Assembly: GCA_013285735.1 (NCBI GenBank)
Contig: JABDGZ010000002.1
Location: 5,952 to 69,951, forward strand
Direction: 5' to 3'
DNA: 64,000 bases
Source: Candidatus Omnitrophota bacterium
GTDB taxonomy: Bacteria > Omnitrophota > Gorgyraeia > Zapsychrales > Fredricksoniimonadaceae
Shown: positions 1 to 64,000 of the stretch, in pieces
Position numbering within the stretch: position 1 is the first letter of the stretch
Layout of the letters: each line of letters starts with the position of its first letter
Notes under the pieces: model-generated
What the model was told of the DNA's origin: nothing
Seen by the model: the letters and a program-made list of their open reading frames with translations, nothing else
Databases searched by the model: none
Program-made: the position numbers and the translations under genes

Positions 1-1486
1 TAATTTCAGAATCAATGAGTAATACCTCAGCAACAACCGTTCTTCCTAAATACCCGTTATGGCAATGCTCACAACCATGAGCCTTATAAAGCATTTGATT
101 TTCCTGCATTAAATATTTTTCCTCGTAGGGTTCAAGCATATATTGAATACTAACGAATGAATTTTTACAAAAAGGGCAAAGCTTTCTGACTAATCTTTGG
201 GAAACCACCGCTACCAAACAACTGGAAATATTTACAGCATCCACACCTAAATCTTTTAATCTTAAAATTGCTGAGATTGGATCATTAGTATGCAAGGTCG
301 AGAAAATTTGAAGACCGGTATTAGCCGCACGCATTGATTCTTCGGCTGTCTCCCGATCACGAATTTCACCAATTAAAATCACATTGGGGTCTTGCCGTAA
401 AAACGCCCTGATGGCCATCCCAAAGGTTAAATTTTGTGACTGCTCAACCTCAACTTGGGACATTAACGAATGTGTGATTTCCACCGGGTCTTCAATGGTA
501 AGGATCTTTTTAGAAATCGATTTGATTTGGTTTAATACCGCTGAGAGGGTTGTTGATTTTCCGCTGCCGGTCGGTCCAGTCACTAAAATCAATCCGTGAG
601 GAACAATGATCGCTTGATCGATTAACTTCTGGTTATGTTCTGAATAGCCTAAACTTTCCAAAGGGATGGAGGCCCTGGCCTTATCGAGCAAGCGCAAAAC
701 AATGCTAGGCCCATGGATTGTCGGGACTTGTGAAAATCGAACGTCAACCTTCTTGGCCATTTCTATAAATTCATGATCAAATCTGCCATCCTGTATACCA
801 TAATCACAGGGATTACCCTTACATTTAGTTAAGATAATATTAGCTAGCTTAGGTATATACTCCGGCTTAAGGCAGCTGATCGGTGTTAACAACCCATCAA
901 TTCTAAATCGAATATCCGTCGTTTTACCGGTGGGCTCGATATGAATGTCAGTACTACGGGTAATGATCGCTAAATTAATAATGCCATTAAGCCAGGATGC
1001 TAGCGAATCCATCCCTTCTGATTTCAAAGATTCAATTTCTGAAAGCAATTTTTGCCTGTTTTGATCCAATATAATGACATCCAACGCGTTTCTGACGTCA
1101 CTTTCCGCGCCAATATAAAAATTCACTCCTTTATTACCAAAATAATTCTTAAGAAAATCTGTAACTTCTACATCATCTATAAATGAAACAACGAATGATG
1201 GCGTCCCTCCATTCTTTAATGGAAATATCTGATGCGCGCAAAAATAATCTAAACCTATCTCTTCAATAACACTGTAATCAGGGATATATTCATCTTTAAA
1301 TCGTTTCCATTTAATCTGTTTAGAAAGACAATCGGCTAAATCGTAATCATTGATAAAATTGTGATGTTTTAAAATCGATCCGATACGAATCTTAGGGTTA
1401 GTTTTCTTGTACTCAAGGCAATGATCAAGCTGATCTTGAGTTATTTGCCGTTCTTCAATTAATATTTCACCAATTTTGGCCAACAT
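1..1486 (-). CDS. Type II/IV secretion-family assembly ATPase (GspE/PilB/MshE-like); C-terminal end cut by window edge
   Basis: Absent from the ORF track because it runs off the window. My minus-strand translation from the ATG at 1484-1486 gives MLAKIGEILIEERQ... It contains Walker A HGLILVTGPTGSGKSTTLS (antisense of + ORF 384-599), ILIGEIRD, and the tetracysteine motif LCPFCKNSF...HGCEHCHNGYLGR typical of GspE/PilB. Confidence 0.9.
   Translation of the reverse strand, partial: MLAKIGEILIEERQITQDQLDHCLEYKKTNPKIRIGSILKHHNFINDYDLADCLSKQIKWKRFKDEYIPDYSVIEEIGLDYFCAHQIFPLKNGGTPSFVVSFIDDVEVTDFLKNYFGNKGVNFYIGAESDVRNALDVIILDQNRQKLLSEIESLKSEGMDSLASWLNGIINLAIITRSTDIHIEPTGKTTDIRFRIDGLLTPISCLKPEYIPKLANIILTKCKGNPCDYGIQDGRFDHEFIEMAKKVDVRFSQVPTIHGPSIVLRLLDKARASIPLESLGYSEHNQKLIDQAIIVPHGLILVTGPTGSGKSTTLSAVLNQIKSISKKILTIEDPVEITHSLMSQVEVEQSQNLTFGMAIRAFLRQDPNVILIGEIRDRETAEESMRAANTGLQIFSTLHTNDPISAILRLKDLGVDAVNISSCLVAVVSQRLVRKLCPFCKNSFVSIQYMLEPYEEKYLMQENQMLYKAHGCEHCHNGYLGRTVVAEVLLIDSEI
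1316..1477 (-). other. Tandem MshEN-like motifs at the ATPase N-terminus (candidate c-di-GMP binding site)
   Basis: KIGEILIEERQITQDQLDHCLEYK and RIGSILKHHNFINDYDLADCLSKQ, separated by a ~6-aa spacer. They loosely fit the published 24-residue MshEN pattern RLGxx(L/V/I)(L/V/I)xxG(L/V/I)(L/V/I)xxxxLxxxLxxQ, but the central G is not conserved. Confidence 0.4.
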
Positions 1487-1489
1487 TTA

Positions 1490-2128
1490 TTATTCCGGTT
1501 TATACTCAATGGTTTTAGTTAAATCTTGAGGTGCGCTAAAATGAAGCGTTACGCTAGAATCAGAAATCGACATGACCTGAATACTATCCGTAGGGCTGGT
1601 TTTTTCTTTAACCTGAAAGTTAACACCAGCAATGGAAAGTATTGCCTCTTTTTTGACGCTATCCCCACCGATATACTCAACCTTAATTTCCGGGAAACTA
1701 TTCTTACCATCAACCGTGGTTTCTTTAAAAGCACCCATATTATCCATCTTTAATTTATTAATCTCAGCAAGGGCTTTTTCCTGTTCAAGTTCAAGATTGG
1801 TTTGTTCAAGTTTCATTTTCAAATATTTAGTTTGTTTCTGTTGTTGGCGGTCACTGTCAAGTTGTTCTTGAAGCGTGGTATCATTTTCTTTAGAAGTATC
1901 TAATTCTGACTCCCTTGTAAGCGTCCCATCCAAGGGTTGATTTTGAGTAACCGATTTTACTGAAGTATCTTTATCCGGCCCTATTTGAGAAGCAGGCAAA
2001 GTCTCAACACCTTCAGGTATAGATGAATCTGTTCTGTAAATGACCTTCCATAAAATCACTGCAATTATTAAAACAGTCAGCAGGGAAAGAATGATGATTG
2101 ATTTGACTGACAATTTTTTAAAGTCCAT
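1490..2128 (-). CDS. Pilus-assembly accessory protein, PilP/MshK-like (putative)
   Basis: N-terminal TM helix, a Q/E/K-rich coiled coil, and a C-terminal beta-rich domain (IKVEYIGGDSVKKEAILSIAGVNFQVKEK...VMSISDSSVTLHF). Lies between the PilO-like gene and the ATPase, with an 11-nt overlap with the upstream gene. Confidence 0.4.
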   Translation of the reverse strand: MDFKKLSVKSIIILSLLTVLIIAVILWKVIYRTDSSIPEGVETLPASQIGPDKDTSVKSVTQNQPLDGTLTRESELDTSKENDTTLQEQLDSDRQQQKQTKYLKMKLEQTNLELEQEKALAEINKLKMDNMGAFKETTVDGKNSFPEIKVEYIGGDSVKKEAILSIAGVNFQVKEKTSPTDSIQVMSISDSSVTLHFSAPQDLTKTIEYKPE

Positions 2129-2612
2129 ATACTTCTCCTTTAACTATTAAATTATTGGTATCTTTGTCAATTTCAGAAGCCAAAAAATCTGTGTTTTTCT
2201 CCAATAAATGAATATCGTCTAACACTGCCCCCATATCGGCCTCTTTTGAGAAATTATCGACCACGATCCTAATTTTTAATCCTCTGACACCTCTGTATGC
2301 TGTATCAACATATTGATCGGCAATATCCTTCACATCTTTAGCCCCTTCTAACTGAACATTCATATTTGTTCCGCTATAACTTTCTAATAACCTGATTTGA
2401 TTCATAACCAACCCATATTCTGTTGATAAAAGTACCGGCTCGTGTTCGACTAAAGATTCTTTATCTTTGATTTTCTGTTTCATATCAAGACTGTTGGCTT
2501 CCAACTGTGATTCTTCATCTCTTAAATTGCTGATCTGTACTCCCGTAGACATTCCCAAATTCACTAAAATAATCGACACAATAAAAGAAATAAAAATAAC
2601 TATTTTATTCAT
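2118..2612 (-). CDS. PilO/GspM/MshJ-like pilus-assembly membrane protein (putative)
   Basis: Single N-terminal TM, a coiled coil, then a small alpha/beta C-terminal domain. 4-nt overlap with the upstream gene. Call rests on operon context. Confidence 0.45.
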   Translation of the reverse strand: MNKIVIFISFIVSIILVNLGMSTGVQISNLRDEESQLEANSLDMKQKIKDKESLVEHEPVLLSTEYGLVMNQIRLLESYSGTNMNVQLEGAKDVKDIADQYVDTAYRGVRGLKIRIVVDNFSKEADMGAVLDDIHLLEKNTDFLASEIDKDTNNLIVKGEVYGL

Positions 2613-3796
2613 AGGGTTATGCTCAAATGCTTGCCGGGTTGGTTATTAACAAAAGTGTCTTTAATATCCACATTCTTTAAAATCCTTACTCTAGGAATAG
2701 GATCAAATGGTTCGCCATTATCAGCAGACAGAGATAATTCTAAATTCCAGTTGTCTGATTTAATAAATTTAAATGAATCTACTTCGTAACTTGCAGGGAT
2801 TAAATCAATAACTGCAAGGTAAGCTATCCCATAATTAAGGGATTTATGATTTCTTAGATCCTCCCGATACGTCTCTCTATCTAATAATCTTAATTTTTCA
2901 TCCAATTGCTCATTGACTTGCCGGTCCCAATCACATTGTTTGCTAATTAGCCCCCACTCAATTTTATTAAACAAAAAATAAAATAAACCAACCGCAACTA
3001 CACATAGTGAGCAAATAGTAGTTGTGACACTTTTCTTTAATTCAAAAGCTCTTCGTTTTTTAAGAATTTCCTCTGGCAATACGTACTTGATGGAAGGATT
3101 TATTTCCTTTAAACCATCTAGCGCAGGATAGGTAACATCTAAATATTCAACCGGCAACTTTTCCTCATTCTTTAAAATCTCAGCAGCTAATGCTTGATTA
3201 TTAACCACTATGAGAAATTCCGTACTTAAACGACTTAGATATTCCTCTGTCTTCTTAAAGAAGTCAATTTGAGAACGCTTGATTTCAGGTAAGATATCCT
3301 CGCCATTATTGACAATAACTCTTGTCCGGCTAAACTTTAAACCATCAAAGACTGTCAATAATTTTTCCCTACCAAGATCATCTACAAAAACAATCGTCTT
3401 ATGAAGATCGACTTTTTTATTAACAAGCGTATTGCGAAGTGCAATACCATAAGGAATAAAGGATTCAACCTTTTGAGGCCGTATTAAAGAATATACCTCT
3501 CTTACCTTCTGTTCTTTGATACCTATGACTTGAAATAAATTGTTATCAATCCGCTCATCCTGAATAATATAGGCTTCATGCTGGTAAAGTTCTTTGAACT
3601 TACGCACCAAGATACTATCTTTCTTTTCGATGGGACTTTCCACTGCAGCAGCGATAAGGACATCCACATCAACAACACAAAGATTGACTTTTTCAACGGA
3701 TTCTAGAATTTCTTTAGAATTATTGTCTCTGTTTAGACGACGGACATTGACACCATCGCTAATTAGAATCTCGTTATTAAATAATAAATAGTTCAT
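2609..3796 (-). CDS. PilM-PilN fusion-like (MshI-like) pilus-assembly protein (putative)
   Basis: ~260-aa cytoplasmic N-terminal part, one internal TM (TTTICSLCVVAVGLFYFLF), and a periplasmic coiled-coil/alpha-beta C-terminus. ATGA overlap with the secretin stop. Confidence 0.45.
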   Translation of the reverse strand: MNYLLFNNEILISDGVNVRRLNRDNNSKEILESVEKVNLCVVDVDVLIAAAVESPIEKKDSILVRKFKELYQHEAYIIQDERIDNNLFQVIGIKEQKVREVYSLIRPQKVESFIPYGIALRNTLVNKKVDLHKTIVFVDDLGREKLLTVFDGLKFSRTRVIVNNGEDILPEIKRSQIDFFKKTEEYLSRLSTEFLIVVNNQALAAEILKNEEKLPVEYLDVTYPALDGLKEINPSIKYVLPEEILKKRRAFELKKSVTTTICSLCVVAVGLFYFLFNKIEWGLISKQCDWDRQVNEQLDEKLRLLDRETYREDLRNHKSLNYGIAYLAVIDLIPASYEVDSFKFIKSDNWNLELSLSADNGEPFDPIPRVRILKNVDIKDTFVNNQPGKHLSITL

Positions 3797-5595
3797 ATAT
3801 TCTTAATCACACTTTTAGGCGTAATAATAATCACCAACTCCGTCTTTTGACTTGATCTGGCTTTATATTGAAAAGCATTTCCCAAGAAAGGAATTTTGTC
3901 CAGGTAAGGAATCCCCTGAGCCGAATTATTCTTAGTACTACTAATAAGTCCACCCAAAATCAAGGTCTTATTAGGTTCAACCCCAACATTAGTCGTAATA
4001 CTTTTAGTTGAAACCTGCGGCTCTTGGATAGTCAATCCGTTACCAACAGGAACATTAGTCATGGAATCAAGGGTGTTTACTGCTGCTGAAATATTCAACA
4101 CAGTTTTTTTGTCTTCCATTTTTGCTTCCAATCTCATTGTTAAACCATCCGAAACTTCTGAGGTAGTAACATTAGATTGCGTAACATTATTACCGATGGT
4201 TTGGCCTGTCCCTGAAATGTACGGGATACTGGTCACTTCCTGGATCACAGCTGGGAACATGTTGGAAACCGTGATCGAAGGCCTGCTGACAACATTCACG
4301 TCCCCCATGGAATCCAAAGCTTTAAGCACCATTGATACCCCGCCATTACTTGTTCCGCTTCCAGAATCCGGACCAGTCGCTGATAAGGTTAATAACTGTC
4401 CACTTAAAAATCCTGCTGAAGAAAAATTAGTCGAAGCCGTAATGTTATTAAGCCCTGCAAATTTCTTGGCAATGGTATTCCAATCAATACCGGTTTCATG
4501 ATCAGCCGACAGGGTTACTTCTATGATTTGGATCTCAAAGCTCTGTTGACGGCCTAAACTTTCATTGATTGTCGAAACCAGATCCCCAATTTTGTCTAAT
4601 ACCGCAGGCTTATCTGTCACAATAATGGAGCCGCTGACCTTATTAATAGAGTAGCTGCCAACTTCCGGTGTTATCATCGATTTCACGTTGTTCTCTAAAT
4701 CTGTCCATAGTGAAAGTTTCGGTGAACTATTTTCGTAATAAATCTTTGTCCCCACCTTAACTTGCTGGTTCTGTTGATTTGTTTGAGCGGCACTATTATT
4801 GTTACTAGTATTGTCCGCGAAAGAATCATTCGAAGTCTCATCAGAAAATGATTGGTCAACAGCAGGCATGCTAACATTAAATATCCTGGTCTCTGTTTCT
4901 GTGATGATCAAATCTTCTTGGGAAACCTTGAATCCATATCCAAATTTATAGAGAAGACTTTTCAATGCTCTCCAAACTTCAATATTTTCAAGATTAATGG
5001 ATGTTTTTTGAACATCAATATCTGGAGTTGTAATAACGTTATACCCCGTGACTTCAGAAATAGTAGAAAGGTAAACCTTAAGGGGCAGATCATTACCCTT
5101 TAATGTAATTCTCAAATTTAATGCTGAAGGCAGATTCGGGGATTGACTTTTCGTTTGGCTTACAGATTCTTTCTTCTCTATAATAGATGCAGGTAAAATG
5201 TCCATTTTAACCGCAATTGTTTTATCTTCATTCTTATCTGCAATACTTGTCATCCTATGAATGATTAATTTTGTATAAAAATTATCATTAGCCACACAAC
5301 GCAATACATAATCTTCTCCAGATATACCGCTAATCGTCATTTCTGCAGTTTCCTGGTCAGTGGGCATTAATTCCAAGGTGTCTAATTTTTTATCATTCCT
5401 TTGAATAACGTAAGTGTCTGCGCCAAAACCGCGGATAACAGCATTGATAGGTTCTGGAAAAATCACGGAAGTCATATGATCTTTCTTCACATGCACGTAT
5501 ATTTCATTGCCATCGTATACATAATCTTTTATTTCCGCGTGTGCGATTGACCCAAATAATAAAATGAAAAGAATAATAGGCGTGAATATTTTCAT
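3793..5595 (-). CDS. Secretin (PilQ/MshL/GspD family)
   Basis: Signal peptide MKIFTPIILFILLFGSIAHA. N0/N1-like modules (GSIIVTDKPAVLDKIGDLVSTIN). Canonical secretin C-domain: VVSRPSITVSNMFPAVIQ...LILGGLISSTKNNSAQGIPYLDKIPFLGNAFQYKARSSQKTELVIIITPK. Confidence 0.9.
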   Translation of the reverse strand: MKIFTPIILFILLFGSIAHAEIKDYVYDGNEIYVHVKKDHMTSVIFPEPINAVIRGFGADTYVIQRNDKKLDTLELMPTDQETAEMTISGISGEDYVLRCVANDNFYTKLIIHRMTSIADKNEDKTIAVKMDILPASIIEKKESVSQTKSQSPNLPSALNLRITLKGNDLPLKVYLSTISEVTGYNVITTPDIDVQKTSINLENIEVWRALKSLLYKFGYGFKVSQEDLIITETETRIFNVSMPAVDQSFSDETSNDSFADNTSNNNSAAQTNQQNQQVKVGTKIYYENSSPKLSLWTDLENNVKSMITPEVGSYSINKVSGSIIVTDKPAVLDKIGDLVSTINESLGRQQSFEIQIIEVTLSADHETGIDWNTIAKKFAGLNNITASTNFSSAGFLSGQLLTLSATGPDSGSGTSNGGVSMVLKALDSMGDVNVVSRPSITVSNMFPAVIQEVTSIPYISGTGQTIGNNVTQSNVTTSEVSDGLTMRLEAKMEDKKTVLNISAAVNTLDSMTNVPVGNGLTIQEPQVSTKSITTNVGVEPNKTLILGGLISSTKNNSAQGIPYLDKIPFLGNAFQYKARSSQKTELVIIITPKSVIKNI

Positions 5596-5818
5596 AATTG
5601 ACTCCGTGGGGGGAATTAATTTAATAGTCTTGGGGGGAAGACAAAATCAATGCTACATTGATATTGTTTATTTGTCAACTATTAATTTGATTATTAAACA
5701 AATATTCACTAAACAAAAAACCTCCATCCGACTAAAGAATCGACCGGAAGCTTGCCCAAACTTTATGCTTATGTCATTGTATTATTTTGCCAAAAGGGCG
5801 TGAAATTGTACTATATAA

Positions 5819-6868
5819 TCATGATTGCCATTCTGCCTGAAGCATTGAGGCTAAAAAACCTGCCCCAAAAGAAAAACAGGTGACAGTATCTTGGTCTTGT
5901 AATTGACCCATTAAAATATTCTTTAAAACAAATAGAACCGATGGCGAAGACATATTGCCATATTCTCTCAAAACTTGACGGGAAGGTAACATATCATCAT
6001 TCGAAAGCCCGAGACGATGTTGGATGGCATCTAAAACCTTTTTTCCACCAGAATGAAAGGCATAATGAGCATGCCCCGCCAAAGAGTCCTTATATAGGGA
6101 ATAAATGGCATTGGCCACGATCTCTGGCACCTTGGGAGAAATTACGTTACATAAACGCGCATCAAGGTATTTAAAACGTAACTCATCACGAAATTGGGGC
6201 CACAACAGTGATGAGATATTCTTTATACGCAAACCTACCATTTTAGGCTGATTAGTGAGTAAAACAGCTGCTGCACCATCTGAAAAAATAGAATTTGATA
6301 AGATAAGTTCAGGTTTCTCAGCCCAATGTGTTGCTGCTGAACAAATCTCTGTTGCTATCACCAAAACAGTAGAATCCGGATATCTATTTAAATAGTCGTC
6401 GGCTGCCCGTAAAGCTGGTAATGCGCCCGTACAGCCTAAGCCTACCAAATCCAAGGCATAAATATTTTCCTGCAAACCAAGGCGTTGACTTACATACGTA
6501 CTTAAGCCAGGACAAAGATAACCTGTACAGGTGCATACAAAAATCGCATCAATATCTTGGGGACGATAGTCCCGCTTTTTGAGAAGTTTTTGAGCAGCTT
6601 CGACGGATAAATCTACTGCCCAATGCTCAAAACGTTTCATTTTCTCATCCAGCGATTCAGCCAATAGAATCTGTGGATTGTTCCACGCAAAATACCGACG
6701 ATGAATCCCGTCATCCAATAAAAATTTCTTATAGAGATCTAACGCACGCGTTGATAGCTTCACCTGCTCAGTCAAAACAGCTAAAACTTCCTGCTGTGTC
6801 AGGCTATGCGCAGGATTAGCTGTCTCAACGTCTAGAATAATCGCTTGTGAAGACTGATTGATCGTCAT
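5819..6868 (-). CDS. Type III polyketide synthase (chalcone/stilbene synthase superfamily)
   Basis: IILDVETANP start. Catalytic Cys context FVCTCTGYLCPGLS, His context FHSGGKKVLD, Asn context GNMSSPSVLFVL, and C-terminal FSFGAGF. Confidence 0.85.
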   Translation of the reverse strand: MTINQSSQAIILDVETANPAHSLTQQEVLAVLTEQVKLSTRALDLYKKFLLDDGIHRRYFAWNNPQILLAESLDEKMKRFEHWAVDLSVEAAQKLLKKRDYRPQDIDAIFVCTCTGYLCPGLSTYVSQRLGLQENIYALDLVGLGCTGALPALRAADDYLNRYPDSTVLVIATEICSAATHWAEKPELILSNSIFSDGAAAVLLTNQPKMVGLRIKNISSLLWPQFRDELRFKYLDARLCNVISPKVPEIVANAIYSLYKDSLAGHAHYAFHSGGKKVLDAIQHRLGLSNDDMLPSRQVLREYGNMSSPSVLFVLKNILMGQLQDQDTVTCFSFGAGFLASMLQAEWQS

Positions 6869-7994
6869 GATAAATATCTTCTGTCTTTGAAACCCTTGTT
6901 TTTTGAAAAATAGTTTTTATCAAAAAAAAGCTCAGCACAGGAACGGACATACACCATTCTATAGCCCAAGGGTATTTTAAGAAGCCCTGTGCTATAAATG
7001 CCCAATGCATTTGTTTCTTCAATCTTTTCTGAATTTGTTCAACTTGAACCTTTCTATCTTTTTGGCGACAATCAAATTCATAAGCACAATTCTTAGCAGT
7101 ACTTAAAGCAATGGCCATCCCGTCACCCGTAAAAGACGGAATAACCATACGCTGATCTCCCAGGAAATATACATTTCTATGGCTGCTTTGATCACGCAAG
7201 AATCCATAGGGAATGTGGCTGATGGCACAAACCGGCTCAATAAAATCAGCTTGGTGAAAAACTGCGTCTAATTGGCGATTGGAACGGCGTAAATACGCGA
7301 GAACTGCGTCAAAATTTCCGTTTAAAGCCTTATAAATCTTTTTGTCGATAAGAAAACAGAAGTTCATTGCCTCATCTTCCACCGGGCAAATCCCTCCATA
7401 ACCTCCAGGAAATGAAAATAACGCGGTTGTTTCTTTAAATTCATGACCTTGATCCTTAAAACGGATATGGGTCTTTAAGCCTACATAAGAATTATCTTTT
7501 CCCTCGCGCTTATGCTCTTTGGAATGATCGTGTTTGCCAGTGGCTATAAACAGATAACGCGCATAAAAATCATCGGTGATTGTTTCGATCCTTATCAAAC
7601 CTTCCTCTTCTTGATGATAACTCCTCATGCATATACTTCTAAAAACATCCACCCCCGCATGCCTGGCATTATTCAAAAGTTCTTCATCAAGTTGATAACG
7701 CGACATGCCCCGGCCTGGAAAAGGAAAAGTGAATTCAACTTTCGATCGAGGTGAAGATAATCGAAAATATTTGATAACAGGGATATCATCATCTAAAAAG
7801 ATTCCCATCTCTTTAAGATACCCCAAAGCCTCAAAACTTAAAAACTCCCCACAAACCTTATGGTGCGGCCCGTTGGTTTTCTCCAAAAGAGCAACCTTGT
7901 ATCCAAGATTTATCAGATGGTATGCCGCCGTTGACCCGGCCACTCCCCCACCGACCACTACACATTCATAAAGATTTTTCATAGCGGATACCAT
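6825..7994 (-). CDS. FAD-dependent oxidoreductase/monooxygenase (geranylgeranyl-reductase-like fold)
   Basis: N-terminal dinucleotide fold VVVGGGVAGSTAAYHLINLGYKVALLEK and GD motif YFLGDQRMVIPSFTGDGM. Overlaps both neighbouring genes. Confidence 0.75.
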   Translation of the reverse strand: MVSAMKNLYECVVVGGGVAGSTAAYHLINLGYKVALLEKTNGPHHKVCGEFLSFEALGYLKEMGIFLDDDIPVIKYFRLSSPRSKVEFTFPFPGRGMSRYQLDEELLNNARHAGVDVFRSICMRSYHQEEEGLIRIETITDDFYARYLFIATGKHDHSKEHKREGKDNSYVGLKTHIRFKDQGHEFKETTALFSFPGGYGGICPVEDEAMNFCFLIDKKIYKALNGNFDAVLAYLRRSNRQLDAVFHQADFIEPVCAISHIPYGFLRDQSSHRNVYFLGDQRMVIPSFTGDGMAIALSTAKNCAYEFDCRQKDRKVQVEQIQKRLKKQMHWAFIAQGFLKYPWAIEWCMSVPVLSFFLIKTIFQKTRVSKTEDIYHDDQSVFTSDYSRR

Positions 7995-8676
7995 AACGAA
8001 AATTAGGATACCAGGAAATCTTGATATGGTCTAAATTAAATCCTGCTTGAGTGAGAAGATCAACCCACTCTTGACGTCGAAAACTGCGGGCAACGGATAA
8101 TGGCGCATCATGACAAATCAGCTGGTTAAATCTACACAGGCTATTAAAACATTTAATAAAATAGTACGCAATCATATGCCGATGAAGATCAGAAACAAAC
8201 CACCCAATACGCGCATGATCACTCATCCACTGCGTTAACTTCACGATTTCCTGATTGGTCAGATGATGCATGGTCAGCGAATTAATGATTAAATCGTAAT
8301 CCGCATTTCCATGATCGGAGAATATGTCACCATGAATAAAATTAATATCAGGAGGGCTGATTGTAACTGCTGAAGAAATAATATCAGGATTTAGATCAAT
8401 CCCTGTTAACTCTAAAGAGAAACTCCTGGTACACCCATCATCGTGAATACGTCTAAGGATTTCACCATCCCCGCATCCTATGTCCAAAATCTTTATTTTA
8501 CGATTGGAGCCGTACCGCTTTAAAAAATACGCAACCGCACGCATCGTCGGCCAATAACCAAGAGTATAAACATTGATACTCTTTATTTGTTGATAGGTTT
8601 GTCGCAATGTCCCCGTATCCACCTGAGGATCATCGATGCATTCCTTGGCATGACTGCGATGCTCTAATCGAATCAT
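7966..8676 (-). CDS. Class I SAM-dependent methyltransferase
   Basis: Motif I ILDIGCGDGEIL; post-I acidic residue and LIINSLTMHHL. Confidence 0.8.
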   Translation of the reverse strand: MIRLEHRSHAKECIDDPQVDTGTLRQTYQQIKSINVYTLGYWPTMRAVAYFLKRYGSNRKIKILDIGCGDGEILRRIHDDGCTRSFSLELTGIDLNPDIISSAVTISPPDINFIHGDIFSDHGNADYDLIINSLTMHHLTNQEIVKLTQWMSDHARIGWFVSDLHRHMIAYYFIKCFNSLCRFNQLICHDAPLSVARSFRRQEWVDLLTQAGFNLDHIKISWYPNFRYGIRYEKSL

Positions 8677-8694
8677 CGACCTTCTCCCTGCGCC

Positions 8695-9177
8695 CTACCT
8701 TGTTCTTTGTTCAAGCTCAAGAAGGTATTGTTTCATGGGAATCCCACCGCCATACCCACCAATGGCACCATCAGAAGCAATAACCCGATGACAGGGAACA
8801 ATAATACAGATTGGGTTTTTTCCATTCGCTGTACCTACAGCCCGGACAGCTTTTGGATTCTTAATCTTCCGAGCAATGTCCTTATAAGATACCGTCTTAC
8901 CGTAAGGGATACGGGACAATTCATTCCACACCTTCACCTGAAAATCAGTACCTAAAAATTTAAAGGCAAGATCAAACGTCGTTCTTTTTCCTGCAAAATA
9001 TTCTTCAAGCTGCTTAACAACATTGCTTAATATTTTCTCTGCTGGTTTCTCTCGATCCAGGATTTTGACCAATTTTACTGGCTGCTTCGTGAAAAATATA
9101 CCCTGCAAACCATTAGGTGACGCCACCAGATATAACGGCCTGACCTTTGATTTCATTTCATATTGAACTTTATCCAT
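8695..9177 (-). CDS. ogt: Methylated-DNA--protein-cysteine methyltransferase
   Basis: Active-site IVPCHRVI and the helix-turn-helix region YGKTVSYKDIARKIKNPKAVRAVGTANGKNP. The gene ends in TAG (8695-8697). Confidence 0.9.
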   Translation of the reverse strand: MDKVQYEMKSKVRPLYLVASPNGLQGIFFTKQPVKLVKILDREKPAEKILSNVVKQLEEYFAGKRTTFDLAFKFLGTDFQVKVWNELSRIPYGKTVSYKDIARKIKNPKAVRAVGTANGKNPICIIVPCHRVIASDGAIGGYGGGIPMKQYLLELEQRTR

Positions 9178-9274
9178 TTATTACCCCCTTCTTAATTACA
9201 AAAGAATACACCATTTAAAACAAAAGGCATAGCCATAAATCTTGGCGGTGCCTTTTTAATATAATTCCAGAATA

Positions 9275-10309
9275 TTATGAAGTCAATCCACGCTGTGCCT
9301 GTCGTTGGGGACGCCAGACGCTTAAATATTGTGCTAGAAAGTACGAGCCAATCACTAATACGAGGGAAAAAACTTGAGCCAAAAGGCTTTCGGCTGATGG
9401 GTAAATCGCAAACCAAACGTTAAGCCAGCCTGGCATATTGATATTAAGGGTCGTGGTCCCAAGCCAATTAGCCTGCTGCATTTCTTGCACGCTTTCACCA
9501 ACCATGACGATCAAGACCATCCCAAGCATAATTCCCGTCAGCACAAGCATCTTGCGATACGGAAGTTTATGGTGGGCAACAAAGGTAATGACAGCCACCA
9601 TGGCTGTCAGTATCAAACCAATCACTACACCTTCAAGTACCACGGCCGTACCTGCTTTGAGCCGTAAACTTTGCAAAAATAAGACAACTTCAAAGCCTTC
9701 ACGGTAGACTGAAGTAAATCCGACAAGTACCAATCCCTTAAAGATAACTGAAGTAGGCTTGGAACTATTAACGATATCCTGCTTACGCTGATTGTGGTGA
9801 GATATCCATCCGGTCCAATAAATTTTATGAAAAAACCAATTCATAATGACCAAAAGGACGATGATGGCGAGTAAACCAGTACCTGCTTGAATATCTAATT
9901 CAGGAGCATTAATATTAGAGATAATGCCCACCACAATAAACCATGTGGCCACACTGGCTAAAAATGAAAGCCCTGCGCCCAAACTAACCGGCTTCCAATA
10001 GTCTTGAGTAGTCCGCACCAAACTTGCCGTTAACGCTGCAAGCACAAGGATTGCTTCCAGCCCTTCACGGAAGACCAGGATACCTGTGTCCATCACCACC
10101 GCAAATTTACTTAAGTGATTGTTCGTTGGGTCAGGATTACCAGATGCCGTCAGGCCTTGCCAAATAAGGGCCGCAAGTACGGAAACACCCATGATGACCA
10201 AAGAAATATTGATCACAGTTTTCCAGGCCCGGCTTTGCGGCTGGCCCTGGACCTGTAGTACAGAATCAATAATTTCTTCTTCGTTTTTTTCTATCATCGT
10301 TTCTTTCAT
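9275..10309 (-). CDS. FTR1/EfeU-family high-affinity iron permease
   Basis: Two REXXE motifs in TM helices (REGLEAILV and REGFEVVLF); polytopic. Confidence 0.85.
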   Translation of the reverse strand: MKETMIEKNEEEIIDSVLQVQGQPQSRAWKTVINISLVIMGVSVLAALIWQGLTASGNPDPTNNHLSKFAVVMDTGILVFREGLEAILVLAALTASLVRTTQDYWKPVSLGAGLSFLASVATWFIVVGIISNINAPELDIQAGTGLLAIIVLLVIMNWFFHKIYWTGWISHHNQRKQDIVNSSKPTSVIFKGLVLVGFTSVYREGFEVVLFLQSLRLKAGTAVVLEGVVIGLILTAMVAVITFVAHHKLPYRKMLVLTGIMLGMVLIVMVGESVQEMQQANWLGTTTLNINMPGWLNVWFAIYPSAESLLAQVFSLVLVIGSYFLAQYLSVWRPQRQAQRGLTS

Positions 10310-10357
10310 GGTATGAAGAGTTTCCCATTCTAACTTATCCAGGACAAAATTTCAAAA

Positions 10358-11101
10358 TTAAAATTCGTACTCAAGCACCCACTTTATTTCTCCTCGGGGA
10401 GCCGCATCAGATATGCCAAATAAGTAACCAACATCATAATTGACATGCCCGAACAAATGACCGTAAAAGCACGGGCCCACCTGATGGCTTTGTTGATTAT
10501 AATCAAGCTGGTGAGAAATCGCGCTAAAATCGTTCCAATACTCGAAACCAGGTTCGAAATACTGAAACAGACGATATTTAGTGCTCCACGATATCCCGCC
10601 ATCAGTATGCGTATCAGCGCCTCCACCGACCTCTTTATTAAAACTAATGTTTAGCGTATTGGAAATCTTCTGAAAATCTTTTTCCAACAGTATTTTACCT
10701 TCAAACTGCCCTACCTGTTTATTGATAAGCGGCGCCTCATAAGCCAAATAAATCCCTGGATCCACCCAATATTCTCCCTTGGGAGCTAGTTGAAAAATAT
10801 TTTCCCACTCCATATGAGTGGCTTGAAACTTAGTAATAGCATCATCTGTTGGCTGAGTTTCTGTTTCAAGTTCTAATTCCGTATGCCAAAAACTGTTTAC
10901 TCCGTAACCCACCGAGTAATGATATTCTTGTACAGCATTCTTATCCTTATGAGGATCAGAATCATACAATCCTGTACTTTCAAGCTCCCATTCCCCTTCC
11001 TCGGCGTTAGGCGAAAAAACGTCCTTTTCAGCATAAGCAGGATGAGATAAACCAATGGCACATAAAAAAGCAATAGTGGTTAACGTAACTTTTAACTTCA
11101 C
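10358..11101 (-). CDS. Putative outer-membrane beta-barrel protein
   Basis: Signal peptide ending HPAYA/EK, alternating aromatic-rich beta-strand pattern, and the C-terminal ...WVLEYEF typical of OMPs. Sits between the cupredoxin and FTR1 genes. Confidence 0.45.
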   Translation of the reverse strand: MKLKVTLTTIAFLCAIGLSHPAYAEKDVFSPNAEEGEWELESTGLYDSDPHKDKNAVQEYHYSVGYGVNSFWHTELELETETQPTDDAITKFQATHMEWENIFQLAPKGEYWVDPGIYLAYEAPLINKQVGQFEGKILLEKDFQKISNTLNISFNKEVGGGADTHTDGGISWSTKYRLFQYFEPGFEYWNDFSAISHQLDYNQQSHQVGPCFYGHLFGHVNYDVGYLFGISDAAPRGEIKWVLEYEF

Positions 11102-11129
11102 TTAAGACCTCCTGTTTATATTTGTAAAA

Positions 11130-11155
11130 GATTCCCGCTTATCAAGGGAATGACA
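11130..11155. repeat. Hairpin repeat family 1 (GGATTCCCGC...GCGGGAATGAC type), degenerate copy
   Basis: gattcccgcttatcaagggaatgac; intergenic between the cupredoxin and OMP genes. Confidence 0.6.
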
Positions 11156-11172
11156 AGTAACGTAGTAAATAT

Positions 11173-11508
11173 TTATTGAGCAACAATAACACCTGTGGAA
11201 CTTTTATGAAAATCCGCCCAATACTTATACGTTCCTGGCTGTAAGGGCCCCAGATAAACAATCATTTTTTTATTGCCTTCTACGACCTGTTCACGGTCTA
11301 AGTCAAAACTTTCAAATTCTTCTGGCGTTGGGTCTTGATTATCAACTGTTACCTGAAGCTTTTGGCCAGCAGCGACCGTTAATTGGGCTGGATCAAATTG
11401 ATGATTCTTAATCACAATGGTATTAGGCGCCTGAGTTTCAGCCAAAGACAAAACCGGCAACCAAACACAAACACCTAAAACTAAATAAACAATCAGACGA
11501 ACAACCAT
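11173..11508 (-). CDS. Cupredoxin-like periplasmic protein (FtrB/EfeO-N-like)
   Basis: Signal/TM MVVRLIVYLVLGVCVWLPVLSLAE, then a single beta-sandwich (IVIKNHQFDPAQLTVAAGQKLQVTVDNQD...GTYKYWADFH). Start moved from 11556 to the ATG at 11506-11508, which has AAGGAG 6 nt upstream. The longer ORF start lies inside a hairpin repeat. Confidence 0.65.
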   Translation of the reverse strand: MVVRLIVYLVLGVCVWLPVLSLAETQAPNTIVIKNHQFDPAQLTVAAGQKLQVTVDNQDPTPEEFESFDLDREQVVEGNKKMIVYLGPLQPGTYKYWADFHKSSTGVIVAQ

Positions 11509-11530
11509 GACATTCTCCTTAAGTAGCTTA

Positions 11531-11554
11531 TCATTCCCGCAAAAGCGGGAATCC
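11531..11554. repeat. Hairpin repeat family 1
   Basis: tcattcccgcaaaagcgggaatcc; 8-bp stem, 4-nt loop. Creates the spurious MDSRFCGND extension of ORF 11173-11556. Confidence 0.8.
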
Positions 11555-11592
11555 ATTAAAATTTTTTATACCCTAATACGTTATTATTTACC

Positions 11593-11820
11593 TTATTTAA
11601 TCCCTTTCTTTTTCCTTACGGGCAATTTACTCTTCCAACCTTCTCCCAAACAACTGGAACAATCCGAAAGCATCTGTTCATACGGCACCAGGCATATTTG
11701 CTTGCTGCGGGGACATTTTAATTCATAGCCCTCTCTAGTCTTAATATAGAGCAGCTTGCCGGCGTCGGATCTTACTTCCGTGATCTTCTCCCCGTTTCTG
11801 GTAATAATTTTTTCTTTCAT
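11593..11820 (-). CDS. Hypothetical small protein
   Basis: ORF only. Four Cys (C-x6-C ... C-x2-C) and a basic tail. No recognisable family. Confidence 0.3.
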   Translation of the reverse strand: MKEKIITRNGEKITEVRSDAGKLLYIKTREGYELKCPRSKQICLVPYEQMLSDCSSCLGEGWKSKLPVRKKKGIK

Positions 11821-11976
11821 ATTCTACGGAAGAAATAAAAAGCCCTACTTCTGGTTTAGAAAAGGGCTCTGGATGCAAGATCGCACGCCTCTGTTTATCC
11901 AATGATGTAACTAAGTCGACTTACGACTTAGTTTAGTAATTTATTTTATTTTGTCAAGAAAAAAACTTAAGCAGAT

Positions 11977-12357
11977 TTAAAGGCGTGCTATCCATAATAA
12001 AAAACTAGGGATCATAATCCCCATCAACAAACAACCCCAAACAATCCATCCTTGGGCATACTTAAAGGCCATGATAATACCTAATATGGTCGTGGCCAAT
12101 ACTCCCACTGACATCAAAACAATCAACCACTGCAAAGGCACTGATGGCTGAGGAACCATTGCCCTGTCAACCCATCTCTGATTTTTATGAACTTGTGAAA
12201 GTGATTTGATAATTGCAGGCGGCTCGTAGCTGCCGTCTTCGCTAGCGTGATTCAAATTAAATGTCTGCCAAGATCCGCTGATGATGAAAAAAAGAAGCAA
12301 TGGGGCGAAAAAAACTCCTAAATACAGATGTATACTTCTCATCACTTTAATATTCAT
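11977..12357 (-). CDS. Small membrane protein, PepSY-associated-TM-like (putative)
   Basis: MRSIHLYLGVFFAPLLLFFIISGSWQTF resembles the PepSY_TM/PiuB helix signature. Two to three TM segments. Confidence 0.35.
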   Translation of the reverse strand: MNIKVMRSIHLYLGVFFAPLLLFFIISGSWQTFNLNHASEDGSYEPPAIIKSLSQVHKNQRWVDRAMVPQPSVPLQWLIVLMSVGVLATTILGIIMAFKYAQGWIVWGCLLMGIMIPSFLLWIARL

Positions 12358-12489
12358 AATCTAACCAACTTTTTGTCTGCCTCATCCTTATATACATTCC
12401 GTTATTGAGCGTCGAATTATATCTAAGAATCGGATTTAAGGAAAGAATTATATGTAAAGGGACTTTTACATGATAACCTATAAGAATAT

Positions 12490-14364
12490 ATGCCTAAACT
12501 GACTGTTGATAAAAAAACTTTGCCTCATGCTGGCCTTACTCTTGCAGCCCTTGGAATTGTTTTTGGTGATATCGGAACCAGCCCGCTGTATACCTTAAAA
12601 ACCGTTCTTGATCTTGCCGGCGGAAAGGCAACACCCGAAGCTGCGCTGGGGCTTGTATCCCTTATTATCTGGACGCTGTTAATCACTGTATCTCTTAAAT
12701 ATGTGACCTTTGTGATGCGGGCTGATAATAACGGCGAAGGCGGCATCATGGCGCTGATGTCCTTGCTGAGACAGCATAAACATCATCGCCCTGTGATCAT
12801 TGCCCTTGGACTTTTTGGAGCGGCACTTATCTACGGCGATGGCGCCATCACACCAGCGATTTCGGTACTATCAGCTATCGAGGGCTTGAAAATAGCAGCC
12901 CCGGCGATGACGCCCTATGTTTTACTAATTTCGATTGCTATTCTTCTTACTCTGTTTGCTTTTCAATCGCAAGGAACCGCACGGATTGGGGGTGTTTTTG
13001 GACCTGTGATGACTGTATGGTTTCTTGTCATTGGCATTTTGGGCCTGTGGGGTATTGTGCAACATCCGGCTGTGCTTGCAGCTTTTAACCCTTGGTGCGG
13101 ATTCCATTATCTCCTCACTAATGGGGCAAAAGGTTTTTTAGTTCTTGGCGGTGTCTTTCTGGCTGTAACTGGGGCCGAAGCGCTTTTTGCTGACATGGGG
13201 CATTTTGGCGCAAGCCCTATTCGTTTGGCGTGGTATGGACTAGTCTTGCCTTCCTTGATCTTGAATTATACAGGGCAAGCAGCCTTACTGATGTCCGGCG
13301 GCCCGGTCAGCGATAACATTTTCTATCAATTATGCCCTGCACCTCTGCTTTTACCCTTAATTATTCTTGCCACCGTAGCCACTGTTATTGCCAGCCAGTC
13401 GATTATCACCGGAGCCTATTCCATGACACGGCAGGCCATTCAACTTGGGCAGTGCCCACGCCTGAAGATCACACAAACATCGTCGGAAGGTTACGGTCAA
13501 ATCTATATCGGCGCTGTGAATTGGATATTGATGATTGTCACGATAGGAATAACTTGTTTTTTCGGCAGTTCAGATCGTTTGGCTGCTGCCTATGGCATTG
13601 CGGTGTCCTTGACCATGCTGCTGACAACAGCACTACTTTTTGTGGTGTCACGAGAAGTCTGGAAATGGAATCTTTTAGTCAGTCTCGCAGTCACAGGCAC
13701 ATTTTTCTGCATTGACGCGGCTTTTTTTAGTGCGAATTCCTTAAAAATCCTGGATGGCGGTTGGGTACCACTGGTTCTTGCTATCGTAATTTATACAATC
13801 ATGTTGACCTGGCGACGGGGTTATGTTGCCTTGACAAAAGGGATATACTCCCTGGCCGTACCTGTTAATGATTTTATCACGTACCTTAAAACTACAGCTG
13901 TACACCGTATTTCCGGCACCGCCGTATTTATCACCAAGACAACCGAAAAAACGCCGCCGATTATCGTCTGGCAAGTCACTTTTAACAAGGTGTTGCATGA
14001 GCATGTTATTGCGCTCGCGGTTGTTACCACTCAAACTCCTTGGGTTGAAGAGGACAAAAGATTCACTGTTGAGTGCCTTGCCCCCAATTTTTGGCGGGTG
14101 ATTGGGTTTTACGGTTTTATGGAGAAACCAGATATTCCGCTGCTTTTAGAGCAGATAAAAAAACATGGATGTAATCTTGATTTAAGTGATATCGTTTATT
14201 ACGTCCCGCACGAAACCATCCTGCACTGTACCCAAGGCACCGGATTACCCTTATGGCAAGAAAAAATCTTCGCCTTTCTCCTGCGCAACTCGGCGCAAAT
14301 CGATGAGTACTTAAACTTGCCGCGTAAATCTGTGATCGAGGTTGGCAGGCAGATCGAAATCTGA
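12490..14364 (+). CDS. kup: KUP/HAK/KT potassium uptake transporter
   Basis: Hallmark GIVFGDIGTSPLYT near the N-terminus, 12 TM segments, and a cytoplasmic C-terminal domain. Confidence 0.9.
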   Translation: MPKLTVDKKTLPHAGLTLAALGIVFGDIGTSPLYTLKTVLDLAGGKATPEAALGLVSLIIWTLLITVSLKYVTFVMRADNNGEGGIMALMSLLRQHKHHRPVIIALGLFGAALIYGDGAITPAISVLSAIEGLKIAAPAMTPYVLLISIAILLTLFAFQSQGTARIGGVFGPVMTVWFLVIGILGLWGIVQHPAVLAAFNPWCGFHYLLTNGAKGFLVLGGVFLAVTGAEALFADMGHFGASPIRLAWYGLVLPSLILNYTGQAALLMSGGPVSDNIFYQLCPAPLLLPLIILATVATVIASQSIITGAYSMTRQAIQLGQCPRLKITQTSSEGYGQIYIGAVNWILMIVTIGITCFFGSSDRLAAAYGIAVSLTMLLTTALLFVVSREVWKWNLLVSLAVTGTFFCIDAAFFSANSLKILDGGWVPLVLAIVIYTIMLTWRRGYVALTKGIYSLAVPVNDFITYLKTTAVHRISGTAVFITKTTEKTPPIIVWQVTFNKVLHEHVIALAVVTTQTPWVEEDKRFTVECLAPNFWRVIGFYGFMEKPDIPLLLEQIKKHGCNLDLSDIVYYVPHETILHCTQGTGLPLWQEKIFAFLLRNSAQIDEYLNLPRKSVIEVGRQIEI

Positions 14365-14373
14365 GTGTTAATC

Positions 14374-15555
14374 TTAAAAATGGATTTCTGTTCTTAACAT
14401 AAAAACACTAGCGTTTTTAATCGCATCTTCACCATTTGGATGTTGAACATATTGAATATCCGGTTGCAGATATACTCCATCGTGGATTTGAATTTGATAC
14501 GTCCATTCATACGTTGTCTCATTGCTGCCTTGCCCCGCTGCTCGCAGTTTATCGCTAAAGTAAGAATCAGTACAAGCAATTCCCATCACGTCTTTGGGGC
14601 GAAAAGGTATAAGGCCGGTATAGTTTAATCCCCCTGCCAAAGAATCCTCAACAGTGTTACGATCCTCAGGCGATCCCCCACCAAAAATGAATATATTAAG
14701 CCCTTGGGTTTCATTAACTTGATAAATCCTCTGATCAAGCATAGCGTACGTCCCATAATCGCCGTCAATATTTCCCACATCGGTGCTGTTATACCAAAAC
14801 CCACCTTTAATCGTTCCTGCCAAGCCTCCTTCTACAGGAAGCTTATAATGATACTGCCCTTCTTCAATACTTAAAAGGCCTTCTCCGTTACCGAAATGAG
14901 TGCTGTGGTCGTTAACATCATTATTTAAAGGATTGCCTTGAAAAAAACCTGCTAAAAAATCAAAATTTTCGTTGGGAGAATATTTAAGCCTTGCGGCTGG
15001 AACAGGCTCAGGGTAGATAGCATCGCTATTATTGCCAACCCAAAAAGAAGACATGATATTCATAGAACTATTGATATAAAGATTCCCGGAATCACTGACT
15101 AAGAATTCCGAATTTAAATCAACTAACCCAAATTTGACGGAAAATTTATTATCAAAAAGACTTTGCTGGTACCATCCCTCATAAATACGGGTTGAACGGG
15201 TGGCCTCGATATCGCTGACAGTTTGTAAATCACCCACCATATGATCTGCGGTTGGTTTCAATCCTCCATGAACATTTAGCAGATCTAAATGAAGGAGTCC
15301 TCCTTGAAGAAGGCCGGCTTTCTCTAAATCAAGATCACTAACAAAATCAAAACGTCCGAGCCATGTATTATTGTCAATCAGACCTCCTTTATAAACACTG
15401 ATATAATCTTCAATGACATACGGATCAAAGGTAAGCCCTTTAGATGCTAAAAAATCTCTCTGGCTTTTAAAAAGAATACCATCATCTGCAAATGTTAGAG
15501 TAATCGGTAAAAAAATGATAGATGTCCCAATGAGAATTGAAAATATATTTCTCAT
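14374..15555 (-). CDS. Carbohydrate-selective porin, OprB family
   Basis: Signal peptide, beta-strand-rich sequence, and the family-typical C-terminal region YLQPDIQYVQHPNG ... MLRTEIHF. Confidence 0.7.
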   Translation of the reverse strand: MRNIFSILIGTSIIFLPITLTFADDGILFKSQRDFLASKGLTFDPYVIEDYISVYKGGLIDNNTWLGRFDFVSDLDLEKAGLLQGGLLHLDLLNVHGGLKPTADHMVGDLQTVSDIEATRSTRIYEGWYQQSLFDNKFSVKFGLVDLNSEFLVSDSGNLYINSSMNIMSSFWVGNNSDAIYPEPVPAARLKYSPNENFDFLAGFFQGNPLNNDVNDHSTHFGNGEGLLSIEEGQYHYKLPVEGGLAGTIKGGFWYNSTDVGNIDGDYGTYAMLDQRIYQVNETQGLNIFIFGGGSPEDRNTVEDSLAGGLNYTGLIPFRPKDVMGIACTDSYFSDKLRAAGQGSNETTYEWTYQIQIHDGVYLQPDIQYVQHPNGEDAIKNASVFMLRTEIHF

Positions 15556-15558
15556 GGT

Positions 15559-16902
15559 CTATCCTTTTATCCAACCTTGAACAGTAACCCACACTAAATA
15601 CACATTTAATACAAGAATCACAGCCGCGGATATCCATGAAAGCACTATAAGCCATGGTGCATTAACAAAGATCCCCATTTTCTTCTTATCGCAGGTAAAG
15701 ATAACCAGTGGGATTACCGCGAAACTTAATTGAAGGGATAAAATAACCTGACTTAAAATCAATAAATTGTTTGTTCCCTTTTCTCCAAACATCGACGCCA
15801 CAATGGCTGCAGGGATAATCGCTATCAACCGGGTTATCATACGCCTAACCCATGGACGCAGGCGGATATTCAGAAATCCTTCCATAACAATCTGGCCTGC
15901 CAAGGTCCCTGTTAAGGTGGCATTCTGTCCGGACGCTAAAAGTGCAATCGCAAACACTATACTTGCCAAAGAAGCCCCCAAAACCGGAGATAATAAATGG
16001 TATGCATCCTGAATTTCTGCTACGTCCTGATGTCCACTATTATGGAATGCTGCGGCAGCCAGGACCAAAATCGCGGCATTGATAAAGAACGCAAGCATTA
16101 AAGCAACAGCTGAGTCAATGGCCGCGAAATGGAGGGCCATCTTCTTGCCCTTTTCGTTTCGCTCAAACGCCCGGGTTTGCACAATACTCGAATGCAGATA
16201 CAGATTATGTGGCATAACTGTAGCCCCTAAAATCCCAATGGCGATATATAGCATGCTGGGATTAGTGACGATCTCAGGTCTGGGTAATAAATTCGACAAG
16301 AACAACGGTAACGAAGGGTTTGAAACAACCATCTCATAGGCAAAACATGTTCCAATTAAGACGATCAACCCTCCCACTATACTTTCAATAATACGAAACC
16401 CCTTATACTGTAAGAATAAAATAACAAGAACGTCAAACGCAGTAAGGAAGATACCTACAATAATAGGAAGATGAAAAAGCAGATTCAAGGCAATGGCAGA
16501 CCCAATGACTTCAGCCAAATCACATGAGGCGATGGCTATCTCTGCTCCAAGCCATAACATGATGGATACTGGTTTACTGTAATGGTCACGGCAGGCTTGG
16601 GCCAAATCACGTTCGGTAACAATGCCAAGTTTAAGAGACAAATGTTGCAACAGAATGGCTAAAAAGTTGGAAATCAATATCACGGACAATAAAATGTAAC
16701 CATATTGAGCTCCACCAGCTAAATCCGTGGCCCAATTACCTGGATCCATGTAACCAACCGCGATGATAAGTCCCGGCCCTAAAAATGCCAGCATTTTACG
16801 GCCCCAATTAGCATTTGCTGGCACCTGGACGGTTGAATGCACTTCTGATAAACTTACTGTTTTACTGTCCTGCCTCCATGCCAACTTCATAATTCCCACC
16901 AC
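15559..16902 (-). CDS. mntH: Nramp-family divalent metal (Mn2+/Fe2+) transporter
   Basis: GPGLIIAVGYMDPGNWATDLAGGAQYGY and MPHNLYLHS motifs. Confidence 0.9.
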   Translation of the reverse strand: MVGIMKLAWRQDSKTVSLSEVHSTVQVPANANWGRKMLAFLGPGLIIAVGYMDPGNWATDLAGGAQYGYILLSVILISNFLAILLQHLSLKLGIVTERDLAQACRDHYSKPVSIMLWLGAEIAIASCDLAEVIGSAIALNLLFHLPIIVGIFLTAFDVLVILFLQYKGFRIIESIVGGLIVLIGTCFAYEMVVSNPSLPLFLSNLLPRPEIVTNPSMLYIAIGILGATVMPHNLYLHSSIVQTRAFERNEKGKKMALHFAAIDSAVALMLAFFINAAILVLAAAAFHNSGHQDVAEIQDAYHLLSPVLGASLASIVFAIALLASGQNATLTGTLAGQIVMEGFLNIRLRPWVRRMITRLIAIIPAAIVASMFGEKGTNNLLILSQVILSLQLSFAVIPLVIFTCDKKKMGIFVNAPWLIVLSWISAAVILVLNVYLVWVTVQGWIKG

Positions 16903-16943
16903 CTATTATTGATATACTGTCTCATAATTATTTCAAAAAAAAT

Positions 16944-17441
16944 TTATACTTCCTTTAACTGACAATCCTTACAAATTCCATAAAAGTGCATTTCATGGCC
17001 TAAAATTTTAAAACCCTGTTTTTCCAAATATTGATGATAAATCTTATCTTCCTTCCTATCCGGAAATTCAATAAAATTGTGGCAGCGGATACATTGGGCG
17101 TGGTGATGGGGCTTCTCATCATAAACATGTTCAAAATGGCGGTGCTTGTCTCCAAAGGCGGTTTCACGGATAATACCAGCTTCTAATAAGTCATTCAGCA
17201 CACGAAAAACAGTTGGCCTGGAGACTTTTAGTTTCTTCTGTAAGCATTCTTTGACGAGTTCTTCCGCCGTAAAATGCCCATGTGAACGCATAACCTCATC
17301 AAAAATAATCTCCCGGCCGTGACTTACCCTGCGTCCAGCCTTGGCTAAATGACGCAAAAATTTGGCGCGTTCATTCTCAATCATTTGTAGATCAACCTTT
17401 AGCATATGAGATACTGTATCATTAAGAAAAAAACAAGTCAA
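16944..17441 (-). CDS. Fur-family metalloregulator
   Basis: Winged-helix region (VSRPTVFRVLNDLLEAGII), HHHAQCIRCHNFIEF and ICKDC metal sites. The true start may be the internal MLKVDLQ at 17408. Confidence 0.85.
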   Translation of the reverse strand: MTCFFLNDTVSHMLKVDLQMIENERAKFLRHLAKAGRRVSHGREIIFDEVMRSHGHFTAEELVKECLQKKLKVSRPTVFRVLNDLLEAGIIRETAFGDKHRHFEHVYDEKPHHHAQCIRCHNFIEFPDRKEDKIYHQYLEKQGFKILGHEMHFYGICKDCQLKEV

Positions 17442-17475
17442 GAAAAAATAATACTCACCGCTAGTATTGAAGTGG

Positions 17476-18240
17476 TTATTTTTTGTAATTCGCAGTTACA
17501 TCTATGGCAGAAACATATTTAAGTTCGGGGGCCCAGCGCATGGGGAAAATTAAAGAAGTTTTCTTAAAGCTGCTGGCATAGATAGGATGACTAGCATCTG
17601 CTTGTGAGGCTTTAGTTGTGAACCAGGCATGATCTAAAATGTTTGGTTCAGCAGCGCCTGTATAATGCCACCTTCCATCCCAAATCTCAACCCAGGTATG
17701 ATTACCACTTTCGTCAGGCCACATCGGAATTGCCGCAATCCGGGCTGGAATACCGACCGAACGCAGAGCATCGACCAACAAAATCGAAAGACCCGTACAA
17801 GAAGCATAATGGGCTTTAATAGACTCATACGGACTTTGATCAGGCTTAGGTCGTTTATCTGCGCTATAGGAAACATGCAGGGTATCGAAAACATATTTGT
17901 TTAATCTTATCACCGCCTGATCTATGGTTTTACTTTCCTGGGCGATTTTGATAAAGCGTTGATGAAAATCTGCGCGCCAATCATCTCGCAGCTCATTAAG
18001 AGAAGCATACGGCAAAACATCGTTGAGAAAAATATTTTTTGGAATACTCTTACCCCAAGGAACCTCATCCATCACCTGGTAGGCAAGCTTCGTATTTTCA
18101 ACCAGGAAGGCAGGCGATAAGCCTGTGCGGTCTTGGGGGGGCATATTCGCCATCAAAAAACTTAAGCCTTCATCTTCTTGATTTGCCCACGCAGGATTGG
18201 TACAAAAGAATAACAATATAAAGGCAATTAAAAACTTCAT
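17476..18240 (-). CDS. Secreted transglutaminase-like cysteine protease-fold protein
   Basis: Signal peptide. Catalytic Cys context YASCTGLSILLVDALRSVGIPARI and GNHTWVEIWDGRWH. Confidence 0.7.
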   Translation of the reverse strand: MKFLIAFILLFFCTNPAWANQEDEGLSFLMANMPPQDRTGLSPAFLVENTKLAYQVMDEVPWGKSIPKNIFLNDVLPYASLNELRDDWRADFHQRFIKIAQESKTIDQAVIRLNKYVFDTLHVSYSADKRPKPDQSPYESIKAHYASCTGLSILLVDALRSVGIPARIAAIPMWPDESGNHTWVEIWDGRWHYTGAAEPNILDHAWFTTKASQADASHPIYASSFKKTSLIFPMRWAPELKYVSAIDVTANYKK

Positions 18241-19412
18241 AGGGCCTTGATCAATTGCTCGGCCACACGGGTATTGAGCGTAAAATTCTTGGTAAGCCAG
18301 GACTCTGTCATTTGTTCTTTATACTTAGGCCAACAAGAGCCCCAAGTATTCCAGCCAGTCACAGGCCCCATGCGATTGACCCAGGGATCATTGGGGTAAT
18401 AACTAAAAACGCCATCAGGAAAGGTAAAATTCTTGACCGCCTTATACGTCCAATAGCTCCAATGAAAACCAAAATCATTAAAAGCTTTAAGTTCATCGCG
18501 CAGGTACTCATGTTCATGGGAAAACCCTTTACGGTAATTAACCCCAAATTCACCCACATGCACTGGCCGTTGTTTTTTCTGTGCAAATTTAAAGTACCCT
18601 TCCATCCGACGACGGATTGCATCCTTATTGCAAGTTTTCCAGGGATAATCCATGTAAGGTATTAAATTAAAAGCAAACTCCATCGGTTCATAATAATGAA
18701 TGCTATAAAGCCAATTATCATCTTGAAAATCATCCAGGACATCAATTTTCTGGGCCCAAAAATCACCTTCAATAAAAAGCATGTGATTCTTATCAGAACG
18801 ACGGATAGCCTTGATGGCTTCACAGTAGAATTCATTGAGCAGGGCAACATTGTCTAACACTGACTCATTAAGCAAATCATATCCTGCGATAATCGTTTCA
18901 TCTTTATACCGGTCAGCTATTTTTTCCCATAAAGCATAGATGATTTGACGATTAGATTTCTTTGTCCAAAAATCAGTACGGCGATCAACACTATCAGAAT
19001 GCCAATCAGGATTCTGCGCTCCAGGGGCCGCATGCAAATCCAGGATTACGTAAATCTTATACTTGCGTGCCCAAGCAATAGCTTGGTCTAAATAAGTAAT
19101 GGTCTTAGGATCAGCAGCAATTTTGTAGTGAAACGACAGACGGATACAATTCATCCCCCAGGAAGCCACTTGTTTAAAATCATCCTCAGTAATAAAATTT
19201 GCTCTGAATCGCAGTAAAAGCTCAGCCAAGGCCTTGGCTCCGCATTGTTTAATAAAATTTTTTTCAAAGATTTGCTGAGCCATGTGCGGTGACTGTAAAA
19301 AGTACGCTTCCATCATCAACCACCCGCCGAAATTAACACCCTTAAGATGTATGGGCTCGCCCTTAGCATCAACGATGGATGTTTTATGCCGCTTTAAAAA
19401 TGCCTTGCTCAT
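18237..19412 (-). CDS. Glycoside hydrolase family 5
   Basis: GVNFGGWL, IRLSF, acid/base context DLLNES, HYYEP, and nucleophile context HVGEFGV. No signal peptide visible. Confidence 0.75.
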   Translation of the reverse strand: MSKAFLKRHKTSIVDAKGEPIHLKGVNFGGWLMMEAYFLQSPHMAQQIFEKNFIKQCGAKALAELLLRFRANFITEDDFKQVASWGMNCIRLSFHYKIAADPKTITYLDQAIAWARKYKIYVILDLHAAPGAQNPDWHSDSVDRRTDFWTKKSNRQIIYALWEKIADRYKDETIIAGYDLLNESVLDNVALLNEFYCEAIKAIRRSDKNHMLFIEGDFWAQKIDVLDDFQDDNWLYSIHYYEPMEFAFNLIPYMDYPWKTCNKDAIRRRMEGYFKFAQKKQRPVHVGEFGVNYRKGFSHEHEYLRDELKAFNDFGFHWSYWTYKAVKNFTFPDGVFSYYPNDPWVNRMGPVTGWNTWGSCWPKYKEQMTESWLTKNFTLNTRVAEQLIKAL

Positions 19413-20230
19413 ATCAACTCCTTGACTTTTAGAATTCTTATAAATTCTCCAGCGGCTGTGGGCTCTGCGGTGATAGATCCGTCATTATGCCCGCCATTGA
19501 TCTTTAAAAACTCTTTAGGTACACAGGCAGCTTCAAAAAGTTTTTGGCCAACCCAATACGGCACCACCTCATCTTCGGGACTATGGATAAATAATTTAGG
19601 AACTTTCAAGTCCCTTACCTTATTAATAGAATCAAATTTAAGGCTAAGTAAAAAAGAAGGCACAAAAGGATAGTGGACCCGGGCCATATCCGCGGCATTT
19701 GTAATGGATGACTCTACAACCAGTAAAGCAGCCTTGCGGTGTGTTGCCAAATCTACAACCACCACACCCCCCAAAGAAGCGCCATAAAAAATCATCTTAT
19801 CCATCTCCACATCCCCGCGTGATTGAAGATAATCATAGGCTGCCTGCGCATCTAAATATACACCTGCCTCCGACGGCTTACCTTCACTTTTACCATAACC
19901 GCGGTAATCAAAAATAAATACACTTAAACCCAGATCATAAAAAAATTTAACCTTCAATAACCTGTCACTCATGTTGCCGGCATTACCGTGGGCAAAGAAA
20001 AGTGTCGATTCACGACCAAAAGGATTTTTAAAAAACCAACCATTGATCCTGACATTATCACTGGCTTTAAAATACACATCCTCCCAAGGCAAATCCATGA
20101 TCAATGGACTAACAGCCATGTCGCGGCTTGGAAAAAATACACCGACAGTTTCTAAATAACGTACCAAGGCAAAAAAAGCAGCCAGCACCACTGCAACAAT
20201 CATTAACACATTGATTAATAGGATCGGCAT
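19409..20230 (-). CDS. Alpha/beta hydrolase
   Basis: HGNAGN, DYRGYGKSEG, and the nucleophile elbow GASLGG. N-terminal TM anchor. Confidence 0.75.
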   Translation of the reverse strand: MPILLINVLMIVAVVLAAFFALVRYLETVGVFFPSRDMAVSPLIMDLPWEDVYFKASDNVRINGWFFKNPFGRESTLFFAHGNAGNMSDRLLKVKFFYDLGLSVFIFDYRGYGKSEGKPSEAGVYLDAQAAYDYLQSRGDVEMDKMIFYGASLGGVVVVDLATHRKAALLVVESSITNAADMARVHYPFVPSFLLSLKFDSINKVRDLKVPKLFIHSPEDEVVPYWVGQKLFEAACVPKEFLKINGGHNDGSITAEPTAAGEFIRILKVKELI

Positions 20231-20235
20231 GGCTT

Positions 20236-20634
20236 TTATAAACTGCGTTGGGGAATCAAGGACAGCATCAGCCGAATGGCTTTTAGGATATCTTCAATTC
20301 GGCAAGGTTTGGTTAAATAGTGATCCGCTTGCATACTCACGCCTTTTTTTAAACTTTCCAAATCCTTTATGGCTGAAATGATAATAACCGGCTGCCATCT
20401 TTTAGTCGGAGGATTCTGGCGTAACTGGCTCAGCACCGCCCATCCATCCATTTTAGGCATTTTTAAATCTAAAAGGATGATATCCGGCAGCTCGTTAACA
20501 ATCTTGTACCACGCCTCTTGGCCATCCTGCGCTGTAATAATTTCATAACCCTTAGAAGCGATCTTCTTGGCCATAATCCCAAGAACCGCCTCTTCATCAT
20601 CTGCTATCAATATTTTGATCGGATGCTTGCTCAT
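20236..20634 (-). CDS. Stand-alone response-regulator receiver protein
   Basis: ILIADDEE ... IILLDLKMPKMDG ... ISAIKD ... YLTKP. Confidence 0.85.
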   Translation of the reverse strand: MSKHPIKILIADDEEAVLGIMAKKIASKGYEIITAQDGQEAWYKIVNELPDIILLDLKMPKMDGWAVLSQLRQNPPTKRWQPVIIISAIKDLESLKKGVSMQADHYLTKPCRIEDILKAIRLMLSLIPQRSL

Positions 20635-21104
20635 CTGGCTGAAGAATAATTCTTAAGATCGTAATGAATTAATTTCTCAGGCATATCAATGCGATCAATG
20701 ACAACTTGGGCCTTGGCAAAGAAATTATCTGCCATCGTGTCATGATAATTGGAGAATACCACCACCCTTTTAATACCTGCTGTTATCAACGCCTTGGCGC
20801 AAGTAGTACAGGGCATATTAGTCACATAAGCAGTCGCCCCATCAACAGCATGACCACGACGGGCAGCCTGGACTATAGCATTCATCTCAGCGTGCACCGT
20901 ACGCACGCAGTGATTGTCTACCAAAAGACATCCTATATCCTCGCAATGCTCATCACCTGGAATGGAACCATTGTATCCTGTTGCGATAACGTTCTTATTT
21001 TTAACTAATACGGCACCGCAATGCATACGCGGGCAGGTGGCGCGTTCAGAGGCCAACATCGCCAATTTCAAAAAATATTCGTCCCAATTAGGTCTTTTAG
21101 CCAT
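20631..21104 (-). CDS. dCMP deaminase (ComEB family)
   Basis: Zinc motifs HAEMNAI and PCTTCAKALI. Confidence 0.85.
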   Translation of the reverse strand: MAKRPNWDEYFLKLAMLASERATCPRMHCGAVLVKNKNVIATGYNGSIPGDEHCEDIGCLLVDNHCVRTVHAEMNAIVQAARRGHAVDGATAYVTNMPCTTCAKALITAGIKRVVVFSNYHDTMADNFFAKAQVVIDRIDMPEKLIHYDLKNYSSAR

Positions 21105-21159
21105 AAATAATCCTTTTCTTATATTAACAAATTCCGCCTGTATTGTGAAATTTTTCGGC

Positions 21160-22332
21160 TTATATTTTAGACAGCCTTTTCATTATTAAGCCCACCGCTT
21201 TTTGGAAAACAGGTGCCGGTGGCAACAAACTCAAAACAATATAAGCTTCCCTTTCAAAATCAAAAAAATAACCAGGATAAACCCATACATGGTCTTCCCG
21301 TAAAAATTCTAATACCCATTCTTCTTCTGATTTGATCGCAGGTATGCGTAAGGTCGCATACCATCCCCCTTGGAGAGATAATAACTCTGCATGTTCGTTC
21401 AAATGATCTGAAAGCCATTGCCAATTGGCTTTGACCCTGGAGATTATCTGCCCCTGAATCTCTGGAGCATAATCCAGCCAAACACTCAATGCATTTTGAA
21501 CTGGCGTATTAACAGACAAATACGTATCCGCAATAGTTTCAAGCCGGGCTAATGATTCCTTCAATGCCTCTTGAGGACCCGAAGCTAAAATCCAGGCACA
21601 TTTCATTTGTGGAAGGCCTATTGTTTTTGACAAACCCCCTAATGTAAAGGTCAATATTGCCTTATTCCCTGCACAAGAGACCGCATCACTTGGGATTAAG
21701 GAATATTCAAAGAAAACTTCGTCGGAAATAATGGATACCTGATGTTTACGACAAAATTCATTTAGGAAATTTAATTCCGCACGACTGATATAGGAGCCTG
21801 TTGGATTATTGGGATTAACTAAAATGATGGCCCTGGTTTTAGCATCTACCAAACGCTCCAGTGCCTGCAAATCCAAACACCAGCGGCCGCCTTCATATTG
21901 GAGCGGGTAATAATCAAAAGCCACATCATTAATTTCCAATAAAAATTGAAACAAGGGATAGCTTGGGCGCGGAATCAGGACTTTTTCGCCTGGATTGACC
22001 AACAATCTCATTAAGAATGAATACGCTTCTGAAGTGCTGGCAGTCAAAACAATATCACTGGGCGACACATGTAATTGTTGACAGGTGTAATGTTGAGCCA
22101 CCACCTTGCGGGCTGAGACCATGCCGCAAGCATCGGGCTGGTAATGAAAGTTTTCTTCTTTTGTTAAAACTGAAAGCATTCCTTCGGGATATAAAAAACC
22201 GCAGCTCGTTGGATTAGACGCTGTTAAATCAATCACAGGGATACCCTGCGCCTGAAGCTCTTCGAATGCTTTGTTTAAAGCATTAGTTTCCTGCTGCCAA
22301 TTAGTTCGACGGGCGAAAGAAAATTTATCCAT
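21160..22332 (-). CDS. PLP-dependent aminotransferase, class I/II
   Basis: LVNPNNPTG, SDEVF, and the lysine context GGLSKTIGLPQMK. Confidence 0.8.
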   Translation of the reverse strand: MDKFSFARRTNWQQETNALNKAFEELQAQGIPVIDLTASNPTSCGFLYPEGMLSVLTKEENFHYQPDACGMVSARKVVAQHYTCQQLHVSPSDIVLTASTSEAYSFLMRLLVNPGEKVLIPRPSYPLFQFLLEINDVAFDYYPLQYEGGRWCLDLQALERLVDAKTRAIILVNPNNPTGSYISRAELNFLNEFCRKHQVSIISDEVFFEYSLIPSDAVSCAGNKAILTFTLGGLSKTIGLPQMKCAWILASGPQEALKESLARLETIADTYLSVNTPVQNALSVWLDYAPEIQGQIISRVKANWQWLSDHLNEHAELLSLQGGWYATLRIPAIKSEEEWVLEFLREDHVWVYPGYFFDFEREAYIVLSLLPPAPVFQKAVGLIMKRLSKI

Positions 22333-23020
22333 TTTGTTTAAGCTGGGCTAATTCTTTCTCTTTAGCGGCAAAAGCTTTCTTTAATTCATCAAATTCACTT
22401 TTAGTCACCCATTGAACATCTTCCCGCTTTTCTTTAAGCTGGGAATTTTCATATTTTAAGTCCCGAATTTCTTTGACATTGGATTCAAGAGTAGCTTGCT
22501 GGCTGCCAGCTTTGATGGATAACTGACGCTTTTCCTCAACAAGCTGTTCATGTTTTATTTTTATTTCCTGCAATTCACGTTCCAGGCGCAGGCGATTGGA
22601 ATGCTCTTTTTCCAAGTCACCTTCCGTACGGTAAATCTGGTCTTTAAAATCCTTTTCATGGTGCTTAAATTTTTCGAGGGTCTCTTGTTCTTTTTCACGC
22701 CAGCTTTTTTCGAGGGCCAATTTTTCAACTAAATCTTTTGTCTCAGCCTTGTGCTCATCAGCCACCTGCTGGATCCTTCTTTGGTCCATTTTCATTTTTT
22801 CAATTTCACCCAGCAAAGATTGATTATGCTTCTCCCAGCGTTCGGCGATGGATTTCCAGTCTTTGCCAGCATCAACACCCGCAGGGTCAGGGGTCAAAAC
22901 AGGCTTTCTTTCTTTTTCTTTTTTCTTTTTAGCCTTGACTACCGGATCTGAAGGTAAGGAATAAATAACGATGGCTAAAACTATTAAAACGACAAAACTA
23001 AAAATAATGATCCAAAACAT
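22325..23020 (-). CDS. Membrane-anchored coiled-coil protein, unknown function
   Basis: N-terminal TM followed by ~190 aa of K/E/Q-rich heptad-like sequence. Confidence 0.5.
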   Translation of the reverse strand: MFWIIIFSFVVLIVLAIVIYSLPSDPVVKAKKKKEKERKPVLTPDPAGVDAGKDWKSIAERWEKHNQSLLGEIEKMKMDQRRIQQVADEHKAETKDLVEKLALEKSWREKEQETLEKFKHHEKDFKDQIYRTEGDLEKEHSNRLRLERELQEIKIKHEQLVEEKRQLSIKAGSQQATLESNVKEIRDLKYENSQLKEKREDVQWVTKSEFDELKKAFAAKEKELAQLKQNG

Positions 23021-23105
23021 ATCACTTCCTTTGCCTATAAGATAAATTTATACCGTCAATTAGTATACCAAAATACCACAGAAAACACCGAAAGGCAAAA
23101 GGCGT

Positions 23106-24713
23106 TTAGGGAACGCCTAACTTCTTTAAATTGATTCGGGCCTGAACAAATGATGGGTCAACTTGCAGAGCTCGCTCAAGGTTCAGATAGGCATCTTTCT
23201 TGTCGCCCAAGTGAAGATACACAAAAGCCATATTATTATACAAAGACGCATCTTTGCCATCAATAGCCGTCGCCTGCCTGTACTTATCCAAACTCCATTT
23301 CCACTGCCCCATCGCAGCTTCATTCTGGGCCCAATCGAATAAAATTTCCTTTTCAAATCCCAAGTAAAACTTCTCCGCTGTTACGTTGCTTGCCCGCTTC
23401 GCATAAGCAGACATGATTGTAAAAGCTTTATTAAAATGCCCCTCTGCCAAATCAGGACGTCCATTAAAATAATATGCCTTAGCCAAAAGTAAATGCCCAC
23501 GCCCAAAATGTGGTTCATACTGCAGCATACGTTCAAATAAGGCTGTTTCACTTCTCCAAGAGGTATTTTGATACCAGGTTAATGAAAGACAGCTAACCAC
23601 GATAAGGCCTAATAGCAATTCTCTAAAATGCTTTAAAAAATGATCTGCCACAAAGAGTACTACGATCAAAATACCTACGATGGGTAAATATAAAAAATGC
23701 TCAGCCGTAAGGATGAATGAATACTCATTGATCAAAGGGGCAATGTTTAGCACTGGAAGAAGTGCAGCCAGAAACCAGCCAAATCCCAAAATCATCGTTG
23801 GCCGTGCTTGAGGCCATCGTTTAAATATATAAAAAATACCTGCGATAGATAGCAAAGCCAAAATCCAGGAAATACCATTAGATTGCAAAATATCTGTGCT
23901 GCGATAATAATGTAAATCATACGGTAAAAATATCAGACGCAAATCCATCCCTAGACATCGGGGTATCGCGGCCAAGCGTAAATACAATTCACCGGGAGAC
24001 GCCATGATATCTTTTAACAATGATGCACCGGTGACAAAATGCCGTAGCCATAATAGAACACCGGCGACTAAAACCCAACAAAACCACGAAGGAAAGTTTA
24101 AAGAGATTGCTTCGTCGGGCTTCGCCCTCCTCGCAATGACACTTTTATAACAATCAATAACTATCACCAAAGGCACAAACATCACAGCTTGTTCCTTGCT
24201 AAGACAAGCTATCACAAAAAATAGTAAACTGACTGCATACCATTTCCTTAAATAGGCATTTAAAGCCAATAAGACTCCTAAGGCCATCCAAAGATTTGAG
24301 ATTCCTGCAATACAAGCGACCGCCTCGGTCTGCACCGGATGGATCAAAAACAACAAAGACACGGCCCAAGCTATACGCTCGGGCAAATCTAATTTTAACA
24401 GCAGACAAAAAAGCAAAAGCCCATTAATAATATGGACGATGATATTGAATAAATGAAATCCAAAAGGATGGGGGCCAAAGAAATGATATTCTAAACGGTA
24501 AATAATTTCTAATACCGGACGATAATACGTATTGATACCATCTGAGGCTGCGGGTAGTTTAAACGCTTCCGTCCAATGATTTAATTCGGTAATGTGCGGA
24601 TTTTTGAGGATGAAAACGACATCATCGTGAACAAAAGGATGCCGGATAGCATTAAAAAAGGCAAGTAATCCAAAAAAAATTAACGCTAAATAACCTGCCT
24701 TGCGAAACATCAA
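23106..24713 (-). CDS. Polytopic membrane protein with C-terminal TPR repeats (TMTC/PMT-like glycosyltransferase-C fold, putative)
   Basis: About 10 TM segments; YYRPVLEIIYRLEYHFFG near the N-terminus; TPR-like C-terminal ~150 aa. Carries an in-frame hairpin repeat (VIARRAKPDEAIS). Confidence 0.5.
   Translation of the reverse strand: MMFRKAGYLALIFFGLLAFFNAIRHPFVHDDVVFILKNPHITELNHWTEAFKLPAASDGINTYYRPVLEIIYRLEYHFFGPHPFGFHLFNIIVHIINGLLLFCLLLKLDLPERIAWAVSLLFLIHPVQTEAVACIAGISNLWMALGVLLALNAYLRKWYAVSLLFFVIACLSKEQAVMFVPLVIVIDCYKSVIARRAKPDEAISLNFPSWFCWVLVAGVLLWLRHFVTGASLLKDIMASPGELYLRLAAIPRCLGMDLRLIFLPYDLHYYRSTDILQSNGISWILALLSIAGIFYIFKRWPQARPTMILGFGWFLAALLPVLNIAPLINEYSFILTAEHFLYLPIVGILIVVLFVADHFLKHFRELLLGLIVVSCLSLTWYQNTSWRSETALFERMLQYEPHFGRGHLLLAKAYYFNGRPDLAEGHFNKAFTIMSAYAKRASNVTAEKFYLGFEKEILFDWAQNEAAMGQWKWSLDKYRQATAIDGKDASLYNNMAFVYLHLGDKKDAYLNLERALQVDPSFVQARINLKKLGVP
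24103..24140. repeat. Hairpin repeat family 2 (GAGATTGCTTCG...GCAATGAC type), in frame in the TPR membrane protein
   Basis: gagattgcttcgtcgggcttcgccctcctcgcaatgac; encodes VIARRAKPDEAIS. Confidence 0.75.
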
Positions 24714-25063
24714 CCAGCCAAGTCTTTCTTAAAATTTGCGGCAAAAATCTTAATCCGTTCAAAATACCCGTCGATATCGGAAGCTACCTCTGCCATACCA
24801 TCGGTTTTACCTTCTTTAGCCAGCATCTCCAATTTAAGGCAAGCCGCATGCAAAGGCTTGGCAGAAATATTTCCCGAAGAGCCTTTCATTGAATGGGCAA
24901 TTTCCTTAACCTTGGCGATATCATTAGCCGCAATGGCTTCCCCCAGGGCTTTTCTTTTAACTATAAAATCTTCCTCATAAATATCAAAAAGTTCGGCGAG
25001 CAATTCTTTATCATCTTGCACACGTTCTAAAACATCTTTTAAATCAATAATTTCTTCGCTCAT
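24710..25063 (-). CDS. Histidine phosphotransfer (Hpt) protein
   Basis: HSMKGSSGNISA phosphorylatable-His motif; ~115-aa helical protein. Confidence 0.8.
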   Translation of the reverse strand: MSEEIIDLKDVLERVQDDKELLAELFDIYEEDFIVKRKALGEAIAANDIAKVKEIAHSMKGSSGNISAKPLHAACLKLEMLAKEGKTDGMAEVASDIDGYFERIKIFAANFKKDLAG

Positions 25064-25076
25064 AATAATCTCTCCG

Positions 25077-27062
25077 TTAATTTTTTAAACGCTGGGTAAC
25101 AAGACTGACAATTTCTTCATAAAGTAAATTACGGTCAATAGGCTTGGATACATAGCCGTCCATCCCTGATGCCAGATACCGTTCCCTGTCCCCGGCCATG
25201 GCATTGGCTGTCATCGCAATAACAGGGACATGAAGGCCTGTTTGCTTTTCTTCCCGACGGATAACTTGGGTGGCTTCAATACCGCTAAGAAGCGGCATAT
25301 TATCATCCATCAAAATCACATCAAAGGTCTGGTCATTTAAAACATTCAAAACTTCCTGGCCATTGTTAGCGACCGTCACCTTCCAGCCTAATTTCTCCAA
25401 AATCCTGATGGCAATACGTTGATTGACCGTATTATCCTCTGCTAGCAGGATACGCAAATTTTGTAACTCTGACGGCACTGCAGATTGGGTAGATTCTGCC
25501 CCAGCTTTCTGTTCCACTGTTGCATTCCCAAACGCATCCGGGTGATAACCAAAAATGATAACAAAACGAAAAGTACTCCCTGTCCCTTCTATACTCTCAA
25601 CCTCAATAGACCCACGCATCATCTCAACGATTTTCTTACAAATAGCCAATCCCAGGCCAGTACCCCCATAACGCCGGGCAGTGGTATTATGCGCGTCGGT
25701 AAACACATCAAAAATATGAGGTAAATTCTTAGACGATATACCAATGCCGCTATCAACAATCTCAAACACCAATTCACAATCTTTTTTCGTCAGTGATTTC
25801 ATTTTGACATTAACCAAGACCTTACCCTTATGGGTGAATTTAATCGCGTTATTGACCAAGTTAACAATAACCTGACGCAGCCTGACAGGATCTCCTGTCA
25901 ATAGCCGCGGAATTTCCGGATCAATAGTCCAGACAACATCCACACCCTTATTACGCGCCAGAACCATCAAGCCCTTGCACACATTTTTGACAACGTCCGG
26001 AACATTAATCTCTATTTCTTCGATCACAACCTTCCCTGCCTGGGCACGGGAAAGATCCAGAATATCATTGATCAGGCTCAATAAATTATCCGCTGCGTCT
26101 TTGGCTACTTTTAAATTATCTTTTTGTTCCTCATTCAATGGCGTATCCAGCGTCAAGTCAATCATGCCGATAATAGCATTCATCGGCGTACGTACCTCGT
26201 GCGACATCTTGGCCAAAAAAACACTTTTAGCGCTATTAGCTTCTTCCGCAGCCAATTTAGCCTGCAAGATCAATTCATTCGCATGTTTGCGTTCGGTGAT
26301 GTCCTGAAGCATCCCCACCGAACCAACAATCTTGCCCCTATCATCTTTAAGGATATTGACCGACAAATCCACGTCTATCACAGAACCGTCTTTGCGAATG
26401 ACCTTGGTCTCCATATGATGCATAAACCCGCTTTGACGGATGTTTAAAGAACGGATCATCTTCCATTCTTCGGGAGGATACAAGCTGCTCACTTGCCTGC
26501 ACAGGAGATCTTGAGGCCCCATTCCCAAAAGTTTCTGGGCAAAACTGTTCCAGGAAACAATCTGCTCCTTCTCATCGGTCATGGTGATCGCTGCGGCGGA
26601 GTTATCTAAAATGATACGTAATTTATTTTCTGACTCACGCATCTGATGCTGGGCCAATTTCTCTCGTGTGATATCATTCAAAATACCAATGGACCCGATC
26701 ACCTGTCCCTTGGTGTCTTTCAAAACAGATATAGAAGCGCTGACATCAAGCAAAGAACCGTCTTTGCAAAGGACCTGGGTATCGATATTAGAAAGCATGC
26801 CTTTATGACGTATGTTCATAGAACGTATACGCTTCCACTCTTTAGGTTGGTATAACGAACTAACAGGCTTATTAAACAAGTCTGCCTTGCTCATGCCTAG
26901 CATCTTCTCGGCCATAGGGTTCCAGGCGACGATACGTTCCTGGCTGTCGGTGACCGTGATTGCGGAAGGAGAATGGTCAAAAACAATCTTAAAAAGCTGC
27001 CTAGACTCAGCATTATCCTTTTGTAATTGTTCTTCGACATTAATTTCTTTTGGTTTGATCAT
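25077..27062 (-). CDS. Hybrid sensor histidine kinase (2x PAS, HisKA, HATPase_c, receiver)
   Basis: Two PAS-like repeats (ITVTDSQERIVAWNPMAEKMLG / ITMTDEKEQIVSWNSFAQKLLG), H-box SHEVRTPMNAIIGM, N-box NLVNNAIKFT, DSGIGI, GGTGLGLAI, and a C-terminal receiver (ILLAEDN...ILMDDNMPLLSG...SKP). Confidence 0.9.
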   Translation of the reverse strand: MIKPKEINVEEQLQKDNAESRQLFKIVFDHSPSAITVTDSQERIVAWNPMAEKMLGMSKADLFNKPVSSLYQPKEWKRIRSMNIRHKGMLSNIDTQVLCKDGSLLDVSASISVLKDTKGQVIGSIGILNDITREKLAQHQMRESENKLRIILDNSAAAITMTDEKEQIVSWNSFAQKLLGMGPQDLLCRQVSSLYPPEEWKMIRSLNIRQSGFMHHMETKVIRKDGSVIDVDLSVNILKDDRGKIVGSVGMLQDITERKHANELILQAKLAAEEANSAKSVFLAKMSHEVRTPMNAIIGMIDLTLDTPLNEEQKDNLKVAKDAADNLLSLINDILDLSRAQAGKVVIEEIEINVPDVVKNVCKGLMVLARNKGVDVVWTIDPEIPRLLTGDPVRLRQVIVNLVNNAIKFTHKGKVLVNVKMKSLTKKDCELVFEIVDSGIGISSKNLPHIFDVFTDAHNTTARRYGGTGLGLAICKKIVEMMRGSIEVESIEGTGSTFRFVIIFGYHPDAFGNATVEQKAGAESTQSAVPSELQNLRILLAEDNTVNQRIAIRILEKLGWKVTVANNGQEVLNVLNDQTFDVILMDDNMPLLSGIEATQVIRREEKQTGLHVPVIAMTANAMAGDRERYLASGMDGYVSKPIDRNLLYEEIVSLVTQRLKN

Positions 27063-27358
27063 ATTTTATTTTTAGTACATTGGATATTTTTAAGGATCGC
27101 AACCAGATTAAGCGCTCCCACAACGATGGCCAAAATGGTCAGGCAAATTTTGAACATATGGACCCATCCCGCGTGAAAATCTTCGGGCTTTAGGGCATGC
27201 AAGATTAACGACACCAAAAGAACAATAACAAGGATAGAAAAACCGCAGATCAGAAAAATAAAAAAAGAAAAAAGGCAAGCAATCAAAATAACATAAAGAT
27301 TGTAGTTAAATAAAGAACCCTTAGACATTTTACTGGCAGCAATTCCAATACGTAGCAT
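27059..27358 (-). CDS. Small membrane protein, unknown function
   Basis: Three hydrophobic helices; ATGA-type overlap with the kinase start. Confidence 0.4.
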   Translation of the reverse strand: MLRIGIAASKMSKGSLFNYNLYVILIACLFSFFIFLICGFSILVIVLLVSLILHALKPEDFHAGWVHMFKICLTILAIVVGALNLVAILKNIQCTKNKI

Positions 27359-27408
27359 AGTATTATGTTACCACTGAAAGTTTAACGCGCCAAATACAGA
27401 TTAAAATT

Positions 27409-28047
27409 CTATCGTTCGAATTTAACCACGTTCTGCCACCAGGCATGACTATCCCAGGAAAGCGCCTGTTGCCATAGTTTTCGGGCAGTGGCCGTCTTTA
27501 AATAGTCCGGGGCGCGTTTAAAAAACGTCCGTGCCACGGGATAGCCGTTATCTACATATTCTTTAGCCTGGATCAGACACTCTAAAATATCCGCATCACG
27601 GGCTACAATGCTTTCGACAGATTTCTGTCCCTCATAATCCCCGCGCATCGCTTGTAAGGATGCTTTGACTTTTTTTTCTAAAGAAGCAATCTGGTCGGCA
27701 AAAGCTTTTTTTTCAGCTTCACGGAAATCAATATAATAGTGGCCCATTTTATGCAGATCATTAATACGTGCTTCATGAATATCATTAAAAAGCGTCATGG
27801 TCACGACTTTAAACGGATCAACCCCTTCACAATGGGCAATGTAATAGCCAATCACCGCACAGCGAAAGCAATGCTCCGCCACTGTCTCGGGATTTTCAAT
27901 ACCAGCCACCCACCAGCCGCTGCGCTTAACGCGTTTCAAAAGCCCGGCCTCGGCAAAAAAATTAAGTGCCGCAACCTGAGGGTTAATTTTCTTAGTTTTT
28001 TTGACGGACGATTTCATAACACAACATGGCGGTCGCATGAGCGACAT
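27409..28047 (-). CDS. HD-domain phosphohydrolase (YfbR-like, putative)
   Basis: VAEHCFRCAVIGYYIA ... LFNDIHEARINDL ... ARDADILE pattern. The annotated start overlaps rlmB, so the true start is probably internal. Confidence 0.55.
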   Translation of the reverse strand: MSLMRPPCCVMKSSVKKTKKINPQVAALNFFAEAGLLKRVKRSGWWVAGIENPETVAEHCFRCAVIGYYIAHCEGVDPFKVVTMTLFNDIHEARINDLHKMGHYYIDFREAEKKAFADQIASLEKKVKASLQAMRGDYEGQKSVESIVARDADILECLIQAKEYVDNGYPVARTFFKRAPDYLKTATARKLWQQALSWDSHAWWQNVVKFER

Positions 28048-28708
28048 TAAGCGACATCCGCTGATTTTTCATAGGGACCATCACCTTTGCATCCAATTTT
28101 TTAAGGTTAATCTCCCGAACACCTTTTTCCTCAGAACCCATCACCAACCCTAGTGGAAACTGTAATGTGACTTCTGTAAGACTTTTGGCATCTTCAACAA
28201 CAGTGCCCACCATCCAAAAGCCCATCTTCTTCGCTTTTTCAATGGCGTTACCCAAATTAGAAACCTTGGCCACCGATAAATAATTCTCCCCGCCGCAGGC
28301 AACCCGTAAAACAGATTCGGTCACACTCACTGATTCTGTTGTCGGAAGGACAATATCAAAAATACCCAAAGCCCCACAAGTACGGATTATACCACCTAAG
28401 TTTTGAGGGTCATTCAGATTATCCAAAAAAACCGGCGTGCGTTTTTTTTCCAAAGCACTCTGCAGTAAATCATCTATTGGCACATACGCAAAATCTTCGA
28501 TATCAGCCATGATGCCCTGAGTATTCAAATTTTGAGCCAATCGCTGAATCTTAGAATGCGGTACCGTTTGCACACTAATGCCCCACTGATTACATTTTTT
28601 GCGGATATACATCAAATCCACATGGTCTTCATCGATCATGAGCCGGCGGATCGATTTAGGATTAGATTTCAAACGTTCAATAACTGGATTCTTACCGTAT
28701 AGTTTCAT
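27992..28708 (-). CDS. rlmB: SpoU/TrmH-family 23S rRNA 2'-O-methyltransferase
   Basis: N-terminal substrate-binding domain LYGKNPVIERL. SpoU motifs NLGGIIRTCGALG, LVMGSEEKGV and SLNVAHATAMLCYE. Confidence 0.8.
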   Translation of the reverse strand: MKLYGKNPVIERLKSNPKSIRRLMIDEDHVDLMYIRKKCNQWGISVQTVPHSKIQRLAQNLNTQGIMADIEDFAYVPIDDLLQSALEKKRTPVFLDNLNDPQNLGGIIRTCGALGIFDIVLPTTESVSVTESVLRVACGGENYLSVAKVSNLGNAIEKAKKMGFWMVGTVVEDAKSLTEVTLQFPLGLVMGSEEKGVREINLKKLDAKVMVPMKNQRMSLNVAHATAMLCYEIVRQKN

Positions 28709-29922
28709 TTTTCCCTCGGATCTGACACCCGTCCCATAAATAAAATATGCCCTGTTTTATTGTCCTGAATCACAAATATAAAAGGATGATCGACACGGAA
28801 TATTTTAGGCTTCTTGATAGGCATAGCCACTGCGCCCATAGTCATAACAACCGCAGTTGCAGCAGCGGCTTCAGTCCCTTCTTCAGAAGTATCAATCCAT
28901 GCCTTATGATAAACTTGACCAATATAAAAAGGTTCATCGGATTTTAAATATGCCATTCCTGAAAAATTTGCATCATTTCTATCAAATGCCAGCTTCATTC
29001 CCATGCCAATGAGCATATTGCTCATCTCATCTTTCCATTCAAATTTAAATTTTGGAAGAAAGACATTTACTTCTTGAGATATCATACTCTTCTGCCACTG
29101 CTGTAGCATATCCATTGTTAAAATCTTTTCTAAACTCTGATTATCTTTTGAACGCGGTAGAATAATAAGCATGGAGAGATCATAACCTTTATAAAAAAGC
29201 TTCAAAACTTGAACCTGATCATTATCAAAATAATAAAATGACTTACCTAAAAGCGACATCATATCCGTCTGTATAGACTGATCAGGGGTAAGCCAAAAAC
29301 TGCCCAATTTTGTATTCTTTTTCTTAAATAATGTCTCCCATTTACCTTTAAAATACACCGCGTCAGTTAAAACTAAACGCGTGCTAGGCGTGATGCTGCC
29401 AGCAGGCAAAAGATTATTGATACGATTATTGGTATTATCAGAAACCCACGTATTAATTGTCCCGCGAGACCCTTCTGGATTAGCAACAAAATCCAAATTG
29501 CGCGCTTCTGCGGAATATGTCCCCTTGACCAAACTTAAATAATCCTCTTTAAATGGATACGCCTTCTGCGCCCAAAGGGCGTTTGCCACGGAAAGTTCAT
29601 AGGCTTTATCAGGGCGATTGATTTGCTGGATGAAAGTTGAAGTTTCTGTCCGTCTTGAAACATCATCAGTATTATAATGCAGGACAGTACGCATCTCTTG
29701 GGCAGTTTGTCCACGCGCACCTTCATAGGTCATGCCTAGCGCGCTGGAAAGACTGTACGGTGAAAAAAAGATATTGCCTTTATTGGCAGCAAGACGGGAA
29801 TAAAGGTCAAAAGCAAATTGATTGTCTGATTGGGATAAATTCGAAGCTGATTGGGCGAATCCTAAAGAATTAACTGAGACAAAAAGAGCTAATGTTAAAC
29901 AAAAAGAAGAAAATATTTTCAC
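28705..29922 (-). CDS. Secreted serpin (serine protease inhibitor)
   Basis: Signal peptide. NIFFSPYSLSSALGMTYEGARGQT. Inhibitory-type hinge SEEGTEAAAATAV. C-terminal FRVDHPFIFVIQDNKTGHILFMGRVSDP. Confidence 0.85.
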   Translation of the reverse strand: MKIFSSFCLTLALFVSVNSLGFAQSASNLSQSDNQFAFDLYSRLAANKGNIFFSPYSLSSALGMTYEGARGQTAQEMRTVLHYNTDDVSRRTETSTFIQQINRPDKAYELSVANALWAQKAYPFKEDYLSLVKGTYSAEARNLDFVANPEGSRGTINTWVSDNTNNRINNLLPAGSITPSTRLVLTDAVYFKGKWETLFKKKNTKLGSFWLTPDQSIQTDMMSLLGKSFYYFDNDQVQVLKLFYKGYDLSMLIILPRSKDNQSLEKILTMDMLQQWQKSMISQEVNVFLPKFKFEWKDEMSNMLIGMGMKLAFDRNDANFSGMAYLKSDEPFYIGQVYHKAWIDTSEEGTEAAAATAVVMTMGAVAMPIKKPKIFRVDHPFIFVIQDNKTGHILFMGRVSDPREK

Positions 29923-29942
29923 CGTTAACCCCCTAATCCTCT

Positions 29943-30680
29943 CTACTTTTTAATTCCCAATCGCAAATAAAAAAGTGGTTTCAAAATACTCCACCAGCTA
30001 AGAATGGGGATCATTTTGGTGTAGCCGCCGAGCTTCTTGGGCGGGTAAATCTTGGTCACAAAGACCTCTTTAAATTTATAACCTAAAGTAATCACCTTCC
30101 ATAAAATGTATGGTTCCAACTCATAGGTATCGAGCCATTCCTGGTTTAAATTGATCCGTGCATCATCGAAAATACTAAGCCGGATAGCACGAAACCCATT
30201 GGTGGTATCGGTAACATGCCGGCCGCTAAAAAGTGTAAAAACCCAGGGATGAAGCCGGGTGGCTAATTTTCGATAAAATGGCATTTGCCCGCCGGAACCA
30301 ACCTGTCCCAAATAACGAGAGCCTTGAATCAAATCATATTGCTCACTGATAATAGGTGCCAGTAGTTGAGGAATCTCCTGGGGATTATCTTTATCATTAC
30401 CTGCCATGATAACAATGATATCATACTTATGCCCCCTGGCATATTCAACACCCGTACGTATGGCCGCACCAACTCCTCGCCGCTGTTGGTGCTTAACACT
30501 CATGACCCCGCGGTCCTTGTAGGAAGCGATCATTTCTGTCGTGCCGTCATCCGAGCCATCATCCACAATCAAATAATCTGCCTTGGAAGGCATCTGGCTT
30601 TTAAGGAACCGTTCGATGACACTGCCTAATTTAATCTTTTCATTGAAAGCTACTGGCACCACTAATACTTTGGGGGTCAT
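29943..30680 (-). CDS. Family 2 glycosyltransferase (Dpm1/GtrB-like)
   Basis: VVPVAFNE ... LIVDDGSDDGT ... GNDKD ... TNGFRA. Confidence 0.8.
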   Translation of the reverse strand: MTPKVLVVPVAFNEKIKLGSVIERFLKSQMPSKADYLIVDDGSDDGTTEMIASYKDRGVMSVKHQQRRGVGAAIRTGVEYARGHKYDIIVIMAGNDKDNPQEIPQLLAPIISEQYDLIQGSRYLGQVGSGGQMPFYRKLATRLHPWVFTLFSGRHVTDTTNGFRAIRLSIFDDARINLNQEWLDTYELEPYILWKVITLGYKFKEVFVTKIYPPKKLGGYTKMIPILSWWSILKPLFYLRLGIKK

Positions 30681-31255
30681 AAAACAACGATCATATTATT
30701 AGTGATTTGGTAAGAAGCGCCACAGGCGCATTTAAATTCATCACTTAACGTACGTCCGCAACGGCAGGCATACCCTGCCCATCGCGCTGGATTTCCAACG
30801 ACAATCGTATAATTAGGAACACTTTTGACAACCACGGCACCTGCCCCGATTACCGCATAGGCACCTATGGTCACACCGCACATCACCGTGGCATTAGCTC
30901 CGATCGTAGCACCTTTTTTTACAAGGGTCTCTTCTAAAACCCAGGGATCTTCCCGGTGACTGCGTGGATTGCGATCATTGATAAAAGCCACCCCGGCACC
31001 GACAAAAACATCATCCTCCAAGGTCACCCCGTCAAAAACCGCCACGCCATTTTTCAAAGTCACATGATTGCCGATGACGGCACCACGCTCTACATAACAC
31101 CCGTCACAAATATTACAATTCTCACCGATGATGGCCCCTTCCAGGATATTAGCATTGGCCCATACACGGGTACCTCTGCCTATTTGTGCCTTAGGATGTA
31201 CCAGTGCTCGTTCGTGCGTAAAAAAACTCAAGATTCCCTGTTCCTTTCTTGGCAA
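30677..31255 (-). CDS. Left-handed beta-helix (hexapeptide) sugar N-acetyltransferase
   Basis: Repeated [LIV]G hexapeptide pattern throughout, plus a Cys-rich C-terminal tail (CRCG...CACG). Confidence 0.75.
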   Translation of the reverse strand: MPRKEQGILSFFTHERALVHPKAQIGRGTRVWANANILEGAIIGENCNICDGCYVERGAVIGNHVTLKNGVAVFDGVTLEDDVFVGAGVAFINDRNPRSHREDPWVLEETLVKKGATIGANATVMCGVTIGAYAVIGAGAVVVKSVPNYTIVVGNPARWAGYACRCGRTLSDEFKCACGASYQITNNMIVVL

Positions 31256-31263
31256 AGGTCTTT

Positions 31264-32277
31264 TTATAGCTTAACTAACTCGCCTCTGCGGTTAATGGAT
31301 TCCCCGATTGCCGCCAGGGTACGTACCACATCTGCTGCCTTGGCAGCATCCGCTAAGAGCGGCTGTTGATTCTTTTCGACGCACTGTAGAAAATACAGTG
31401 CTTGCGCTTTTAAGGGCTCATTAAAACCAATTTTAGGGATAGTGATACTCCCCTCACGAGAAAGCAATTGAAACTCCCCGTAGGTTTCATAATACACGGA
31501 AGTTTTTTCAACATGCTTATCATAAAGTTTGATTGGCCCTTCAGCATCCAAATCATCCCATGCCACCATTTTCTGACTGCCCACGACGGTAATTTGACGC
31601 ACCTTTTTAGGGTCCAACCAGCTGACATGGACATTGACCATGATATTATCCGGATAGTCAAGGGTGGCAAAGCCCAAATCTTCTAAATTACCACCCAGAC
31701 ATTTATGCCCCCGTGCTGAAACTGATACCGGAGCGCTATTAAAAAGAAAATTAAAAATGGAAATGTCATGCGGCGCTAGATCCCAAAGAGCATTAACATC
31801 ATACCGAAAAGGCCCCAGGTTGGTACGCTCAGAATGCGCGTAATGGATCTTGCCCATTTCACCAGAAGCAATATATTCACGTAATTTGACGATGCCTTGA
31901 TTAAATACAAAAATATGCCCGGTCATCAATAGCTTCCCGACAGACTTGGCTATATCACCTAACTGCAGGCACTCATCAGCGTTCATGGCTAAAGGTTTTT
32001 CGCAAAGCACATGTTTACCTGCCTGCAGCGCTTCCTGGGTAATTTTAAAATGAAAATTGGTGGGAACTGCCACCACGACTGCATCGATAGCAGGGTTACT
32101 CAAGATTTCTTTGTAATTCTTGGTGGTTACAATTTCAGGAAAAAGCGCGGAGATAGAGGCCAGGCGCTTTTCATCCAAATCCGCACACATCAATACGCGT
32201 GAATTAGCCAACTGGGAAAAAATACGGATATGATTCGGGCCCCAATGCCCGCAACCAATAACGCCAACTGAGATCAT
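31264..32277 (-). CDS. Gfo/Idh/MocA-family sugar-nucleotide oxidoreductase (WbpB-like)
   Basis: MISVGVIGCGHWGPNH Rossmann start and EKPLA motif. Start set at the ATG 32275-32277, which has GGAGGA upstream, rather than the ORF-track 32304. Confidence 0.8.
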   Translation of the reverse strand: MISVGVIGCGHWGPNHIRIFSQLANSRVLMCADLDEKRLASISALFPEIVTTKNYKEILSNPAIDAVVVAVPTNFHFKITQEALQAGKHVLCEKPLAMNADECLQLGDIAKSVGKLLMTGHIFVFNQGIVKLREYIASGEMGKIHYAHSERTNLGPFRYDVNALWDLAPHDISIFNFLFNSAPVSVSARGHKCLGGNLEDLGFATLDYPDNIMVNVHVSWLDPKKVRQITVVGSQKMVAWDDLDAEGPIKLYDKHVEKTSVYYETYGEFQLLSREGSITIPKIGFNEPLKAQALYFLQCVEKNQQPLLADAAKAADVVRTLAAIGESINRRGELVKL

Positions 32278-32409
32278 TCTGTTACTTCCTCCAAATATAA
32301 ACAAATATAAATTTTAACCCATTATACTGAAACTCAACTAAAACCCAAAGTCTTTCTTTGGGGATTTAATGGTTGCCAATTATGTTGTCTTTGCATTAGA
32401 ATAACACCC

Positions 32410-32817
32410 ATGAAAAATTTAAAAAATATTTTTTTCATAGGCTTGACCTTAGTGTCCGTATTTAATCTATATCAAGCCTATGCTCAGGCCATTGCACAGC
32501 TCCAGGACCATACAAGTATCCCCCTGCATAGCCTGGGATATCAATTCATGGGATTAGAAAATGTTTTCAAACATGTCCATACCGTCGGTTATTTTACAGA
32601 TAAAGACCTTAATAACCCCTTAGCCGTAGCCCAATTTGAACAAGCTCAATATATGCTGGTACCAACTGTTTTGGACCTTAATCATACCCAATACCGCTGG
32701 GTGATATTTGATTGCACCAGTCCACAGGTGGCGATGGAAGCAATACAGCATCTAGGATTAACTCCCATGAAAGCAAATCACGGCATTATTTTGGCCTTTA
32801 ATCCTAATGGAAGTTAG
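32410..32817 (+). CDS. Hypothetical secreted protein
   Basis: Signal peptide (IGLTLVSVFNLYQAYA); no recognisable motif. Confidence 0.4.
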   Translation: MKNLKNIFFIGLTLVSVFNLYQAYAQAIAQLQDHTSIPLHSLGYQFMGLENVFKHVHTVGYFTDKDLNNPLAVAQFEQAQYMLVPTVLDLNHTQYRWVIFDCTSPQVAMEAIQHLGLTPMKANHGIILAFNPNGS

Positions 32818-32823
32818 TCAAAA

Positions 32824-34116
32824 ATGATCTATTTTTTAGGTATCCTTATTAGTTTTGCGGCAGGCTTCCTTTTAATACGCCTGTTAACAGATGGCCGCCT
32901 TAATTTTATCCTGCATATTTTATTAGCCTTGGCACTGGGCTTAGGGATAAATGGTACTGCAGCTTTTTATACGCATATCCTTTTAAATCAACCCAATCGA
33001 TTTATTCCTATCGGACTCGTATTGTTTCTTATAACCTACCTGTTTTTTTTAAATAATAAAAATATATCCTTCCCTAAGTTTTCATTTACGCAAGCCCATG
33101 GATGGGGATTGCTGACCTTAGGTGTTTTGACTATTCCATTAGCTGTCAGTGGTCTTCATTACCCTCTGGGTGGATGGGATGCGTGGTCCTGCTGGAGCCT
33201 GAAGGCAAAATTTATTTTTTTAGGACAGGAAAACTGGAAGGATATGCTTGATCCCGGTCTTTGGCGCAGTAACACGCATTATCCGCTTCTTTGGCCTCTG
33301 ATCAATGTATGGTTTTGGGATTTAGGTGGTCATTTTGACCAAACAGTACCCATGCTTAACAGTATTATTTTTGCCTTGTTAACCGCCGGGATATTACTTT
33401 TCGGACTTTTGGAATTGACTGGCATGCTGCTGCCTTCCCTATTCGCCGCTGTCATTGTGATAGCCTTACCTTTTGGTGTAACCTTATACACCAGCCAATA
33501 TAGCGATAGCCTGTTGGGCCTTTATCTACTATCAGCCTTCATCTGTTTGCTCTTGGCAGAAAAAAATAAGCTGCCTAAACTCAAAATATTAAGCATGGTA
33601 TTTTTAGGACTGATGAGCTTTACTAAAAATGAAGGATTGATTGTTTCTGGCATTGCGGTGTTACTTATTCTTTGGCACGAACGCTCTCACAAAAAAGAAT
33701 TAAAAAATCTTGTTCTAGCTTTTGCAATCGCTCTTTTGCCTACCATTATCTTTACACTTTTCATGGCCCCTAAAAATGAAGCTTTTATCAATGGATTAAC
33801 ATCGACGGACAAGCCCACCGATTGGTCACGTTTAATGATCATTTTAGTTTATCCTTGGTTTGAATTTATCTCTGGTAAATGGAACTGTTTTTGGCTGCTG
33901 GTCGCTGGTGGAATTTTACTGTCGGGAAAGAAATTATGGCAGTCCACCCTTGGAGTGATTGGCTTTAGTCTAATCCTATATCTGGGAGTGGTGATGGCTT
34001 ATTACGATGTTAATACTTTTTTTGAAATCAGCTGGTGGCTGTCAACAACCCTCTCGCGTATTCTCTTCGCACTAGTACCGACCATCGCCTTATGGATCGG
34101 CGTTGCTTTATTGTAA
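32824..34116 (+). CDS. Polytopic membrane protein (possible GT-C type glycosyltransferase)
   Basis: About 12 TM segments. Lies next to divergently transcribed sugar-modification genes. No diagnostic motif recognised. Confidence 0.35.
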   Translation: MIYFLGILISFAAGFLLIRLLTDGRLNFILHILLALALGLGINGTAAFYTHILLNQPNRFIPIGLVLFLITYLFFLNNKNISFPKFSFTQAHGWGLLTLGVLTIPLAVSGLHYPLGGWDAWSCWSLKAKFIFLGQENWKDMLDPGLWRSNTHYPLLWPLINVWFWDLGGHFDQTVPMLNSIIFALLTAGILLFGLLELTGMLLPSLFAAVIVIALPFGVTLYTSQYSDSLLGLYLLSAFICLLLAEKNKLPKLKILSMVFLGLMSFTKNEGLIVSGIAVLLILWHERSHKKELKNLVLAFAIALLPTIIFTLFMAPKNEAFINGLTSTDKPTDWSRLMIILVYPWFEFISGKWNCFWLLVAGGILLSGKKLWQSTLGVIGFSLILYLGVVMAYYDVNTFFEISWWLSTTLSRILFALVPTIALWIGVALL

Positions 34117-37089
34117 TCTTTGCCGCAACTCAATTAAAATGGGAAGATTTACAACGGACTCGATTTCAGTAATTTCAGGGATAAAACCCTGGATACGGCT
34201 TAGTTGGGCCATGTCTTGCTGAGATAAGGGCAACGGTACACCACGCCCGTTGCGTTTGATTTGTAAATTCAAATTTGCGGAATTAAAATCAATACCACCA
34301 TTCAAAGCTTGGTCTGAAGGTGGTTTGAGATTCGTTCGCATTGGTAATTTCGGTGGTTGGCCAGCATGCGGCTTGATATTTTGAGTTAAATAATATACGA
34401 TCCATGCCGCGACAACTACCAATACCAATGCTATCACTTTGGGCAGCCTATCCTCACGGTAGTCTACGCTCCCATCTTTATCTGTCATTATCGCTGTTGC
34501 TATCGTTGCAGCAGCTATTGCGTTTGGGGAACCTATATCTTTAAATCTTCTAAGCCACATCCTTGCCAAGTTAATTGCTTTAAGATTATCCTCACCCTTA
34601 CTTATCATTGTCACAGCTGCTTCTGTTGCAGCAGTCGCTTCTGTGTTGTCCAATTCACTAAATTCCAAAGACAGGTCTTTTACCGTTCTGATTGCTTTAC
34701 TTTCATTAATCTTTGTACCATCACTCGCCACTGTATCTATCAACATCGCTGCCATCATCACTTCAAAAGTAGTAAGCTGCTTCTATTCTGAAAACCAAAT
34801 TACCATTTCTTTTGCTTTACTCTCAACCATCCCTTTACTTATCATTATCGCCATGATGATAGCTCCAACTTGACCAGCTTTTACAATTAATCTTTTTGCC
34901 AATAAAATTGCATCCTTCTCCTCCATACCACCACTGATCAGTCTCCCTGCCGTTATTGTTGCAAAAGGCGTCTCTTCTCTCCTCCAATGATAAAACTCCG
35001 ATATTAATCGTTCTGCCATGATTCCAGCTTTAAGCTGTCCCCTTCTTTTATTCACTAATCTAGCAGCTGTTGTCGTCCCCAAAAATATTATGTCTGAATT
35101 ATCTTTTCCAATCTTTCTAAACGTGTCAACTAAGTATTCTGCCGTGGATATTGCTTTATTACTATTCATCGCAGCGTCATAACTAACTTGTGCTTTATCT
35201 GTCAGTATCGCTGCTGCCATTGTAGCGGCTGCTGTTGCATTGGGAGAACCTAAACGACTAAACCTTTTAAGCCAGCCCCTTGCCATCCCAATAGCTTCCC
35301 TTGGGTCTATCCCCTTAGCTATCATTCTCGCTGTTGCTTCTGTCCCGGCAATTGCTTCTAGCTTACCCAAATCACTAAATTCTGACGTCAGGTCTCTTGA
35401 CGTTCTAATGGCTATGGCCTCACTTATCTTGGCACCTATCATAATAGATGCTGTCATCAGTTCTTGAGTGGAAAGCTGCTTTTGTTCCCATAACCAAGCT
35501 GTCATTTCTTTTGCTTCATTTTCTTTCATCCCTTGACTTATCATTGTCGCCATTAATATGGCACCTATATCACCATATTCTGAAATTAAATTCTTTGTCA
35601 TTGGGATTGCGTTCTTTTCCTCTATCCCTCCTCTTATCAATCTCCCTGCTGTTATCGTTGCAACTGGCGTATCTTTTTTGCTCCATCTGAAAAATTCCCG
35701 AAACAGTCGTTCTGTCAAATCAACAGCTTCAACTTGCCCTCTTTTTTCATTGATCAATCCCGCCGCTGTGTTTGTTCCCAAAAATAATATTTCAAGGTCA
35801 TTATATTTTCTGAACATTGCGACCAAATTCTCTGCTGTAGAATTTGCCACAATACTATTCATCGCCGCGTCAGCTTCTTTGTCTGTTTCAAGCGAAACAG
35901 CTGCCCTATCTATATCTCCTACCAAAGCAGAACGGTCAATGCTATGGGATATAGTAAGAGACATATCCTTATTATTTACGATTTCTAATATTCCTCTACC
36001 ATAACCATGCATTCCATTGTCAATACCGCTATATTTAACTGCCCCACCGGAAAAATATTTTCTTGGAATTGCTTCCTTGGTATATTTGTCCACATCTTCT
36101 TTGATGTAGTTAAACACCCCTTTCTTAAAAGCCTTAAGATATTGTTGGTAGATTTGATGTTGAGATTGCTTCGCTTCGCTCGCAATGACACCAGGATCAT
36201 TACTTGTAAAACCAGTAACTCCCTGCACCTTGGCTTGGTTGGCATAAACCTTTCCTAATAATGATTCCTTAAGAGCGTGTTTATACCACGTGGCTAAAAT
36301 CATGCCGCTATAAATCTGGCGTAGGTTAGCAAAATTCTTACCTTCATTGACTTCGCGCTCGAGTTCGGGAAGGACGATTTCACGGATGACTTGGGAGCCT
36401 ATGGAATGGATGTTATTAGTAGTTCCAGAATGTTTTTGTAAAGAAAGATAGTCTTCTTCCAGCATCACTTTAAGATGATTGCGCAAGACATATACCGTAT
36501 TACCGCTTTCATAAACTGCAGCTTCGTCAGGGATGATCCAGACTTTATTAAATGTGTTGACGGGAATATTGGTGACGCCATATTCTTTAAATGCTCGCTC
36601 ATAGACTCTATTCCAGAATTTTTTGCCTAAATTATCTTCGGGATAAATCAAACTCGAGGTGATTTGCTTTAAGATGTAGTCCTGTGCGAGAAGGTCTCGA
36701 CCCATTTCAGTCTTGCCAAAATCATCCTTAATAATACGGTTCTTTTCATACGGAGAGAGATTGACCCACTGGTCATTATCAGGAACAGTCAAAGAGGCTA
36801 AAAAATATTTTACTAATTTAGTATATTGCTCTTGTTTCTGAATTTCATTTAACGGCTCATCCCCGCGATGAATGAGAAAATCAAATTGTAGGGCATTGTC
36901 AGGATGGATGACCATTCCTACCAAATGTGCAGGTGTATATGTTGAACTTAAATGCACCAATATTCCGGGAGCAGGTAAGTGAAATTCACCTTCAACGCTA
37001 TACATTGGTTCTGCCTTGGCAGTTGGATTAGGGCCAATGGTGTTGACAAAAAATGCCAATAGGATAATAAAAGACACACAGCTACGCAT
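34108..37089 (-). pseudogene. Head-cargo-tail paralog B, interrupted by one in-frame TAG at 34783-34785 (ORFs 34783-37089 and 34108-34761 are in the same frame)
   Basis: 37089 and 34761 are both multiples of 3, so the two ORFs share a frame. Reading through gives ...KEMVIWFSE*KQLTTFEVMMAAML..., which continues the internal ~230-aa repeat; compare repeat 1 ...KEMTAWLWEQKQLSTQELMTASIM... Signal peptide, head domain, 2 repeats, a TM (VIALVLVVVAAWIVYYL), and a GGIDFN tail. Confidence 0.8.
36162..36189. repeat. Hairpin repeat family 2, in frame in the paralog B head domain
   Basis: gagattgcttcgcttcgctcgcaatgac; encodes VIASEAKQSQ. It is absent at the aligned position of paralogs A and C. Confidence 0.85.
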
Positions 37090-37096
37090 AGTGAAA

Positions 37097-37117
37097 GTAT
37101 GCCATATTATTTATAGA
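37097..37117 (-). promoter_or_regulatory. Conserved upstream motif shared with the giant paralog (minus strand AATAATATGGCATAC)
   Basis: + strand gtatgccatattatt here versus gtgtgccatattata at 57526-57544. I saw 'gccatattat' only at these two positions, each just upstream of a paralog start. Confidence 0.3.
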
Positions 37118-37140
37118 TAAACAAGGAAGGGGGTATTGCG

Positions 37141-37617
37141 CTACGGCCGTTTGATCTTTTTGATCTTATACTTCAAAATCCCGGCAGGGACCTTGATCTC
37201 CAAGGTCTCACCTGCTTTATGACCTAATAATCCCTTACCGATGGGCGAAAAAATGGAGATTTTGTTTTCTTCATAACTGGCTTCTTCCGGCGAGACTAAC
37301 ATATACGTCAACTCTTCATCATTGTCCAAGTCCTGCATGGTGACAATGGCACCGATGAAAATCTTGTCCGAGGGGATATTTTCATTCTCGATAATACGCA
37401 CATTAGCCAGCTTCCCCTCTAGCTCGGAAATACGCGACTCATTATGCGCCTGCGCCTCTTTGGCCGCGTCATATTCCGCATTCTCAGATATATCCCCCTG
37501 GGCACGGGCCTCACCGATGGCCTTGGCAATTTTCTGGCGCTCGGTTGTCTTGAGGCTTTCTAACTGATCCTGCAGTTTGTGAAAACCCGCCCTGGTCAAA
37601 TAAACTTCATTACCCAT
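37141..37617 (-). CDS. greA: Transcription elongation factor GreA
   Basis: LTRAGFHKLQDQLESLK...EARAQGDISENAEYDAAKEAQ; C-terminal FKBP-like domain. Ends in TAG. Confidence 0.9.
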   Translation of the reverse strand: MGNEVYLTRAGFHKLQDQLESLKTTERQKIAKAIGEARAQGDISENAEYDAAKEAQAHNESRISELEGKLANVRIIENENIPSDKIFIGAIVTMQDLDNDEELTYMLVSPEEASYEENKISIFSPIGKGLLGHKAGETLEIKVPAGILKYKIKKIKRP

Positions 37618-37618
37618 A

Positions 37619-37849
37619 TTACATCGCCTCGATGGCCTTGATCATGATCGGAACGACCCCTTGTGATTCTTCTTTGCTCATGCGGCCTAATTTGGTAAAA
37701 CTCCATGTGCCGTCGATCTGATTCTCACGGGTAACCTGCAATTTCTTGGGGGCCCCATTATAAGAATAAACTCCGACGCTGATACGGGTGTTCTGGAAAT
37801 CAATAACCTCTTTAAATGAAGATACATCTAACGTTGCATCGTAAGGCAT
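37619..37849 (-). CDS. Small conserved protein, possibly PC4/YdbC-like ssDNA-binding fold
   Basis: 76 aa; ISVGVYSYNGAPKKLQVTRE...FTKLGRMSKEE resembles YdbC-type proteins. Weak call. Confidence 0.3.
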   Translation of the reverse strand: MPYDATLDVSSFKEVIDFQNTRISVGVYSYNGAPKKLQVTRENQIDGTWSFTKLGRMSKEESQGVVPIMIKAIEAM

Positions 37850-37876
37850 TTGTTTGTCCTTTCTTTAGGTTAAAAT

Positions 37877-38173
37877 TTACGACAATCCCGGCATATTAAA
37901 CCCAGGCATATTTTTCATTTTATTGGCCGCCGCCTGCTGAGAACGTTTGATGGCGGTATTAATATTCTTTAGAAGATCCATCTGAACACGGTTCTTATTA
38001 CCAGCATTCAAAAGGCCTTCTTCGATATCAATGGATTGAAATATCTGCGCCCCATTAACTACCAACTTGATGCCACGAGTTTCTGAAACCTCGATGATGG
38101 TGGACTCTAATTCTTTCTTGAGTATATCCGCCTGCTTTTTCATTTCCATCAGCTTTTTGACTTGATCTAACAT
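37877..38173 (-). CDS. YbaB/EbfC-family nucleoid-associated protein
   Basis: ~100 aa; QVKKLMEMKKQADILKKELESTIIEVSETRGIKLVVNGAQ pattern. Confidence 0.75.
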   Translation of the reverse strand: MLDQVKKLMEMKKQADILKKELESTIIEVSETRGIKLVVNGAQIFQSIDIEEGLLNAGNKNRVQMDLLKNINTAIKRSQQAAANKMKNMPGFNMPGLS

Positions 38174-38250
38174 GCGCGCTCCTAAGTATTAAATAATATA
38201 TAGTTTATAGAAAGTATTTTATACCTCAACTTTAGACTTTTGGCAAGTGC

Positions 38251-38544
38251 TTAGTGTAACCTCATGGATAAATCATATAAACTGCTTACCAGGAACTTTT
38301 GCAAAAATATAATAATAAAAAACACAATAATAGGTGAAATATCAATGGGCAGGGGCGGCAGCAGACGGCGAACCGGCTCAAGTACCGGTTCAGTGACCTT
38401 CATGAGAAATTGCACGATCGGATTAAACGGATCAGGATTAACCCAGCTTATCAGGGCACGAATCAAAATCAACCAGTACATGAGGGTCAAAAGAATGCCG
38501 ACCACTGAAGCCAACGCATCTACAAAATTACCTAAAATAAACAT
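38251..38544 (-). CDS. YggT-family membrane protein
   Basis: LILIRALISWVNPDPFNPIVQFLMKVTEPVLEPVRRLLP. Confidence 0.75.
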   Translation of the reverse strand: MFILGNFVDALASVVGILLTLMYWLILIRALISWVNPDPFNPIVQFLMKVTEPVLEPVRRLLPPLPIDISPIIVFFIIIFLQKFLVSSLYDLSMRLH

Positions 38545-38556
38545 GCAATACTCCTC

Positions 38557-39153
38557 TTAAAAAACTTTAAATAAACTATTGTCCAGCAACTTTTCATCGA
38601 CCCTGTTAAGAAGTTTTTTAGTTTTAATAGAAATATATTTCCATTCGTGCAGCACATCCTGCACGCCCTGGCTGGTCGCCTGCAGGGAAACCGCAGTACT
38701 TGTAATAACCGCAGCCATATCTTCCACATCCAAGGGATCTTCACCAATGATAGGGGCCGTTGGATCAAAGGCTTTTAAAGAATGATCCTCGCTGATTTCA
38801 ATAAGTTTCTGACCCAGAACACCCTCGGTCCTGATACTGATCTTGGAACATTTACGAAACTCGAACTCATATTTCTTAAAAATATCCAAACGCACCTTAA
38901 GGCTGCGCCCATCAATGGGCTCTGTTAAAAAATCCACAGAGCCAACAACACCCACATCAACACCGGAAATACGGATAGGAGCCCCTTGCACCAGGCCGCC
39001 CACTTGATTAAAAAGAGCAATGACCTGAAACTTAGGTTCTGTCAGCCCGCGGTCAATCCCTATAATAAATATGCTGACTATGATCATAACCAGGCACGTG
39101 ATGAAAAACAGGCCCGCTGCTATTTTCTTAAAATGTCCGCCGTTATTCTCCAT
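38557..39153 (-). CDS. mlaD: MlaD/MCE-domain protein of an Mla-like ABC system
   Basis: N-terminal TM, then an MCE domain (FNQVGGLVQGAPIRISGVDVGVVGSVDF). Start moved to the ATG 39151-39153 (MENNGGHFKK) because the ORF-track start at 39261 overlaps mlaF. Confidence 0.75.
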   Translation of the reverse strand: MENNGGHFKKIAAGLFFITCLVMIIVSIFIIGIDRGLTEPKFQVIALFNQVGGLVQGAPIRISGVDVGVVGSVDFLTEPIDGRSLKVRLDIFKKYEFEFRKCSKISIRTEGVLGQKLIEISEDHSLKAFDPTAPIIGEDPLDVEDMAAVITSTAVSLQATSQGVQDVLHEWKYISIKTKKLLNRVDEKLLDNSLFKVF

Positions 39154-39226
39154 CTTTTTACACCCCCACCTGAGCGCCTGCCTATCGGCAGGCTTCTCCC
39201 CCGTCAAAGGGGGAATGTTACCATGT

Positions 39227-39955
39227 TCAAACAGTTGACATCTGCAAAAATTCCCGCACAAAAGGAACTTGAGAAGCTTTTATTTGCTCCGCTGTTCCCA
39301 TGGCCGCAATATGGCAATCATTGATGATGATAAGCCTTGAAGCAATACGAAAAGAATTATTCACATCATGTGAGGTCATCACCGTCGTTGAACCTATCTG
39401 TTGAGAAACATGACGGATCAAATCCGATATATCACGGCTGCGGATCGGATCCAACCCTGAGGTTGGCTCATCACACAACAAAACCTTGGCGCCCAGGACA
39501 ATGGCGCGGGCGAGCCCCACCCGTTTTTTCATCCCGCCGCTTAATTCATCAGGGAATTTAGATTCCACCCCATCCAAATCTACCAATTTTAAAACCTCAC
39601 GCACACGCCCCGCTATTTCCTCAGGTTTAAGGCTGGTGTGTTCCCGCAAAGGAAAAGCCACATTATCAAACACATCCATAAAATCGTATAAAGCCCCTTC
39701 CTGAAACAAATAACCCATATTGCAGCGTACCTTCAACAATTGTTCTTCATTCAAAGAATCAATGTCAACCCCATCAATGATAACCCGTCCCTGATCAGGA
39801 CGAAATAAACCAATCAAATGTTTTAACAGCACTGTTTTACCAGCCCCGCTTAAACCCAATACGGAAATGATCTCTCCCTCGCTGACATCGAAAGTAATGT
39901 CTTCCAGGACAGGCTGATCTCCCAATTTTTTATACAGGCCTTCAACTTTAATCAT
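39227..39955 (-). CDS. mlaF: ABC transporter ATP-binding protein, MlaF-like
   Basis: Walker A GLSGAGKT, signature LSGGMKKRVGLARA, Walker B LLCDEPTSGLD. Start set at MIKVEGLYK (39953-39955). Confidence 0.85.
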   Translation of the reverse strand: MIKVEGLYKKLGDQPVLEDITFDVSEGEIISVLGLSGAGKTVLLKHLIGLFRPDQGRVIIDGVDIDSLNEEQLLKVRCNMGYLFQEGALYDFMDVFDNVAFPLREHTSLKPEEIAGRVREVLKLVDLDGVESKFPDELSGGMKKRVGLARAIVLGAKVLLCDEPTSGLDPIRSRDISDLIRHVSQQIGSTTVMTSHDVNNSFRIASRLIIINDCHIAAMGTAEQIKASQVPFVREFLQMSTV

Positions 39956-40301
39956 CGTCCCGACGCTCAAAATAACGAAATTTATTTTTATCAAATTTCG
40001 TATAAATGCGATCATACGGTTTCGTGGCTATTTTCTCCACAAAGACCTGCACGCCTTTGTATTCAGCAACTTGATAAACTTCTGAATCTTGCAAGACTTC
40101 GTAATCATTGACCGGATACCATTTAGACCCGTCAAAATCAATCGGGTCGCCATCACGTATCCATCCAGCCTCAATAACAGGTGCCGGATAACTTTGTATT
40201 TGGCCGTCATTATTGCCGGAATTGACAGACGCGCATCCGCCCAAAAATCCTGTAAGCATAAACCACAGGCTAAACCCCAGGAGCCTTTGCTTAGTTTTCA
40301 T
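39948..40301 (-). CDS. Small lipoprotein, unknown function
   Basis: Lipobox LTGFLGGC/AS. Inserted between the MlaE-like and MlaF-like genes, with an 8-nt overlap with mlaF. Confidence 0.55.
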   Translation of the reverse strand: MKTKQRLLGFSLWFMLTGFLGGCASVNSGNNDGQIQSYPAPVIEAGWIRDGDPIDFDGSKWYPVNDYEVLQDSEVYQVAEYKGVQVFVEKIATKPYDRIYTKFDKNKFRYFERRDDD

Positions 40302-40304
40302 ACC

Positions 40305-41096
40305 TTACCCCCAGAATGTTAAAATAATTTTGGTCAACACTGTATTAGATACAATCACCGCGATATAGGAATACGCTACAGCCTTGGTGGTAAAACGACC
40401 GACACCGGTGGCCCCGCCCTGAGTAAAAAATCCCTGATAACAGCAAATCCATCCAACAATAATAGCAAAAAAGAAAACTTTAACAAAACCGCTAAAGAAA
40501 TCCACGAAACCTACCGCGTCCATGGTCTGATGGATATAAAAAGCACCCGGCATATGCGCCTGGGTTATCGCGATCATATACCCGCCCAGCATCCCCAACA
40601 CTTCCGAAATGATCACCAGCGCTGGCAATACCAGCACACATGCCAAAAAACGCGGCACCACCAAAAACTCGATAGGGTTGACTCCCATCACACGGGTCGC
40701 CTGAATTTGGTCTTGCGTATTCATGGTACCTAATTCCGCGGTTATCCCTGCCCCTGCCTTACCGGAAAAAATCAACGCTGTAAATACAGGGCTCATCTCA
40801 CGCAACAAAGAAAGAACTACAAGACGGGCAATAAATTCTTTGGCCCCAAAACGCTGCAAGGTAGTAAAACCCTGTAAACCCAGCACTGTGCCCGTCGCAA
40901 ATGATGTCAACATCACGATCACAATCGACTGCACGCCCTGCTCGTATACCTGGTCTAAAACATCGTTCCACCGGACACGGCCGCGAAAGATCAATGATAT
41001 GATGTCCCCCAAAAAGAAAATGGCTTCACCAATACTACGCAGGTGTCCGTAAAAATTCTTTAGCAAACGAGGGACCATTATTTTTCTTTCAGCCAA
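40305..41096 (-). CDS. mlaE: ABC transporter permease, MlaE-like
   Basis: ~260 aa, 5-6 TM segments, and the C-terminal ICCYQGFFTQGGATGVGRFTTKAV signature. Confidence 0.8.
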   Translation of the reverse strand: MAERKIMVPRLLKNFYGHLRSIGEAIFFLGDIISLIFRGRVRWNDVLDQVYEQGVQSIVIVMLTSFATGTVLGLQGFTTLQRFGAKEFIARLVVLSLLREMSPVFTALIFSGKAGAGITAELGTMNTQDQIQATRVMGVNPIEFLVVPRFLACVLVLPALVIISEVLGMLGGYMIAITQAHMPGAFYIHQTMDAVGFVDFFSGFVKVFFFAIIVGWICCYQGFFTQGGATGVGRFTTKAVAYSYIAVIVSNTVLTKIILTFWG

Positions 41097-41578
41097 AAAG
41101 ACCTAAACTCTTTATTGATCTTTTCCTGATGGCTTAATGAAATATATTTTCCACCAGTGTCCTGACGCACATGAGACTCTTTGGATTTAGCTGTAAATGC
41201 CTCAACACTCATGATACGGGCACCCAATGAACGCGCGTAAAGAAAAATATCCTTATCATTGGAAACGACCACGCAATTCTTTTGATCCGCGTCCTCTTCG
41301 ACCATACGCTTGATCTTATCGTCCGCAGAACATCCATCTGAAAAAATCACCCGTATATCCCCGTAAGGGGTGGAGCCAAAATAATCTGGATGACCGTCAA
41401 AGACCACTGTCACCGGGTTATTCACGCTTCCCTGGGGACGCGTGTTTGCGATCCATTTCAAAAATCCCAAGCGCCCGTCTTCAAGAGGGAGATCTCTGAA
41501 GGCTGCCATCTGCTTGAGGATGTTGTACCCGTCCAGAAGATAATGTAGTGACATATAATAGCCCGCCCAAAAGCCCAT
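41078..41578 (-). CDS. NYN/YacP-like (Rae1-type) nuclease-domain protein
   Basis: YLLDGYNIL ... VTVVFDG ... VIFS...ADDKIKRMVE ... VVVSNDKDI. The start is probably internal (MSLHY). Confidence 0.55.
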   Translation of the reverse strand: MGFWAGYYMSLHYLLDGYNILKQMAAFRDLPLEDGRLGFLKWIANTRPQGSVNNPVTVVFDGHPDYFGSTPYGDIRVIFSDGCSADDKIKRMVEEDADQKNCVVVSNDKDIFLYARSLGARIMSVEAFTAKSKESHVRQDTGGKYISLSHQEKINKEFRSFWLKEK

Positions 41579-42473
41579 TAATGATGGTAAATGCAGAGTT
41601 AATAAGACTTAAACCCCCCGCCATTTCCTTGGATACCCCCACCAAAGGAAGCAGATAAACCCAGCCGATTTCCCGGAAACCTAATCCTCCGATGGAAGGC
41701 AGGGAAGTCACGACACAAACAATGGGCGAAAAAATAATAAAATACACCAGTGATATATTTTGATGCATTCCTTTAGCTGTCAGATAAAATTCTATCGCCA
41801 AAATGATCTGTGCCCCGATAGAAATCATGATTGCTTCCCAACCATTTTTCTGACGGCCTTTCAAAAGAACGATATCATAATGCAATTTCATTAAACTTTC
41901 TTTGACCTTGGGCCATGACGCAAAGGCCTTACAAGCAAATGAAAAAATCCGATGACTAAAAAGAGTGATCACAATGATTCCAGAAACAATGGTCATGGCC
42001 GCAATCGCTACAATGACCAATCTATTCTCGATGATGCCGTGGCCAAAAATAAAAGCCACTGCCGCTAAAATAACTATTCCTGCAAATCCGCTTAAACGAT
42101 CCAGCACAATGGAGGCAAATACCTTAGGCCTATGGCCGGTTTCTTTGGCCAATCCCATACCCCTGATCAAATCACTGCCAATTGTCGAAATCGGTGCCAG
42201 GTTCCAGAAAAGTCCTATAAAATACCACCAGGCACAGGTAGTTCGCCGGGCCTTCAGCCCCACTGCCTTCATCAAAATCCGCCACCGCAAAATAATTAAA
42301 AAATTAATCAAAAAGAAAACAATCGCAGCAGCACTCATATAGCGCATATCTGATCCCTTGATCGCCTGCCATATGTGCTTGTAATCAATGGTGACAAAAA
42401 CCCATGCCAGCAAAACAAAACTTAAAAAGCAAGGAAGTACAATAGAAATAATATTCTTCAATTTTGGGTCCAT
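41481..42473 (-). CDS. Flippase-like / LPG-synthase-TM (UPF0104) family membrane protein
   Basis: 8 TM segments; GGLGFREIG motif near the C-terminus. Confidence 0.5.
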   Translation of the reverse strand: MDPKLKNIISIVLPCFLSFVLLAWVFVTIDYKHIWQAIKGSDMRYMSAAAIVFFLINFLIILRWRILMKAVGLKARRTTCAWWYFIGLFWNLAPISTIGSDLIRGMGLAKETGHRPKVFASIVLDRLSGFAGIVILAAVAFIFGHGIIENRLVIVAIAAMTIVSGIIVITLFSHRIFSFACKAFASWPKVKESLMKLHYDIVLLKGRQKNGWEAIMISIGAQIILAIEFYLTAKGMHQNISLVYFIIFSPIVCVVTSLPSIGGLGFREIGWVYLLPLVGVSKEMAGGLSLINSAFTIINGLLGGLLYVTTLSSGRVQHPQADGSLQRSPS

Positions 42474-43384
42474 CAGGACTTAACTCCTAAGGCAGCCTGG
42501 TAACCCTGTTCTGCAATATAGGAACTACGGACCAAAGGCCCGCTCTCTACATACACAAAACCCATTGCTAATCCTTTTTGACGGTACTTTTCAAATTCTT
42601 CAGGGTCAAGAAAACGTTCGACCGGCAGGTGACGTTTGCGTTGAGTCGGCGCTAAATATTGGCCAATGGTCAAAATCTGGCAGCCAGCCTCAAGAAGCTC
42701 ATTCATCACCTCAACAATTTCCTCGTCAGTCTCACCAATACCGACCATTAAAGATGATTTTATAAAGCTATGGGTATTAAGTTCACGAAAACGGCGCAGC
42801 ACCTTCAAAGAACGGTCATGCAAAGCCTGCGGACGAATATAGGGTGCAAGACGCCTGACTGTTTCTATATTATGGCTGATCACCTCGGGTGCCGCATCAC
42901 TCAATATTTTCAATGACGCTTCCTTGGCAGAAAAATCCGGGATCAACACTTCAATTTTAACGTCCGGGGTAAGGTGTCGGATAGCCTCGATCGTTTTGGC
43001 AAACTGGAGAGCTCCCTCATCTTCAATATCATCACGGGCGACTGAAGTTACCACCACATAACGTAAACCTAATTGTTGAACAGCCAACGCCACATTCTGA
43101 GGCTCTTCCATATCAATCAAATCCGGACGTCCGGCCGGAACAGAACAAAAGCGGCAGGCGCGTGTACAAGTGCCCCCTAAAATCATAAAGGTTGCCACAC
43201 CCTCTTTCCAGCAAGTACCCATATTCGGGCAATTGGCAGATTCGCAAACCGTATGCAGGCGGCTGCCACGAAAAAGTTCTTTCATGCTCCGGATCTTATT
43301 CATATCTGGAATTTCCTGCTTAAACCAGCTCGGCAGCTTTACCAGACCTGAATCAAATTTTTCTTTTGTAATCATCGTCGTCAC
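42473..43384 (-). CDS. lipA: Lipoyl synthase
   Basis: CESANCPNMGTCW auxiliary cluster and the CTRACRFCSV radical-SAM motif. Confidence 0.95.
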   Translation of the reverse strand: MTTMITKEKFDSGLVKLPSWFKQEIPDMNKIRSMKELFRGSRLHTVCESANCPNMGTCWKEGVATFMILGGTCTRACRFCSVPAGRPDLIDMEEPQNVALAVQQLGLRYVVVTSVARDDIEDEGALQFAKTIEAIRHLTPDVKIEVLIPDFSAKEASLKILSDAAPEVISHNIETVRRLAPYIRPQALHDRSLKVLRRFRELNTHSFIKSSLMVGIGETDEEIVEVMNELLEAGCQILTIGQYLAPTQRKRHLPVERFLDPEEFEKYRQKGLAMGFVYVESGPLVRSSYIAEQGYQAALGVKS

Positions 43385-43898
43385 CCAGCACGTTGCCGGC
43401 GTAGGTTCCTTTTTTCATCTGTGCTACAATCCGCGTACGATCGCGAGGAGATAAATAATCAAGGATTAATTTCCCTTGTAAATGATCATATTCATGTTGA
43501 AACACCTTGGCCACGAGTCCATTTAACTGGGCCCGCACCTGGTGATTTTCCTGATCGGTAAATTCCACCCAAATGGTCTTGGCGCGTTTGACATCGACCA
43601 ACACGCGAGGAATGCTCAAGCACCCTTCTTCCATAACCTCGCCGCCTGCGGTCCTGATAATCTTGGGATTAATAGCAGCGAAAATCTCTTTCCCGGTATC
43701 CACCACAAAAATCTGTTCATTGATACCTATTTGAGGTGCCGCTAAGCCAACCCCTCTGCAGGCGACCATGGTCTCGAACATCGCTGCGATCAGCATGCGC
43801 TCAACCGGACCGACTTCCTTGATTGCTTTGGATTTTGTTTCCAGGCATGGGTCACCATAAAGCCTGATTTTTAAGGGACCAAACATCATATAAACCAC
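43353..43898 (-). CDS. def: Peptide deformylase
   Basis: GVGLAAPQIG, EGCLS and QHEYDHL motifs. Confidence 0.95.
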   Translation of the reverse strand: MVYMMFGPLKIRLYGDPCLETKSKAIKEVGPVERMLIAAMFETMVACRGVGLAAPQIGINEQIFVVDTGKEIFAAINPKIIRTAGGEVMEEGCLSIPRVLVDVKRAKTIWVEFTDQENHQVRAQLNGLVAKVFQHEYDHLQGKLILDYLSPRDRTRIVAQMKKGTYAGNVLGDDDDYKRKI

Positions 43899-43900
43899 AC

Positions 43901-43925
43901 GTCATTCCCGCGAAAGCGGGAATCC
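43901..43925. repeat. Hairpin repeat family 1
   Basis: gtcattcccgcgaaagcgggaatcc; lies between panD and def. Confidence 0.85.
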
Positions 43926-43930
43926 ATTTA

Positions 43931-44284
43931 TTAAATCTTTTTTATTTTGTTCTTTGGATCAAGATAAACGATTTTAGGTTGAAGACGACGGGCTTCTGCG
44001 ACTTCTAACAAGCCATAACTTAAAATAATCAAACGGTCTCCCACATATCCATGACGGGCTGCAGGGCCGTTTAGGCAGATAACACCAGAAGCAGGTTCGC
44101 CTGCGATCACATAGGTTTCTAAACGGTTACCGGTATTTTCATTAAGCACATGCACTTTTTCACCAGGAATCATACCAACTGCCTTGAGGATATCCGAATC
44201 AATGGTGATACTACCCTCATATTTCAATTCAGCCTGGGTGATGGTCGCATGTCCTATCTTTGATTTTAAAACTTCAATAAGCAT
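43931..44284 (-). CDS. panD: Aspartate 1-decarboxylase
   Basis: MLIEVLKSKIGHATITQAELKYEGSITID (Gly-Ser self-cleavage site). Start moved from 44347 to the ATG 44282-44284 because the longer ORF begins inside a hairpin repeat (MDSRFPLRG...). Confidence 0.9.
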   Translation of the reverse strand: MLIEVLKSKIGHATITQAELKYEGSITIDSDILKAVGMIPGEKVHVLNENTGNRLETYVIAGEPASGVICLNGPAARHGYVGDRLIILSYGLLEVAEARRLQPKIVYLDPKNKIKKI

Positions 44285-44296
44285 ATTTATACTATT

Positions 44297-44345
44297 GTCA
44301 TTCCCGCGACTTCGAAGAAGCCCTCGAAGAGGAAAGCGGGAATCC
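44297..44345. repeat. Hairpin repeat family 1, long variant with nested palindrome
   Basis: gtcattcccgcgacttcgaagaagccctcgaagaggaaagcgggaatcc; lies between trxA and panD. Confidence 0.8.
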
Positions 44346-44355
44346 ACAATTCCTT

Positions 44356-44676
44356 TTATAAATGCGTGTTTAATTTAGCTAATAACTTATCTTTTGGCAT
44401 CGCACCAACTATTTGGTCAACAGGCTGTCCGCCTTTGAAGATCAGCAGCGTCGGTATAGACATCACATTAAACTTACCCGCCAACTCCGGCACCTCATCC
44501 ACGTTGACCTTGGTCATTTTCATCTTACCCTGTAATTCCGTGGATAATTGGTCAATAATAGGAGCTATCATCTTGCAAGGGCCGCACCATTCAGCCCAAA
44601 AATCGACCAAAACCGGAAGTTGCGATTTCACGACTTCGGCTTCAAAATTCTTTTCATCCAAATGTAAAGCGCCCAT
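44356..44676 (-). CDS. trxA: Thioredoxin
   Basis: WAEWCGPCK active site; ~106 aa. Confidence 0.95.
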   Translation of the reverse strand: MGALHLDEKNFEAEVVKSQLPVLVDFWAEWCGPCKMIAPIIDQLSTELQGKMKMTKVNVDEVPELAGKFNVMSIPTLLIFKGGQPVDQIVGAMPKDKLLAKLNTHL

Positions 44677-44698
44677 AATCTAATCCTTTCCTAAGCAA

Positions 44699-44728
44699 TA
44701 AAAAATCCCAATGCCTGTTCTTTGGGAT
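44699..44728 (-). terminator. Candidate intrinsic terminator downstream of the DUF819-like gene
   Basis: Read on the minus strand: 7-bp stem ATCCCAA/TTGGGAT, 10-nt loop, followed by TTTTTTAT. Confidence 0.5.
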
Positions 44729-44795
44729 ATTGTATGTTTATTATATATTTGTTGTGAATATATATCAAATACTATCGTTTTGATATTCTATCTCC

Positions 44796-45965
44796 CTAGT
44801 GAGCGAATAACCGGCATATTTGTCCTGTAATTATACCATTATAGGCACCCAAGGTGTGGCCCAAAATGGCTAAAAGCAGTCCTACGGATGCAAAGCCTGG
44901 CTGATAAACTTCCGCGACTACCGGTGCAGAAACTAATCCTGCAAGATTAGACAAAGAAGCAGTGGCGACTAAAAATAATGGTGCGCGGATCAGGCGGGCA
45001 GTCACCAGCAATATCATTACATGAATTAAAATCACCACCACCCCTGCCGCGAGTAAAATCCCCACCTGAGAAGCATTACTTAAACTGGCACGGGCACCGA
45101 TGCTCGTTAGCACAAAATATAAAATCCATTTGCCAAATTTGTTAGCACCTGTGTGCGGGATACGGCTTATCGGTGTCATAGACAAAATAATGGCCGTGGT
45201 GGTGACCAAAATAACGGTCCAGGCGTAAGGTGTAAGAATATTTTTTCCTGTTGGTAAATAAATAGATACGGCTTTAGCCGCCAAGCCGATACTAAAAGCT
45301 AACACCAAAATAATAATAGCATTACCTATGTTAAGAGATTGCTTCGCCTCGCCCGCAATTGTAGAAACTCTACTGCTTAAATCATCCAGGATCCGCCGAT
45401 CAGCGCGGTTCCATTTGTCAAAATCTATTTGCCGTGCGGCTAAAGAAATTAAAATACCCACCCATACATACGGTAAAATCGTATCCACGATGACCATCGG
45501 CAAAAAAACAGCGTCAGGTGTATTCAAAGCTTCTTTGACTGCAACCATATTGGCACTTCCCCCGGTCCAGGATGCAGACAAAGCCCCAAACCCTCCCCAA
45601 AATTGCGGGCCAACCAAAGGTTTAAAAATAATAAAACTAATGACCATGCCAAGCATGATGCCGAATGACCCGGCAAAAAACATCACCAATGCCGCAGGCC
45701 CTAGGCGGGAAATGGCCTTAAAATCCACATTAAGCAAGAGCAAAAAAAGCGCCGGCGGTAAAAGGCATTTGGTTATCTCTTGAAATAAGGAACTTTTAGC
45801 ATCAATAAGCCCACAGGTGGATAAAACCATGGGCAAGAAATAAATCCAGAACATCGAGGGCAGGAATTTAAATAAAAATTTGGTACGCGGGTTTCCCGCT
45901 AAAAACAAAATAGTAAATTCGACAGCTAAGAGAACAAGGATTAGAAGTAAATGATGATGGATCAT
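44796..45965 (-). CDS. DUF819-like polytopic membrane protein (putative transporter)
   Basis: About 12 TM segments. Its position downstream of the dipeptide epimerase is a recurrent context as I recall it. Carries an in-frame hairpin repeat (TIAGEAKQSLNIG). Ends in TAG. Confidence 0.5.
   Translation of the reverse strand: MIHHHLLLILVLLAVEFTILFLAGNPRTKFLFKFLPSMFWIYFLPMVLSTCGLIDAKSSLFQEITKCLLPPALFLLLLNVDFKAISRLGPAALVMFFAGSFGIMLGMVISFIIFKPLVGPQFWGGFGALSASWTGGSANMVAVKEALNTPDAVFLPMVIVDTILPYVWVGILISLAARQIDFDKWNRADRRILDDLSSRVSTIAGEAKQSLNIGNAIIILVLAFSIGLAAKAVSIYLPTGKNILTPYAWTVILVTTTAIILSMTPISRIPHTGANKFGKWILYFVLTSIGARASLSNASQVGILLAAGVVVILIHVMILLVTARLIRAPLFLVATASLSNLAGLVSAPVVAEVYQPGFASVGLLLAILGHTLGAYNGIITGQICRLFAH
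45334..45362. repeat. Hairpin repeat family 2 (diverged), in frame in the DUF819-like gene
   Basis: agagattgcttcgcctcgcccgcaattgt; encodes TIAGEAKQSL. Confidence 0.6.
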
Positions 45966-47041
45966 TTTAAGGGGACTACACCAATACCGCTTTTGACCTT
46001 GCTTAAATCATACATTCCCTGCGTCGATAAATAGGGATTGCGGGCCACTTCGCCCTTGATAAAAAACGGTGTATCCAGATCGATAAAATCAAAACAGCCC
46101 AGGCCTGCGGCTAGATGCGCTGAGGTTGTCATGGCTAAATTTGATTCCATCATCCCGCCGATCATCAGTTTGACACCAGCGGCATGAGCAAAACGGCTGA
46201 TCTCAAGGGCGTGGACTAATCCAGTTTTCATAAGTTTGACATTAATGGCACCCGCGGCCTTTTCTTTGATGATACGAAGCGCATCAGACAGTGAGGAGGC
46301 GCTTTCATCCGCACATACGCATACCTTGGATTCGCGTGTAACTTGTTTTAATCCTTCCCAGTCAGTTTTAGGAACAGGCTGTTCAATCAAATCCGGTACA
46401 ATCCCAATCTTGTTTAACGATTTTAGAAACTGCAGGGTTTGGCGTGCGGAATACCCTTGATTAGCATCGAGGATGATTTGTGCACGTGGAGCAATATTAG
46501 AAACTGCTTCTACCCGTTTAAAATCCATATCCATATCACGGCCGATTTTAATCTTAAAAGCACGGAAACCTTGGGCTTTAAATTCTTTGGTTTTTGCCTT
46601 GGTCTCCTCGAGATCAGCAATAACAATGGTAATATCCGTACGCACACGCTTTGGCGTCGAAGCCCACAGACGCCATAATGGAATACGCAAATACCGTGTC
46701 AGCGCATCAAAAATAGCCATCTCAACCGCAGCCACTGCACTTTGATTATGGGGCAGACGTTCATGCAGCTGTACTGAAATATCTAAATAATCATCGATGG
46801 ATTTCCCCTTGAGCCAAAGGGCGATGCTTTTTAAATTCTTTAAAGTCTGGTCAATAGTTTCACCGGTAATATGCGTTGCGACTGCCGCCTCGCCATAACC
46901 TTTGGTGCCGTCTTTCAGTTCTATAGTGAATAAAATATTTTCTAAATGATCGTGCTGGCCGGTGGCTATACGAAATGGCTGGAATAAAGGAGCTTGAAAA
47001 AATTTAACGGAAGTTTTTACGACGAGCTGTTGTTTATTCAA
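45962..47041 (-). CDS. Dipeptide epimerase (L-Ala-D/L-Glu epimerase type, enolase superfamily)
   Basis: FKIKIGRD, ILDANQGY, LIEQPV, VCADES, NVKLMKTG and DLDTP motifs of the MLE-subgroup epimerases. Confidence 0.8.
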   Translation of the reverse strand: MNKQQLVVKTSVKFFQAPLFQPFRIATGQHDHLENILFTIELKDGTKGYGEAAVATHITGETIDQTLKNLKSIALWLKGKSIDDYLDISVQLHERLPHNQSAVAAVEMAIFDALTRYLRIPLWRLWASTPKRVRTDITIVIADLEETKAKTKEFKAQGFRAFKIKIGRDMDMDFKRVEAVSNIAPRAQIILDANQGYSARQTLQFLKSLNKIGIVPDLIEQPVPKTDWEGLKQVTRESKVCVCADESASSLSDALRIIKEKAAGAINVKLMKTGLVHALEISRFAHAAGVKLMIGGMMESNLAMTTSAHLAAGLGCFDFIDLDTPFFIKGEVARNPYLSTQGMYDLSKVKSGIGVVPLK

Positions 47042-48380
47042 TCGTCACAGTCCTTGTTAAACGCCGCAACAAAGACCCTCTTTCTGATCCCTGCCCCAAG
47101 GACAGGTCCGAGATGATCACCCGATCAATGGCATAAGAAATCTCTTTCTGGTCCACGATTTGTTTATAGCTGGTGGTGTCATGGATGGCGTAAGGTTTTC
47201 CATTGACCATGCCTAAATAAAGCATGATATGCCCTTTCATGGCTAAAAGAGTGTTACCTGCAGGGGATTTGGCAATAGCGGCAATCTTTGTCATATCATC
47301 ACTCTTTTCGTCGAAATCCACGGCACTGTTGCTGACCTGTTTCTGATCTTTGGAATCACGCGGTAAAGAAATTCCAACGGTCGCAAAAACCATTTGTAAA
47401 AATCTGGAACAATCCTGCTCACCGTACATATCTCCCCAGCCATAAGGTTGATTGAGCATCATCAAGGCTTGCTTATAAATATTCCGTGCGGTAAAAGGTA
47501 AAAACCCGGTATTGACATCTTCTGCATTCATAAACGCTTCTTTAACTGCCAAATTACCATCGGCATCCATCACCGGAACATTAATTGTCACACGCCCGGC
47601 GTCAACGCTGGTCAAGGGCAGGCGCATGCCCATGCGCACGTAATCATAATAATCAGTCATGGGTTCATTCAAGAAAATATCCGCCTTTGGCTTGATAACA
47701 ACCGCAAAATCTTTATCTTCAGCAAATTCTTTGACCTGATCAATATCTCCTAAAGCAATATTTTTAGCCTCAACCCACCCATCGCTGATTTCCGTCAGTA
47801 CATAATACCAAAGCCCATCTGCGGAGGTATGCACCACCGCAACCGGCGTCCCTACATCCAGGGCACTATTTTGCAGTTGGTCAAAATCATAATCATCTTT
47901 TTGTTCATATAGGCCTTCATTCGTCGGTAAAAATCGCTGTGAGGCAAAATGCACCACCAAACCATAGCGGGGAGCAACACCTATGACCACCCCACTTAAA
48001 TTCATGTTACGTTTAACATCATCCATAAAATCCTGATCATCCCTCACACCGGCAGAGGTGTAATAGTTTTTAGCCACAATATCCGACAAAGTCTTTTCAA
48101 GATCATCCAGCAATGACTCTGTTTTTAAGTCCTGAATAAGGGTAAAAATATCCTTGGTTAATTTTTTATCTGTGCGCAGGCTGGTATTGAATTGGTCAAT
48201 CGCATCAGGGTTCATGATCACAGCATCGGGTGAGGGGTGGCGACTGATCCAAAAACCAGCTGTTTTCATCATGCGCAGGGAATGCCCTATGAGAGATGGT
48301 GCTTCATAGTTAACACCTTCCTGGGCTAAAACACTGGAAGAAGAAAGCAAAATAAAAATGAGGGCAAATTCAAACTTCAT
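47034..48380 (-). CDS. NlpC/P60 peptidase with N-terminal SH3b-like domains (YkfC-like gamma-D-Glu-diamino acid endopeptidase)
   Basis: Signal peptide. Catalytic Cys context GEQDCSRFLQMVFATVGISLPRDS and His context GHIMLYLG. Confidence 0.75.
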   Translation of the reverse strand: MKFEFALIFILLSSSSVLAQEGVNYEAPSLIGHSLRMMKTAGFWISRHPSPDAVIMNPDAIDQFNTSLRTDKKLTKDIFTLIQDLKTESLLDDLEKTLSDIVAKNYYTSAGVRDDQDFMDDVKRNMNLSGVVIGVAPRYGLVVHFASQRFLPTNEGLYEQKDDYDFDQLQNSALDVGTPVAVVHTSADGLWYYVLTEISDGWVEAKNIALGDIDQVKEFAEDKDFAVVIKPKADIFLNEPMTDYYDYVRMGMRLPLTSVDAGRVTINVPVMDADGNLAVKEAFMNAEDVNTGFLPFTARNIYKQALMMLNQPYGWGDMYGEQDCSRFLQMVFATVGISLPRDSKDQKQVSNSAVDFDEKSDDMTKIAAIAKSPAGNTLLAMKGHIMLYLGMVNGKPYAIHDTTSYKQIVDQKEISYAIDRVIISDLSLGQGSERGSLLRRLTRTVTIE

Positions 48381-48435
48381 AAATTTATTTTATCACAAAC
48401 CCCCCAACACCCAAACAATGTTTGCTTATTTGTGT

Positions 48436-51400
48436 TTAAGTAGACGAAGCCTGCAGCTTATGCTGCAGTTCACTTAAGATTGGCAGATTTACAGCAGGCC
48501 TGATTTCGATGATTTCAGGTATAAAGCCTTGGATATTGTTAAGCCGGGTCATGTCTTGTAAGGCCATAGGAAGCGGCACCCCACGACCATCGCGTCGGAT
48601 TATTAAATTCAAATTCGAAGAATTAAAATTAATACCACCTAAGTCTTCAGAAGATACTGCTGGAGCCATGCCAGAAAAAGTAAACGTGTCCATATGCGTC
48701 GGCCGCGACACCACATTAACTCCACTACCAAATGCAGGTAATGCAGCAGCTACTAGTAAAGAAAGTGATGATGCTAATTGCCTCACAGTCATCGAATTGT
48801 CCATTACATCAGCCAAGTTAGATAAGAGCTCTGGCGTAGACATTGGCTTTGGCAATAACCGCATTATTTTAGGCATATTCTTGAATGGAAGATGCTCACC
48901 AGGCTTGCTATATTCCCCATGATTACCACTCCAAAATACTCGCGGCATATTGGAAACTCTCGGATCAGTGCTAATACTAATTCTTCTAGCCAACTCTTCA
49001 CCATCCATAACAGGCATATTAATATCAGAAATCATCCCATCAAATTTTTTATCTGGATCTTCCAACAATTTCAACGCTTCTTCTCCATTATTAGCAATCG
49101 TGACATTAAGACCCAACACTTTTCCCCACATCCCCAACGACTTAGTAATAGGTTCTTCATCATCAATAATCAAAATATTCTTTCCAGTAAAGAATGTTTT
49201 TAAATCCTCCATTGATCTTGTCGTAATCATCGCCGTATCCAAGACTTTTTTAACCGCCTTACCTACTTCGCTACTAAGATTAAATCTCCCCTTAGCAAAG
49301 AAATGCCCATCTTCAATAGGAATTCCTGCCGCTCGTAAATCTGCTGCGCTACTATCTCCGCTTGTAGCAAAAACAGGGATTTTCTTACCGTGATCTTGCT
49401 CAACCTTATCTAAAGCCTCTTTAATAGTCGGTATCCAACCCCTTACATCAGTCACCAAGGCGTCTACTTCCTCTCCATGTTCTTCCATAATCTTTGCGAG
49501 CTGTTTTGGATTATGCGCTTCTAAAACCACATACCCCATTCTTCTTAGTGCATCTGTAATATCCATTTGAATAAATATTTCATCTTCTGCAACCACAACA
49601 ACCTTTTCTCCTGTGGTCGTCATCGCCACATCAGCGAAAAGATCCCTTGCTACAAAGGCAGATCTCCTTCTAGGATTTTCTTCAAAATAACGTCTTCCTG
49701 CAAATGTACCTGCCCACTGATTTAATGCTCTTTCATACAAAACTTCCACATGCACATTTAATTCAGTTCCTGGTTTATACACATCTTCATATGTCACTGG
49801 AACTCTGATTTCTGCGTAATTACTGATAGGCCAAACAAGAACTACCTTTTCATCTGGATGCCGTTGCAAAATCTTTTCTACAACTATACAAGAATTAGAA
49901 AGAGAAGCTCCAGCTTTTATCGGATTTACTTCTATGGGAAAATCCTCAGCCCGCCATTGCTTCCATTTTAAAGATGCCGCTCCTTCCAAAACTGCATTGA
50001 GAGCAATGGTGTCATTAATAGTACTAGCTGCTATTTCAATTTCACCTCTATCACGGCTTGTAATAATATTGTCTAAATCTGCCAAAGGCATAGCCGATAC
50101 AATTTGCGACACTTCACCGATTCCATTTTTTCTTCCATTTAATATATCAGCCAGACGCTGGACAGTTATCCGCCTGGGATCTATGGGACCTTCCCTGCCA
50201 GAGATCTGGGTGTAATATGTCCGTCTTAATCGTCCAACCACAACCCCTTCTCTTGCTTCTCTTAACTCATTTATCATTCGGAGAATTAATTCTTTATGTT
50301 GTGGGATGACACTGCTTCTTGGTCTTTTCTCAAATGATTCTGCTATCTTTGTTAATTCGTAAGGAGACGCATAGTCAATAATTGAAGCTACTCCACTCAT
50401 AAATCTGCCAGTCTGATCCTCAGTAGTAGTTGCAGATCTCTGCGACAAATAAATTAAACTCTCAACAGCTATTTCTGTGCTCTGTACATCCAAGGCTCGA
50501 TTCATAATAACTCTAAAAATTTCAATCAACTTTGGAAAAATAGTTCTATCCTGAAAAAGTAGACTATGTAATTCGTCCGATTGCCTTAGAATATGGTCTA
50601 CCATTTGCATCACTACTTCTGCTCTTCTGCTAGTGACCATGGGCAAACCCCTGACTTCATCTCTTACGTTTACAGCTTCTCCCCGTGAATTTAAATAAAT
50701 CCCGATTGGAAATCTAGTTTCCCCACCATTAAGTAATTTATTAACTCCAACTGTTCTTAAATACCCGCAAATTAAATCTACTATTATTGGTAAATCTTCT
50801 ACCGAATAAGAACCGCCTAATTCTCCTAATAATTTCTTGAAAAAAGCGCTAATGGCTACTTGATAATCTCCCACGAAGCTCAGTTCTCTAATAGCTTTGG
50901 GTTGAGCCCAATACCAATATTCTTGATTTCTAACTGCATCATCTGTCTCTTTCAGCAACGCACTTTTAACCATTTTTTCTGACCTTAACACCACCCTCGA
51001 CCTTTCAAAATCGCTTCCTGGCACCGGTATTGGGCTAACCAAAGCAAATCCCAAAATTCTTCGATTAAATCCCCTCACATCATCGACATATTGATATAGA
51101 AAAAATGGACGCAAACTCTTAACATCGAGTGTCTCTAACAATGCTTTTGCTTTTTCAAATTCAATTTTAGCCTGTTCAAAATTCTCTGAATCTAGCGCCT
51201 TTGTTCCATTTTTCATATATCTTTGAATGACTGGGCCATTTTCCTCATACGTCGTCTCAAAACGCCCCCTATCACCGCTGGGACGGACACTCCCTTTCTC
51301 ATATTCCTTCTTAAATTTTAAATACGTTTCTACTGTCCCAGACTTTGAACCATACACTTTTTCCAATATTGATCTGGTTTCAACTCCTAAAACCTTGGTA

Positions 51401-54400
51401 CGTCGTTCAAGCAAATTCATTTTTGCAAACACCATACACAGTTTTCCACTAGGAAGTTCTATCAAAACATGATTTGCAATTAATGCTTCTATAATTTTGT
51501 TACCAATAAGTTTAGCCAATGGTGGCAGCTGATCGATAAAACTTGTTCTATCAAAGTCAGCCAAAGATTCCATGGCTTCTATGGCTTCTTTTACCGCATT
51601 TAAATCATTCCTTTGGTAATAAACAACCGCATATTTAAGCCTAAAATACTCATCAAATAAATTCCCGAGATCCACTGTTAAGCCCATTTGTTGATGCAAC
51701 GCTACCAGATTAGAATAGGCAAGGCTTAATTCTGCATTTGCATCATCCCGTTCTCCTGCTCTAATCAATTCTTCACACGCTTTCAACTGGTCTTCAACCC
51801 GTACTTTTGGATCTATTACCGTTGTCATCGACTGATCTCCCAAGCCTAAAAAACGAAGCAGTGGTTTATCGCTGGGAGGATGTCCCAAAAATTCCTCTTG
51901 ATTCTCAGCCTCGTGATTGCTTCCACCTGGCTCTAAAATTAAAGTTCGAAATTCTCTTCCCACTTGAGGATCAAAATCCACCGTCCTATCATCGCCTTCG
52001 CCCACGATCCTCATTGCTTTTATAAAACGTTCGCCGTCATCCTCTGCAACCCCGAGCGATTCGGCATATGTAGAAAAACGTGCATCATAATTTGATCCCA
52101 TAATATGCCGCCATGCAGCTTGATAATGCGTCCCTGCTGTCGGATAGATTCCTGCCTCATTCATCGTGTTAAAATAAACTTCAGTTGAGCTGCCAGGCAC
52201 GCCCGTATGATATCTTAAATCAACAAGAGATAATGCCACCCTCTCAAGCCAGGTATACGCTTGCCCCACCTTGCTTGAAGCTATCATCTTATTAAGTAGA
52301 TCATCCGAAACTTTCTTTCCTTGAATTCTTCCATTTTTTCCTATAATTCTTCTGAGGATTTCGGGATGATATACCATGTTTTCAAACATCTGCGAAGGGA
52401 CTTCATCAGCACCACGCTTTACCCCATGAATTCCGGAAAGTGATGGGTATTTAGCTCTTGTAAGTGCCGCATGCATCAGGTGGCCAAATTCATGCATAAA
52501 TATCGCTACTTCTTTATATGTAAAATTATTTCCTGAGAAATTAGCCACCATCCCTTCCACTGTAGGCTCATACGTCCCATCCGGATGCTCATAAGCTCGA
52601 CGCATGTTGAAGACAGCAAAACCACCTTGCTTACCATCATGCGCCTTTATATCTAAATAAAATTGTCCGATAAAATTCCCTGTTGTTGTATCACTCACTG
52701 AAAAAAGCCTGGCATCTTTATGCCAAGCATTGGTTGAGCCTCTAGGCACTTCTGTAAACGTAACATCCAGGATTTCTTGATAAATATCTAATATATTATT
52801 AATTGTTCTATCAATAGGAAATAGTTCACTCAATTTACTTGGATCAAAACCTAAAATTCTTTCTCTTAATAAATTTTGATAATATGCTCTCTCCCAATTT
52901 TCAATTTTCGTGGCTGATCGATCTGTCTCTTTCTTTATATCAAGAAGCTGAGCTTCTTCTTCCGCTACAAGCGGCATTAAGCCAGTCTTTAACTGATTTA
53001 AAAAACTTTCCACCTCTTGACGATCGTTAGACATATACCTTTTGATGATATAATCAGCATATGTATCATAACCAAGTATCTTAGCAAGCTCCTCACGTCT
53101 CCCCAGGACCTCTTCAAGCAGGGAAACATTATTTAAAGACTGTTGTAAAATAGGAAGAATTCTAGAAAATTTATCCCCAAAGATGGCTGACATACGTTCA
53201 GAATCTTGCCTCAATTTTAATGTTAAAACAATTTCCGTAGGACTTTTGCGCCTTGCCCAACCGTTATCGATCAATATTTGGGAATCTTCATCCCAGCTAA
53301 GTCCATTAGTTTTATCTTTCTCAAATTGATCTTTTGTTACTACCTCTTCACCGGCAGCCCGATTATTATAGGCAAATTCAACTTGTTTCCGAAGAGCAGC
53401 ATTAGTAGACAACTGCATAAATCTGTCATATTGGATGGGAGAAGAGAACTTATTGATAACATATCCTTCTGTCTGTGGATCATAAAAACTTTTTAGTTCA
53501 TCACCTTTAAAAATACCTTCAAGATCACTCTCAGACACCTGAATATTCATTTTATACCCACCAAGATTTGCCTGAAACTGGCTAATTAATCCCCCTATTT
53601 CTCCTCTAATTTCAAGGACTCTTGCCTGCTGCTCGTCAGTCAATTTTAATCCAGACAAACCTATCCCAAGATCTCTAAAATCATCGAGTGTCCAGTCCAA
53701 AAGATACTGGTCTGTTTCATCTAATTTTTCTCCCTTAGCCTGATATTCTGCAATCGCATCATAAATTTCACTTCTTGTACGGGATTTTCTTAAAACTGGC
53801 AAAATCCTTGATTCAAAATCATCGCCGATGGCTGCTGTCATCTTCGCTACTAGATTTTTATCATTCAAATTTACAGTTATGCGTATCTTGGTGGGGCTTA
53901 TGCGCCAGGCCCATCCATTTTCAACTAATTTTTTAGAAACCTCATCCCAATCAGCTCCGATGTCCTCCCTTGTAACAGTTCCTAAATATATATACCCCAT
54001 CAGCAATTGGTTTGTTGCCAGACGAATTGCCTCAGCCGTATTATGCAATTCTGTATCAGGGGTAACAAAAGGAATGATTTGCCAATCCAAAGCATTAAAT
54101 AATTCTGCCCTGGCAATATCAAATGCAGCGACAGTATTCTGAAAGGTCCTTTGTTCGACCGGCCTATTAATAATTTCCTCTACCTCTGCCTCAAGCCTGT
54201 CTCTAGCCGCATTAATTTTCGCTTTAAACTCTTCAGCTGTTAATTCTTCAAAATTATTCTCTGGTAGCGGCTCATCTAAGACTGTGTTAATCTCTACACC
54301 ATCATTACTGATCGTTATTTTATGTGTAGAAGTTCTAATGACTACTTGATTATTTTTATTCACCTTTTCCGTATATATTTTCTTCACACCCTTAATGTAG

Positions 54401-57400
54401 ACAACGGCACCTCGAGCATCCACCCCAACAGCTTTAAGACTTTTTTCTTCTGATTCATATTGCCGGGCTAACGGTGCAATTAATGATGACAAACCAAAAA
54501 ACTTTACAACACCCTGCTGCTGATCAACAATACTAAAAGTTCCAGCCCTATACTCCGTCAACTTGTACGCATACTCACCCTCTTGAGTGATTTCTCTATC
54601 TACTTTAGCGATACCATCATAAAGAACCACCGCTACACCCCGTGGCCTAGCTAACACTTTTAATCTTTTAAATTCTTCAATCGCTTTGGCACCTGGATGC
54701 CAATGATAAGAAGGACTTCCATATAATCTTTCATCACTAACGGGGGCAAGTGGATAAGAAACAGCAGCTTCATGTCCTGTTACAATCTTTGTTAAAAATT
54801 GATCTTTTATTATCCATCTCTCACCACTTTTAGGGTTAATTAAAACTGTCCCTTCTGGCAAAAGCCGCATCTCTTCCCTAGCCTTTTTATTTTCTATCGT
54901 CATTGCATTGTCAGGCATAACAAGGGCTACTTGTATAAGAAACTCTGCAATTTCTTGAGCGTCTTTCGGATAATTCTGTTCATCTGGCCGTATCTCAATC
55001 CCAGGTAATGCGTCTTGAAGTATGCCTCTAAACTTTTCATCGGCGTACGCGGTTTGCCATAGTTGTGATCTCAATTCAGGGTACTCAAGACTCCTTGCAA
55101 TTGCCAAAACAGTTCCACGATCAAAACCAGGCACAGCATTTATGCGCGTGGCAGCATCCTCAATTTTAGATACCTTATCAGAAAGTCCGGTTTCGCTAGA
55201 AATTGTTACTTGCGTTTGACCAGGCGCACTTATCTTCCTGGCAACTACCACCAAAACATTTGATTCAACTTTAACCTTACCAGATGGAATACTCGGGTCA
55301 TGATAAAAAACCCGATTACCTGTATTAAAAATCATCACATTTGCGTTACTTGGGATATTCCGTACCTGCATACGGTTAACTTCGAGTGTTGCTCCTTTTA
55401 TTTCAGATTCTATTAATTGAAAACCTGCTTTCTGTAAAGAGGCATCAAGCGCTGTTTTAAACATATCTACGGCGTCCACCTTAACAGACCTTACCTTTAA
55501 AATCCTCAATATGTCCGCAAAAAGTCCTTCATACTGTTCTTGCAGCTGAGCAGGTGAATTTTGAATCTCAACAAAATATTTTAACGGATCTTTAAGGTAA
55601 TCACTCAGTAATTTTACATCTGCGTCATGCATTTTATGTCGGCTTGTCGCAAAACTCATTGCTAACGCTCTACGGTTAACCTTCAAATAACTCCGCATGA
55701 CCTTTTGATTTGTTCCAGGCATAAACGAGACAGCAGGGAAAAAAACTGCATCTTGAGATGCCATTACTACATCAGCCGATGGTGCCAAATCAATAAACCC
55801 AACCATTAAGCCATCTTCCCTTAAAACACGATGCATTTCTGCTGTCGCATGATCCAAATCAAAAAATGTATCCAGGACAGCATAGCTGACAATACCAGGT
55901 ATTGAATTATTAGGAAACTGCATCGCATTGACGTTAACAACAATCTTGGGCGTGTCATATTGATTACGTTTCAAATTATCTTCAATGACATCTGATTGAA
56001 TAATACGCCCTCTCATTCCTTGAGCAAGACGAGAAAGCTCCCCTTCCCCACTTCCTATCTCTAAAATCGGCGAAGTAGTATGACCAAAATATTGCGCTAA
56101 TGTATTTCCAACAACCATACTCGTGGCAGGTCTAAAATCTTGTCTGAATTCATTGTACATTCTAAACACTTCAGGGGTGTTCCATAGCGGTGGACGTTGA
56201 TCACCATTCATCGCTTCGTCACCGCTGTTCAGATTTTCTTTTTCACCTGTTCCATGAATATCGGTTTTGACAACTTCATCTTTTCCCTCTGCAAACTCGT
56301 CAGGTATTTGATCCACAACTTCTGCTGGCAATGTTACAAAATCATGGACAACTGCAACGTTAGGAACCAGGTATGGAATTCCATTAGGTCCCATCCTTAC
56401 AAGGCTTCTCCTAAACCCACCTGAAAAATACTTCCTCGGAATAGCTTCATTGGTGTACTTATCCACATCTTCCTTGATGTAATTAAAGACACCTTTTTTG
56501 AACGCCTTCAAATAACGTTCATAGATTGCTTCATTGGTTTTGGGGTCCTGGTCAACACCTTTGACCTTGGCTTTGTCGGCATACACCTTCCCTAATAGTG
56601 ACTCCTTCAAGGCTTTCTTATACCAGGTCGCAAGCACCATGCCGCTGTACATTTGGCGCAAGCTTGCAAAATTCTTACCTTCATTGACTTCTTTTTCTAA
56701 TTCGGGAAGGATGATTTCACGGATGACTTGGGAAGCGATCGCATGGGTGTTGTTCTTGTTATGGATTCCCGCTTTCGCGGGAATGACATTATTGATCGCG
56801 GAATGTTTTTGTAAGGACAGATAGTCTTCTTCTAACATCACCTTTAAATGGCTTTGGAGAATGTAGGCGGTGTTGCCGCTTTCGTAGACAATGGCTTGAT
56901 CCGGCACAATCCACACTTTATTAAACGTATTCACTGGAATACTGGTGGTGTGGTATTCTTTCCAGGCACGTTCATAGATCCTAGCCCAAAACTTCTTACC
57001 CAAACCATCTTCGGGATAAATCAGGCTTGAAGTGATTTGTTTGAGCATATAATCTTGGGCCAAAAGGTCCCGGCCCATTTCAGTTTTTCCGAAATCGTCC
57101 TTAATAATACGATTATGTTCATACGGGGATAGATTGACCCATTGGTCTTCATCAGGAATGGTCAAAGAGGCCAGAAAATATTTGACCAATTTCGTATATT
57201 CTAGCTTTTTTTGATCACTATCTAATTCTTGATCGCCTTTATGGATTAAAAAATCAAACTGCAAAGCATTATCCGGATGAATGGTTATGCCCTGTAAATA
57301 GGCCGGTGTAAATTCAGGACTTAAATGCACCATCACTCCAGGCATTGGCAAACGCGGCATCTGATCCTGTGACAACTGGGCATAGGCCGGGCTTTTAACC

Positions 57401-57495
57401 GAAGTAACGATAAAAGCAACTAAAATAACTATAGAAGTAATTTTATATATTCTTCTTAACATAATCTTAACAATTTTTAGGGTACATGGGACCAT
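48436..57495 (-). CDS. Giant (3019 aa) head-cargo-tail paralog A: signal peptide, conserved head, SAM-MTase, unknown regions, M3 zinc peptidase, 2 receiver domains, conserved tail
   Basis: Uninterrupted 9,060-nt ORF; domain motifs are listed in the sub-features below. The start is either 57495 (GGGAG 2 nt upstream, which is too close) or M12 at 57462. Both give a signal-peptide-like N-terminus ...IVTSVKSPAYA/QL. Confidence 0.9.
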   Translation of the reverse strand: MVPCTLKIVKIMLRRIYKITSIVILVAFIVTSVKSPAYAQLSQDQMPRLPMPGVMVHLSPEFTPAYLQGITIHPDNALQFDFLIHKGDQELDSDQKKLEYTKLVKYFLASLTIPDEDQWVNLSPYEHNRIIKDDFGKTEMGRDLLAQDYMLKQITSSLIYPEDGLGKKFWARIYERAWKEYHTTSIPVNTFNKVWIVPDQAIVYESGNTAYILQSHLKVMLEEDYLSLQKHSAINNVIPAKAGIHNKNNTHAIASQVIREIILPELEKEVNEGKNFASLRQMYSGMVLATWYKKALKESLLGKVYADKAKVKGVDQDPKTNEAIYERYLKAFKKGVFNYIKEDVDKYTNEAIPRKYFSGGFRRSLVRMGPNGIPYLVPNVAVVHDFVTLPAEVVDQIPDEFAEGKDEVVKTDIHGTGEKENLNSGDEAMNGDQRPPLWNTPEVFRMYNEFRQDFRPATSMVVGNTLAQYFGHTTSPILEIGSGEGELSRLAQGMRGRIIQSDVIEDNLKRNQYDTPKIVVNVNAMQFPNNSIPGIVSYAVLDTFFDLDHATAEMHRVLREDGLMVGFIDLAPSADVVMASQDAVFFPAVSFMPGTNQKVMRSYLKVNRRALAMSFATSRHKMHDADVKLLSDYLKDPLKYFVEIQNSPAQLQEQYEGLFADILRILKVRSVKVDAVDMFKTALDASLQKAGFQLIESEIKGATLEVNRMQVRNIPSNANVMIFNTGNRVFYHDPSIPSGKVKVESNVLVVVARKISAPGQTQVTISSETGLSDKVSKIEDAATRINAVPGFDRGTVLAIARSLEYPELRSQLWQTAYADEKFRGILQDALPGIEIRPDEQNYPKDAQEIAEFLIQVALVMPDNAMTIENKKAREEMRLLPEGTVLINPKSGERWIIKDQFLTKIVTGHEAAVSYPLAPVSDERLYGSPSYHWHPGAKAIEEFKRLKVLARPRGVAVVLYDGIAKVDREITQEGEYAYKLTEYRAGTFSIVDQQQGVVKFFGLSSLIAPLARQYESEEKSLKAVGVDARGAVVYIKGVKKIYTEKVNKNNQVVIRTSTHKITISNDGVEINTVLDEPLPENNFEELTAEEFKAKINAARDRLEAEVEEIINRPVEQRTFQNTVAAFDIARAELFNALDWQIIPFVTPDTELHNTAEAIRLATNQLLMGYIYLGTVTREDIGADWDEVSKKLVENGWAWRISPTKIRITVNLNDKNLVAKMTAAIGDDFESRILPVLRKSRTRSEIYDAIAEYQAKGEKLDETDQYLLDWTLDDFRDLGIGLSGLKLTDEQQARVLEIRGEIGGLISQFQANLGGYKMNIQVSESDLEGIFKGDELKSFYDPQTEGYVINKFSSPIQYDRFMQLSTNAALRKQVEFAYNNRAAGEEVVTKDQFEKDKTNGLSWDEDSQILIDNGWARRKSPTEIVLTLKLRQDSERMSAIFGDKFSRILPILQQSLNNVSLLEEVLGRREELAKILGYDTYADYIIKRYMSNDRQEVESFLNQLKTGLMPLVAEEEAQLLDIKKETDRSATKIENWERAYYQNLLRERILGFDPSKLSELFPIDRTINNILDIYQEILDVTFTEVPRGSTNAWHKDARLFSVSDTTTGNFIGQFYLDIKAHDGKQGGFAVFNMRRAYEHPDGTYEPTVEGMVANFSGNNFTYKEVAIFMHEFGHLMHAALTRAKYPSLSGIHGVKRGADEVPSQMFENMVYHPEILRRIIGKNGRIQGKKVSDDLLNKMIASSKVGQAYTWLERVALSLVDLRYHTGVPGSSTEVYFNTMNEAGIYPTAGTHYQAAWRHIMGSNYDARFSTYAESLGVAEDDGERFIKAMRIVGEGDDRTVDFDPQVGREFRTLILEPGGSNHEAENQEEFLGHPPSDKPLLRFLGLGDQSMTTVIDPKVRVEDQLKACEELIRAGERDDANAELSLAYSNLVALHQQMGLTVDLGNLFDEYFRLKYAVVYYQRNDLNAVKEAIEAMESLADFDRTSFIDQLPPLAKLIGNKIIEALIANHVLIELPSGKLCMVFAKMNLLERRTKVLGVETRSILEKVYGSKSGTVETYLKFKKEYEKGSVRPSGDRGRFETTYEENGPVIQRYMKNGTKALDSENFEQAKIEFEKAKALLETLDVKSLRPFFLYQYVDDVRGFNRRILGFALVSPIPVPGSDFERSRVVLRSEKMVKSALLKETDDAVRNQEYWYWAQPKAIRELSFVGDYQVAISAFFKKLLGELGGSYSVEDLPIIVDLICGYLRTVGVNKLLNGGETRFPIGIYLNSRGEAVNVRDEVRGLPMVTSRRAEVVMQMVDHILRQSDELHSLLFQDRTIFPKLIEIFRVIMNRALDVQSTEIAVESLIYLSQRSATTTEDQTGRFMSGVASIIDYASPYELTKIAESFEKRPRSSVIPQHKELILRMINELREAREGVVVGRLRRTYYTQISGREGPIDPRRITVQRLADILNGRKNGIGEVSQIVSAMPLADLDNIITSRDRGEIEIAASTINDTIALNAVLEGAASLKWKQWRAEDFPIEVNPIKAGASLSNSCIVVEKILQRHPDEKVVLVWPISNYAEIRVPVTYEDVYKPGTELNVHVEVLYERALNQWAGTFAGRRYFEENPRRRSAFVARDLFADVAMTTTGEKVVVVAEDEIFIQMDITDALRRMGYVVLEAHNPKQLAKIMEEHGEEVDALVTDVRGWIPTIKEALDKVEQDHGKKIPVFATSGDSSAADLRAAGIPIEDGHFFAKGRFNLSSEVGKAVKKVLDTAMITTRSMEDLKTFFTGKNILIIDDEEPITKSLGMWGKVLGLNVTIANNGEEALKLLEDPDKKFDGMISDINMPVMDGEELARRISISTDPRVSNMPRVFWSGNHGEYSKPGEHLPFKNMPKIMRLLPKPMSTPELLSNLADVMDNSMTVRQLASSLSLLVAAALPAFGSGVNVVSRPTHMDTFTFSGMAPAVSSEDLGGINFNSSNLNLIIRRDGRGVPLPMALQDMTRLNNIQGFIPEIIEIRPAVNLPILSELQHKLQASST
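48439..48639 (-). other. Conserved tail domain (paralog A), unknown family
   Basis: GGINFNSSNLNLIIRRDGRGVPLPMALQDMTRLNNIQGFIPEIIEIRPAVNLPILSELQHKLQ. Equivalent tails lie at 34111-34300 (B) and 60962-61177 (C). Confidence 0.8.
48817..49182 (-). other. Receiver (REC) domain 2 within paralog A, canonical
   Basis: NILIIDDEE ... GMISDINMPVMDG ... VFWSG ... LLPKP. Confidence 0.8.
49261..49605 (-). other. Receiver (REC) domain 1 within paralog A, divergent
   Basis: KVVVVAEDE ... ALVTDVRG ... VFATSGD ... FFAKG. Confidence 0.6.
51850..54264 (-). other. M3-family (thimet oligopeptidase / Dcp / oligopeptidase A-like) zinc metallopeptidase domain within paralog A
   Basis: HEFGH at 52480-52494 (aa 1668-1672), followed ~25 aa later by DEVPSQMFENMV, the E-x-PSQ third-ligand motif of M3. 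N-terminal helical region RTFQNTVAAFD. Contains two inserted ~55-aa repeats. Confidence 0.8.
55786..56133 (-). other. Class I SAM-dependent methyltransferase domain within paralog A
   Basis: Motif I ILEIGSGEGE (I477 at 56065-56067), acidic post-I IIQSD, NAMQFPNNSIPGIVS, and HRVLREDGLMV. Confidence 0.7.
56416..57360 (-). other. Conserved head domain (paralog A), unknown family
   Basis: aa ~45-360, ending IPRKYFSGG. Collinear with 36043-36990 (paralog B) and 63113-64000 (paralog C). Confidence 0.8.
56763..56787. repeat. Hairpin repeat family 1, in frame inside the giant gene (encodes VIPAKAGIH)
   Basis: ggattcccgctttcgcgggaatgac. Paralogs B and C lack these ~12 codons at the aligned position. 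Confidence 0.85.
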
Positions 57496-57525
57496 TTCTC
57501 CCTGTTTTCAAGCTATATAGGGAAG

Positions 57526-57544
57526 TGTGCCATATTATATAAGC
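57526..57544 (-). promoter_or_regulatory. Conserved upstream motif (minus strand TATAATATGGCACAC), includes a TATAAT -10-like hexamer
   Basis: Shared with 37097-37117 upstream of paralog B. Lies 31-49 nt upstream of the ATG at 57495. Confidence 0.3.
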
Positions 57545-57566
57545 ACTGTCAAGTGAGTGGGCTTTT

Positions 57567-57974
57567 TTAAGGATAAATAAACTGAATCGGCGTTTGAACG
57601 TCCGGATGCAGGCTTTTATGCACTGGACAGCTCTGGGCTGCGGCTTCAAGCATGCTGCGCTTATCCTGAGGAATGCCAGGAGCCATATGAAGGATAACAC
57701 TGATACTGCCAATACGCCGCACAGGTGCAGTGATCATTTCCTTGCTAACTTCAACCTTAGTCCCTTTAATATCAATATTATGCTTTGCTGCGGCAATGCC
57801 CATAATGGTGAGCATACAAGAGCCTAAAGCTGCTGCCACTAAATCAGTTGGAGAAAAAGCTTCTCCACGGCCCATATTATCCTTGGGAGCATCTGTACGG
57901 ATAACAGTGCCTGAAGGTTCGTGGGTTAAACTGCAGCGCAGCTGACCTTCATAAATAATATTCGTTTTAACCAT
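57567..57974 (-). CDS. OsmC/Ohr-family peroxiredoxin-like protein
   Basis: ~135 aa with two conserved Cys contexts (ALGSCMLT and AAQSCPVHKSL). Confidence 0.8.
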   Translation of the reverse strand: MVKTNIIYEGQLRCSLTHEPSGTVIRTDAPKDNMGRGEAFSPTDLVAAALGSCMLTIMGIAAAKHNIDIKGTKVEVSKEMITAPVRRIGSISVILHMAPGIPQDKRSMLEAAAQSCPVHKSLHPDVQTPIQFIYP

Positions 57975-57991
57975 ATTTACTCCTATCTTAT

Positions 57992-58021
57992 GGATCCCCG
58001 ATTAAAACATTCGGGGATGAC
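57992..58021. repeat. Hairpin repeat family 1, sequence variant (GGATCCCCGA...TCGGGGATGAC)
   Basis: ggatccccgattaaaacattcggggatgac; lies between the MFS and OsmC genes. Confidence 0.6.
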
Positions 58022-58062
58022 GAACAACTGTGAGTGTCGGGTATGACGACCCGTTAAAAACG

Positions 58063-59328
58063 CTAATGAACAGGCTCTATGATAATGCCTTTTTGAATAT
58101 ACACCGGCCTTATATACTTTCTTAGTGTTTTCAGCTGTAAAGCGTATACGATGGCAGCTATGATACAAAATAATCCACCCCAGAGCAAGGTATTATCCGC
58201 CCCGATTTTTGCGGCCAAAACTCCTGAAAATAAAGAACCAAAAGGCGACAGGCCCATAAATGCCATTGTATAAAAACTCATCACGCGCCCCCGCTTGTCT
58301 TCCTCGACGATAGTTTGCAAAATAATATTGGAAGATGCCATCTGCACCATCATACCGAATCCGGAAAATAAAAGTATCGGCATGCCAATCATCAAAACAG
58401 ATGTGCGGGAAAAAACAATGATCCCTAGACCAAAAATGCCGGCTGCCCATGCAATAACCTTACCTAAACCCAAAACATTTTTCCGTCCAGCTAAATAAAT
58501 AGCTCCGGTCAATGCCCCTAAACCCGATGCCGCCATCAATAATCCCAAGGTCCTTGAACCGCCATGAAAAATATCTCTGGCAAAAACAGGCATCAAGGCC
58601 TGGCTGCCCCCGGCAACAAAACTAATCACTGCTAAGAGCATTAAAATAGTACGGATCGGCATAAAATTTAAAGCATACGAAAAGCCTTCTTTTAGCTGGA
58701 GCATAACTGGTTCCTTATGACGGCTCGAACGCTCCCAACGGGGTAGTTTCATCATCACTAAAGAAAACAACACCGCGATATAACTCAACGCATTGATCAA
58801 AAAACATGTGCCTTCCCCGAAGAGGGCAATCAAAATACCCCCGATGGACGGGCCGATGAGACGGGCAGCATTCACCATGGAAGAATTAAGCGCAATGGCA
58901 TTACTTAAATCTTCTCTCTCGTTAATCATGTCCACCGTAAAAGACTGGCGTACCGGAATATCAAAGGCATTCACAGCCCCTAAAAAGAAACTCAAACAAA
59001 GGATATGCCAGACCGCAATCGTATGCGTCACGTAAAGCACAAAAAGCACCAATGCCTGCAGCATAGCTAAAGATTGGGTGATGAGTAAAAGACGGTGGCG
59101 ATGATGGCGGTCAGCAATCACACCAGCCAAAGGAGCCAAAAGAAAGGTGGATATCTGACTGGAGAAGCCGACTAATCCTAACAAAAACGCGGAATTAGTC
59201 ATACTATAGACCAACCAGGAAACCGCAATCATCTGCATCCATGTACCGATAAGCGAAATGCTCTGCCCGGCGAAAAAAAGACGATAATTTTTATGGCGCA
59301 AGGCGCGAAAAACTGTTTTAATGTTCAT
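58063..59328 (-). CDS. MFS transporter (EntS/DUF894-like)
   Basis: 12 TM segments; GVIADRHHRHRLL loop motif between TM2 and TM3. Confidence 0.8.
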   Translation of the reverse strand: MNIKTVFRALRHKNYRLFFAGQSISLIGTWMQMIAVSWLVYSMTNSAFLLGLVGFSSQISTFLLAPLAGVIADRHHRHRLLLITQSLAMLQALVLFVLYVTHTIAVWHILCLSFFLGAVNAFDIPVRQSFTVDMINEREDLSNAIALNSSMVNAARLIGPSIGGILIALFGEGTCFLINALSYIAVLFSLVMMKLPRWERSSRHKEPVMLQLKEGFSYALNFMPIRTILMLLAVISFVAGGSQALMPVFARDIFHGGSRTLGLLMAASGLGALTGAIYLAGRKNVLGLGKVIAWAAGIFGLGIIVFSRTSVLMIGMPILLFSGFGMMVQMASSNIILQTIVEEDKRGRVMSFYTMAFMGLSPFGSLFSGVLAAKIGADNTLLWGGLFCIIAAIVYALQLKTLRKYIRPVYIQKGIIIEPVH

Positions 59329-59349
59329 AGAATTTTTAATTATATCAAA

Positions 59350-59378
59350 GATTCCCGCTTAAAGCATGCGGGAATGAC
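59350..59378. repeat. Hairpin repeat family 1
   Basis: gattcccgcttaaagcatgcgggaatgac; in the divergent MFS intergenic region. Confidence 0.75.
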
Positions 59379-59390
59379 ATTATTTAATTT

Positions 59391-60653
59391 ATGCCAAGCA
59401 AAATTTCAACTCATCACTTTGCCACTGCCCTTAAAAATCCTGATATCCGTTTTTGGATCGGTTCTGTTGGATTTTTTACTTTAGGCAGCCGGGCTTTGGC
59501 CGTGGTCATTGGTTTTCAAATTTATAGAATCACCCATAGTGCTTTGTGCTTGGGCTGGTTAGGCCTCGTCGAAGCTATTCCAGCTCTTTCGTTGGTTTTG
59601 ATAGGCGGTTATGTGGCCGATCATTTTAGCCGCCGTAAAATCCTTTTAATTACCAGAGCATCGTCTTGTATTTGTGCTTTAGCCTTAGCCTCCTTGTCTG
59701 CGCAAAGTTATGCTCATTCCCTGATAGGTCTTTACGCTGTTGTTTTCGCCGCTGGAATCGCCCGCGGTTTCGCAGACCCTGCCAACAGCGCCTTTGAAGC
59801 CCAAATAGTGCCTAAGACAATAACTGTTAATGGTGCGTCCTGGATTGCCAGTGTCTGGGTTGGATGTTCTGTCGTGGGACCTGCTATTATTGGTTTTGTA
59901 TTTGATGCTTGGGGTGCTTATGGCAGCTACATTCTCATCACAGCCTTTTTTATTCTCTCCTGGTTTTTCACCCTGGCGATTGGCCCCAAACCCCAAATCA
60001 TGCCTCAACAAAAAGAACCTATTTTAAAAAGCATTACTTCAGGCTGGCGCTTTGTATTGAGCCAGCAGCCTCTTTGGGGTGCCATGACCCTGGATTTAAT
60101 TGCCGTTCTTTTTGGTGGAGTGATCGCCCTTTTGCCGATTTATGCCAGCGATATTTTACACGTCGGCGCCAAAGGTCTGGGCTTGCTTAATGCCGCCACC
60201 TCGGTAGGGGCTTTGGCCACTATGCTCTATGCAACCAAACACCCGCCCATTGCCAAGGCTGGACGCAATTTACTTTTTACCGTCGCTGGTTTTGGCGTGA
60301 GTATACTTATTTTTGGCTTCTCTAAAAATTTCTTATTGTCTCTATTCGCTTTGGCCTTAAGCGGTGTGTTCGACGGGATCAGCATGGTGATACGGCGCTC
60401 CATGGTCAGGCTTTTATCACCTGATGATATGCGCGGACGGATCTCTGCGGTGAGTTGGATATTCATCTGTTCTTCTAATGAATTAGGGGCTTTTGAAAGC
60501 GGCATGATGGCAGCGTGGATCGGGGCCATCCCTTGCGTTGCCGTCGGCGGTGTTATTACTTTAGCGGTGGTGGGCTTGACGGCAAGTATCGCCCCGCAAC
60601 TGCGTAAGTTACGTTTTGATCCTCACACCATGGAACGCGTTTACTTACCGTAA
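59391..60653 (+). CDS. MFS transporter (EntS/DUF894-like), divergent paralog of 58063-59328
   Basis: 12 TM segments; GGYVADHFSRRKILL loop motif. Same architecture as its divergently transcribed neighbour. Confidence 0.8.
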   Translation: MPSKISTHHFATALKNPDIRFWIGSVGFFTLGSRALAVVIGFQIYRITHSALCLGWLGLVEAIPALSLVLIGGYVADHFSRRKILLITRASSCICALALASLSAQSYAHSLIGLYAVVFAAGIARGFADPANSAFEAQIVPKTITVNGASWIASVWVGCSVVGPAIIGFVFDAWGAYGSYILITAFFILSWFFTLAIGPKPQIMPQQKEPILKSITSGWRFVLSQQPLWGAMTLDLIAVLFGGVIALLPIYASDILHVGAKGLGLLNAATSVGALATMLYATKHPPIAKAGRNLLFTVAGFGVSILIFGFSKNFLLSLFALALSGVFDGISMVIRRSMVRLLSPDDMRGRISAVSWIFICSSNELGAFESGMMAAWIGAIPCVAVGGVITLAVVGLTASIAPQLRKLRFDPHTMERVYLP

Positions 60654-60931
60654 TCATTCCCAGTAAAAGAATTATCCCCGGCAAAAGGAGCAACCGTTGA
60701 GTTACCCACCTGCTGTTGATAACTATCCCCGGCAAAATAGGTATTGTCCGCTTGTATAGTGTTCGTTCCAACAAACTGATTATCTGTCTGTTGATGAACA
60801 TCTTCGCCTACAAATGAACTATTGTCCCCGACGAAAGAGCTGTCTGTCTTTTGTGCAACCTCATCGGCAAGAACTTTGTAGGTCAAGCTGAAACCGAATA
60901 ACACTAAAATCAGCAATAAATATTTCTTCAT
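60641..60931 (-). CDS. Small secreted protein made of F-x-G-[DET] repeats
   Basis: Signal peptide MKKYLLLILVLFGFSLTYKVLA, then SSFVGD, SSFVGE, NQFVGT, TYFAGD, APFAGD and NSFTGN. Lies 27 nt downstream of paralog C. Confidence 0.5.
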   Translation of the reverse strand: MKKYLLLILVLFGFSLTYKVLADEVAQKTDSSFVGDNSSFVGEDVHQQTDNQFVGTNTIQADNTYFAGDSYQQQVGNSTVAPFAGDNSFTGNDYGK

Positions 60932-60958
60932 AACCTTATTTTTAACACAAACAAGGAC

Positions 60959-63900
60959 CTAATTCAACACTTGATGGTACGGAATATCTGATTCAAGACT
61001 CAAGAAGACTGGCAGATTGGTAAGCGGAACAATGGATCGAATTTTAAATTCCAGGCCATCAAAACCCTCAGTCTTGATACGCGCAATCATGGCCGAGTCA
61101 AAGTTCATTGAGATACCCTTGTCACCTTTTTGAATATTCATTTTCATATTACGGGAATTGAAATCAATACCACCAGGATCTAGCATCGCCCCATCTTTTC
61201 CTGCTTTCTTTCTTTGAGCTGCCATTCTACTAAGTTTTTCATCATCATACGAGCTACTATAGTCACGGTCCTTTACCCTGGTGGTGGGCACTGTGTTAAA
61301 TTCTCGATCGAAAAAGATAGCGACTGTTCCATTTCTAAGATTAATTCTAGGTATTATCCTAATTACATTAACATGTCTTTCAAGAGAATCAGATAGAGGC
61401 ACTTTAACATGATATATCGCCGCCATAAATATAAAACGCCAAAGAATGTATTCACCATTATTAAGACCAATAATACCGACGGGAAAATTCATATTACAAG
61501 GGGCCTCTAATAATATAGGGTACATTTGTTTTTTCTCGACATCTGACATTGTAGGTAAAACCATATTAGAACCGTCTTTTCCTTTAAGACCATAAAACTT
61601 GTCTTGAATTACGCCATATTCAACTTTAATACCATTTTCGACTACCACCATTGGAACTATGTAACCATTGCTTATCAATTCCTGCCATTGGGCATCTGAA
61701 AATTTTTGTTTTATAACAGTCCGAACAAACAATCCAATGGTCGCATTTAGAATATCTCCCCCCTCAGAAGTAAAAATGAGCCTAGCTTCCTTAAAATATA
61801 CTCCATCTAAATGGGCCCAACGTAACAGTCTTTTTAATTGAGTACGTGTTGGTGAATCATCCAACATTAGCGGCCTGTTATAAATCTTCATTTTTTGACC
61901 TATTTCAGGACCATCTTCCTGCACCCCCAACTTCAAAACCAATCCTTTTTTAAATTTCCTTGGCGGTGCAAGCGTATCCATGGCTTGATCCTTAAACTGA
62001 ACAGCCCCTCCAAAAGGCTTGGCAGTAAAACTGTCTAAATTTTCTGGATCTTCTTGACTTAATTCTAGTACATAGCATTTTTGTTTATCTTTTTTTAATG
62101 ACATTTTGAAAAATACACCGATCCTTATTTGAATCTCTTCTAAATTCTTTAATTGAGCCTTTTGCAAAATATCATAAATTTGACTCTTCATCTTTAAATT
62201 CCAAGCTTTGGGAAGGGCCTTTATAAAATCTACTCTATTCATGTTATAGAATTGTTTGGAAATTCTACCTCTGATGTCGATAAATCCACCCTGTAACAAT
62301 ACCCCCCTTATCAAATGATCTACATCTGCTGACGGAGTTGGAGTGGTAGGCTGAGACGATTGAGAGATGGTTGAAAATGCTAGTTTTGCGACAACTCCAG
62401 AATTTTCGTTAAGAGAATCTGAAGCGGTATTTTCAAACAACTCTGCAATATTTTTGCTAACATCAATTTCTTTACCTAAAAGACTCTCATGAAAATATCC
62501 CATTGTCTTATCTAAAACGATTTTACCATTACCTTTAATAGCTTTGACTATAGCCTCTTCAGTAAGCGCAATGGCATGCTTGTTTTGATCTTGAGCTATC
62601 CTGTCAATAATTTGCCCTTGCTCTTTATTGGTCAAGTCTGTATCAACAATATAGGAAATACGGACCTTGGGGATTCCATTTCCTAAAATACGGATAATTT
62701 TCCTAATTAAAACTTTAGATTCCGAAACAGATTTTGGCCAGGATTCCGGCAATTTATCGAGTAAACGTGCTGTGCTTTCTTGACCTACAAATTCTTCTTT
62801 AGCTTCACGTGCCATAGCCTCCAATATGCTTTCACGATCTTTTTCTAAATAATACCATTTCAAAAATTTAGAAAATAAACTGCCCCGAAGGCCCTCTAAA
62901 CGCAAATCAAACACATCTTCCTTCTCAATGGTCTTCAACCCTTTAAACATTCCTAAAACTTTTGCCTTTGCTTTCGTCCCACCTATCAATGCTGAATCTA
63001 CACGGGCAGGAAAAGCATCAACAGTCGCAATAAATTCATGCCCCGGTGAATCTAACATTGAAGCATCAACATTCTCAACAACACTTGGCGTTATCCCCTC
63101 CCAAATATCTTCCCCACCTGAGAAATATTTTCTCGGAATAGATTGCTGACTGATTTTATCAATATCTTCTTTAATATAATTAAACACACCTTTCTTATAC
63201 GCCCGTAAGTAACGATTGAATATTTCTTCGTTGGTTTTTAGATCAGCCTGATTTATCCCAACCTTGACCTTACTTTGATTACCATAAATCTGTGTAAGGA
63301 TGGCATTTTTAAGAGCTGTTTTATACCAGCTGGCCAGGATCATCGAATAGAACATCTGACGTAAAGGGGCAAAATTTCTGCCTTGATTGACTTCCTTTTC
63401 GATTTGGGGAAGAATGATCGAACGGACTATATTAGACCCTACTGAGTCTATATTGTTGCGAATAACCGTGTGTTTCTGTCGCGCCAAGTAATCCTCTTCC
63501 AGCATCACCTTTAAATGCGCGCCAACCACATAGGCGACGTTGCCACGCTCATAAACATCCGCCCTGTCAGCCACTATCCACACCTTATTAAAGGTGTTAA
63601 CAGGCACTTGTGTTGTCCCGTATAATTCTTGAGCTTTAGAATAAACCTCATCCCAAAAAGTCTTACCCAAATTTTTCTCAGGATAAATCAAAGAAGCTGT
63701 TAATTGCTTCAAGATATAATCCTGCGCCAACATATCGCGGCCCATTTCTGTCTGGGCTAAGTTTGAAGCAATCATCCTGTTTTTCTCATAGGGAGACAGA
63801 TTGACCCATAAATCCTTTTCAGGAATGGTCATTGCGGCCAGGAAGTATTTGATGAGTTTTGAAGATTCTTGTTTGAGCTGTTTTTGTTGTTTGGAAAGGG

Positions 63901-64000
63901 AATCAGTGCCGGTATCAATAATAAAATCAAAAAGAAAAGGATTTTCAGGATGGACTTTCAGCCCCTTAATGAGTATTGGCTCATAAGTAGGGCTTAGGTT
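60959..64000 (-). CDS. Head-cargo-tail paralog C; N-terminal end lies outside the window
   Basis: The ORF track starts at an internal Met (63832). My translation of 63833-64000 stays open and homologous to the head: NLSPTYEPILIKGLKVHPENPFLFDFIIDTGTDSLSKQQKQLKQESSKLIKYFLAAMTIPEKDLWVNLSPYEKNR... The tail is GGIDFNSRNMKMNIQKGDKGISMNF... Confidence 0.85.
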   Translation of the reverse strand, partial: NLSPTYEPILIKGLKVHPENPFLFDFIIDTGTDSLSKQQKQLKQESSKLIKYFLAAMTIPEKDLWVNLSPYEKNRMIASNLAQTEMGRDMLAQDYILKQLTASLIYPEKNLGKTFWDEVYSKAQELYGTTQVPVNTFNKVWIVADRADVYERGNVAYVVGAHLKVMLEEDYLARQKHTVIRNNIDSVGSNIVRSIILPQIEKEVNQGRNFAPLRQMFYSMILASWYKTALKNAILTQIYGNQSKVKVGINQADLKTNEEIFNRYLRAYKKGVFNYIKEDIDKISQQSIPRKYFSGGEDIWEGITPSVVENVDASMLDSPGHEFIATVDAFPARVDSALIGGTKAKAKVLGMFKGLKTIEKEDVFDLRLEGLRGSLFSKFLKWYYLEKDRESILEAMAREAKEEFVGQESTARLLDKLPESWPKSVSESKVLIRKIIRILGNGIPKVRISYIVDTDLTNKEQGQIIDRIAQDQNKHAIALTEEAIVKAIKGNGKIVLDKTMGYFHESLLGKEIDVSKNIAELFENTASDSLNENSGVVAKLAFSTISQSSQPTTPTPSADVDHLIRGVLLQGGFIDIRGRISKQFYNMNRVDFIKALPKAWNLKMKSQIYDILQKAQLKNLEEIQIRIGVFFKMSLKKDKQKCYVLELSQEDPENLDSFTAKPFGGAVQFKDQAMDTLAPPRKFKKGLVLKLGVQEDGPEIGQKMKIYNRPLMLDDSPTRTQLKRLLRWAHLDGVYFKEARLIFTSEGGDILNATIGLFVRTVIKQKFSDAQWQELISNGYIVPMVVVENGIKVEYGVIQDKFYGLKGKDGSNMVLPTMSDVEKKQMYPILLEAPCNMNFPVGIIGLNNGEYILWRFIFMAAIYHVKVPLSDSLERHVNVIRIIPRINLRNGTVAIFFDREFNTVPTTRVKDRDYSSSYDDEKLSRMAAQRKKAGKDGAMLDPGGIDFNSRNMKMNIQKGDKGISMNFDSAMIARIKTEGFDGLEFKIRSIVPLTNLPVFLSLESDIPYHQVLN

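Follow-up and report, generated by a model that had tools for sequence, protein, structure and literature searches.

Organization of the locus

The window, by which we mean the whole 64,000-nucleotide stretch of DNA that was analyzed, carries on its minus strand three overlapping genes that are read in the order methyltransferase (MT), FAD-dependent oxidoreductase (FAD), and type III polyketide synthase (PKS). A preliminary description had reported a trio of these enzyme classes with overlaps of 29 and 44 nt. The ORF listing exactly reproduced its coordinates (Table 1), with overlap lengths counted from the first ATG of each ORF, and the class assignments are supported by both Pfam and NCBIfam. 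A ribosome-binding site, GGGAGAAGG, is located a few nucleotides 5' of the ATG of the MT gene. The FAD gene has a second ATG at position 7982 that is a possible start codon, and the corresponding Met5 is conserved at 90% or more in the family alignment; use of this codon would shorten the first overlap to 17 nt. Inspection of the start contexts revealed no clear Shine-Dalgarno sequence at either ATG of this gene. The three genes are probably cotranscribed and translationally coupled.

The trio is flanked by unrelated genes, ogt on one side and a pilus secretin gene on the other. The ogt gene is probably cotranscribed with the trio, and a promoter-like site is present upstream of it (9286..9258). 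It lies outside the conserved cassette and was not found beside the trio in L006 or L013, two of the genomes considered below. Neither a ligase gene nor an acyl carrier protein (ACP) gene was found adjoining the trio.

Table 1. Coordinates of the genes, overlaps, and sequence motifs at the locus
Feature	Coordinates	Strand	Basis or remark
ogt (methylated-DNA-protein-cysteine methyltransferase)	8695..9177	-	Pfam and TIGR00589; 18 nt upstream of MT start
Class-I (Rossmann) SAM-dependent methyltransferase (MT), 236 aa	7966..8676	-	Pfam Methyltransf_25/23/31/11/12
SAM-binding glycine-rich motif LDIGCGDG, MT residues 64-71	8464..8487	-	Translation; start of Methyltransf_25 match (residues 63-154)
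MT/FAD gene overlap	7966..7994	-	29 nt, or 17 nt if FAD start is 7982
FAD-dependent oxidoreductase, 389 aa (385 aa if ATG 7982 is the start)	6825..7994	-	Pfam DAO, NAD_binding_8, FAD_binding_3
FAD-binding GxGxxG (GGGVAG), flavoprotein residues 15-20	7935..7952	-	G15, G17, and G20 invariant in 38 sequences
Flavoprotein signature K46-V-C48-G49-E50	7845..7859	-	K46, C48, G49, and E50 invariant in 38/38 sequences
FAD/PKS gene overlap	6825..6868	-	44 nt; encodes low-confidence C-terminal tail of flavoprotein
Type III polyketide synthase (PKS), 349 aa	5819..6868	-	Pfam Chal_sti_synt_N/C, FAE1_CUT1_RppA
Catalytic Cys146 codon (GLGC motif)	6431..6433	-	Invariant in 29/29; aligned with Mycobacterium tuberculosis Pks11 Cys138
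Phe232 codon, aligned with cyclization-determining Trp (ArsB W281/Pks11 W230)	6173..6175	-	HMMER alignment to Pks11
Catalytic His272 codon	6053..6055	-	Invariant in 29-sequence alignment; aligned with Pks11 His277
Catalytic Asn305 codon	5954..5956	-	Invariant in 29-sequence alignment; aligned with Pks11 Asn310

Features of the three proteins

In Pfam the MT matched class-I Rossmann methyltransferase models only, with no match to ICMT or PEMT. Against NCBIfam it was PRK06202-like, with a score of 120.6 bits that lies below the family cut-off of 243.

The best HMM for the flavoprotein in NCBIfam was TIGR02032, which represents the geranylgeranyl reductase (GGR) superfamily; the match covered residues 9 to 302 with 102.5 bits, below the cut-off of 158.8. 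The Pfam FAD_binding_3 threshold was passed marginally (25.8 against 22). An AlphaFold model (pLDDT 88, pTM 0.89; pLDDT below 50 for residues 371 to 389) predicts a GGR/halogenase-like fold, and its top Foldseek matches, with TM scores of about 0.7, were flavin halogenases, the GGR Ta0516, and PqsL. GGRs are characterized by a Cys-Gly motif near the flavin and an aromatic YxWxFP motif. The K-x-C-G-E stretch of the flavoprotein occupies the place of this Cys-Gly motif and aligns with DKPCGD of the Sulfolobus enzyme (4opu). At the position of YxWxFP, the flavoprotein displays a second motif, GGY(G/A)G(L/I)xP(I/V)E, which contains no Trp.

The PKS exceeded the Pfam cut-offs of 27 bits for PF00195 (Chal_sti_synt_N, 59.6 bits), PF02797 (Chal_sti_synt_C, 50.5 bits), and PF08392 (FAE1_CUT1_RppA, 83.2 bits), and in NCBIfam its score for DpgA (155.8 bits) was higher than that for the best FabH model (95.5 bits). 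The solved structures matching best were those of Pks11, Ectocarpus PKS1, and THNS (E values of 1e-27 to 1e-26), and each of the 60 structure matches listed was either a type III PKS or one of the related 3-ketoacyl-CoA synthases (KCS) of plants, with long-chain KCS enzymes scoring nearly as high as Pks11. The protein can thus be taken as a type III PKS and not a FabH-like enzyme, and the Cys, His, and Asn residues that the preliminary description had considered intact proved invariant across the 29 aligned sequences.

At column 232 of this alignment, 25 sequences have Phe and four have Tyr, and none has the Trp of resorcinol synthases. A Trp at this position (ArsB 281, Pks11 230) enforces aldol cyclization (PMC5916927, PMC7064976) and marks the characterized bacterial alkylresorcinol synthases ArsB, SrsA, FtpA, PKS10, and PKS11 (PMC5916927). 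Because the site is occupied by Phe, both a resorcinol and a pyrone are candidate products of the enzyme. Homologs with 59 to 84% identity come from Omnitrophota/PVC metagenome-assembled genomes, and in a neighbor-joining tree the PKS falls in a separate clade made up of PVC members only. Identity to any characterized enzyme is ~20 to 35% (27% to Pks11 over 276 aligned residues), so that the starter, chain length, and mode of cyclization discussed below are extrapolated.

Conserved adjacency and relation to described operons

Genes of the three families are adjacent in at least five phyla, with differing flanks, which indicates that the MT, FAD, and PKS genes are functionally linked. The order MT-FAD-PKS is found in the PVC-group metagenome-assembled genomes L004, L013, and L006. 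The called genes of L013 share 11 nt (MT/FAD) and 41 nt (FAD/PKS), the FAD and PKS genes of L006 share 11 nt, and in L004 tblastn located the three homologs at nearly the coordinates seen in L013. The MT orthologs beside the PKS gene in L002, L004, and L013 are 69 to 72% identical to the protein of the window, and the L006 protein is 44% identical; for the flavoprotein, the values are 66 to 67% in L004 and L013, 39% in L006, and 38% in Paracoccus. L002, a close relative, has an MT-PKS pair with no flavoprotein gene, and the flavoprotein step would therefore be dispensable. The preliminary description had also considered that the flavoprotein might be a GGR with an unrelated role. The superfamily is borne out by the HMM match, whereas an unrelated role is at odds with the fact that the gene travels with those for the PKS and MT across phyla.

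Independent evidence comes from a plasmid collection, in which 22 of the 24 records with a FAD homolog also carry an MT homolog, the two being no more than about 4 kb apart wherever both coordinates are listed. In these uncharacterized cassettes, found on alpha- and betaproteobacterial plasmids (Sphingobium, Novosphingobium, Paracoccus, Microvirga, and Caballeronia), the order is PKS-MT-FAD (Paracoccus, Microvirga, Sphingobium, and Caballeronia) and not MT-FAD-PKS, and some include an additional ACP and a KAS-type ketosynthase, unlike the trio described here. All three proteins of the alphaproteobacterial cassettes, including the MTs of Sphingobium, Microvirga, and Paracoccus, are homologous to those of the window (MT, 32 to 35%; FAD, 29 to 42%; PKS, 28 to 29%). 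The Caballeronia cassette has the most similar PKS of this group (35%), along with a FAD protein of 27% identity and a marginal MT match (22% over 169 residues, E value of 2.6e-6). A decayed, frameshifted copy is present in Microbacterium, where the MT and FAD were recognized with family HMMs. In the Deinococcus cassette, also ordered PKS-MT-FAD, the MT is homologous (28%), but the flavoprotein, a classical FAD_binding_3 aromatic hydroxylase (188 bits), has no match to that of the window.

A sister PVC/Omnitrophota cassette, found in L014 and L015, has the arrangement YceI-(MMPL)-FAD-PKS-UbiE-type MT(-SDR). Its PKS belongs to the same PVC-specific clade (47% identity) and shares its motifs, including Phe/Tyr at the Trp site. 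Its MT, unlike that of the window, is a UbiE/COQ5-family enzyme (178 bits), and its flavoprotein conforms better to the classical FAD_binding_3 type (62 bits) and is only 22 to 24% identical to ours. Both loci carry the gene for the lipid-binding YceI protein, and L015 also that for an MMPL transporter.

The closest known system is the MT-oxidoreductase-PKS operon of picocyanobacteria (hidABC, responsible for hierridins) and Planctomycetota. In hidABC of Cyanobium sp. LEGE 06113 and in the planctomycetal mtr-fdo-t3pks operon, the gene order is MT, FAD oxidoreductase, and PKS, identical to that observed here (PMC10896814, PMC8086630). The planctomycetal operon, represented by Gimesia maris and Rhodopirellula baltica, includes 58 of the 96 type III PKS genes in Planctomycetota. 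Like the trio, these are compact three-gene units with no ligase or ACP, and two-gene MT-PKS variants occur on both sides, in S. maiorica of the planctomycetal group and in L002 of the group to which the window belongs.

The sequence comparison was carried out with the planctomycetal proteins; HidA, HidB, and HidC were set beside the trio by their published description. The G. maris sequences were frame translations of published genes, machine-read from a PDF and containing frameshifts, and against these the family HMMs of the window MT and FAD detected Mtr (E values of 1.6e-12 and 5.5e-8) and Fdo (4.4e-13, 1.1e-7, and 6.9e-7), respectively, as collinear fragments. A direct tblastn search matched Fdo only (28% over 104 aa). 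The MT and FAD proteins are therefore distant homologs of Mtr and Fdo that are detected as a pair only with family HMMs. The PKS, in contrast, lies outside the planctomycetal clade, with ~20 to 35% identity on OCR-damaged sequences and 20% to the R. baltica enzyme over 305 positions. Its active-site motif is GLGC, compared to GFMGCHG in the HidC/planctomycetal clade, in which the Trp that is replaced by Phe in the window PKS is conserved.

The preliminary description did not name this operon, which is the better match, and had instead likened the trio to srsABC of Streptomyces griseus and the mycobacterial operon, pkqABC of Mycobacterium smegmatis. The likeness stands with regard to the enzyme classes and the chemical logic (alkylresorcinol formation, methylation, and oxidation to a quinone), but not with regard to gene order, which is PKS-MT-oxidoreductase in srsABC/pkqABC (PMC9927152), or MT type. 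An srsB homolog, from an operon 51 to 63% identical to S. griseus srs, is annotated as a membrane ICMT-type enzyme (PMC6669644), whereas the window MT is of the soluble class-I Rossmann type. The PKSs of srs/pkq also possess the resorcinol Trp (PMC5916927) in place of Phe232.

Predicted product and alternative readings

We think it likely that the trio directs the biosynthesis of an aliphatic polyketide that is tailored into a phenolic or pyrone lipid; an alkylresorcinol- or alkylpyrone-type lipid, as predicted in the preliminary description, is still a reasonable expectation for the product. A lipid is proposed because Pks11 is the best structural match, KCS enzymes score close to it, and YceI and MMPL genes are present in the sister cassettes. 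Pks11 is listed among resorcinol/pyrone producers in a study that also describes Pks18 as a phenolic lipid synthase with long-chain acyl-CoA starters (PMC7064976). The PKS would be primed by a long-chain fatty acyl thioester, presumably drawn from primary metabolism because neither a ligase nor an ACP is encoded next to the trio, and would extend it with malonyl-CoA two or three times and cyclize the chain to a 5-alkylresorcinol or alkyl-alpha-pyrone. The ring would then be methylated by the MT and hydroxylated by the flavoprotein. The outcome may be a product like the hierridins or alkyl-methoxyhydroquinones, whether a methoxy-alkylphenol, a hydroquinone, or a quinone, that would partition into the cell envelope, with candidate roles as a membrane/envelope component, a bioactive lipid, or a redox carrier. 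Counting against the cassette reading are the closer relationship of the flavoprotein to GGRs and halogenases than to PHBH-type hydroxylases, the Phe/Tyr at the resorcinol-synthase Trp site in the PKS clade, the G. maris flavoprotein that gave no hydroxylated product, and the missing flavoprotein gene in L002.

Cassettes of this kind are widespread and have already been described, and the host is an uncultivated Omnitrophota-like bacterium, so the finding is a fairly ordinary one. Its PKS belongs to the uncharacterized, PVC-only clade.

A possible, though somewhat unlikely, alternative is that the PKS lactonizes its chain instead of performing aldol cyclization, that the MT O-methylates the pyrone hydroxyl, and that the flavoprotein acts elsewhere than on a resorcinol ring. 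Pyrone formation and O-methylation of the pyrone hydroxyl are known for BpsA/BpsB in Bacillus. Phe232 and the Phe/Tyr found across the clade are consistent with such a route, as enzymes that lack the Trp (ArsC with Gly, Pks18 with Leu) make pyrones (PMC7064976). However, a bulky aromatic Phe or Tyr could fill the steric role of Trp, identity in the alignment around Phe232 is low, and in Planctomycetota and cyanobacteria the partners of these MT and FAD families are resorcinol synthases (PMC10896814).

Within the phenolic or pyrone lipid pathway that we favor, the flavoprotein is presumed to be a ring hydroxylase because FAD_binding_3 hydroxylases fill the same slot in Deinococcus and the sister clade and because it marginally passes the FAD_binding_3 threshold itself. 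The planctomycetal PKS produces C15/C17 alkylresorcinols, to which the coexpressed MT and flavoprotein add one methyl group; a hydroxylated product was not seen with the G. maris flavoprotein, whose role was called unresolved in that study (PMC10896814). In the hierridin pathway, methylation is credited to HidA, and hierridin B requires one ring hydroxylation for which HidB is the sole candidate in the cluster (PMC6836626). These observations bear on a second alternative, that the flavoprotein is a reductase which saturates a C=C bond of an alkenyl side chain or reduces a quinone or enone intermediate. We regard this as rather unlikely. The TIGR02032 match, the invariant Cys next to the flavin, the structural match to Ta0516, and the G. 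maris result all point toward a reductase, as does the wording "reduction and methylation" that one paper applies to the steps of HidA and HidB (PMC8086630). On the other hand, the TIGR02032 score falls short of the family threshold, the YxWxFP motif is replaced, hierridin B calls for hydroxylation, and classical aromatic hydroxylases occupy this slot in other cassettes.

The preliminary description raised a quinone as a possible product. It is improbable that the cassette yields an alkyl-methoxy-benzoquinone for electron transport in the membrane, one that would replace or supplement isoprenoid quinones in this Omnitrophota lineage. In M. smegmatis and Streptomyces, polyketide quinones with a respiratory function arise by the same logic of alkylresorcinol formation, methylation, and oxidation (PMC9927152, PMC5916927), and the distribution of quinone pathways among Omnitrophota is patchy, with some lineages lacking them (PMC10066038). 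Moreover, a bona fide UbiE/COQ5-family MT is accompanied in the sister-clade cassettes by an aromatic hydroxylase as well as YceI. The MT of the window, however, is not of the UbiE type, and the close relative L002 lacks the flavoprotein that would be needed to form the quinol/quinone. The planctomycetal and cyanobacterial counterparts yield phenols (hierridins and alkylresorcinols) for which a respiratory role is not known (PMC10896814). No respiratory or quinone gene, including ubi and men, was found in the window, and none was linked to the cassette.

We consider it very improbable that the flavoprotein serves as a flavin-dependent halogenase of the phenolic ring, an activity that, if present, could explain the unexplained chlorination of hierridin C. 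The leading Foldseek matches were indeed the phenol/pyrrole halogenases FasV, PltM, PltA, Bmp2, and ChlB4 (E values of about 1e-21; TM scores of 0.66 to 0.75), but identities are 13 to 19% and the similarity is limited to the overall fold. A WxWxIP motif is a hallmark of flavin-dependent halogenases, as is a conserved catalytic Lys. The motif was not found in the flavoprotein, and Lys75, at the position of the catalytic residue, is shared by just 12 of the 38 family members.

That the three genes are chance neighbors with unrelated roles, as the unrelated ogt and pilus secretin genes on the two sides might suggest, has a negligible probability and is contradicted by the overlapping reading frames and by the conserved adjacency of the three families across phyla.

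Gene layout and recurrence of the cassette

Our results demonstrate that this Omnitrophota locus encodes three enzyme classes with intact catalytic and cofactor motifs, that the linkage of their genes is conserved, and that the tailoring enzymes are homologous to those of a studied system. Judged from sequence, the locus joins a previously described type of three-gene phenolic-lipid cassette as a new member, located in an uncultivated phylum and carrying a polyketide synthase (PKS) of a divergent clade. The genes are transcribed in the order methyltransferase (MT), FAD protein, type III PKS. The ORF listing matches exactly the three ORFs and coordinates of the preliminary description as well as its overlaps of 29 nt (MT/FAD) and 44 nt (FAD/PKS), counting from the first ATG of every ORF. 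The MT gene has the ribosome-binding site GGGAGAAGG, and the FAD gene could start at either of two ATGs, 7994 or 7982, with a clear Shine-Dalgarno sequence at neither. Because Met5 of the flavoprotein is the conserved start methionine in the alignment of homologues, the gene may begin at 7982, and the MT/FAD overlap may be 17 nt. The flavoprotein ends in a disordered C-terminal tail (residues 371 to 389, pLDDT <50), which is encoded in the 44-nt overlap, and the corresponding junction in L013, an 880-kb Omnitrophota contig, overlaps by 41 nt.

Between the PKS gene and the downstream pilus secretin gene lies a 223-nt gap with promoter-like sites. A consensus scan for promoters and terminators gave a site count no higher than in shuffled controls, a terminator-like site at 5881-5858 was rejected as lying inside the PKS coding region, and an Rfam scan of the whole window returned zero matches. 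On the other side, ogt and the MT gene are probably on one transcript; the linkage of ogt to the trio is not kept in relatives.

Coordinates of the three cassette ORFs (from the ORF listing), of other features in the window, and of variant cassettes in other loci
Feature	Sequence	Position	Strand	Remarks
MT ORF	Window	7966..8676	-	236 aa
FAD protein ORF	Window	6825..7994	-	389 aa
PKS ORF	Window	5819..6868	-	349 aa
ogt (O6-alkylguanine-DNA alkyltransferase)	Window	8695-9177	-	Stop 18 nt upstream of MT start
Type IV/MSHA-like pilus cluster	Window	1-5595, on into L005	-	Secretin, T2SSE ATPase, T2SSF, N-methyl pilin
Metal-uptake block	Window	9275-17441		FTR1-type permease, 247-aa protein without Pfam match, cupredoxin, Kup potassium transporter (+ strand), OprB porin, Nramp, Fur
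Bacterial serpin, full-length	Window	28705-29922	-	Pfam Serpin, E 3e-119
Three ORFs in a row	Window	32824-37089		430, 217, and 768 aa, without Pfam match
MR_MLE enzyme	Window	45962-47041		Adjoins NlpC/P60 and DUF819
Giant ORF	Window	48436-57495	-	3019 aa; class-I methyltransferase (~477-565), Peptidase_M3 (1451-1883, E 7e-73), response-regulator receiver (2774-2891)
957-aa ORF	Window	60959-63832	-	Sole match SMODS-associated NUDIX domain, 24.8 bits against Pfam cut-off of 25
Two-gene variant (MT-PKS)	L002	5248-7035		MT-PKS gap ~48 nt
Sister-clade cassette	L014	4255-8633		
Sister-clade cassette	L015	1909-7952		
Plasmid cassette (Caballeronia)	L009	8216-9732		PKS-MT-FAD joined to ACP and KAS-type ketosynthase
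Plasmid cassette (Sphingobium)	L012	1719-3151		PKS-MT-FAD joined to ACP and KAS-type ketosynthase

The MT-FAD-PKS order recurs with wholly different flanking genes in three loci of PVC/Omnitrophota relatives: L013; L004, where tblastn places three homologues in the same order; and L006, an 8.8-Mb contig in which the PKS, FAD protein, and MT are 59%, 39%, and 44% identical to those of the window. In an Omnitrophota metagenome-assembled genome (L002, PKS 77% identical), MT is followed directly by PKS, with no flavoprotein gene. Loci of a sister PVC clade (L014 and L015, PKS 47% identical) have the order YceI-(MMPL)-FAD-PKS-MT(-SDR), in which a bona fide UbiE/COQ5-family enzyme takes the MT position and the flavoprotein is of the FAD_binding_3 hydroxylase type.

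PKS-MT-FAD cassettes were also found by tblastn of 72,556 plasmids. In those from Sphingobium, Paracoccus, and Microvirga, each of the three proteins has its homologue in the window (MT 32-35%, FAD 29-42%, and PKS 28-29% identical), and Novosphingobium plasmids have homologues of MT and FAD too. The PKS of Caballeronia is the most similar (35%), and it comes with an FAD protein of 27% identity and a marginal MT match (22%, E 2.6e-6); Deinococcus has a homologous MT (28%) and a flavoprotein without a match to the window's; and Microbacterium has a frameshifted cassette in which the family HMMs recognize MT and FAD. An MT homologue is present in 22 of the 24 plasmid records that have a flavoprotein homologue, within ~4 kb wherever both coordinates are given. 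The preliminary description had named, as a case against its reading, a flavoprotein that acts as a geranylgeranyl reductase in an unrelated role; this concern is not upheld, as the FAD, MT, and PKS genes recur together across genera. The ACP and KAS genes in the Caballeronia and Sphingobium cassettes suggest a dedicated supply of starter units, which is missing from the window cassette.

Enzyme families and relation to known systems

The PKS scores above threshold in Pfam for the two chalcone/stilbene-synthase domains as well as for FAE1_CUT1_RppA, and its NCBIfam score for the type III enzyme DpgA is above that of every FabH model. The top solved structures are Mycobacterium tuberculosis Pks11 (E 1.9e-27), Ectocarpus PKS1, and Streptomyces coelicolor THNS. 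The domain scores and structure matches exclude a FabH/KAS III identity, for which the preliminary description had suggested a check. The classes that it assigned (MT, FAD oxidoreductase, type III PKS) agree with the domain matches, and the Cys/His/Asn contexts that it regarded as intact correspond to Cys146, His272, and Asn305, which align with the Pks11 triad and are invariant across 29 homologues.

The nearest PKS homologues (59-84% identity) come from metagenome-assembled genomes. Named genomes with the nearest PKS or flavoprotein homologues are Candidatus Omnitrophota/Omnitrophica or "PVC group," and some close-relative contigs carry the label uncultured Planctomycetales. A PKS identical to that of the window is recorded from a 146-kb contig. 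These affiliations place the source in the PVC superphylum, with Omnitrophota as the most likely phylum. As a PKS search of genome contigs gave four close relatives only, taxonomic breadth was assessed in the protein database, in the contigs that encode the hits, and in the plasmids. Over full alignments, the PKS is 20% identical to the R. baltica enzyme, 27% to Pks11, and 35% to the Caballeronia enzyme. A crude neighbor-joining tree, built with partial PDB sequences taken from alignments and indicative only, places it in a PVC-only clade, apart from a group of R. baltica, alphaproteobacterial, and Deinococcus enzymes; the motif TCTGYLCPGL is invariant in this PVC-specific clade.

The MT, whose SAM motif is LDIGCGDG, belongs to the class-I Rossmann enzymes, and its top NCBIfam model, the unnamed PRK06202 family, scores under the cut-off. 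The flavoprotein carries GxGxxG and GD motifs, and full-length homologues in the nearest relatives are 56-80% identical. Its top model is TIGR02032 of the geranylgeranyl-reductase superfamily (102.5 bits versus a cut-off of 158.8), with weaker scores for the QhpG, LodB, and halogenase models. An AlphaFold model from 38 homologues (pLDDT 88, pTM 0.89) has as Foldseek neighbors the phenol/pyrrole halogenases FasV, PltM, PltA, and Bmp2, the Thermoplasma geranylgeranyl reductase Ta0516, and PqsL, all at TM ~0.7 and 13-19% identity. The halogenase reading that this ranking offers is ruled out by motifs: WxWxIP is absent from the flavoprotein, and Lys occupies the halogenase position in 12/38 family members. 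Invariant in the family are K46, C48, G49, E50, S53, E55, G153, K154, Y199, G201, G279, D280, and Q281, and its invariant motifs are K-x-C-G-E, A-T-G-K-H, and G-D-Q.

The trio had initially been likened to srsABC and the mycobacterial operon. This holds for the enzyme classes, which srsABC and pkqABC, the Mycobacterium smegmatis operon whose cluster is homologous to srs (PMC5916927), share with the window, but not for gene order or methyltransferase fold. The order in srsABC/pkqABC is PKS-MT-oxidoreductase (PMC9927152), and an srsB homologue, from an operon 51-63% identical to the Streptomyces griseus srs operon, is annotated as an isoprenylcysteine-carboxyl-methyltransferase type (PMC6669644), a fold that differs from that of the window MT. 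Membership in srsABC/pkq is excluded on these two grounds, and the likeness is one of analogy because the window MT has a different fold.

A closer match is the hierridin cluster hidABC of Cyanobium, which encodes the methyltransferase HidA, the FAD oxidoreductase HidB, and the type III PKS HidC (PMC10896814, PMC6836626, PMC8086630). The same three-gene operon is found in Planctomycetota, where 58 of 96 type III PKS genes lie within a methyltransferase-oxidoreductase-PKS operon (PMC10896814). Plain tblastn against the planctomycetal genes gave fragmentary matches for the PKS and the flavoprotein Fdo and none for the methyltransferase Mtr. The Gimesia maris sequences from the supplement of PMC10896814 were machine-read and frameshifted, and identities are therefore approximate. 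HMMs from each window protein and six syntenic homologues, run on frame translations of the G. maris genes, matched both Mtr (E 1.6e-12 and 5.5e-8) and Fdo (E 4e-13, 1e-7, and 7e-7). By profile similarity, the window MT and FAD protein are of the same families as Mtr and Fdo, because these HMMs match both in collinear pieces. In contrast, the window PKS does not group with the planctomycetal enzymes in identity (24-44%, in fragments only), tree position, or active-site motif, which is GLGC as in Pks11 and GFMGCHG in the planctomycetal enzymes.

Proposed pathway and product

In the pathway that we propose, the PKS would draw a fatty acyl thioester out of primary metabolism, extend it with malonyl-CoA, and cyclize it, the MT would methylate the ring, and the flavoprotein would hydroxylate it. 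HidA methylates 5-pentadecylresorcinol in vitro (PMC6836626). We infer the hydroxylase role from the logic of HidB, the sole candidate in its cluster for the one ring hydroxylation needed for hierridin B (PMC6836626); from the classical aromatic hydroxylases that occupy the flavoprotein's slot in Deinococcus and sister-clade cassettes; and from the FAD_binding_3 score of the window flavoprotein, which marginally exceeds the threshold. This role is countered by a Cys motif like that of geranylgeranyl reductases and by a negative experiment with G. maris, in which co-expression of Mtr and Fdo added one methyl group and the role of Fdo was left unsettled (PMC10896814).

Several lines support a lipidic product. 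Long-chain KCS structures score nearly level with the top-ranked Pks11, which is among the resorcinol/pyrone producers, and Pks18 is a phenolic lipid synthase started by long-chain acyl-CoAs (PMC7064976). The planctomycetal operon products are lipids, and a lipid/isoprenoid-binding protein has been described by Milke et al. for the "S. ferox" operon (PMC10896814); YceI and MMPL genes accompany the sister cassettes. The Trp at ArsB-281/Pks11-230 is reportedly conserved in the characterized bacterial alkylresorcinol synthases ArsB, SrsA, FtpA, PKS10, and PKS11, and where it is missing (Gly in ArsC, Leu in Pks18) pyrones are formed (PMC5916927, PMC7064976). Aligned to Pks11 by HMMER, the window PKS has Phe232 at this position, and the clade has Phe in 25/29 members and Tyr in 4/29. 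The residue is a bulky aromatic yet not the diagnostic Trp, which leaves resorcinol and pyrone both as candidate products.

It is possible that the product serves as an electron carrier. Isoprenoid-quinone pathways are patchy in Omnitrophota: UbiA is present in over half of the genomes of Omnitrophia and Aquiviventia, some Velamenicoccia have menaquinone genes, and some lineages have no such pathway; polyketides go unmentioned in that study (PMC10066038). At the window locus this function is unsupported, and a search of the ~50 longest ORFs of the window for ubi, men, respiratory, ligase, and ACP genes found none; the MR_MLE enzyme, judged by its NlpC/P60 and DUF819 neighbors, is more probably a dipeptide epimerase than MenC. 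The electron-carrier reading gains somewhat in appeal for the sister clade, whose methyltransferase is UbiE-type. The make-up of L014 and L015 looks more quinone-like than the window trio. We consider it very unlikely that the Phe/Tyr PKS clade and the flavoprotein paired with it yield a structurally new redox-active phenolic lipid that acts as a membrane electron carrier in ultra-small Omnitrophota without a complete isoprenoid-quinone pathway; the flavoprotein family would then be neither a standard hydroxylase, reductase, nor halogenase.

If the phenolic-lipid assignment is true, uncultivated Omnitrophota members make tailored phenolic or pyrone lipids, and the cassette is common to cyanobacteria, Planctomycetota, Proteobacteria, Deinococcota, and Actinomycetota, with gene orders shuffled and tailoring enzymes swapped. 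The locus contributes a PKS clade and a flavoprotein family, both uncharacterized, to a pathway in which the oxidative step is unsettled even for the hid and planctomycetal systems. Its practical value is modest.

Other features of the window

The giant ORF is an unusual fusion, and Pfam matches are missing over most of its length. The pilus cluster has a G+C content of 0.34-0.38, versus 0.40-0.46 in the remaining window.

Follow-up and report, generated by a model that had tools for sequence, protein, structure and literature searches.

A hairpin repeat found in frame in three genes of an Omnitrophota bacterium, a probable variant of the Ssn-related repeat motifs

In a contiguous stretch of 64,000 nucleotides from Candidatus Omnitrophota bacterium, here called the window, a short hairpin repeat, GTCATTGCGAG…GAAGCAATCTC (family 2), is present in three copies, all on the sense strand of minus-strand genes and in loops of the encoded proteins. 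Family 2 is probably a variant of the SRMs (we put this at about three chances in four), solo copies of which landed in, or replaced, hydrophilic loops of three proteins and were tolerated there. SRMs are oriented hairpin repeats that flank the genes of small single-domain Ssn nucleases of the GIY-YIG type and are thought to be recognized as single-stranded DNA (ssDNA) (PMC11893778). The Ssn nucleases (cd10448), which are the homologs of SsnA from Neisseria meningitidis, and their hairpin motifs were first described in 2025, starting from the NTS of Neisseria (Chenal et al., 2025, PMC11893778).

The three copies and their host genes

The 12-mer GAGATTGCTTCG occurs exactly three times on the plus strand of the window (at 24103, 36162, and 45335), where the chance expectation for one given 12-mer in 128 kb is by simple arithmetic about 0.008. 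The three sites are thus similar at the DNA level and share one orientation, as an earlier reading of the sequence alone had it, and all three lie within minus-strand open reading frames (Table 1). The coordinates given in that reading are correct for copies 1 and 2, whereas copy 3 begins at 45335 rather than at 45334. In a search for both arms with at most two mismatches per arm, copies 1 and 2 were recovered against 0.05 expected from Markov-shuffled sequence, and no additional degenerate family-2 copies came up in the window.

Copies 1 and 2 are identical to each other in the 11-mer of the left arm (GTCATTGCGAG) and in the 12-mer of the right arm (CGAAGCAATCTC). Copy 1 is built as GTCATTGCGAG-GA-GGGC-GAA-GCCC-GACGAAGCAATC-TC and is translated in the context VIARRAKPDEAIS; copy 2 is of the short type, the most frequent variant across bacteria; copy 3 has four mismatches in its left arm, with ACA where GTC is expected. 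In all three copies GCAAT is followed by C.

Table 1. Positions of the repeats and of the genes that carry or adjoin them (position 1 is the first nucleotide of the window)
Feature	Position	Strand	Remarks
Family-2 copy 1, long type	24103..24140	-	GTCATTGCGAGGAGGGCGAAGCCCGACGAAGCAATCTC
Family-2 copy 2, short type	36162..36189	-	GTCATTGCGAGCGAAGCGAAGCAATCTC; peptide VIASEAKQS, context VIASEAKQSQ
Family-2 copy 3, degenerate	45335..45362	-	ACAATTGCGGGCGAGGCGAAGCAATCTC; peptide TIAGEAKQS, context TIAGEAKQSL
Host gene 1, membrane protein with C-terminal TPR repeats	23106..24713	-	element = residues 191-202, between hydrophobic segments
Host gene 2 (paralog B), protein family specific to Omnitrophota	34783..37089	-	carries copy 2
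Paralogs A and C of host gene 2	48436-57495 and 60959-63832		
Host gene 3, DUF819 membrane protein	44796..45965	-	element = residues 202-210, central hydrophilic loop
Native sequence in paralog A resembling the 3' arm of the element	56522..56533	-	TGAAGCAATCTA, encoding N-E-A-I-Y; adjoins the site homologous to copy 2
Intragenic family-1 copy (NTS type), in paralog A	56764..56787	-	GTCATTCCCGCGAAAGCGGGAATC, peptide VIPAKAGI; paralog A +36 nt versus B and C
Family-1 copy, intergenic, def/panD	43901..43924	+	fits the published SRM pattern
Family-1 copy, enlarged loop, intergenic, panD/thioredoxin gene	44297..44344	+	
Family-1 copy, intergenic, flanked by a divergent pair of MFS transporter genes	59350..59378	-	
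Family-1 copy, imperfect stem, intergenic	11130..11154	-	
Family-1 copy, ATC for GTC	11530..11553	+	directly upstream of cupredoxin gene start
Third variant of the GTC-hairpin-C design, intergenic	57993..58021	-	GTCATCCCCGAATGTTTTAATCGGGGATC

That a dispersed DNA element entered coding sequence in frame, as had been proposed, is borne out by comparison with empty sites. In copy 1 the 36 nt from 24105 to 24140 (GTC...AATC) are an exact in-frame insertion encoding the peptide VIARRAKPDEAI and are missing from 20 of 20 orthologs of host gene 1 (an O-mannosyl-transferase or a TPR protein, depending on the source of the name), and at the site of copy 2 paralog B exceeds paralog A by 36 nt. In a simple hydropathy scan copies 1 and 3 lie, as predicted, between hydrophobic segments of membrane proteins. 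Copies 1 and 2 each lengthened their loop by 36 nt, whereas copy 3 brought no expansion: the DUF819 loop is as long as that of 20 orthologs, which means no net insertion, and this speaks against a simple insertion at that site. Neither copy 1 nor the family-1 copy of paralog A showed a clear target-site duplication; the orthologs and paralogs that served as empty sites are only about 75% identical.

It could be argued that the three genes merely share a peptide motif, by chance or by convergence, and that no DNA was inserted. The peptides are indeed similar (VIA.EAKQS), and the DUF819 copy is without change in length. However, identical 12-mers are found in three unrelated genes, copies 1 and 2 share both arms, the same DNA is intergenic in many phyla, and copy 1 is absent from all of the orthologs compared. 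By the DNA identity across unrelated genes this explanation is effectively refuted.

The loops are recurrent insertion hotspots among Omnitrophota homologs, in which family 1, family 2, and a third variant are found in frame in the same loops. For example, two other DUF819 orthologs bear different variants at the spot of copy 3. The window copies would have persisted because their net length changes are divisible by three (+36, +36, and 0 nt), because the frame that is read is free of stop codons and its peptide, VIA[RS]xEAxKQS, is hydrophilic and benign, and because the loops are tolerant.

Design and distribution of the repeat

The design of family 2 can be written as Y-GTC / ATTGC / GAG / variable inner stem-loop / CGAA / GCAAT / C-TC. 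The outer stem of 5 bp (ATTGC/GCAAT) is invariant, and the inner stem covaries: 21 compensatory cells were counted versus 4.6 in shuffles, none of 500 shuffles reached 21, and every slid register scored below the true one. The inner-stem junctions are of the types GC/GC, CC/GG, and GG/CC. Sister variants flanking another Omnitrophota ssn gene show compensatory changes also in the outer stem (ATTCT/AGAAT and ATCCT/AGGAT), with GAG and CGAA kept. In nearest-neighbor folding the three window copies are weak hairpins (z about 0) as against family 1 (z = -4.35).

A scan of reference genomes for family 2 yielded at least 156 copies on at least 120 contigs from many phyla. Among the matches listed, GTC precedes ATTGCGAG in 150 of 156 copies, GTC having been outside the search pattern, and a pyrimidine stands 5' of GTC in 134 of 156; the C after GCAAT was itself part of the pattern used in these genomes. 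Only 8 to 15 of the 156 listed copies (at most about 10%) are located in long open reading frames. The earlier statement that the repeat is found only inside coding sequence is therefore true of the window (3/3) but not of the family.

A role at the RNA level, be it as mRNA hairpin, terminator, or regulator binding site, is very unlikely to be what keeps the repeat in its host genes. Transcription runs through each of the three copies in the sense direction, and convergent +/- pairs between genes of other genomes look like bidirectional terminators. However, an Rfam search of the window gave no match, the predicted stability is weak, and the copies are not followed by a T-run. The insertions are lineage-specific and are not found in close orthologs, the tight link is with a gene for a DNA nuclease (see below), and the RNA form of the NTS is not bound by SsnA (PMC11893778).

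Link to GIY-YIG nuclease genes

At 3 of the 120 listed family-2 loci a gene for a GIY-YIG protein (PF01541) of about 96 amino acids was found. When 80 metagenomic loci encoding relatives of this nuclease were inspected, 61 had strict family-2 copies, 154 copies altogether in 238 kb. Within 300 nt a copy lies upstream of the nuclease gene at 49 loci and downstream at 47, and 35 loci have copies on both flanks in inverted orientation, as is often the case for SRMs at single-domain Ssn-type genes. Usually the upstream copy is direct and the downstream one inverted, the latter beginning at or overlapping the stop codon.

GIY-YIG genes next to exact NTS copies have an E-value of 1e-30 against the HMM for the nuclease linked to family 2, among them one with an NTS on both sides (locus L301), and in BLASTP the identity is 43% (E = 5e-25). 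The spacing of Tyr/Tyr/Glu in the family-2-linked nuclease agrees with the reported Y6/Y17/E64. By homology to the NTS-flanked genes, rather than by direct assignment to cd10448, the nuclease is thus predicted to be of the Ssn type, and because of this homology family 2 itself is considered to be an uncatalogued Ssn-related motif whose home is the flanks of an ssn-type gene. An ssn gene was not found in the window nor in the approximately 6 kb past its left end, the contig being 146 kb long.

The full unit reads [hairpin>]-ssn-[<hairpin], with the GTC ends pointing outward and the ssn stop codon overlapping the downstream copy. Solo hairpins are dispersed, chiefly between genes, in the genomes of many phyla, and in this Omnitrophota genome three of them would have entered, or taken the place of part of, hydrophilic loops. 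In SsnA substrates, mutagenesis has shown that cleavage depends on the three bases 5' of the palindrome and binding on the C 3' of it, and in the model for the NTS of N. meningitidis the enzyme acts exclusively on ssDNA and on just one of the strands (PMC11893778). By analogy, the cognate Ssn would bind family-2 copies as ssDNA and cut them just 5' of GTC. Copy 3 lacks GTC and therefore would at most be bound if the cognate enzyme acts as SsnA does on the NTS. We infer that Ssn, or the ssn unit, drives the spread of the hairpins.

A palindromic, short, and dispersed repeat that is at times clustered (as at the loci L005, L043, and L056), with inverted copies around a gene as in a transposon, also brings to mind a REP/BIME-type element moved by RAYT, an IS200/IS605-like Y1 transposase, or a MITE that descends from a classical insertion sequence. 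But the gene between the inverted copies is that of the 96-amino-acid GIY-YIG nuclease and not of a Y1 transposase, and the solo copies are without visible terminal inverted repeats plus target-site duplication, which makes such an origin highly improbable.

Frame and orientation of the intragenic copies

The sequence-only reading held that the three copies are translated in the same frame and that selection acts against the other frames, which would bring in stop codons or disruptive residues. In the window the first statement is correct for the 5' arm (3/3 copies) but not for the 3' arm, which in copy 1 is out of register with copies 2 and 3 (EAIS versus KQS) owing to the 10 additional nucleotides of copy 1. 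Beyond the window it does not hold strictly: in the ortholog P0135 the element is read as HCEERSAAMRRSNL (HCEERS...RRSNL) and in P0003, P0281, and P0316 as SLRG..., and in a related genome (L204) an antisense copy is found within a coding sequence (EIASSLKNVPRND). A weaker form stands, since in 360 Omnitrophota homologs the element occurs 24 times within genes, always in sense orientation and mostly read as VIA.../...KQS. There is thus a strong bias toward sense orientation and this frame. Stop codons cannot be its cause because five of the six frames of the family-2 consensus are open.

For a repeat that is specific to coding sequence, with a frame held constant by selection, the three intragenic sense copies with a common 5' frame and the bias among the homologs are favorable observations. 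Against it are the single stop-bearing frame among six, the other frames and the antisense copy just mentioned, the location of at least 90% of the listed copies (120 contigs, other genomes) outside long open reading frames, and the flanks of ssn genes as the typical place of the repeat. Two parts of this explanation, the stop-codon argument and the restriction to coding sequence, are already refuted by the open frames and by the copies outside open reading frames, and what is left of it is distinctly unlikely.

It is possible, although doubtful, that the bias is instead mechanistic in that the repeat enters one DNA strand (e.g., ssDNA of the lagging-strand template, as with IS200/IS605-like elements), perhaps guided by short homology with the 3' arm; the copies would then end up in the sense strand because the genes are co-oriented with replication. 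The GC skew is negative over the entire plus strand, and almost every gene, the three hosts among them, is encoded by the minus strand; orientation to transcription and orientation to replication are therefore confounded here. In the DUF819 gene AAG CAA of the element lines up in register with AAG CAG, which is native to the empty ortholog, and the variants of the two other orthologs lie at this spot as well; in paralog A a native GAAGCAATCTA adjoins the site homologous to copy 2; and the restriction of SsnA to one strand of ssDNA (PMC11893778) would fit. However, intergenic family-1 copies in the window are seen in both orientations, and in other phyla the candidate intragenic copies of family 2 among the matches listed comprise 11 in sense and 4 in antisense orientation. 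Moreover, of the three window sites compared with empty ortholog or paralog DNA, just one shows the register match, and the look-alike in paralog A is mostly imposed by the conserved NExIY motif.

A more far-reaching proposal, which we regard as unlikely, is that in Omnitrophota several variants of the Ssn-type hairpin are more than tolerated debris and are repeatedly written into the same loops by a strand-specific ssDNA process, sometimes swapping native sequence of about equal length and possibly anchored through short homology with the 3' arm (AAGCA). The resulting peptide cassettes (VIARSEATKQS/VIPAKAGI) would amount to loop diversification in membrane or surface proteins.

Comparison with known systems

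Family 1 of the window is the canonical Neisseria NTS/SRM; the NTS is CGTCATTCCCGCGMAVGCGGGAATCYRG (PMC11893778). Three of its copies in the window match the published degenerate SRM pattern versus 0.14 expected. Families 1 and 2 have GTCATT...AATC in common, and both flank homologous GIY-YIG (Ssn-type) genes elsewhere, which supports a kinship of the two. Like NTS and SRMs (Chenal et al., 2025, Nat Commun, PMC11893778), family 2 is an oriented inverted repeat of 20–50 nt (26–38 nt in its case) that can form a hairpin with GTC at the 5' side, except in window copy 3, and C at the 3' side; it flanks an approximately 95-amino-acid single-domain GIY-YIG gene on both sides in inverted orientation, and it has solo copies in many phyla. 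Unlike the NTS, which has one 8-bp stem (ATTCCCGC/GCGGGAAT), it has a 5-bp outer stem, conserved internal loops rich in purines (GAG/CGAA), and a variable inner stem-loop that covaries. The published pattern HGTCWYN(0-2)YYVSBRHN(0-5)WNVSBRGN(0-2)RNCYNB, an operational search tool and no biological definition, is matched by none of the 3 family-2 copies of the window and by none of 341 elsewhere. A further difference is that the NTS is seldom intragenic (2% in N. meningitidis; PMC11893778), whereas the family-2 copies of the window are all in frame within genes, and many more are so in Omnitrophota homologs.

The Rickettsia palindromic elements (RPE) resemble family 2 in being in-frame palindromic insertions in unrelated genes, with a tolerated peptide, that recur across lineages. 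RPE are, however, about 100–150 bp long, carry a conserved peptide segment, are confined to Rickettsia, and are without a known associated nuclease (PMC10969869), whereas family 2 is much shorter, occurs in many phyla, is mostly intergenic outside Omnitrophota, and is tied to ssn genes. With REP/BIME and RAYT, to which Chenal et al. liken SRM and Ssn (PMC11893778), family 2 has in common the short hairpin repeats, the enzyme gene between inverted copies, and the solo or clustered copies elsewhere, REPs being recognized as ssDNA, as family 2 would be; but its enzyme is a GIY-YIG nuclease rather than a Y1 (HUH) transposase, and REPs are extragenic. Finally, family 1 of the window has dRS3 of Neisseria (ATTCCC-N8-GGGAAT) as its core; the palindrome of family 2 differs from it, and no role in phage integration is known for family 2.

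Implications

The family-2 repeat is presumably what lies behind many spurious 'hypothetical proteins' that contain strings like LRFARND or SLRGAKRRSNL. If such strings do derive from family 2, a common annotation artefact would be explained. The published search pattern reaches NTS-like motifs only, and the very widespread repeat GTCATTGCGAG...GAAGCAATCTC marks the flanks of genes in a large sister clade that is predicted to be of the Ssn type. Together with the family-2-linked GIY-YIG protein, GTCATTGCGAG...GAAGCAATC is a candidate enzyme/site pair, which would extend the catalogue that has been proposed as a source of ssDNA tools (PMC11893778).

For the Omnitrophota the findings mean that SRMs probably become parts of proteins, and do so recurrently and in the same loops. 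This parallels the RPE, now with a candidate enzyme at hand, and the spread of such an intragenic repeat as well as its bias in frame and orientation are therefore open to experiment.

Copies in the Window

The + strand of the window contains the 12-mer GAGATTGCTTCG at exactly three places, the chance expectation for any given 12-mer being approximately 0.008 in 128 kb (by arithmetic), and no further copies were found there in a fuzzy two-arm search. The three copies of this hairpin repeat, here called family 2, that a sequence-only reading had reported are confirmed at the positions given for them (see the table). Each lies on the sense strand of a minus-strand open reading frame (ORF), and copies 1 and 3 have hydrophobic segments on either side. 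The 5′ arm is read in one common frame in all three; copy 1, being 10 nt longer, has its 3′ arm in a different frame from that of the other copies. The bases T-GTC...AATC are intact in copies 1 and 2; copy 3 is without GTC and has ACA instead.

Positions of the hairpin elements and associated features in the window
Feature	Positions (strand)	Sequence	Translation	Host or location
Family 2, copy 1	24103-24140 (-)	GTCATTGCGAGGAGGGCGAAGCCCGACGAAGCAATCTC	VIARRAKPDEAIS	TPR-containing membrane protein
Family 2, copy 2	36162-36189 (-)	GTCATTGCGAGCGAAGCGAAGCAATCTC	VIASEAKQSQ	Paralog B (Omnitrophota-specific family)
Family 2, copy 3	45335-45362 (-)	ACAATTGCGGGCGAGGCGAAGCAATCTC	TIAGEAKQSL	DUF819 membrane protein
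Insertion with family-2 copy 1	24105-24140			
Insertion with family-2 copy 2	36154-36217			Paralog B
Insertion with family-1 copy	56752-56787		VIPAKAGI	Paralog A
3′ arm of family-2 copy 2	36162-36173			Paralog B
Native match to 3′ arm	56522-56533	GAAGCAATCTA	N-E-A-I-Y	Paralog A
Family-1 copy with long loop	44297-44344 (+)	GTCATTCCCGCG-ACTTCGAAGAAGCCCTCGAAGAGGAA-AGCGGGAATC		
Third hairpin variant	57993-58021 (-)	GTCATCCCCGAATGTTTTAATCGGGGATC		Intergenic, MFS transporter gene/paralog A
Paralog A	48436-57495			
Paralog B	34783-37089			
Paralog C	60959-63832			
ORF sharing tandem duplication	34108-34761			
Tandem duplication	34476-35872			Paralog B C-terminal part and the above ORF

Insertion and Replacement in Host Genes

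Copy 1 accounts for exactly 12 residues (VIARRAKPDEAI) that are missing from 20 of 20 aligned orthologs (62–77% identical), the gap in the DNA comparison being 36 nt, GTCATT...GCAATC. The loop that carries copy 2 is longer in paralog B by 36 nt than in paralog A and by 30 nt than in paralog C; it has 63 residues in B and 51–52 (short) in 36 of the 42 homologs from which the loop could be extracted. With copy 1 absent from all 20 aligned orthologs and copy 2 adding 36 nt relative to paralog A, the proposed intragenic colonisation holds, and it takes the form of lineage-specific in-frame insertions. A copy of family 1, the other hairpin repeat family of the window, likewise adds 36 nt to paralog A, so that three in-frame insertions each lengthen the gene by exactly 36 nt compared with its orthologs or paralogs; the element cores measure 36 nt (copy 1), 26 nt (copy 2), and 24 nt (family 1).

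At the third site the DUF819 loop is as long as in 20 orthologs, and in the DNA comparison approximately 30 nt were replaced rather than added, the GCG AAG CAA TCT of the element standing in register with native AAA AAG CAG CCC. Such a register match could mean that insertion is targeted by homology between the 3′ arm of the element and native sequence, which is a lead worth keeping, but with the match seen at only one of the three sites the evidence is too thin to carry it. The reading of the native DUF819 loop (KKQPVHPG) as a decayed old copy was rejected, since distant orthologs without any KQ have a loop of equal length.

Paralog A, which is free of the element at the copy-2 site, has a native sequence that matches the 3′ arm in 10 of 11 bases and lies 9 nt downstream of the site corresponding to the copy in B; this match is partly forced because the NExIY motif is conserved.

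Some loops are occupied recurrently. The DUF819 loop contains the element in the window protein and in two Omnitrophota homologs (P0064, confirmed at the DNA level, and P0003), and the N-terminal domain of paralogs A, B, and C has three sites, occupied by family 1 in some homologs and by family 2 or a third hairpin variant in others. The simplest explanation is that hydrophilic loops tolerate the elements; a targeting or replacement mechanism may also underlie the recurrence. The N-terminal domain in question (approximately 370 aa) is common to the three paralogs, one of which has 3019 aa, and is without a Pfam match; it has 1399 homologs at E ≤ 1e-30, those with a named source being nearly all from Omnitrophota. 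The C-terminal part of paralog B and the neighboring ORF contain an internal tandem duplication of approximately 700 nt with 70–75% identity.

Distribution and Hairpin Structure

A scan of reference genomes with the pattern ATTGCGRG-N(3-24)-GAAGCAATCTC listed matches on at least 120 contigs with 156 copies, spread across Chloroflexota, Patescibacteria, Bacteroidota, Omnitrophota, Pseudomonadota, Planctomycetota, Bacillota, Atribacterota, and others. Among the matches listed, GTC, which is absent from the search pattern, precedes the palindrome in 150 of 156 copies, and the base before GTC is a pyrimidine in 134 of 156. Different copies have centers of different length and sequence but keep a stem: the junction dinucleotides covary (GC/GC, CC/GG, GG/CC, or tandem GA/GA), and among elements 32 nt long each of the four inner pairs has changes on both sides, with 21 compensatory cells vs. 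4.6 in shuffles (0 of 500) and lower values in all slid registers. Standard folding energies are weak for the family-2 copies of the window (z near 0) vs. z = −4.35 for family 1, and therefore the structural case rests on the comparison between copies and not on thermodynamics.

Rfam holds no family matching the element, and a full-text literature search for family-2 sequence strings returned unrelated primers only and no paper containing the sequence. In four loci (L005, L043, L056, and L113, from Chloroflexus, Caldatribacterium, and others) three to five copies form arrays within 1–2 kb at a regular spacing of approximately 50–170 nt, reminiscent of BIME-like clusters.

Coding Sequence, Frame, and Orientation

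In the genomes scanned, only 15 of the 156 listed copies fall inside an ORF that stays open for 60 codons or more to each side, a number that drops to 8 with a threshold of 100 codons; the 15 are in mixed frames, 11 sense and 4 antisense. Family 2 is therefore mainly intergenic, and the view that it is found only inside coding sequence has to be given up. The explanation of the constant frame by stop codons fares no better: six-frame translation of the consensus gives a stop in one frame only (antisense, CAA TGA C), so that stop codons cannot account for it.

Within Omnitrophota, intragenic copies are common. A scan of 360 Omnitrophota homologs with peptide signatures in all frames found 24 occurrences, all 24 in sense orientation; not all of them are independent, some being inherited, such as VIPAKAGIHNKNN in paralog A, P0250, P0253, and P0276. 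The 5′ arm of family 2 is read in these homologs as VIA[RS] (11), SLRG (3), or HCEE (1), and the 3′ arm as KQS (12), EAIS (2), or RSNL (1); the intragenic family-1 copies read VIPAKAGI in 9 of 9. Stop codons do not account for this apparent bias toward sense orientation and, in family 2, toward the VIA and KQS readings. In homologs P0249 and P0272 the third variant is read in frame as SSPNASVGDP. That the frame is always the same is thus true of the 5′ arm of the three window copies and not of the 3′ arm of copy 1, of the SLRG readings, of homolog P0135, which has HCEERSAAMRRSNL at a different site of the host-1 family, or of an antisense copy in a related Omnitrophota genome (GCA_015233675.1). 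There, a membrane protein gene (L204, 1-1191, minus strand) contains a convergent in-frame family-2 pair, read VSLRAKRNNL-FK-EIASSLKNVPRND, which shows that the +/− pair common in intergenic regions of other phyla can also sit within a coding sequence.

A Linked GIY-YIG Nuclease Gene

Three of the 120 listed family-2 loci carry a gene for a GIY-YIG protein of approximately 96 aa, in one case (L019) bracketed by family-2 copies. The three proteins were used to retrieve 80 metagenomic loci, which encode relatives 50–72% identical and of which 61 have strict family-2 copies (154 in total in 238 kb). The association is tight: a copy lies within 300 nt upstream of the gene in 49 of the 80 loci, within 300 nt downstream in 47, and on both sides in 35. 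Usually a direct copy is found from a few to approximately 100 nt upstream and an inverted copy downstream, the GAG of the latter overlapping the TGA stop codon of the nuclease gene (...TGAGATTGCTTCG...CGCAATGAC); this inverted layout puts GTC...GAC at the outer ends of the unit, which looks like a minimal transposon. For example, in the metagenomic locus L127 (2501-2830; one of L122-L201) the stop overlap reads TGA-GATTGCTTCG..., and degenerate extra copies are often piled up on both sides of such genes.

Family 1 of the window (GTCATTCCCGCGAAAGCGGGAATC, six copies) has the string of NTS from Neisseria. NTS is the prototype of a class of hairpin repeats flanking ssnA genes, the Ssn-related motifs (SRMs) (Chenal et al., 2025; PMC11893778). 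The ssnA product, a 94-aa single-domain GIY-YIG protein, binds one strand of NTS as single-stranded DNA and cuts it a few bases upstream, cleavage being governed by the three bases preceding the palindrome and binding by the C following it (Chenal et al., 2025; PMC11893778). The flanks GTCATT...AATC, common to both families, are exactly those that control cleavage and binding of NTS by SsnA. Viral contigs were scanned for NTS in order to connect the families. Three NTS-adjacent GIY-YIG genes, one flanked on both sides, match an HMM of the family-2-linked protein at 1e-30 (43% identity, E = 5e-25 in BLASTP). The kinship proposed for the two families thus holds, both in their flanks and in the homologous genes adjoining them.

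The exact NTS motif is on at least 120 viral/proviral contigs (IMG/VR, L207-L326), with at least 13 copies on one (L223) and flanked GIY-YIG genes on some. In the window, one family-1 copy has its 4-nt loop swapped for approximately 24 nt and looks like a nested or expanded hairpin, and the third variant follows the same GTC...C design.

On another Omnitrophota contig (L050) two sister variants, ATTCTGAG...GAAGAAT and ATCCTGAG...GAAGGAT, flank an ssn gene; in both, the outer stem is altered compensatorily with GAG and CGAA kept. Neither PDB nor NCBIfam has an entry closely related to the nuclease; the UPF0213 protein 1zg2 (E = 3.6e-4) is the single match in PDB. A GIY-YIG gene was not found in the window (motif regex and tblastn with approximate YhbQ-like queries), nor an ssn gene in approximately 6 kb beyond its left end or in a short contig at its right end that extends the window little if at all.

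Relation to Known Systems and Proposed Mechanism

Among known systems the NTS/SRM-Ssn pair comes closest, and its "NTS-ssnA-NTS" architecture is that of the hairpin-ssn-hairpin unit of family 2 (Chenal et al., 2025; PMC11893778). Family 2 agrees with SRMs in association, orientation, and hairpin and departs only from the published degenerate search pattern, which matches none of the 3 copies in the window and none of 341 from elsewhere. Judged on these features, family 2 is probably a variant of the SRMs that has a nuclease clade of its own. Identity with REP/RAYT was rejected, the enzyme of family 2 being a GIY-YIG nuclease. The in-frame habit is similar to that of the Rickettsia palindromic elements (PMC10969869), but family 2 has a different size and host range and comes with a candidate enzyme.

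By analogy with NTS, a cognate Ssn would bind the GTC-bearing strand when it is single-stranded and cut it immediately 5′ of GTC. All the bases needed for Ssn action would be retained in copies 1 and 2, and copy 3 with its ACA should have lost its cleavage site. The hairpin-ssn-hairpin unit would be the origin of the solo copies. Three features probably explain why the window copies persisted: length changes in multiples of three, an open reading frame that yields a hydrophilic peptide, and sites within loops.

Family 2 would thus be an uncatalogued, very widespread type of SRM with a distinct two-stem build, and its in-frame occupancy of genes in Omnitrophota is unusual.

Follow-up and report, generated by a model that had tools for sequence, protein, structure and literature searches.

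A single in-frame TAG interrupts a member of a multi-copy Omnitrophota protein family, probably through a recent nonsense mutation

Introduction

Two open reading frames on the minus strand of a 64,000-nucleotide stretch of Candidatus Omnitrophota DNA (the whole of which we call the window), at 34783-37089 and 34108-34761, share one reading frame. Between the TAG that closes the first (34783-34785) and the GTG at 34761 that opens the second lie only seven sense codons, encoding KQLTTFE. On the minus strand the site reads ...AAA GAA ATG GTA ATT TGG TTT TCA GAA TAG AAG CAG CTT ACT ACT TTT GAA GTG ATG ATG GCA..., and translation across the TAG gives KEMVIWFSE*KQLTTFEVMMAAMLIDTV. Translated in one frame from 37089 to 34108, the locus comprises 993 codons with a single internal stop. 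Every coordinate that an initial annotation had given for this arrangement is reproduced in the sequence. Are the two frames one gene or two, is the TAG a real base, and, if it is real, does it end translation of a gene that has only lately been broken? The analysis that follows argues that the two frames belong to one gene, an accessory paralog which a recent nonsense mutation has probably turned into a young pseudogene or a truncated variant.

Results

Organization of the interrupted gene

A tblastn search of the window with the read-through protein detects three paralogs, A, B and C, alike in their N-terminal head (about 350 aa) and C-terminal tail (about 63 aa) and unrelated in the middle. 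Paralog A (48436-57495, minus strand) is an intact head-to-tail protein of 3019 aa that carries methyltransferase-like, M3 peptidase and two receiver modules, and paralog C (60959-64000, minus strand) has a head that runs past the end of the window and a divergent tail (44 bits). Paralog B is the locus under study; taken as one gene of 993 codons read through the TAG (34108-37089, minus strand, ending with TAA at 34108-34110), it matches the family at both head and tail. Its upstream neighbour is greA (37141-37617, minus strand), itself terminated by TAG, and on its other side lies a convergent PMT_2-like glycosyltransferase gene (32824-34116, plus strand), with a 9-nt overlap between its 3' end and the end of paralog B. 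The GC content of paralog B (0.40, against 0.414 for the window) is native-like, and a foreign origin of the gene is unsupported.

All features of paralog B given here lie on the minus strand. From its N-terminus, the gene encodes a signal peptide, the head, a linker, two repeat modules (R1 and R2), a transmembrane (TM) helix, a linker rich in proline and lysine, and the 63-aa tail. Sequence inspection predicts the signal peptide, of the Sec type (MRSCVSFIILLAFFVNTIGPNPTAKA followed by EP, 37012-37089), and the family consensus retains a hydrophobic N-terminal stretch that contains an A-x-A site. The conserved head (about 320-350 aa, HPDNALQFDF ... IPRKYFSGG) occupies 36043-37011 and ends in paralog B with IPRKYFSGG at residue 349. 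All invariant head columns are present, the closest head being that of P0136 (71-75% identical).

R1 (35179-35871, 231 aa) and R2 (34465-35178, 238 codons) each begin with DAAM, and their global alignment requires only three small gaps. R1 is predicted to be all-helical, as are both modules in an AlphaFold2 model of low confidence, and a sub-repeat of ~38-39 aa inside the module is hinted at (z about 3). The TAG, which the plus strand reads as CTA, is codon 769 of paralog B and codon 132 of R2, and stands opposite Gln536 of R1, encoded by CAA at 35482-35484; the glutamine that the initial annotation had placed at this position of the sister repeat is thus confirmed by the R1/R2 alignment. Beyond the stop, 21 nt downstream, lie the candidate restart codons GTG-ATG-ATG (34753-34761), followed by the remainder of the last 106 residues of R2, all of which the post-TAG frame encodes. 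A single predicted TM helix follows (LPKVIALVLVVVAAWIVYYLTQ, residues 882-903, 34381-34446), defined by the sole Kyte-Doolittle 19-residue windows above 1.8. This helix is the only strongly hydrophobic segment noted for paralog B and is absent from the truncated product. The tail (GGIDFNSANLNLQIKRNGRGVPLPL...LRQRLQ, 34111-34299) is intact. Alignment, hydropathy and a tail profile thus bear out the earlier proposal that the downstream frame supplies the rest of R2, a TM helix and the family tail.

Head and tail belong to one polypeptide

The 119 best database matches to the full-length query, together with paralog A, were assembled into a set of 120 homologs. In all 120, head and tail reside on a single polypeptide, with a GG[IVL]D tail motif located 55-75 residues from the C-terminus; a strict regular expression for the tail missed four of these proteins, which on inspection carry GGVD or GGLD variants. 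The sole tail-less sequence in the set is the window ORF 34783-37089. The family tail consensus, GG[IVL]D.N..NL.L.IKRDG.GVPLP..., is present in paralog B on the other frame, ORF 34108-34761. Scored against an HMM built from the 120 tails, the tail past the TAG obtains 119.5 bits, which ranks it 52nd of 122 and compares with a family mean of 116. It deviates at two of the 23 columns conserved at 90% or more, in each case to the commonest alternative residue, one that is seen in other members.

The union of head and tail in every homolog, and the close fit to the family of a tail encoded past the TAG, support the reading of ORFs 34783-37089 and 34108-34761 as one gene, a family member interrupted by a stop. 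The initial annotation had reached the same view, which the 120 single polypeptides and the uninterrupted alignment of R2 to R1 across the stop now strengthen. Homology to R1 that runs straight across the stop, together with 224 open codons at 41% GC, is far beyond chance.

The TAG in independent assemblies

Public records hold the two halves of paralog B separately, as P0001 (740 aa) and P0121 (216 aa). P0001 begins at Met29 and so lacks the signal peptide; the start assigned to P0121 is the first ATG of the GTG-ATG-ATG cluster. With the public call beginning at Met29, no exact record of the 768-aa ORF was found. Both proteins originate from a single 146-kb contig, present in NCBI and JGI, and from a Logan assembly. 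The Logan contig, SRR8422745_328, was produced by a second assembler from the raw run and is 100% identical to the window over 7619 nt, TAG included. The same TAG in an independent assembly makes an assembler-specific error unlikely; of the other explanations offered by the initial annotation, a recent mutation is favoured and a variant within the population is less likely. R1 and R2 are 69% identical at the DNA level, so that a misassembly induced by the repeats is not expected. A search of a 15-billion-protein collection for a protein that bridges the stop, with CAG in its place, returned none.

These observations bear on the strongest rival of a recent mutation, namely that the TAG is an artefact of sequencing or of the consensus, or that the site is polymorphic and TAG is only one of its alleles, so that an intact gene with CAG or CAA persists in the population. 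The source is a metagenome-assembled genome, every public copy traces to one 146-kb contig and one run, and a single set of reads may underlie the NCBI, JGI and Logan records alike; moreover, the complete lack of decay downstream of the stop, described below, fits an artefact or a very young segregating variant. Against these points stand the recovery of the same base by a second assembler within 7.6 kb of perfect identity, a divergence of R1 from R2 at which neither repeat collapse nor a chimera is to be expected, and the lack of a CAG-bearing protein in any public assembly searched. We regard an artefact or a polymorphism as unlikely, though it keeps a real share of the probability. Were it true, the deposited sequence would misrepresent the functional state of the gene.

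Absence of decay downstream of the stop

If the TAG is a genuine lesion, the codons beyond it provide a measure of its age. R2 is 58% identical to R1 before the stop and 57% after it, and the corresponding dN values (Nei-Gojobori) are 0.28 and 0.32. The dN/dS ratios, 0.25 before and 0.43 after, are both below 1, their comparison being a weak one with dS near saturation; dS accumulated since the R1/R2 duplication amounts to 0.75-1.1. In the downstream frame 3.7% of the possible single substitutions create a stop, so that about 25 new stops would be expected for each unit of neutral divergence. The 224 codons past the TAG contain no further stop, and a frame that is still open implies fewer than about 0.12 neutral substitutions per site since the mutation (95% level). 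Decay or relaxed constraint past the TAG was therefore sought in identity, dN, the tail HMM and stop codons, and in none of these was it found.

Compared with the R1/R2 duplication the lesion would be young, or else selection would still act on the part downstream of it. The lack of downstream decay argues for a recent mutation, one of the possibilities named by the initial annotation, and is equally compatible with retained selection. The simplest path to the present codon would be a C-to-T transition that converted CAG to TAG, the CAG ancestor being suggested by the sister repeat, which has CAA. The mutated base would then be plus-strand position 34785, now A and formerly G if the ancestor was CAG.

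Termination, read-through and restart

How TAG behaves elsewhere in the window is informative with respect to how it is read in paralog B. It terminates nine of the 47 window ORFs of at least 150 aa, among them greA, Nramp and Ogt, at the lengths expected for full-length proteins. Three further same-frame TAG junctions occur in the window, Nramp-OprB, Ogt-methyltransferase and orf135-PMT_2. At the first two, a full-length Nramp and a complete Ogt are followed by an OprB porin and a methyltransferase, respectively; at the third, orf135 is a small secreted ORF, and the orf135-PMT_2 pair forms two genes in the nearest relative too. No other interrupted gene and no tRNA gene was found in the 64-kb window.

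The site itself was then considered for signals of a functional stop. A hairpin 3' of the TAG is lacking: the 111 nt that surround and follow it fold with a minimum free energy of -15.6 kcal/mol, at z = +1.34 relative to shuffled sequences. The GTG/ATG/ATG codons at 34753-34761 have no Shine-Dalgarno-like motif ahead of them, a motif that about 40% of the window genes possess, and neither promoter-like nor terminator-like sites were found on the coding strand near the stop.

Retained selection could reflect a stop that is itself functional, with both halves of the protein maintained. In one form, read-through by, for example, a near-cognate tRNA-Gln would add a small amount of an anchored, full-length isoform to a secreted one that lacks the tail and predominates; in another, reinitiation at the GTG/ATG codons would yield a separate protein composed of anchor and tail. 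In E. coli, an A after UAG constitutes a comparatively weak termination context, and Gln is the residue usually inserted at UAG by near-cognate decoding, an insertion that would here bring back what was probably the ancestral residue. All 224 downstream codons are open, their tail is well conserved, and the restart codons follow the TAG closely. However, a stimulatory RNA structure, a Shine-Dalgarno motif and an internal promoter are all missing from the site, reinitiation would produce a protein that starts partway through a helical module, every one of the 120 homologs is a single polypeptide, other broken members differ in cause (a frameshift, an IS66 element) with no recurrent TAG pattern, and TAG is an ordinary terminator in the window. 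The separately initiated tail fragment that the initial annotation had raised finds neither a Shine-Dalgarno nor a promoter signal at the site in its favour. On balance we hold a functional stop of either form to be improbable. More specifically, retention of the TAG as a leaky switch, through which the gene would deliver mostly a soluble exported product of head and module and rarely an anchored form with its tail, seems to us distinctly improbable; if true, one gene would give rise to two topologically different products of a possible Omnitrophota surface or effector family.

The remaining alternatives are weaker still, and we allow recoding and ancestrally separate genes, taken jointly, a very slight probability at most. 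The public annotation does contain two coding sequences, P0001 and P0121, as expected of two ancestrally separate genes that merely abut in frame; yet their boundary falls within a repeat unit whose alignment to its sister spans the full length, the second would begin mid-module and lack a Shine-Dalgarno motif, and no family member among the 120 homologs is so organized, which leaves this possibility very improbable indeed. Reassignment of TAG, to pyrrolysine or to Gln as in code 15 (in which TAG encodes the residue found at the homologous position of R1), would leave the gene intact, but the other TAG junctions divide complete, unrelated genes, read-through of greA, Nramp, Ogt and six other large-ORF stops would fuse unrelated proteins, and with no other interrupted gene and no tRNA in the window we reject it as next to impossible.

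Paralog B is absent from the nearest relative

The distribution of paralog B among relatives was examined at the level of the module and of the locus. A word-indexed search for homologs of the R1/R2 module recovered only the protein itself and tail-only matches, and an exhaustive profile search of 1.84 billion representative proteins recovered its own two halves and two spurious repeat proteins. The module is thus an orphan. GTDB genomes and JGI metagenomes, searched by locus, yielded neither a strain variant nor an ortholog, nor even the source contig.

The nearest relative was instead located with greA as an anchor. The closest species representative, Candidatus Omnitrophota MAG_AAO_H125.54 (JBGAJA010000003.1, L006 in our numbering), encodes a GreA that is 87% identical and is colinear across its 12.5 kb with positions 26-43.6 kb of the window. 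No trace of paralog B is present there; greA (6001-6480) converges directly on PMT_2 (6464-7768). Missing from a colinear relative, paralog B is accessory and dispensable in this clade. More distant relatives share no synteny with the locus, so that gain and loss of paralog B are indistinguishable.

A large family with conserved ends and other disrupted members

More than 4500 homologs of the head were detected, mostly from Candidatus Omnitrophica/Omnitrophota. No Pfam or NCBIfam model matches the head or the tail family, and neither a Foldseek search of the PDB nor a PDB profile search yielded a match. Variable modules in the family include CheY receivers, DnaJ, HTH, LMW phosphatase and M3 peptidase. 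D-x-A-M motifs occur 280 times in 121 proteins, against 11.1 expected from shuffled sequences. Paralog B resembles the family in its head (55-75% identical), its tail, the D-x-A-M starts of its modules and its signal-peptide-like N-terminus, and differs from it in its orphan middle module and in the TAG, which deprives it of the uninterrupted head and tail of a family member. A TM helix ahead of the tail, as found in paralog B, occurs in few members, about seven of 121 by a crude hydrophobicity filter.

A search with the head alone yielded chiefly short proteins, many truncated where their contig ends, and three cases of disrupted heads on long contigs were inspected, P0227, P0163 and P0138. 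P0227 ends just past YFSGG through a frameshift, and the next ORF, of 886 aa, contains deaminase domains, some of them MafB19-like. The head gene and the start of that ORF are identical in JGI and ENA assemblies, and the full 886-aa ORF is recorded for the JGI contig only. P0163 stops at the start of an IS66 element in two samples. P0138 lies on a contig riddled with frameshifts, the name of which points to a long-read assembly as its probable source. No TAG pattern recurs among the inspected disrupted members, and mechanisms as varied as these give no hint of programmed recoding. A literature search on the head-to-tail family and on run SRR8422745 found nothing, and the preprint on giant genes in Omnitrophota does not cover this family.

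Discussion

The arrangement described above is, in our judgement, probably the outcome of a recent nonsense mutation in an accessory paralog, which is now a young pseudogene or a truncated variant. Paralog B is one gene that encodes a predicted signal peptide, a head of about 350 aa, a variable middle and a 63-aa tail; in its middle, a helical module specific to this lineage stands twice in tandem, as R1 and R2, ahead of a predicted TM anchor. A genuine stop within R2 would have arisen by a point mutation of recent date, in the simplest case from CAG (Gln) to TAG, and translation with the standard code ends at residue 768. The predicted product would keep the signal peptide, the head, R1 and 55% of R2, and would lack the final 106 residues of R2 as well as the anchor and the family tail.

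In the intact form, the region C-terminal of the TM helix is the richer in Lys and Arg, and this excess suggests that head and modules face outward and that the tail is cytoplasmic. Truncation would turn such an anchored protein into a soluble one without the conserved tail. The truncated product may still be exported by way of its predicted signal peptide, and an exported product that has neither tail nor anchor is a reasonable expectation. Paralog B would presumably have lost its function. Since the nearest sequenced relative lacks the gene, we favour the view that it is an incipient pseudogene, or else a truncated variant that the sample's dominant genotype carries.

Several features liken paralog B to a young bacterial pseudogene in a multi-copy family, namely a single in-frame stop, intact paralogs in the same genome, its accessory status, and the breakage of other family members elsewhere by a frameshift or IS insertion. 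It differs from such a pseudogene in that no decay has yet set in downstream and in that its loss of function is a deduction; a product that keeps a full signal peptide, the head and one module could still be active. Phage code 15 reads TAG as Gln, and TAG is also recoded to pyrrolysine. Programmed read-through or TAG recoding of this kind has its likeness here in an in-frame TAG whose counterpart in the homologous repeat encodes Gln, and differs in that TAG is a normal terminator in the window, that no recoding signal accompanies it and that it occurs once.

The family as a whole invites comparison, by functional analogy only, with polymorphic toxin and effector families, in which a conserved N-terminal region precedes highly variable modules and several paralogs occur per genome. 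The disrupted head of P0227, followed by an ORF with MafB19-like deaminase domains, adds to the likeness. The Omnitrophota family adds punctuation by D-x-A-M and a conserved tail at the C-terminus, which to our knowledge no described polymorphic toxin system shows; neither immunity genes nor a secretion apparatus was identified, and we claim no membership. Omnitrophota is a phylum suspected of predatory or parasitic lifestyles.

For annotation, P0001 and P0121 should be joined into a single gene that carries a flag for its internal stop. The nonsense event in paralog B is in itself ordinary, and it provides a further example of turnover in a large multi-copy Omnitrophota family: paralog B itself differs in presence between close relatives, and members are disrupted by nonsense mutation, frameshift or IS insertion. 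More noteworthy than the stop is this unnamed head-to-tail family itself, with thousands of members, no Pfam or NCBIfam model and a variable cargo punctuated by D-x-A-M.

An Omnitrophota-specific family of modular proteins

The three paralogs of the 64-kb window, all encoded on the minus strand (A, 48436-57495; B, 34108-37089; C, 60959-64000), belong to a large, Omnitrophota-specific family that returned more than 4500 matches in the homolog search (database homologs P0002-P0253) and that no Pfam or NCBIfam model covers. Family members share a common layout in which a signal peptide is followed by a conserved head of approximately 350 amino acids, then by middle modules that vary greatly, and finally by a tail of approximately 63 amino acids that is again conserved. 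The middle modules are for the most part orphan, and those that can be recognized include CheY receivers, DnaJ, HTH, LMW phosphatase, M3 peptidase, methyltransferase and TPR/HEAT. Paralog C ends in a tail (60959-61174) that diverges strongly: its score is 44 bits, where the family spans 91-133, and it may represent a separate subfamily.

The public 740-aa call for the upstream half of paralog B (P0001) begins at Met29 and leaves out a conserved, signal-peptide-like N-terminus (37006-37089); alignments across the family argue that the true start is the ATG at 37089.

Across the middle regions of the 121 members in alignment A2, module boundaries are marked by the motif D-x-A-M, which occurs 280 times vs 11.1 expected from shuffles, an approximately 25-fold enrichment. 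A new domain or the tail often follows immediately after the motif, whose examples in the window are the DAAM sequences at 35860-35871 and 35167-35178. D-x-A-M may be a signature of linkers, or possibly a site of processing.

Genomic context of paralog B

On the plus strand, a 135-aa ORF (32410-32817) and a PMT_2 gene (32824-34116) lie in the same frame, separated by a TAG and two codons, but the resemblance of this junction to the TAG within paralog B is superficial. We rejected the pair as an interrupted gene: the 135-aa ORF has a signal peptide of its own, and because the counterparts at L006 (JBGAJA010000003.1), the locus of the nearest sequenced relative, are likewise two genes, there overlapping, the junction is an ordinary boundary between genes. 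Paralog B and the PMT_2-like gene that converges on it overlap by 9 nt at their 3′ ends (34108-34116).

Over 12.5 kb, L006 is colinear with 26-43.6 kb of the window. Paralog B is absent from it (L006 6001-7768 compared with window 32824-37617), and greA and the PMT_2 gene are there convergent with a 17-nt overlap. Close species thus differ by the presence or absence of this 3-kb gene, a polymorphism between them.

Other disrupted family members

Two further members are disrupted. P0163 (5001-8752 of loci L003 and L004, from two JGI samples) stops at the beginning of an IS66 element carrying TnpB_IS66 and DDE_Tnp_IS66 genes, and the stretch of these loci that was searched contained no remnant of the tail. 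P0227 (L002 5001-6216, ENA k141_3120948; also a 246-kb JGI contig) carries a frameshift directly after YFSGG, the end of the head. On the JGI contig it is followed by an 886-aa ORF with dCMP_cyt_deam_1 and MafB19-like deaminase domains, into which the ENA contig extends 150 nt before stopping. These deaminase domains hint that some cargo modules of the family are toxin-like.
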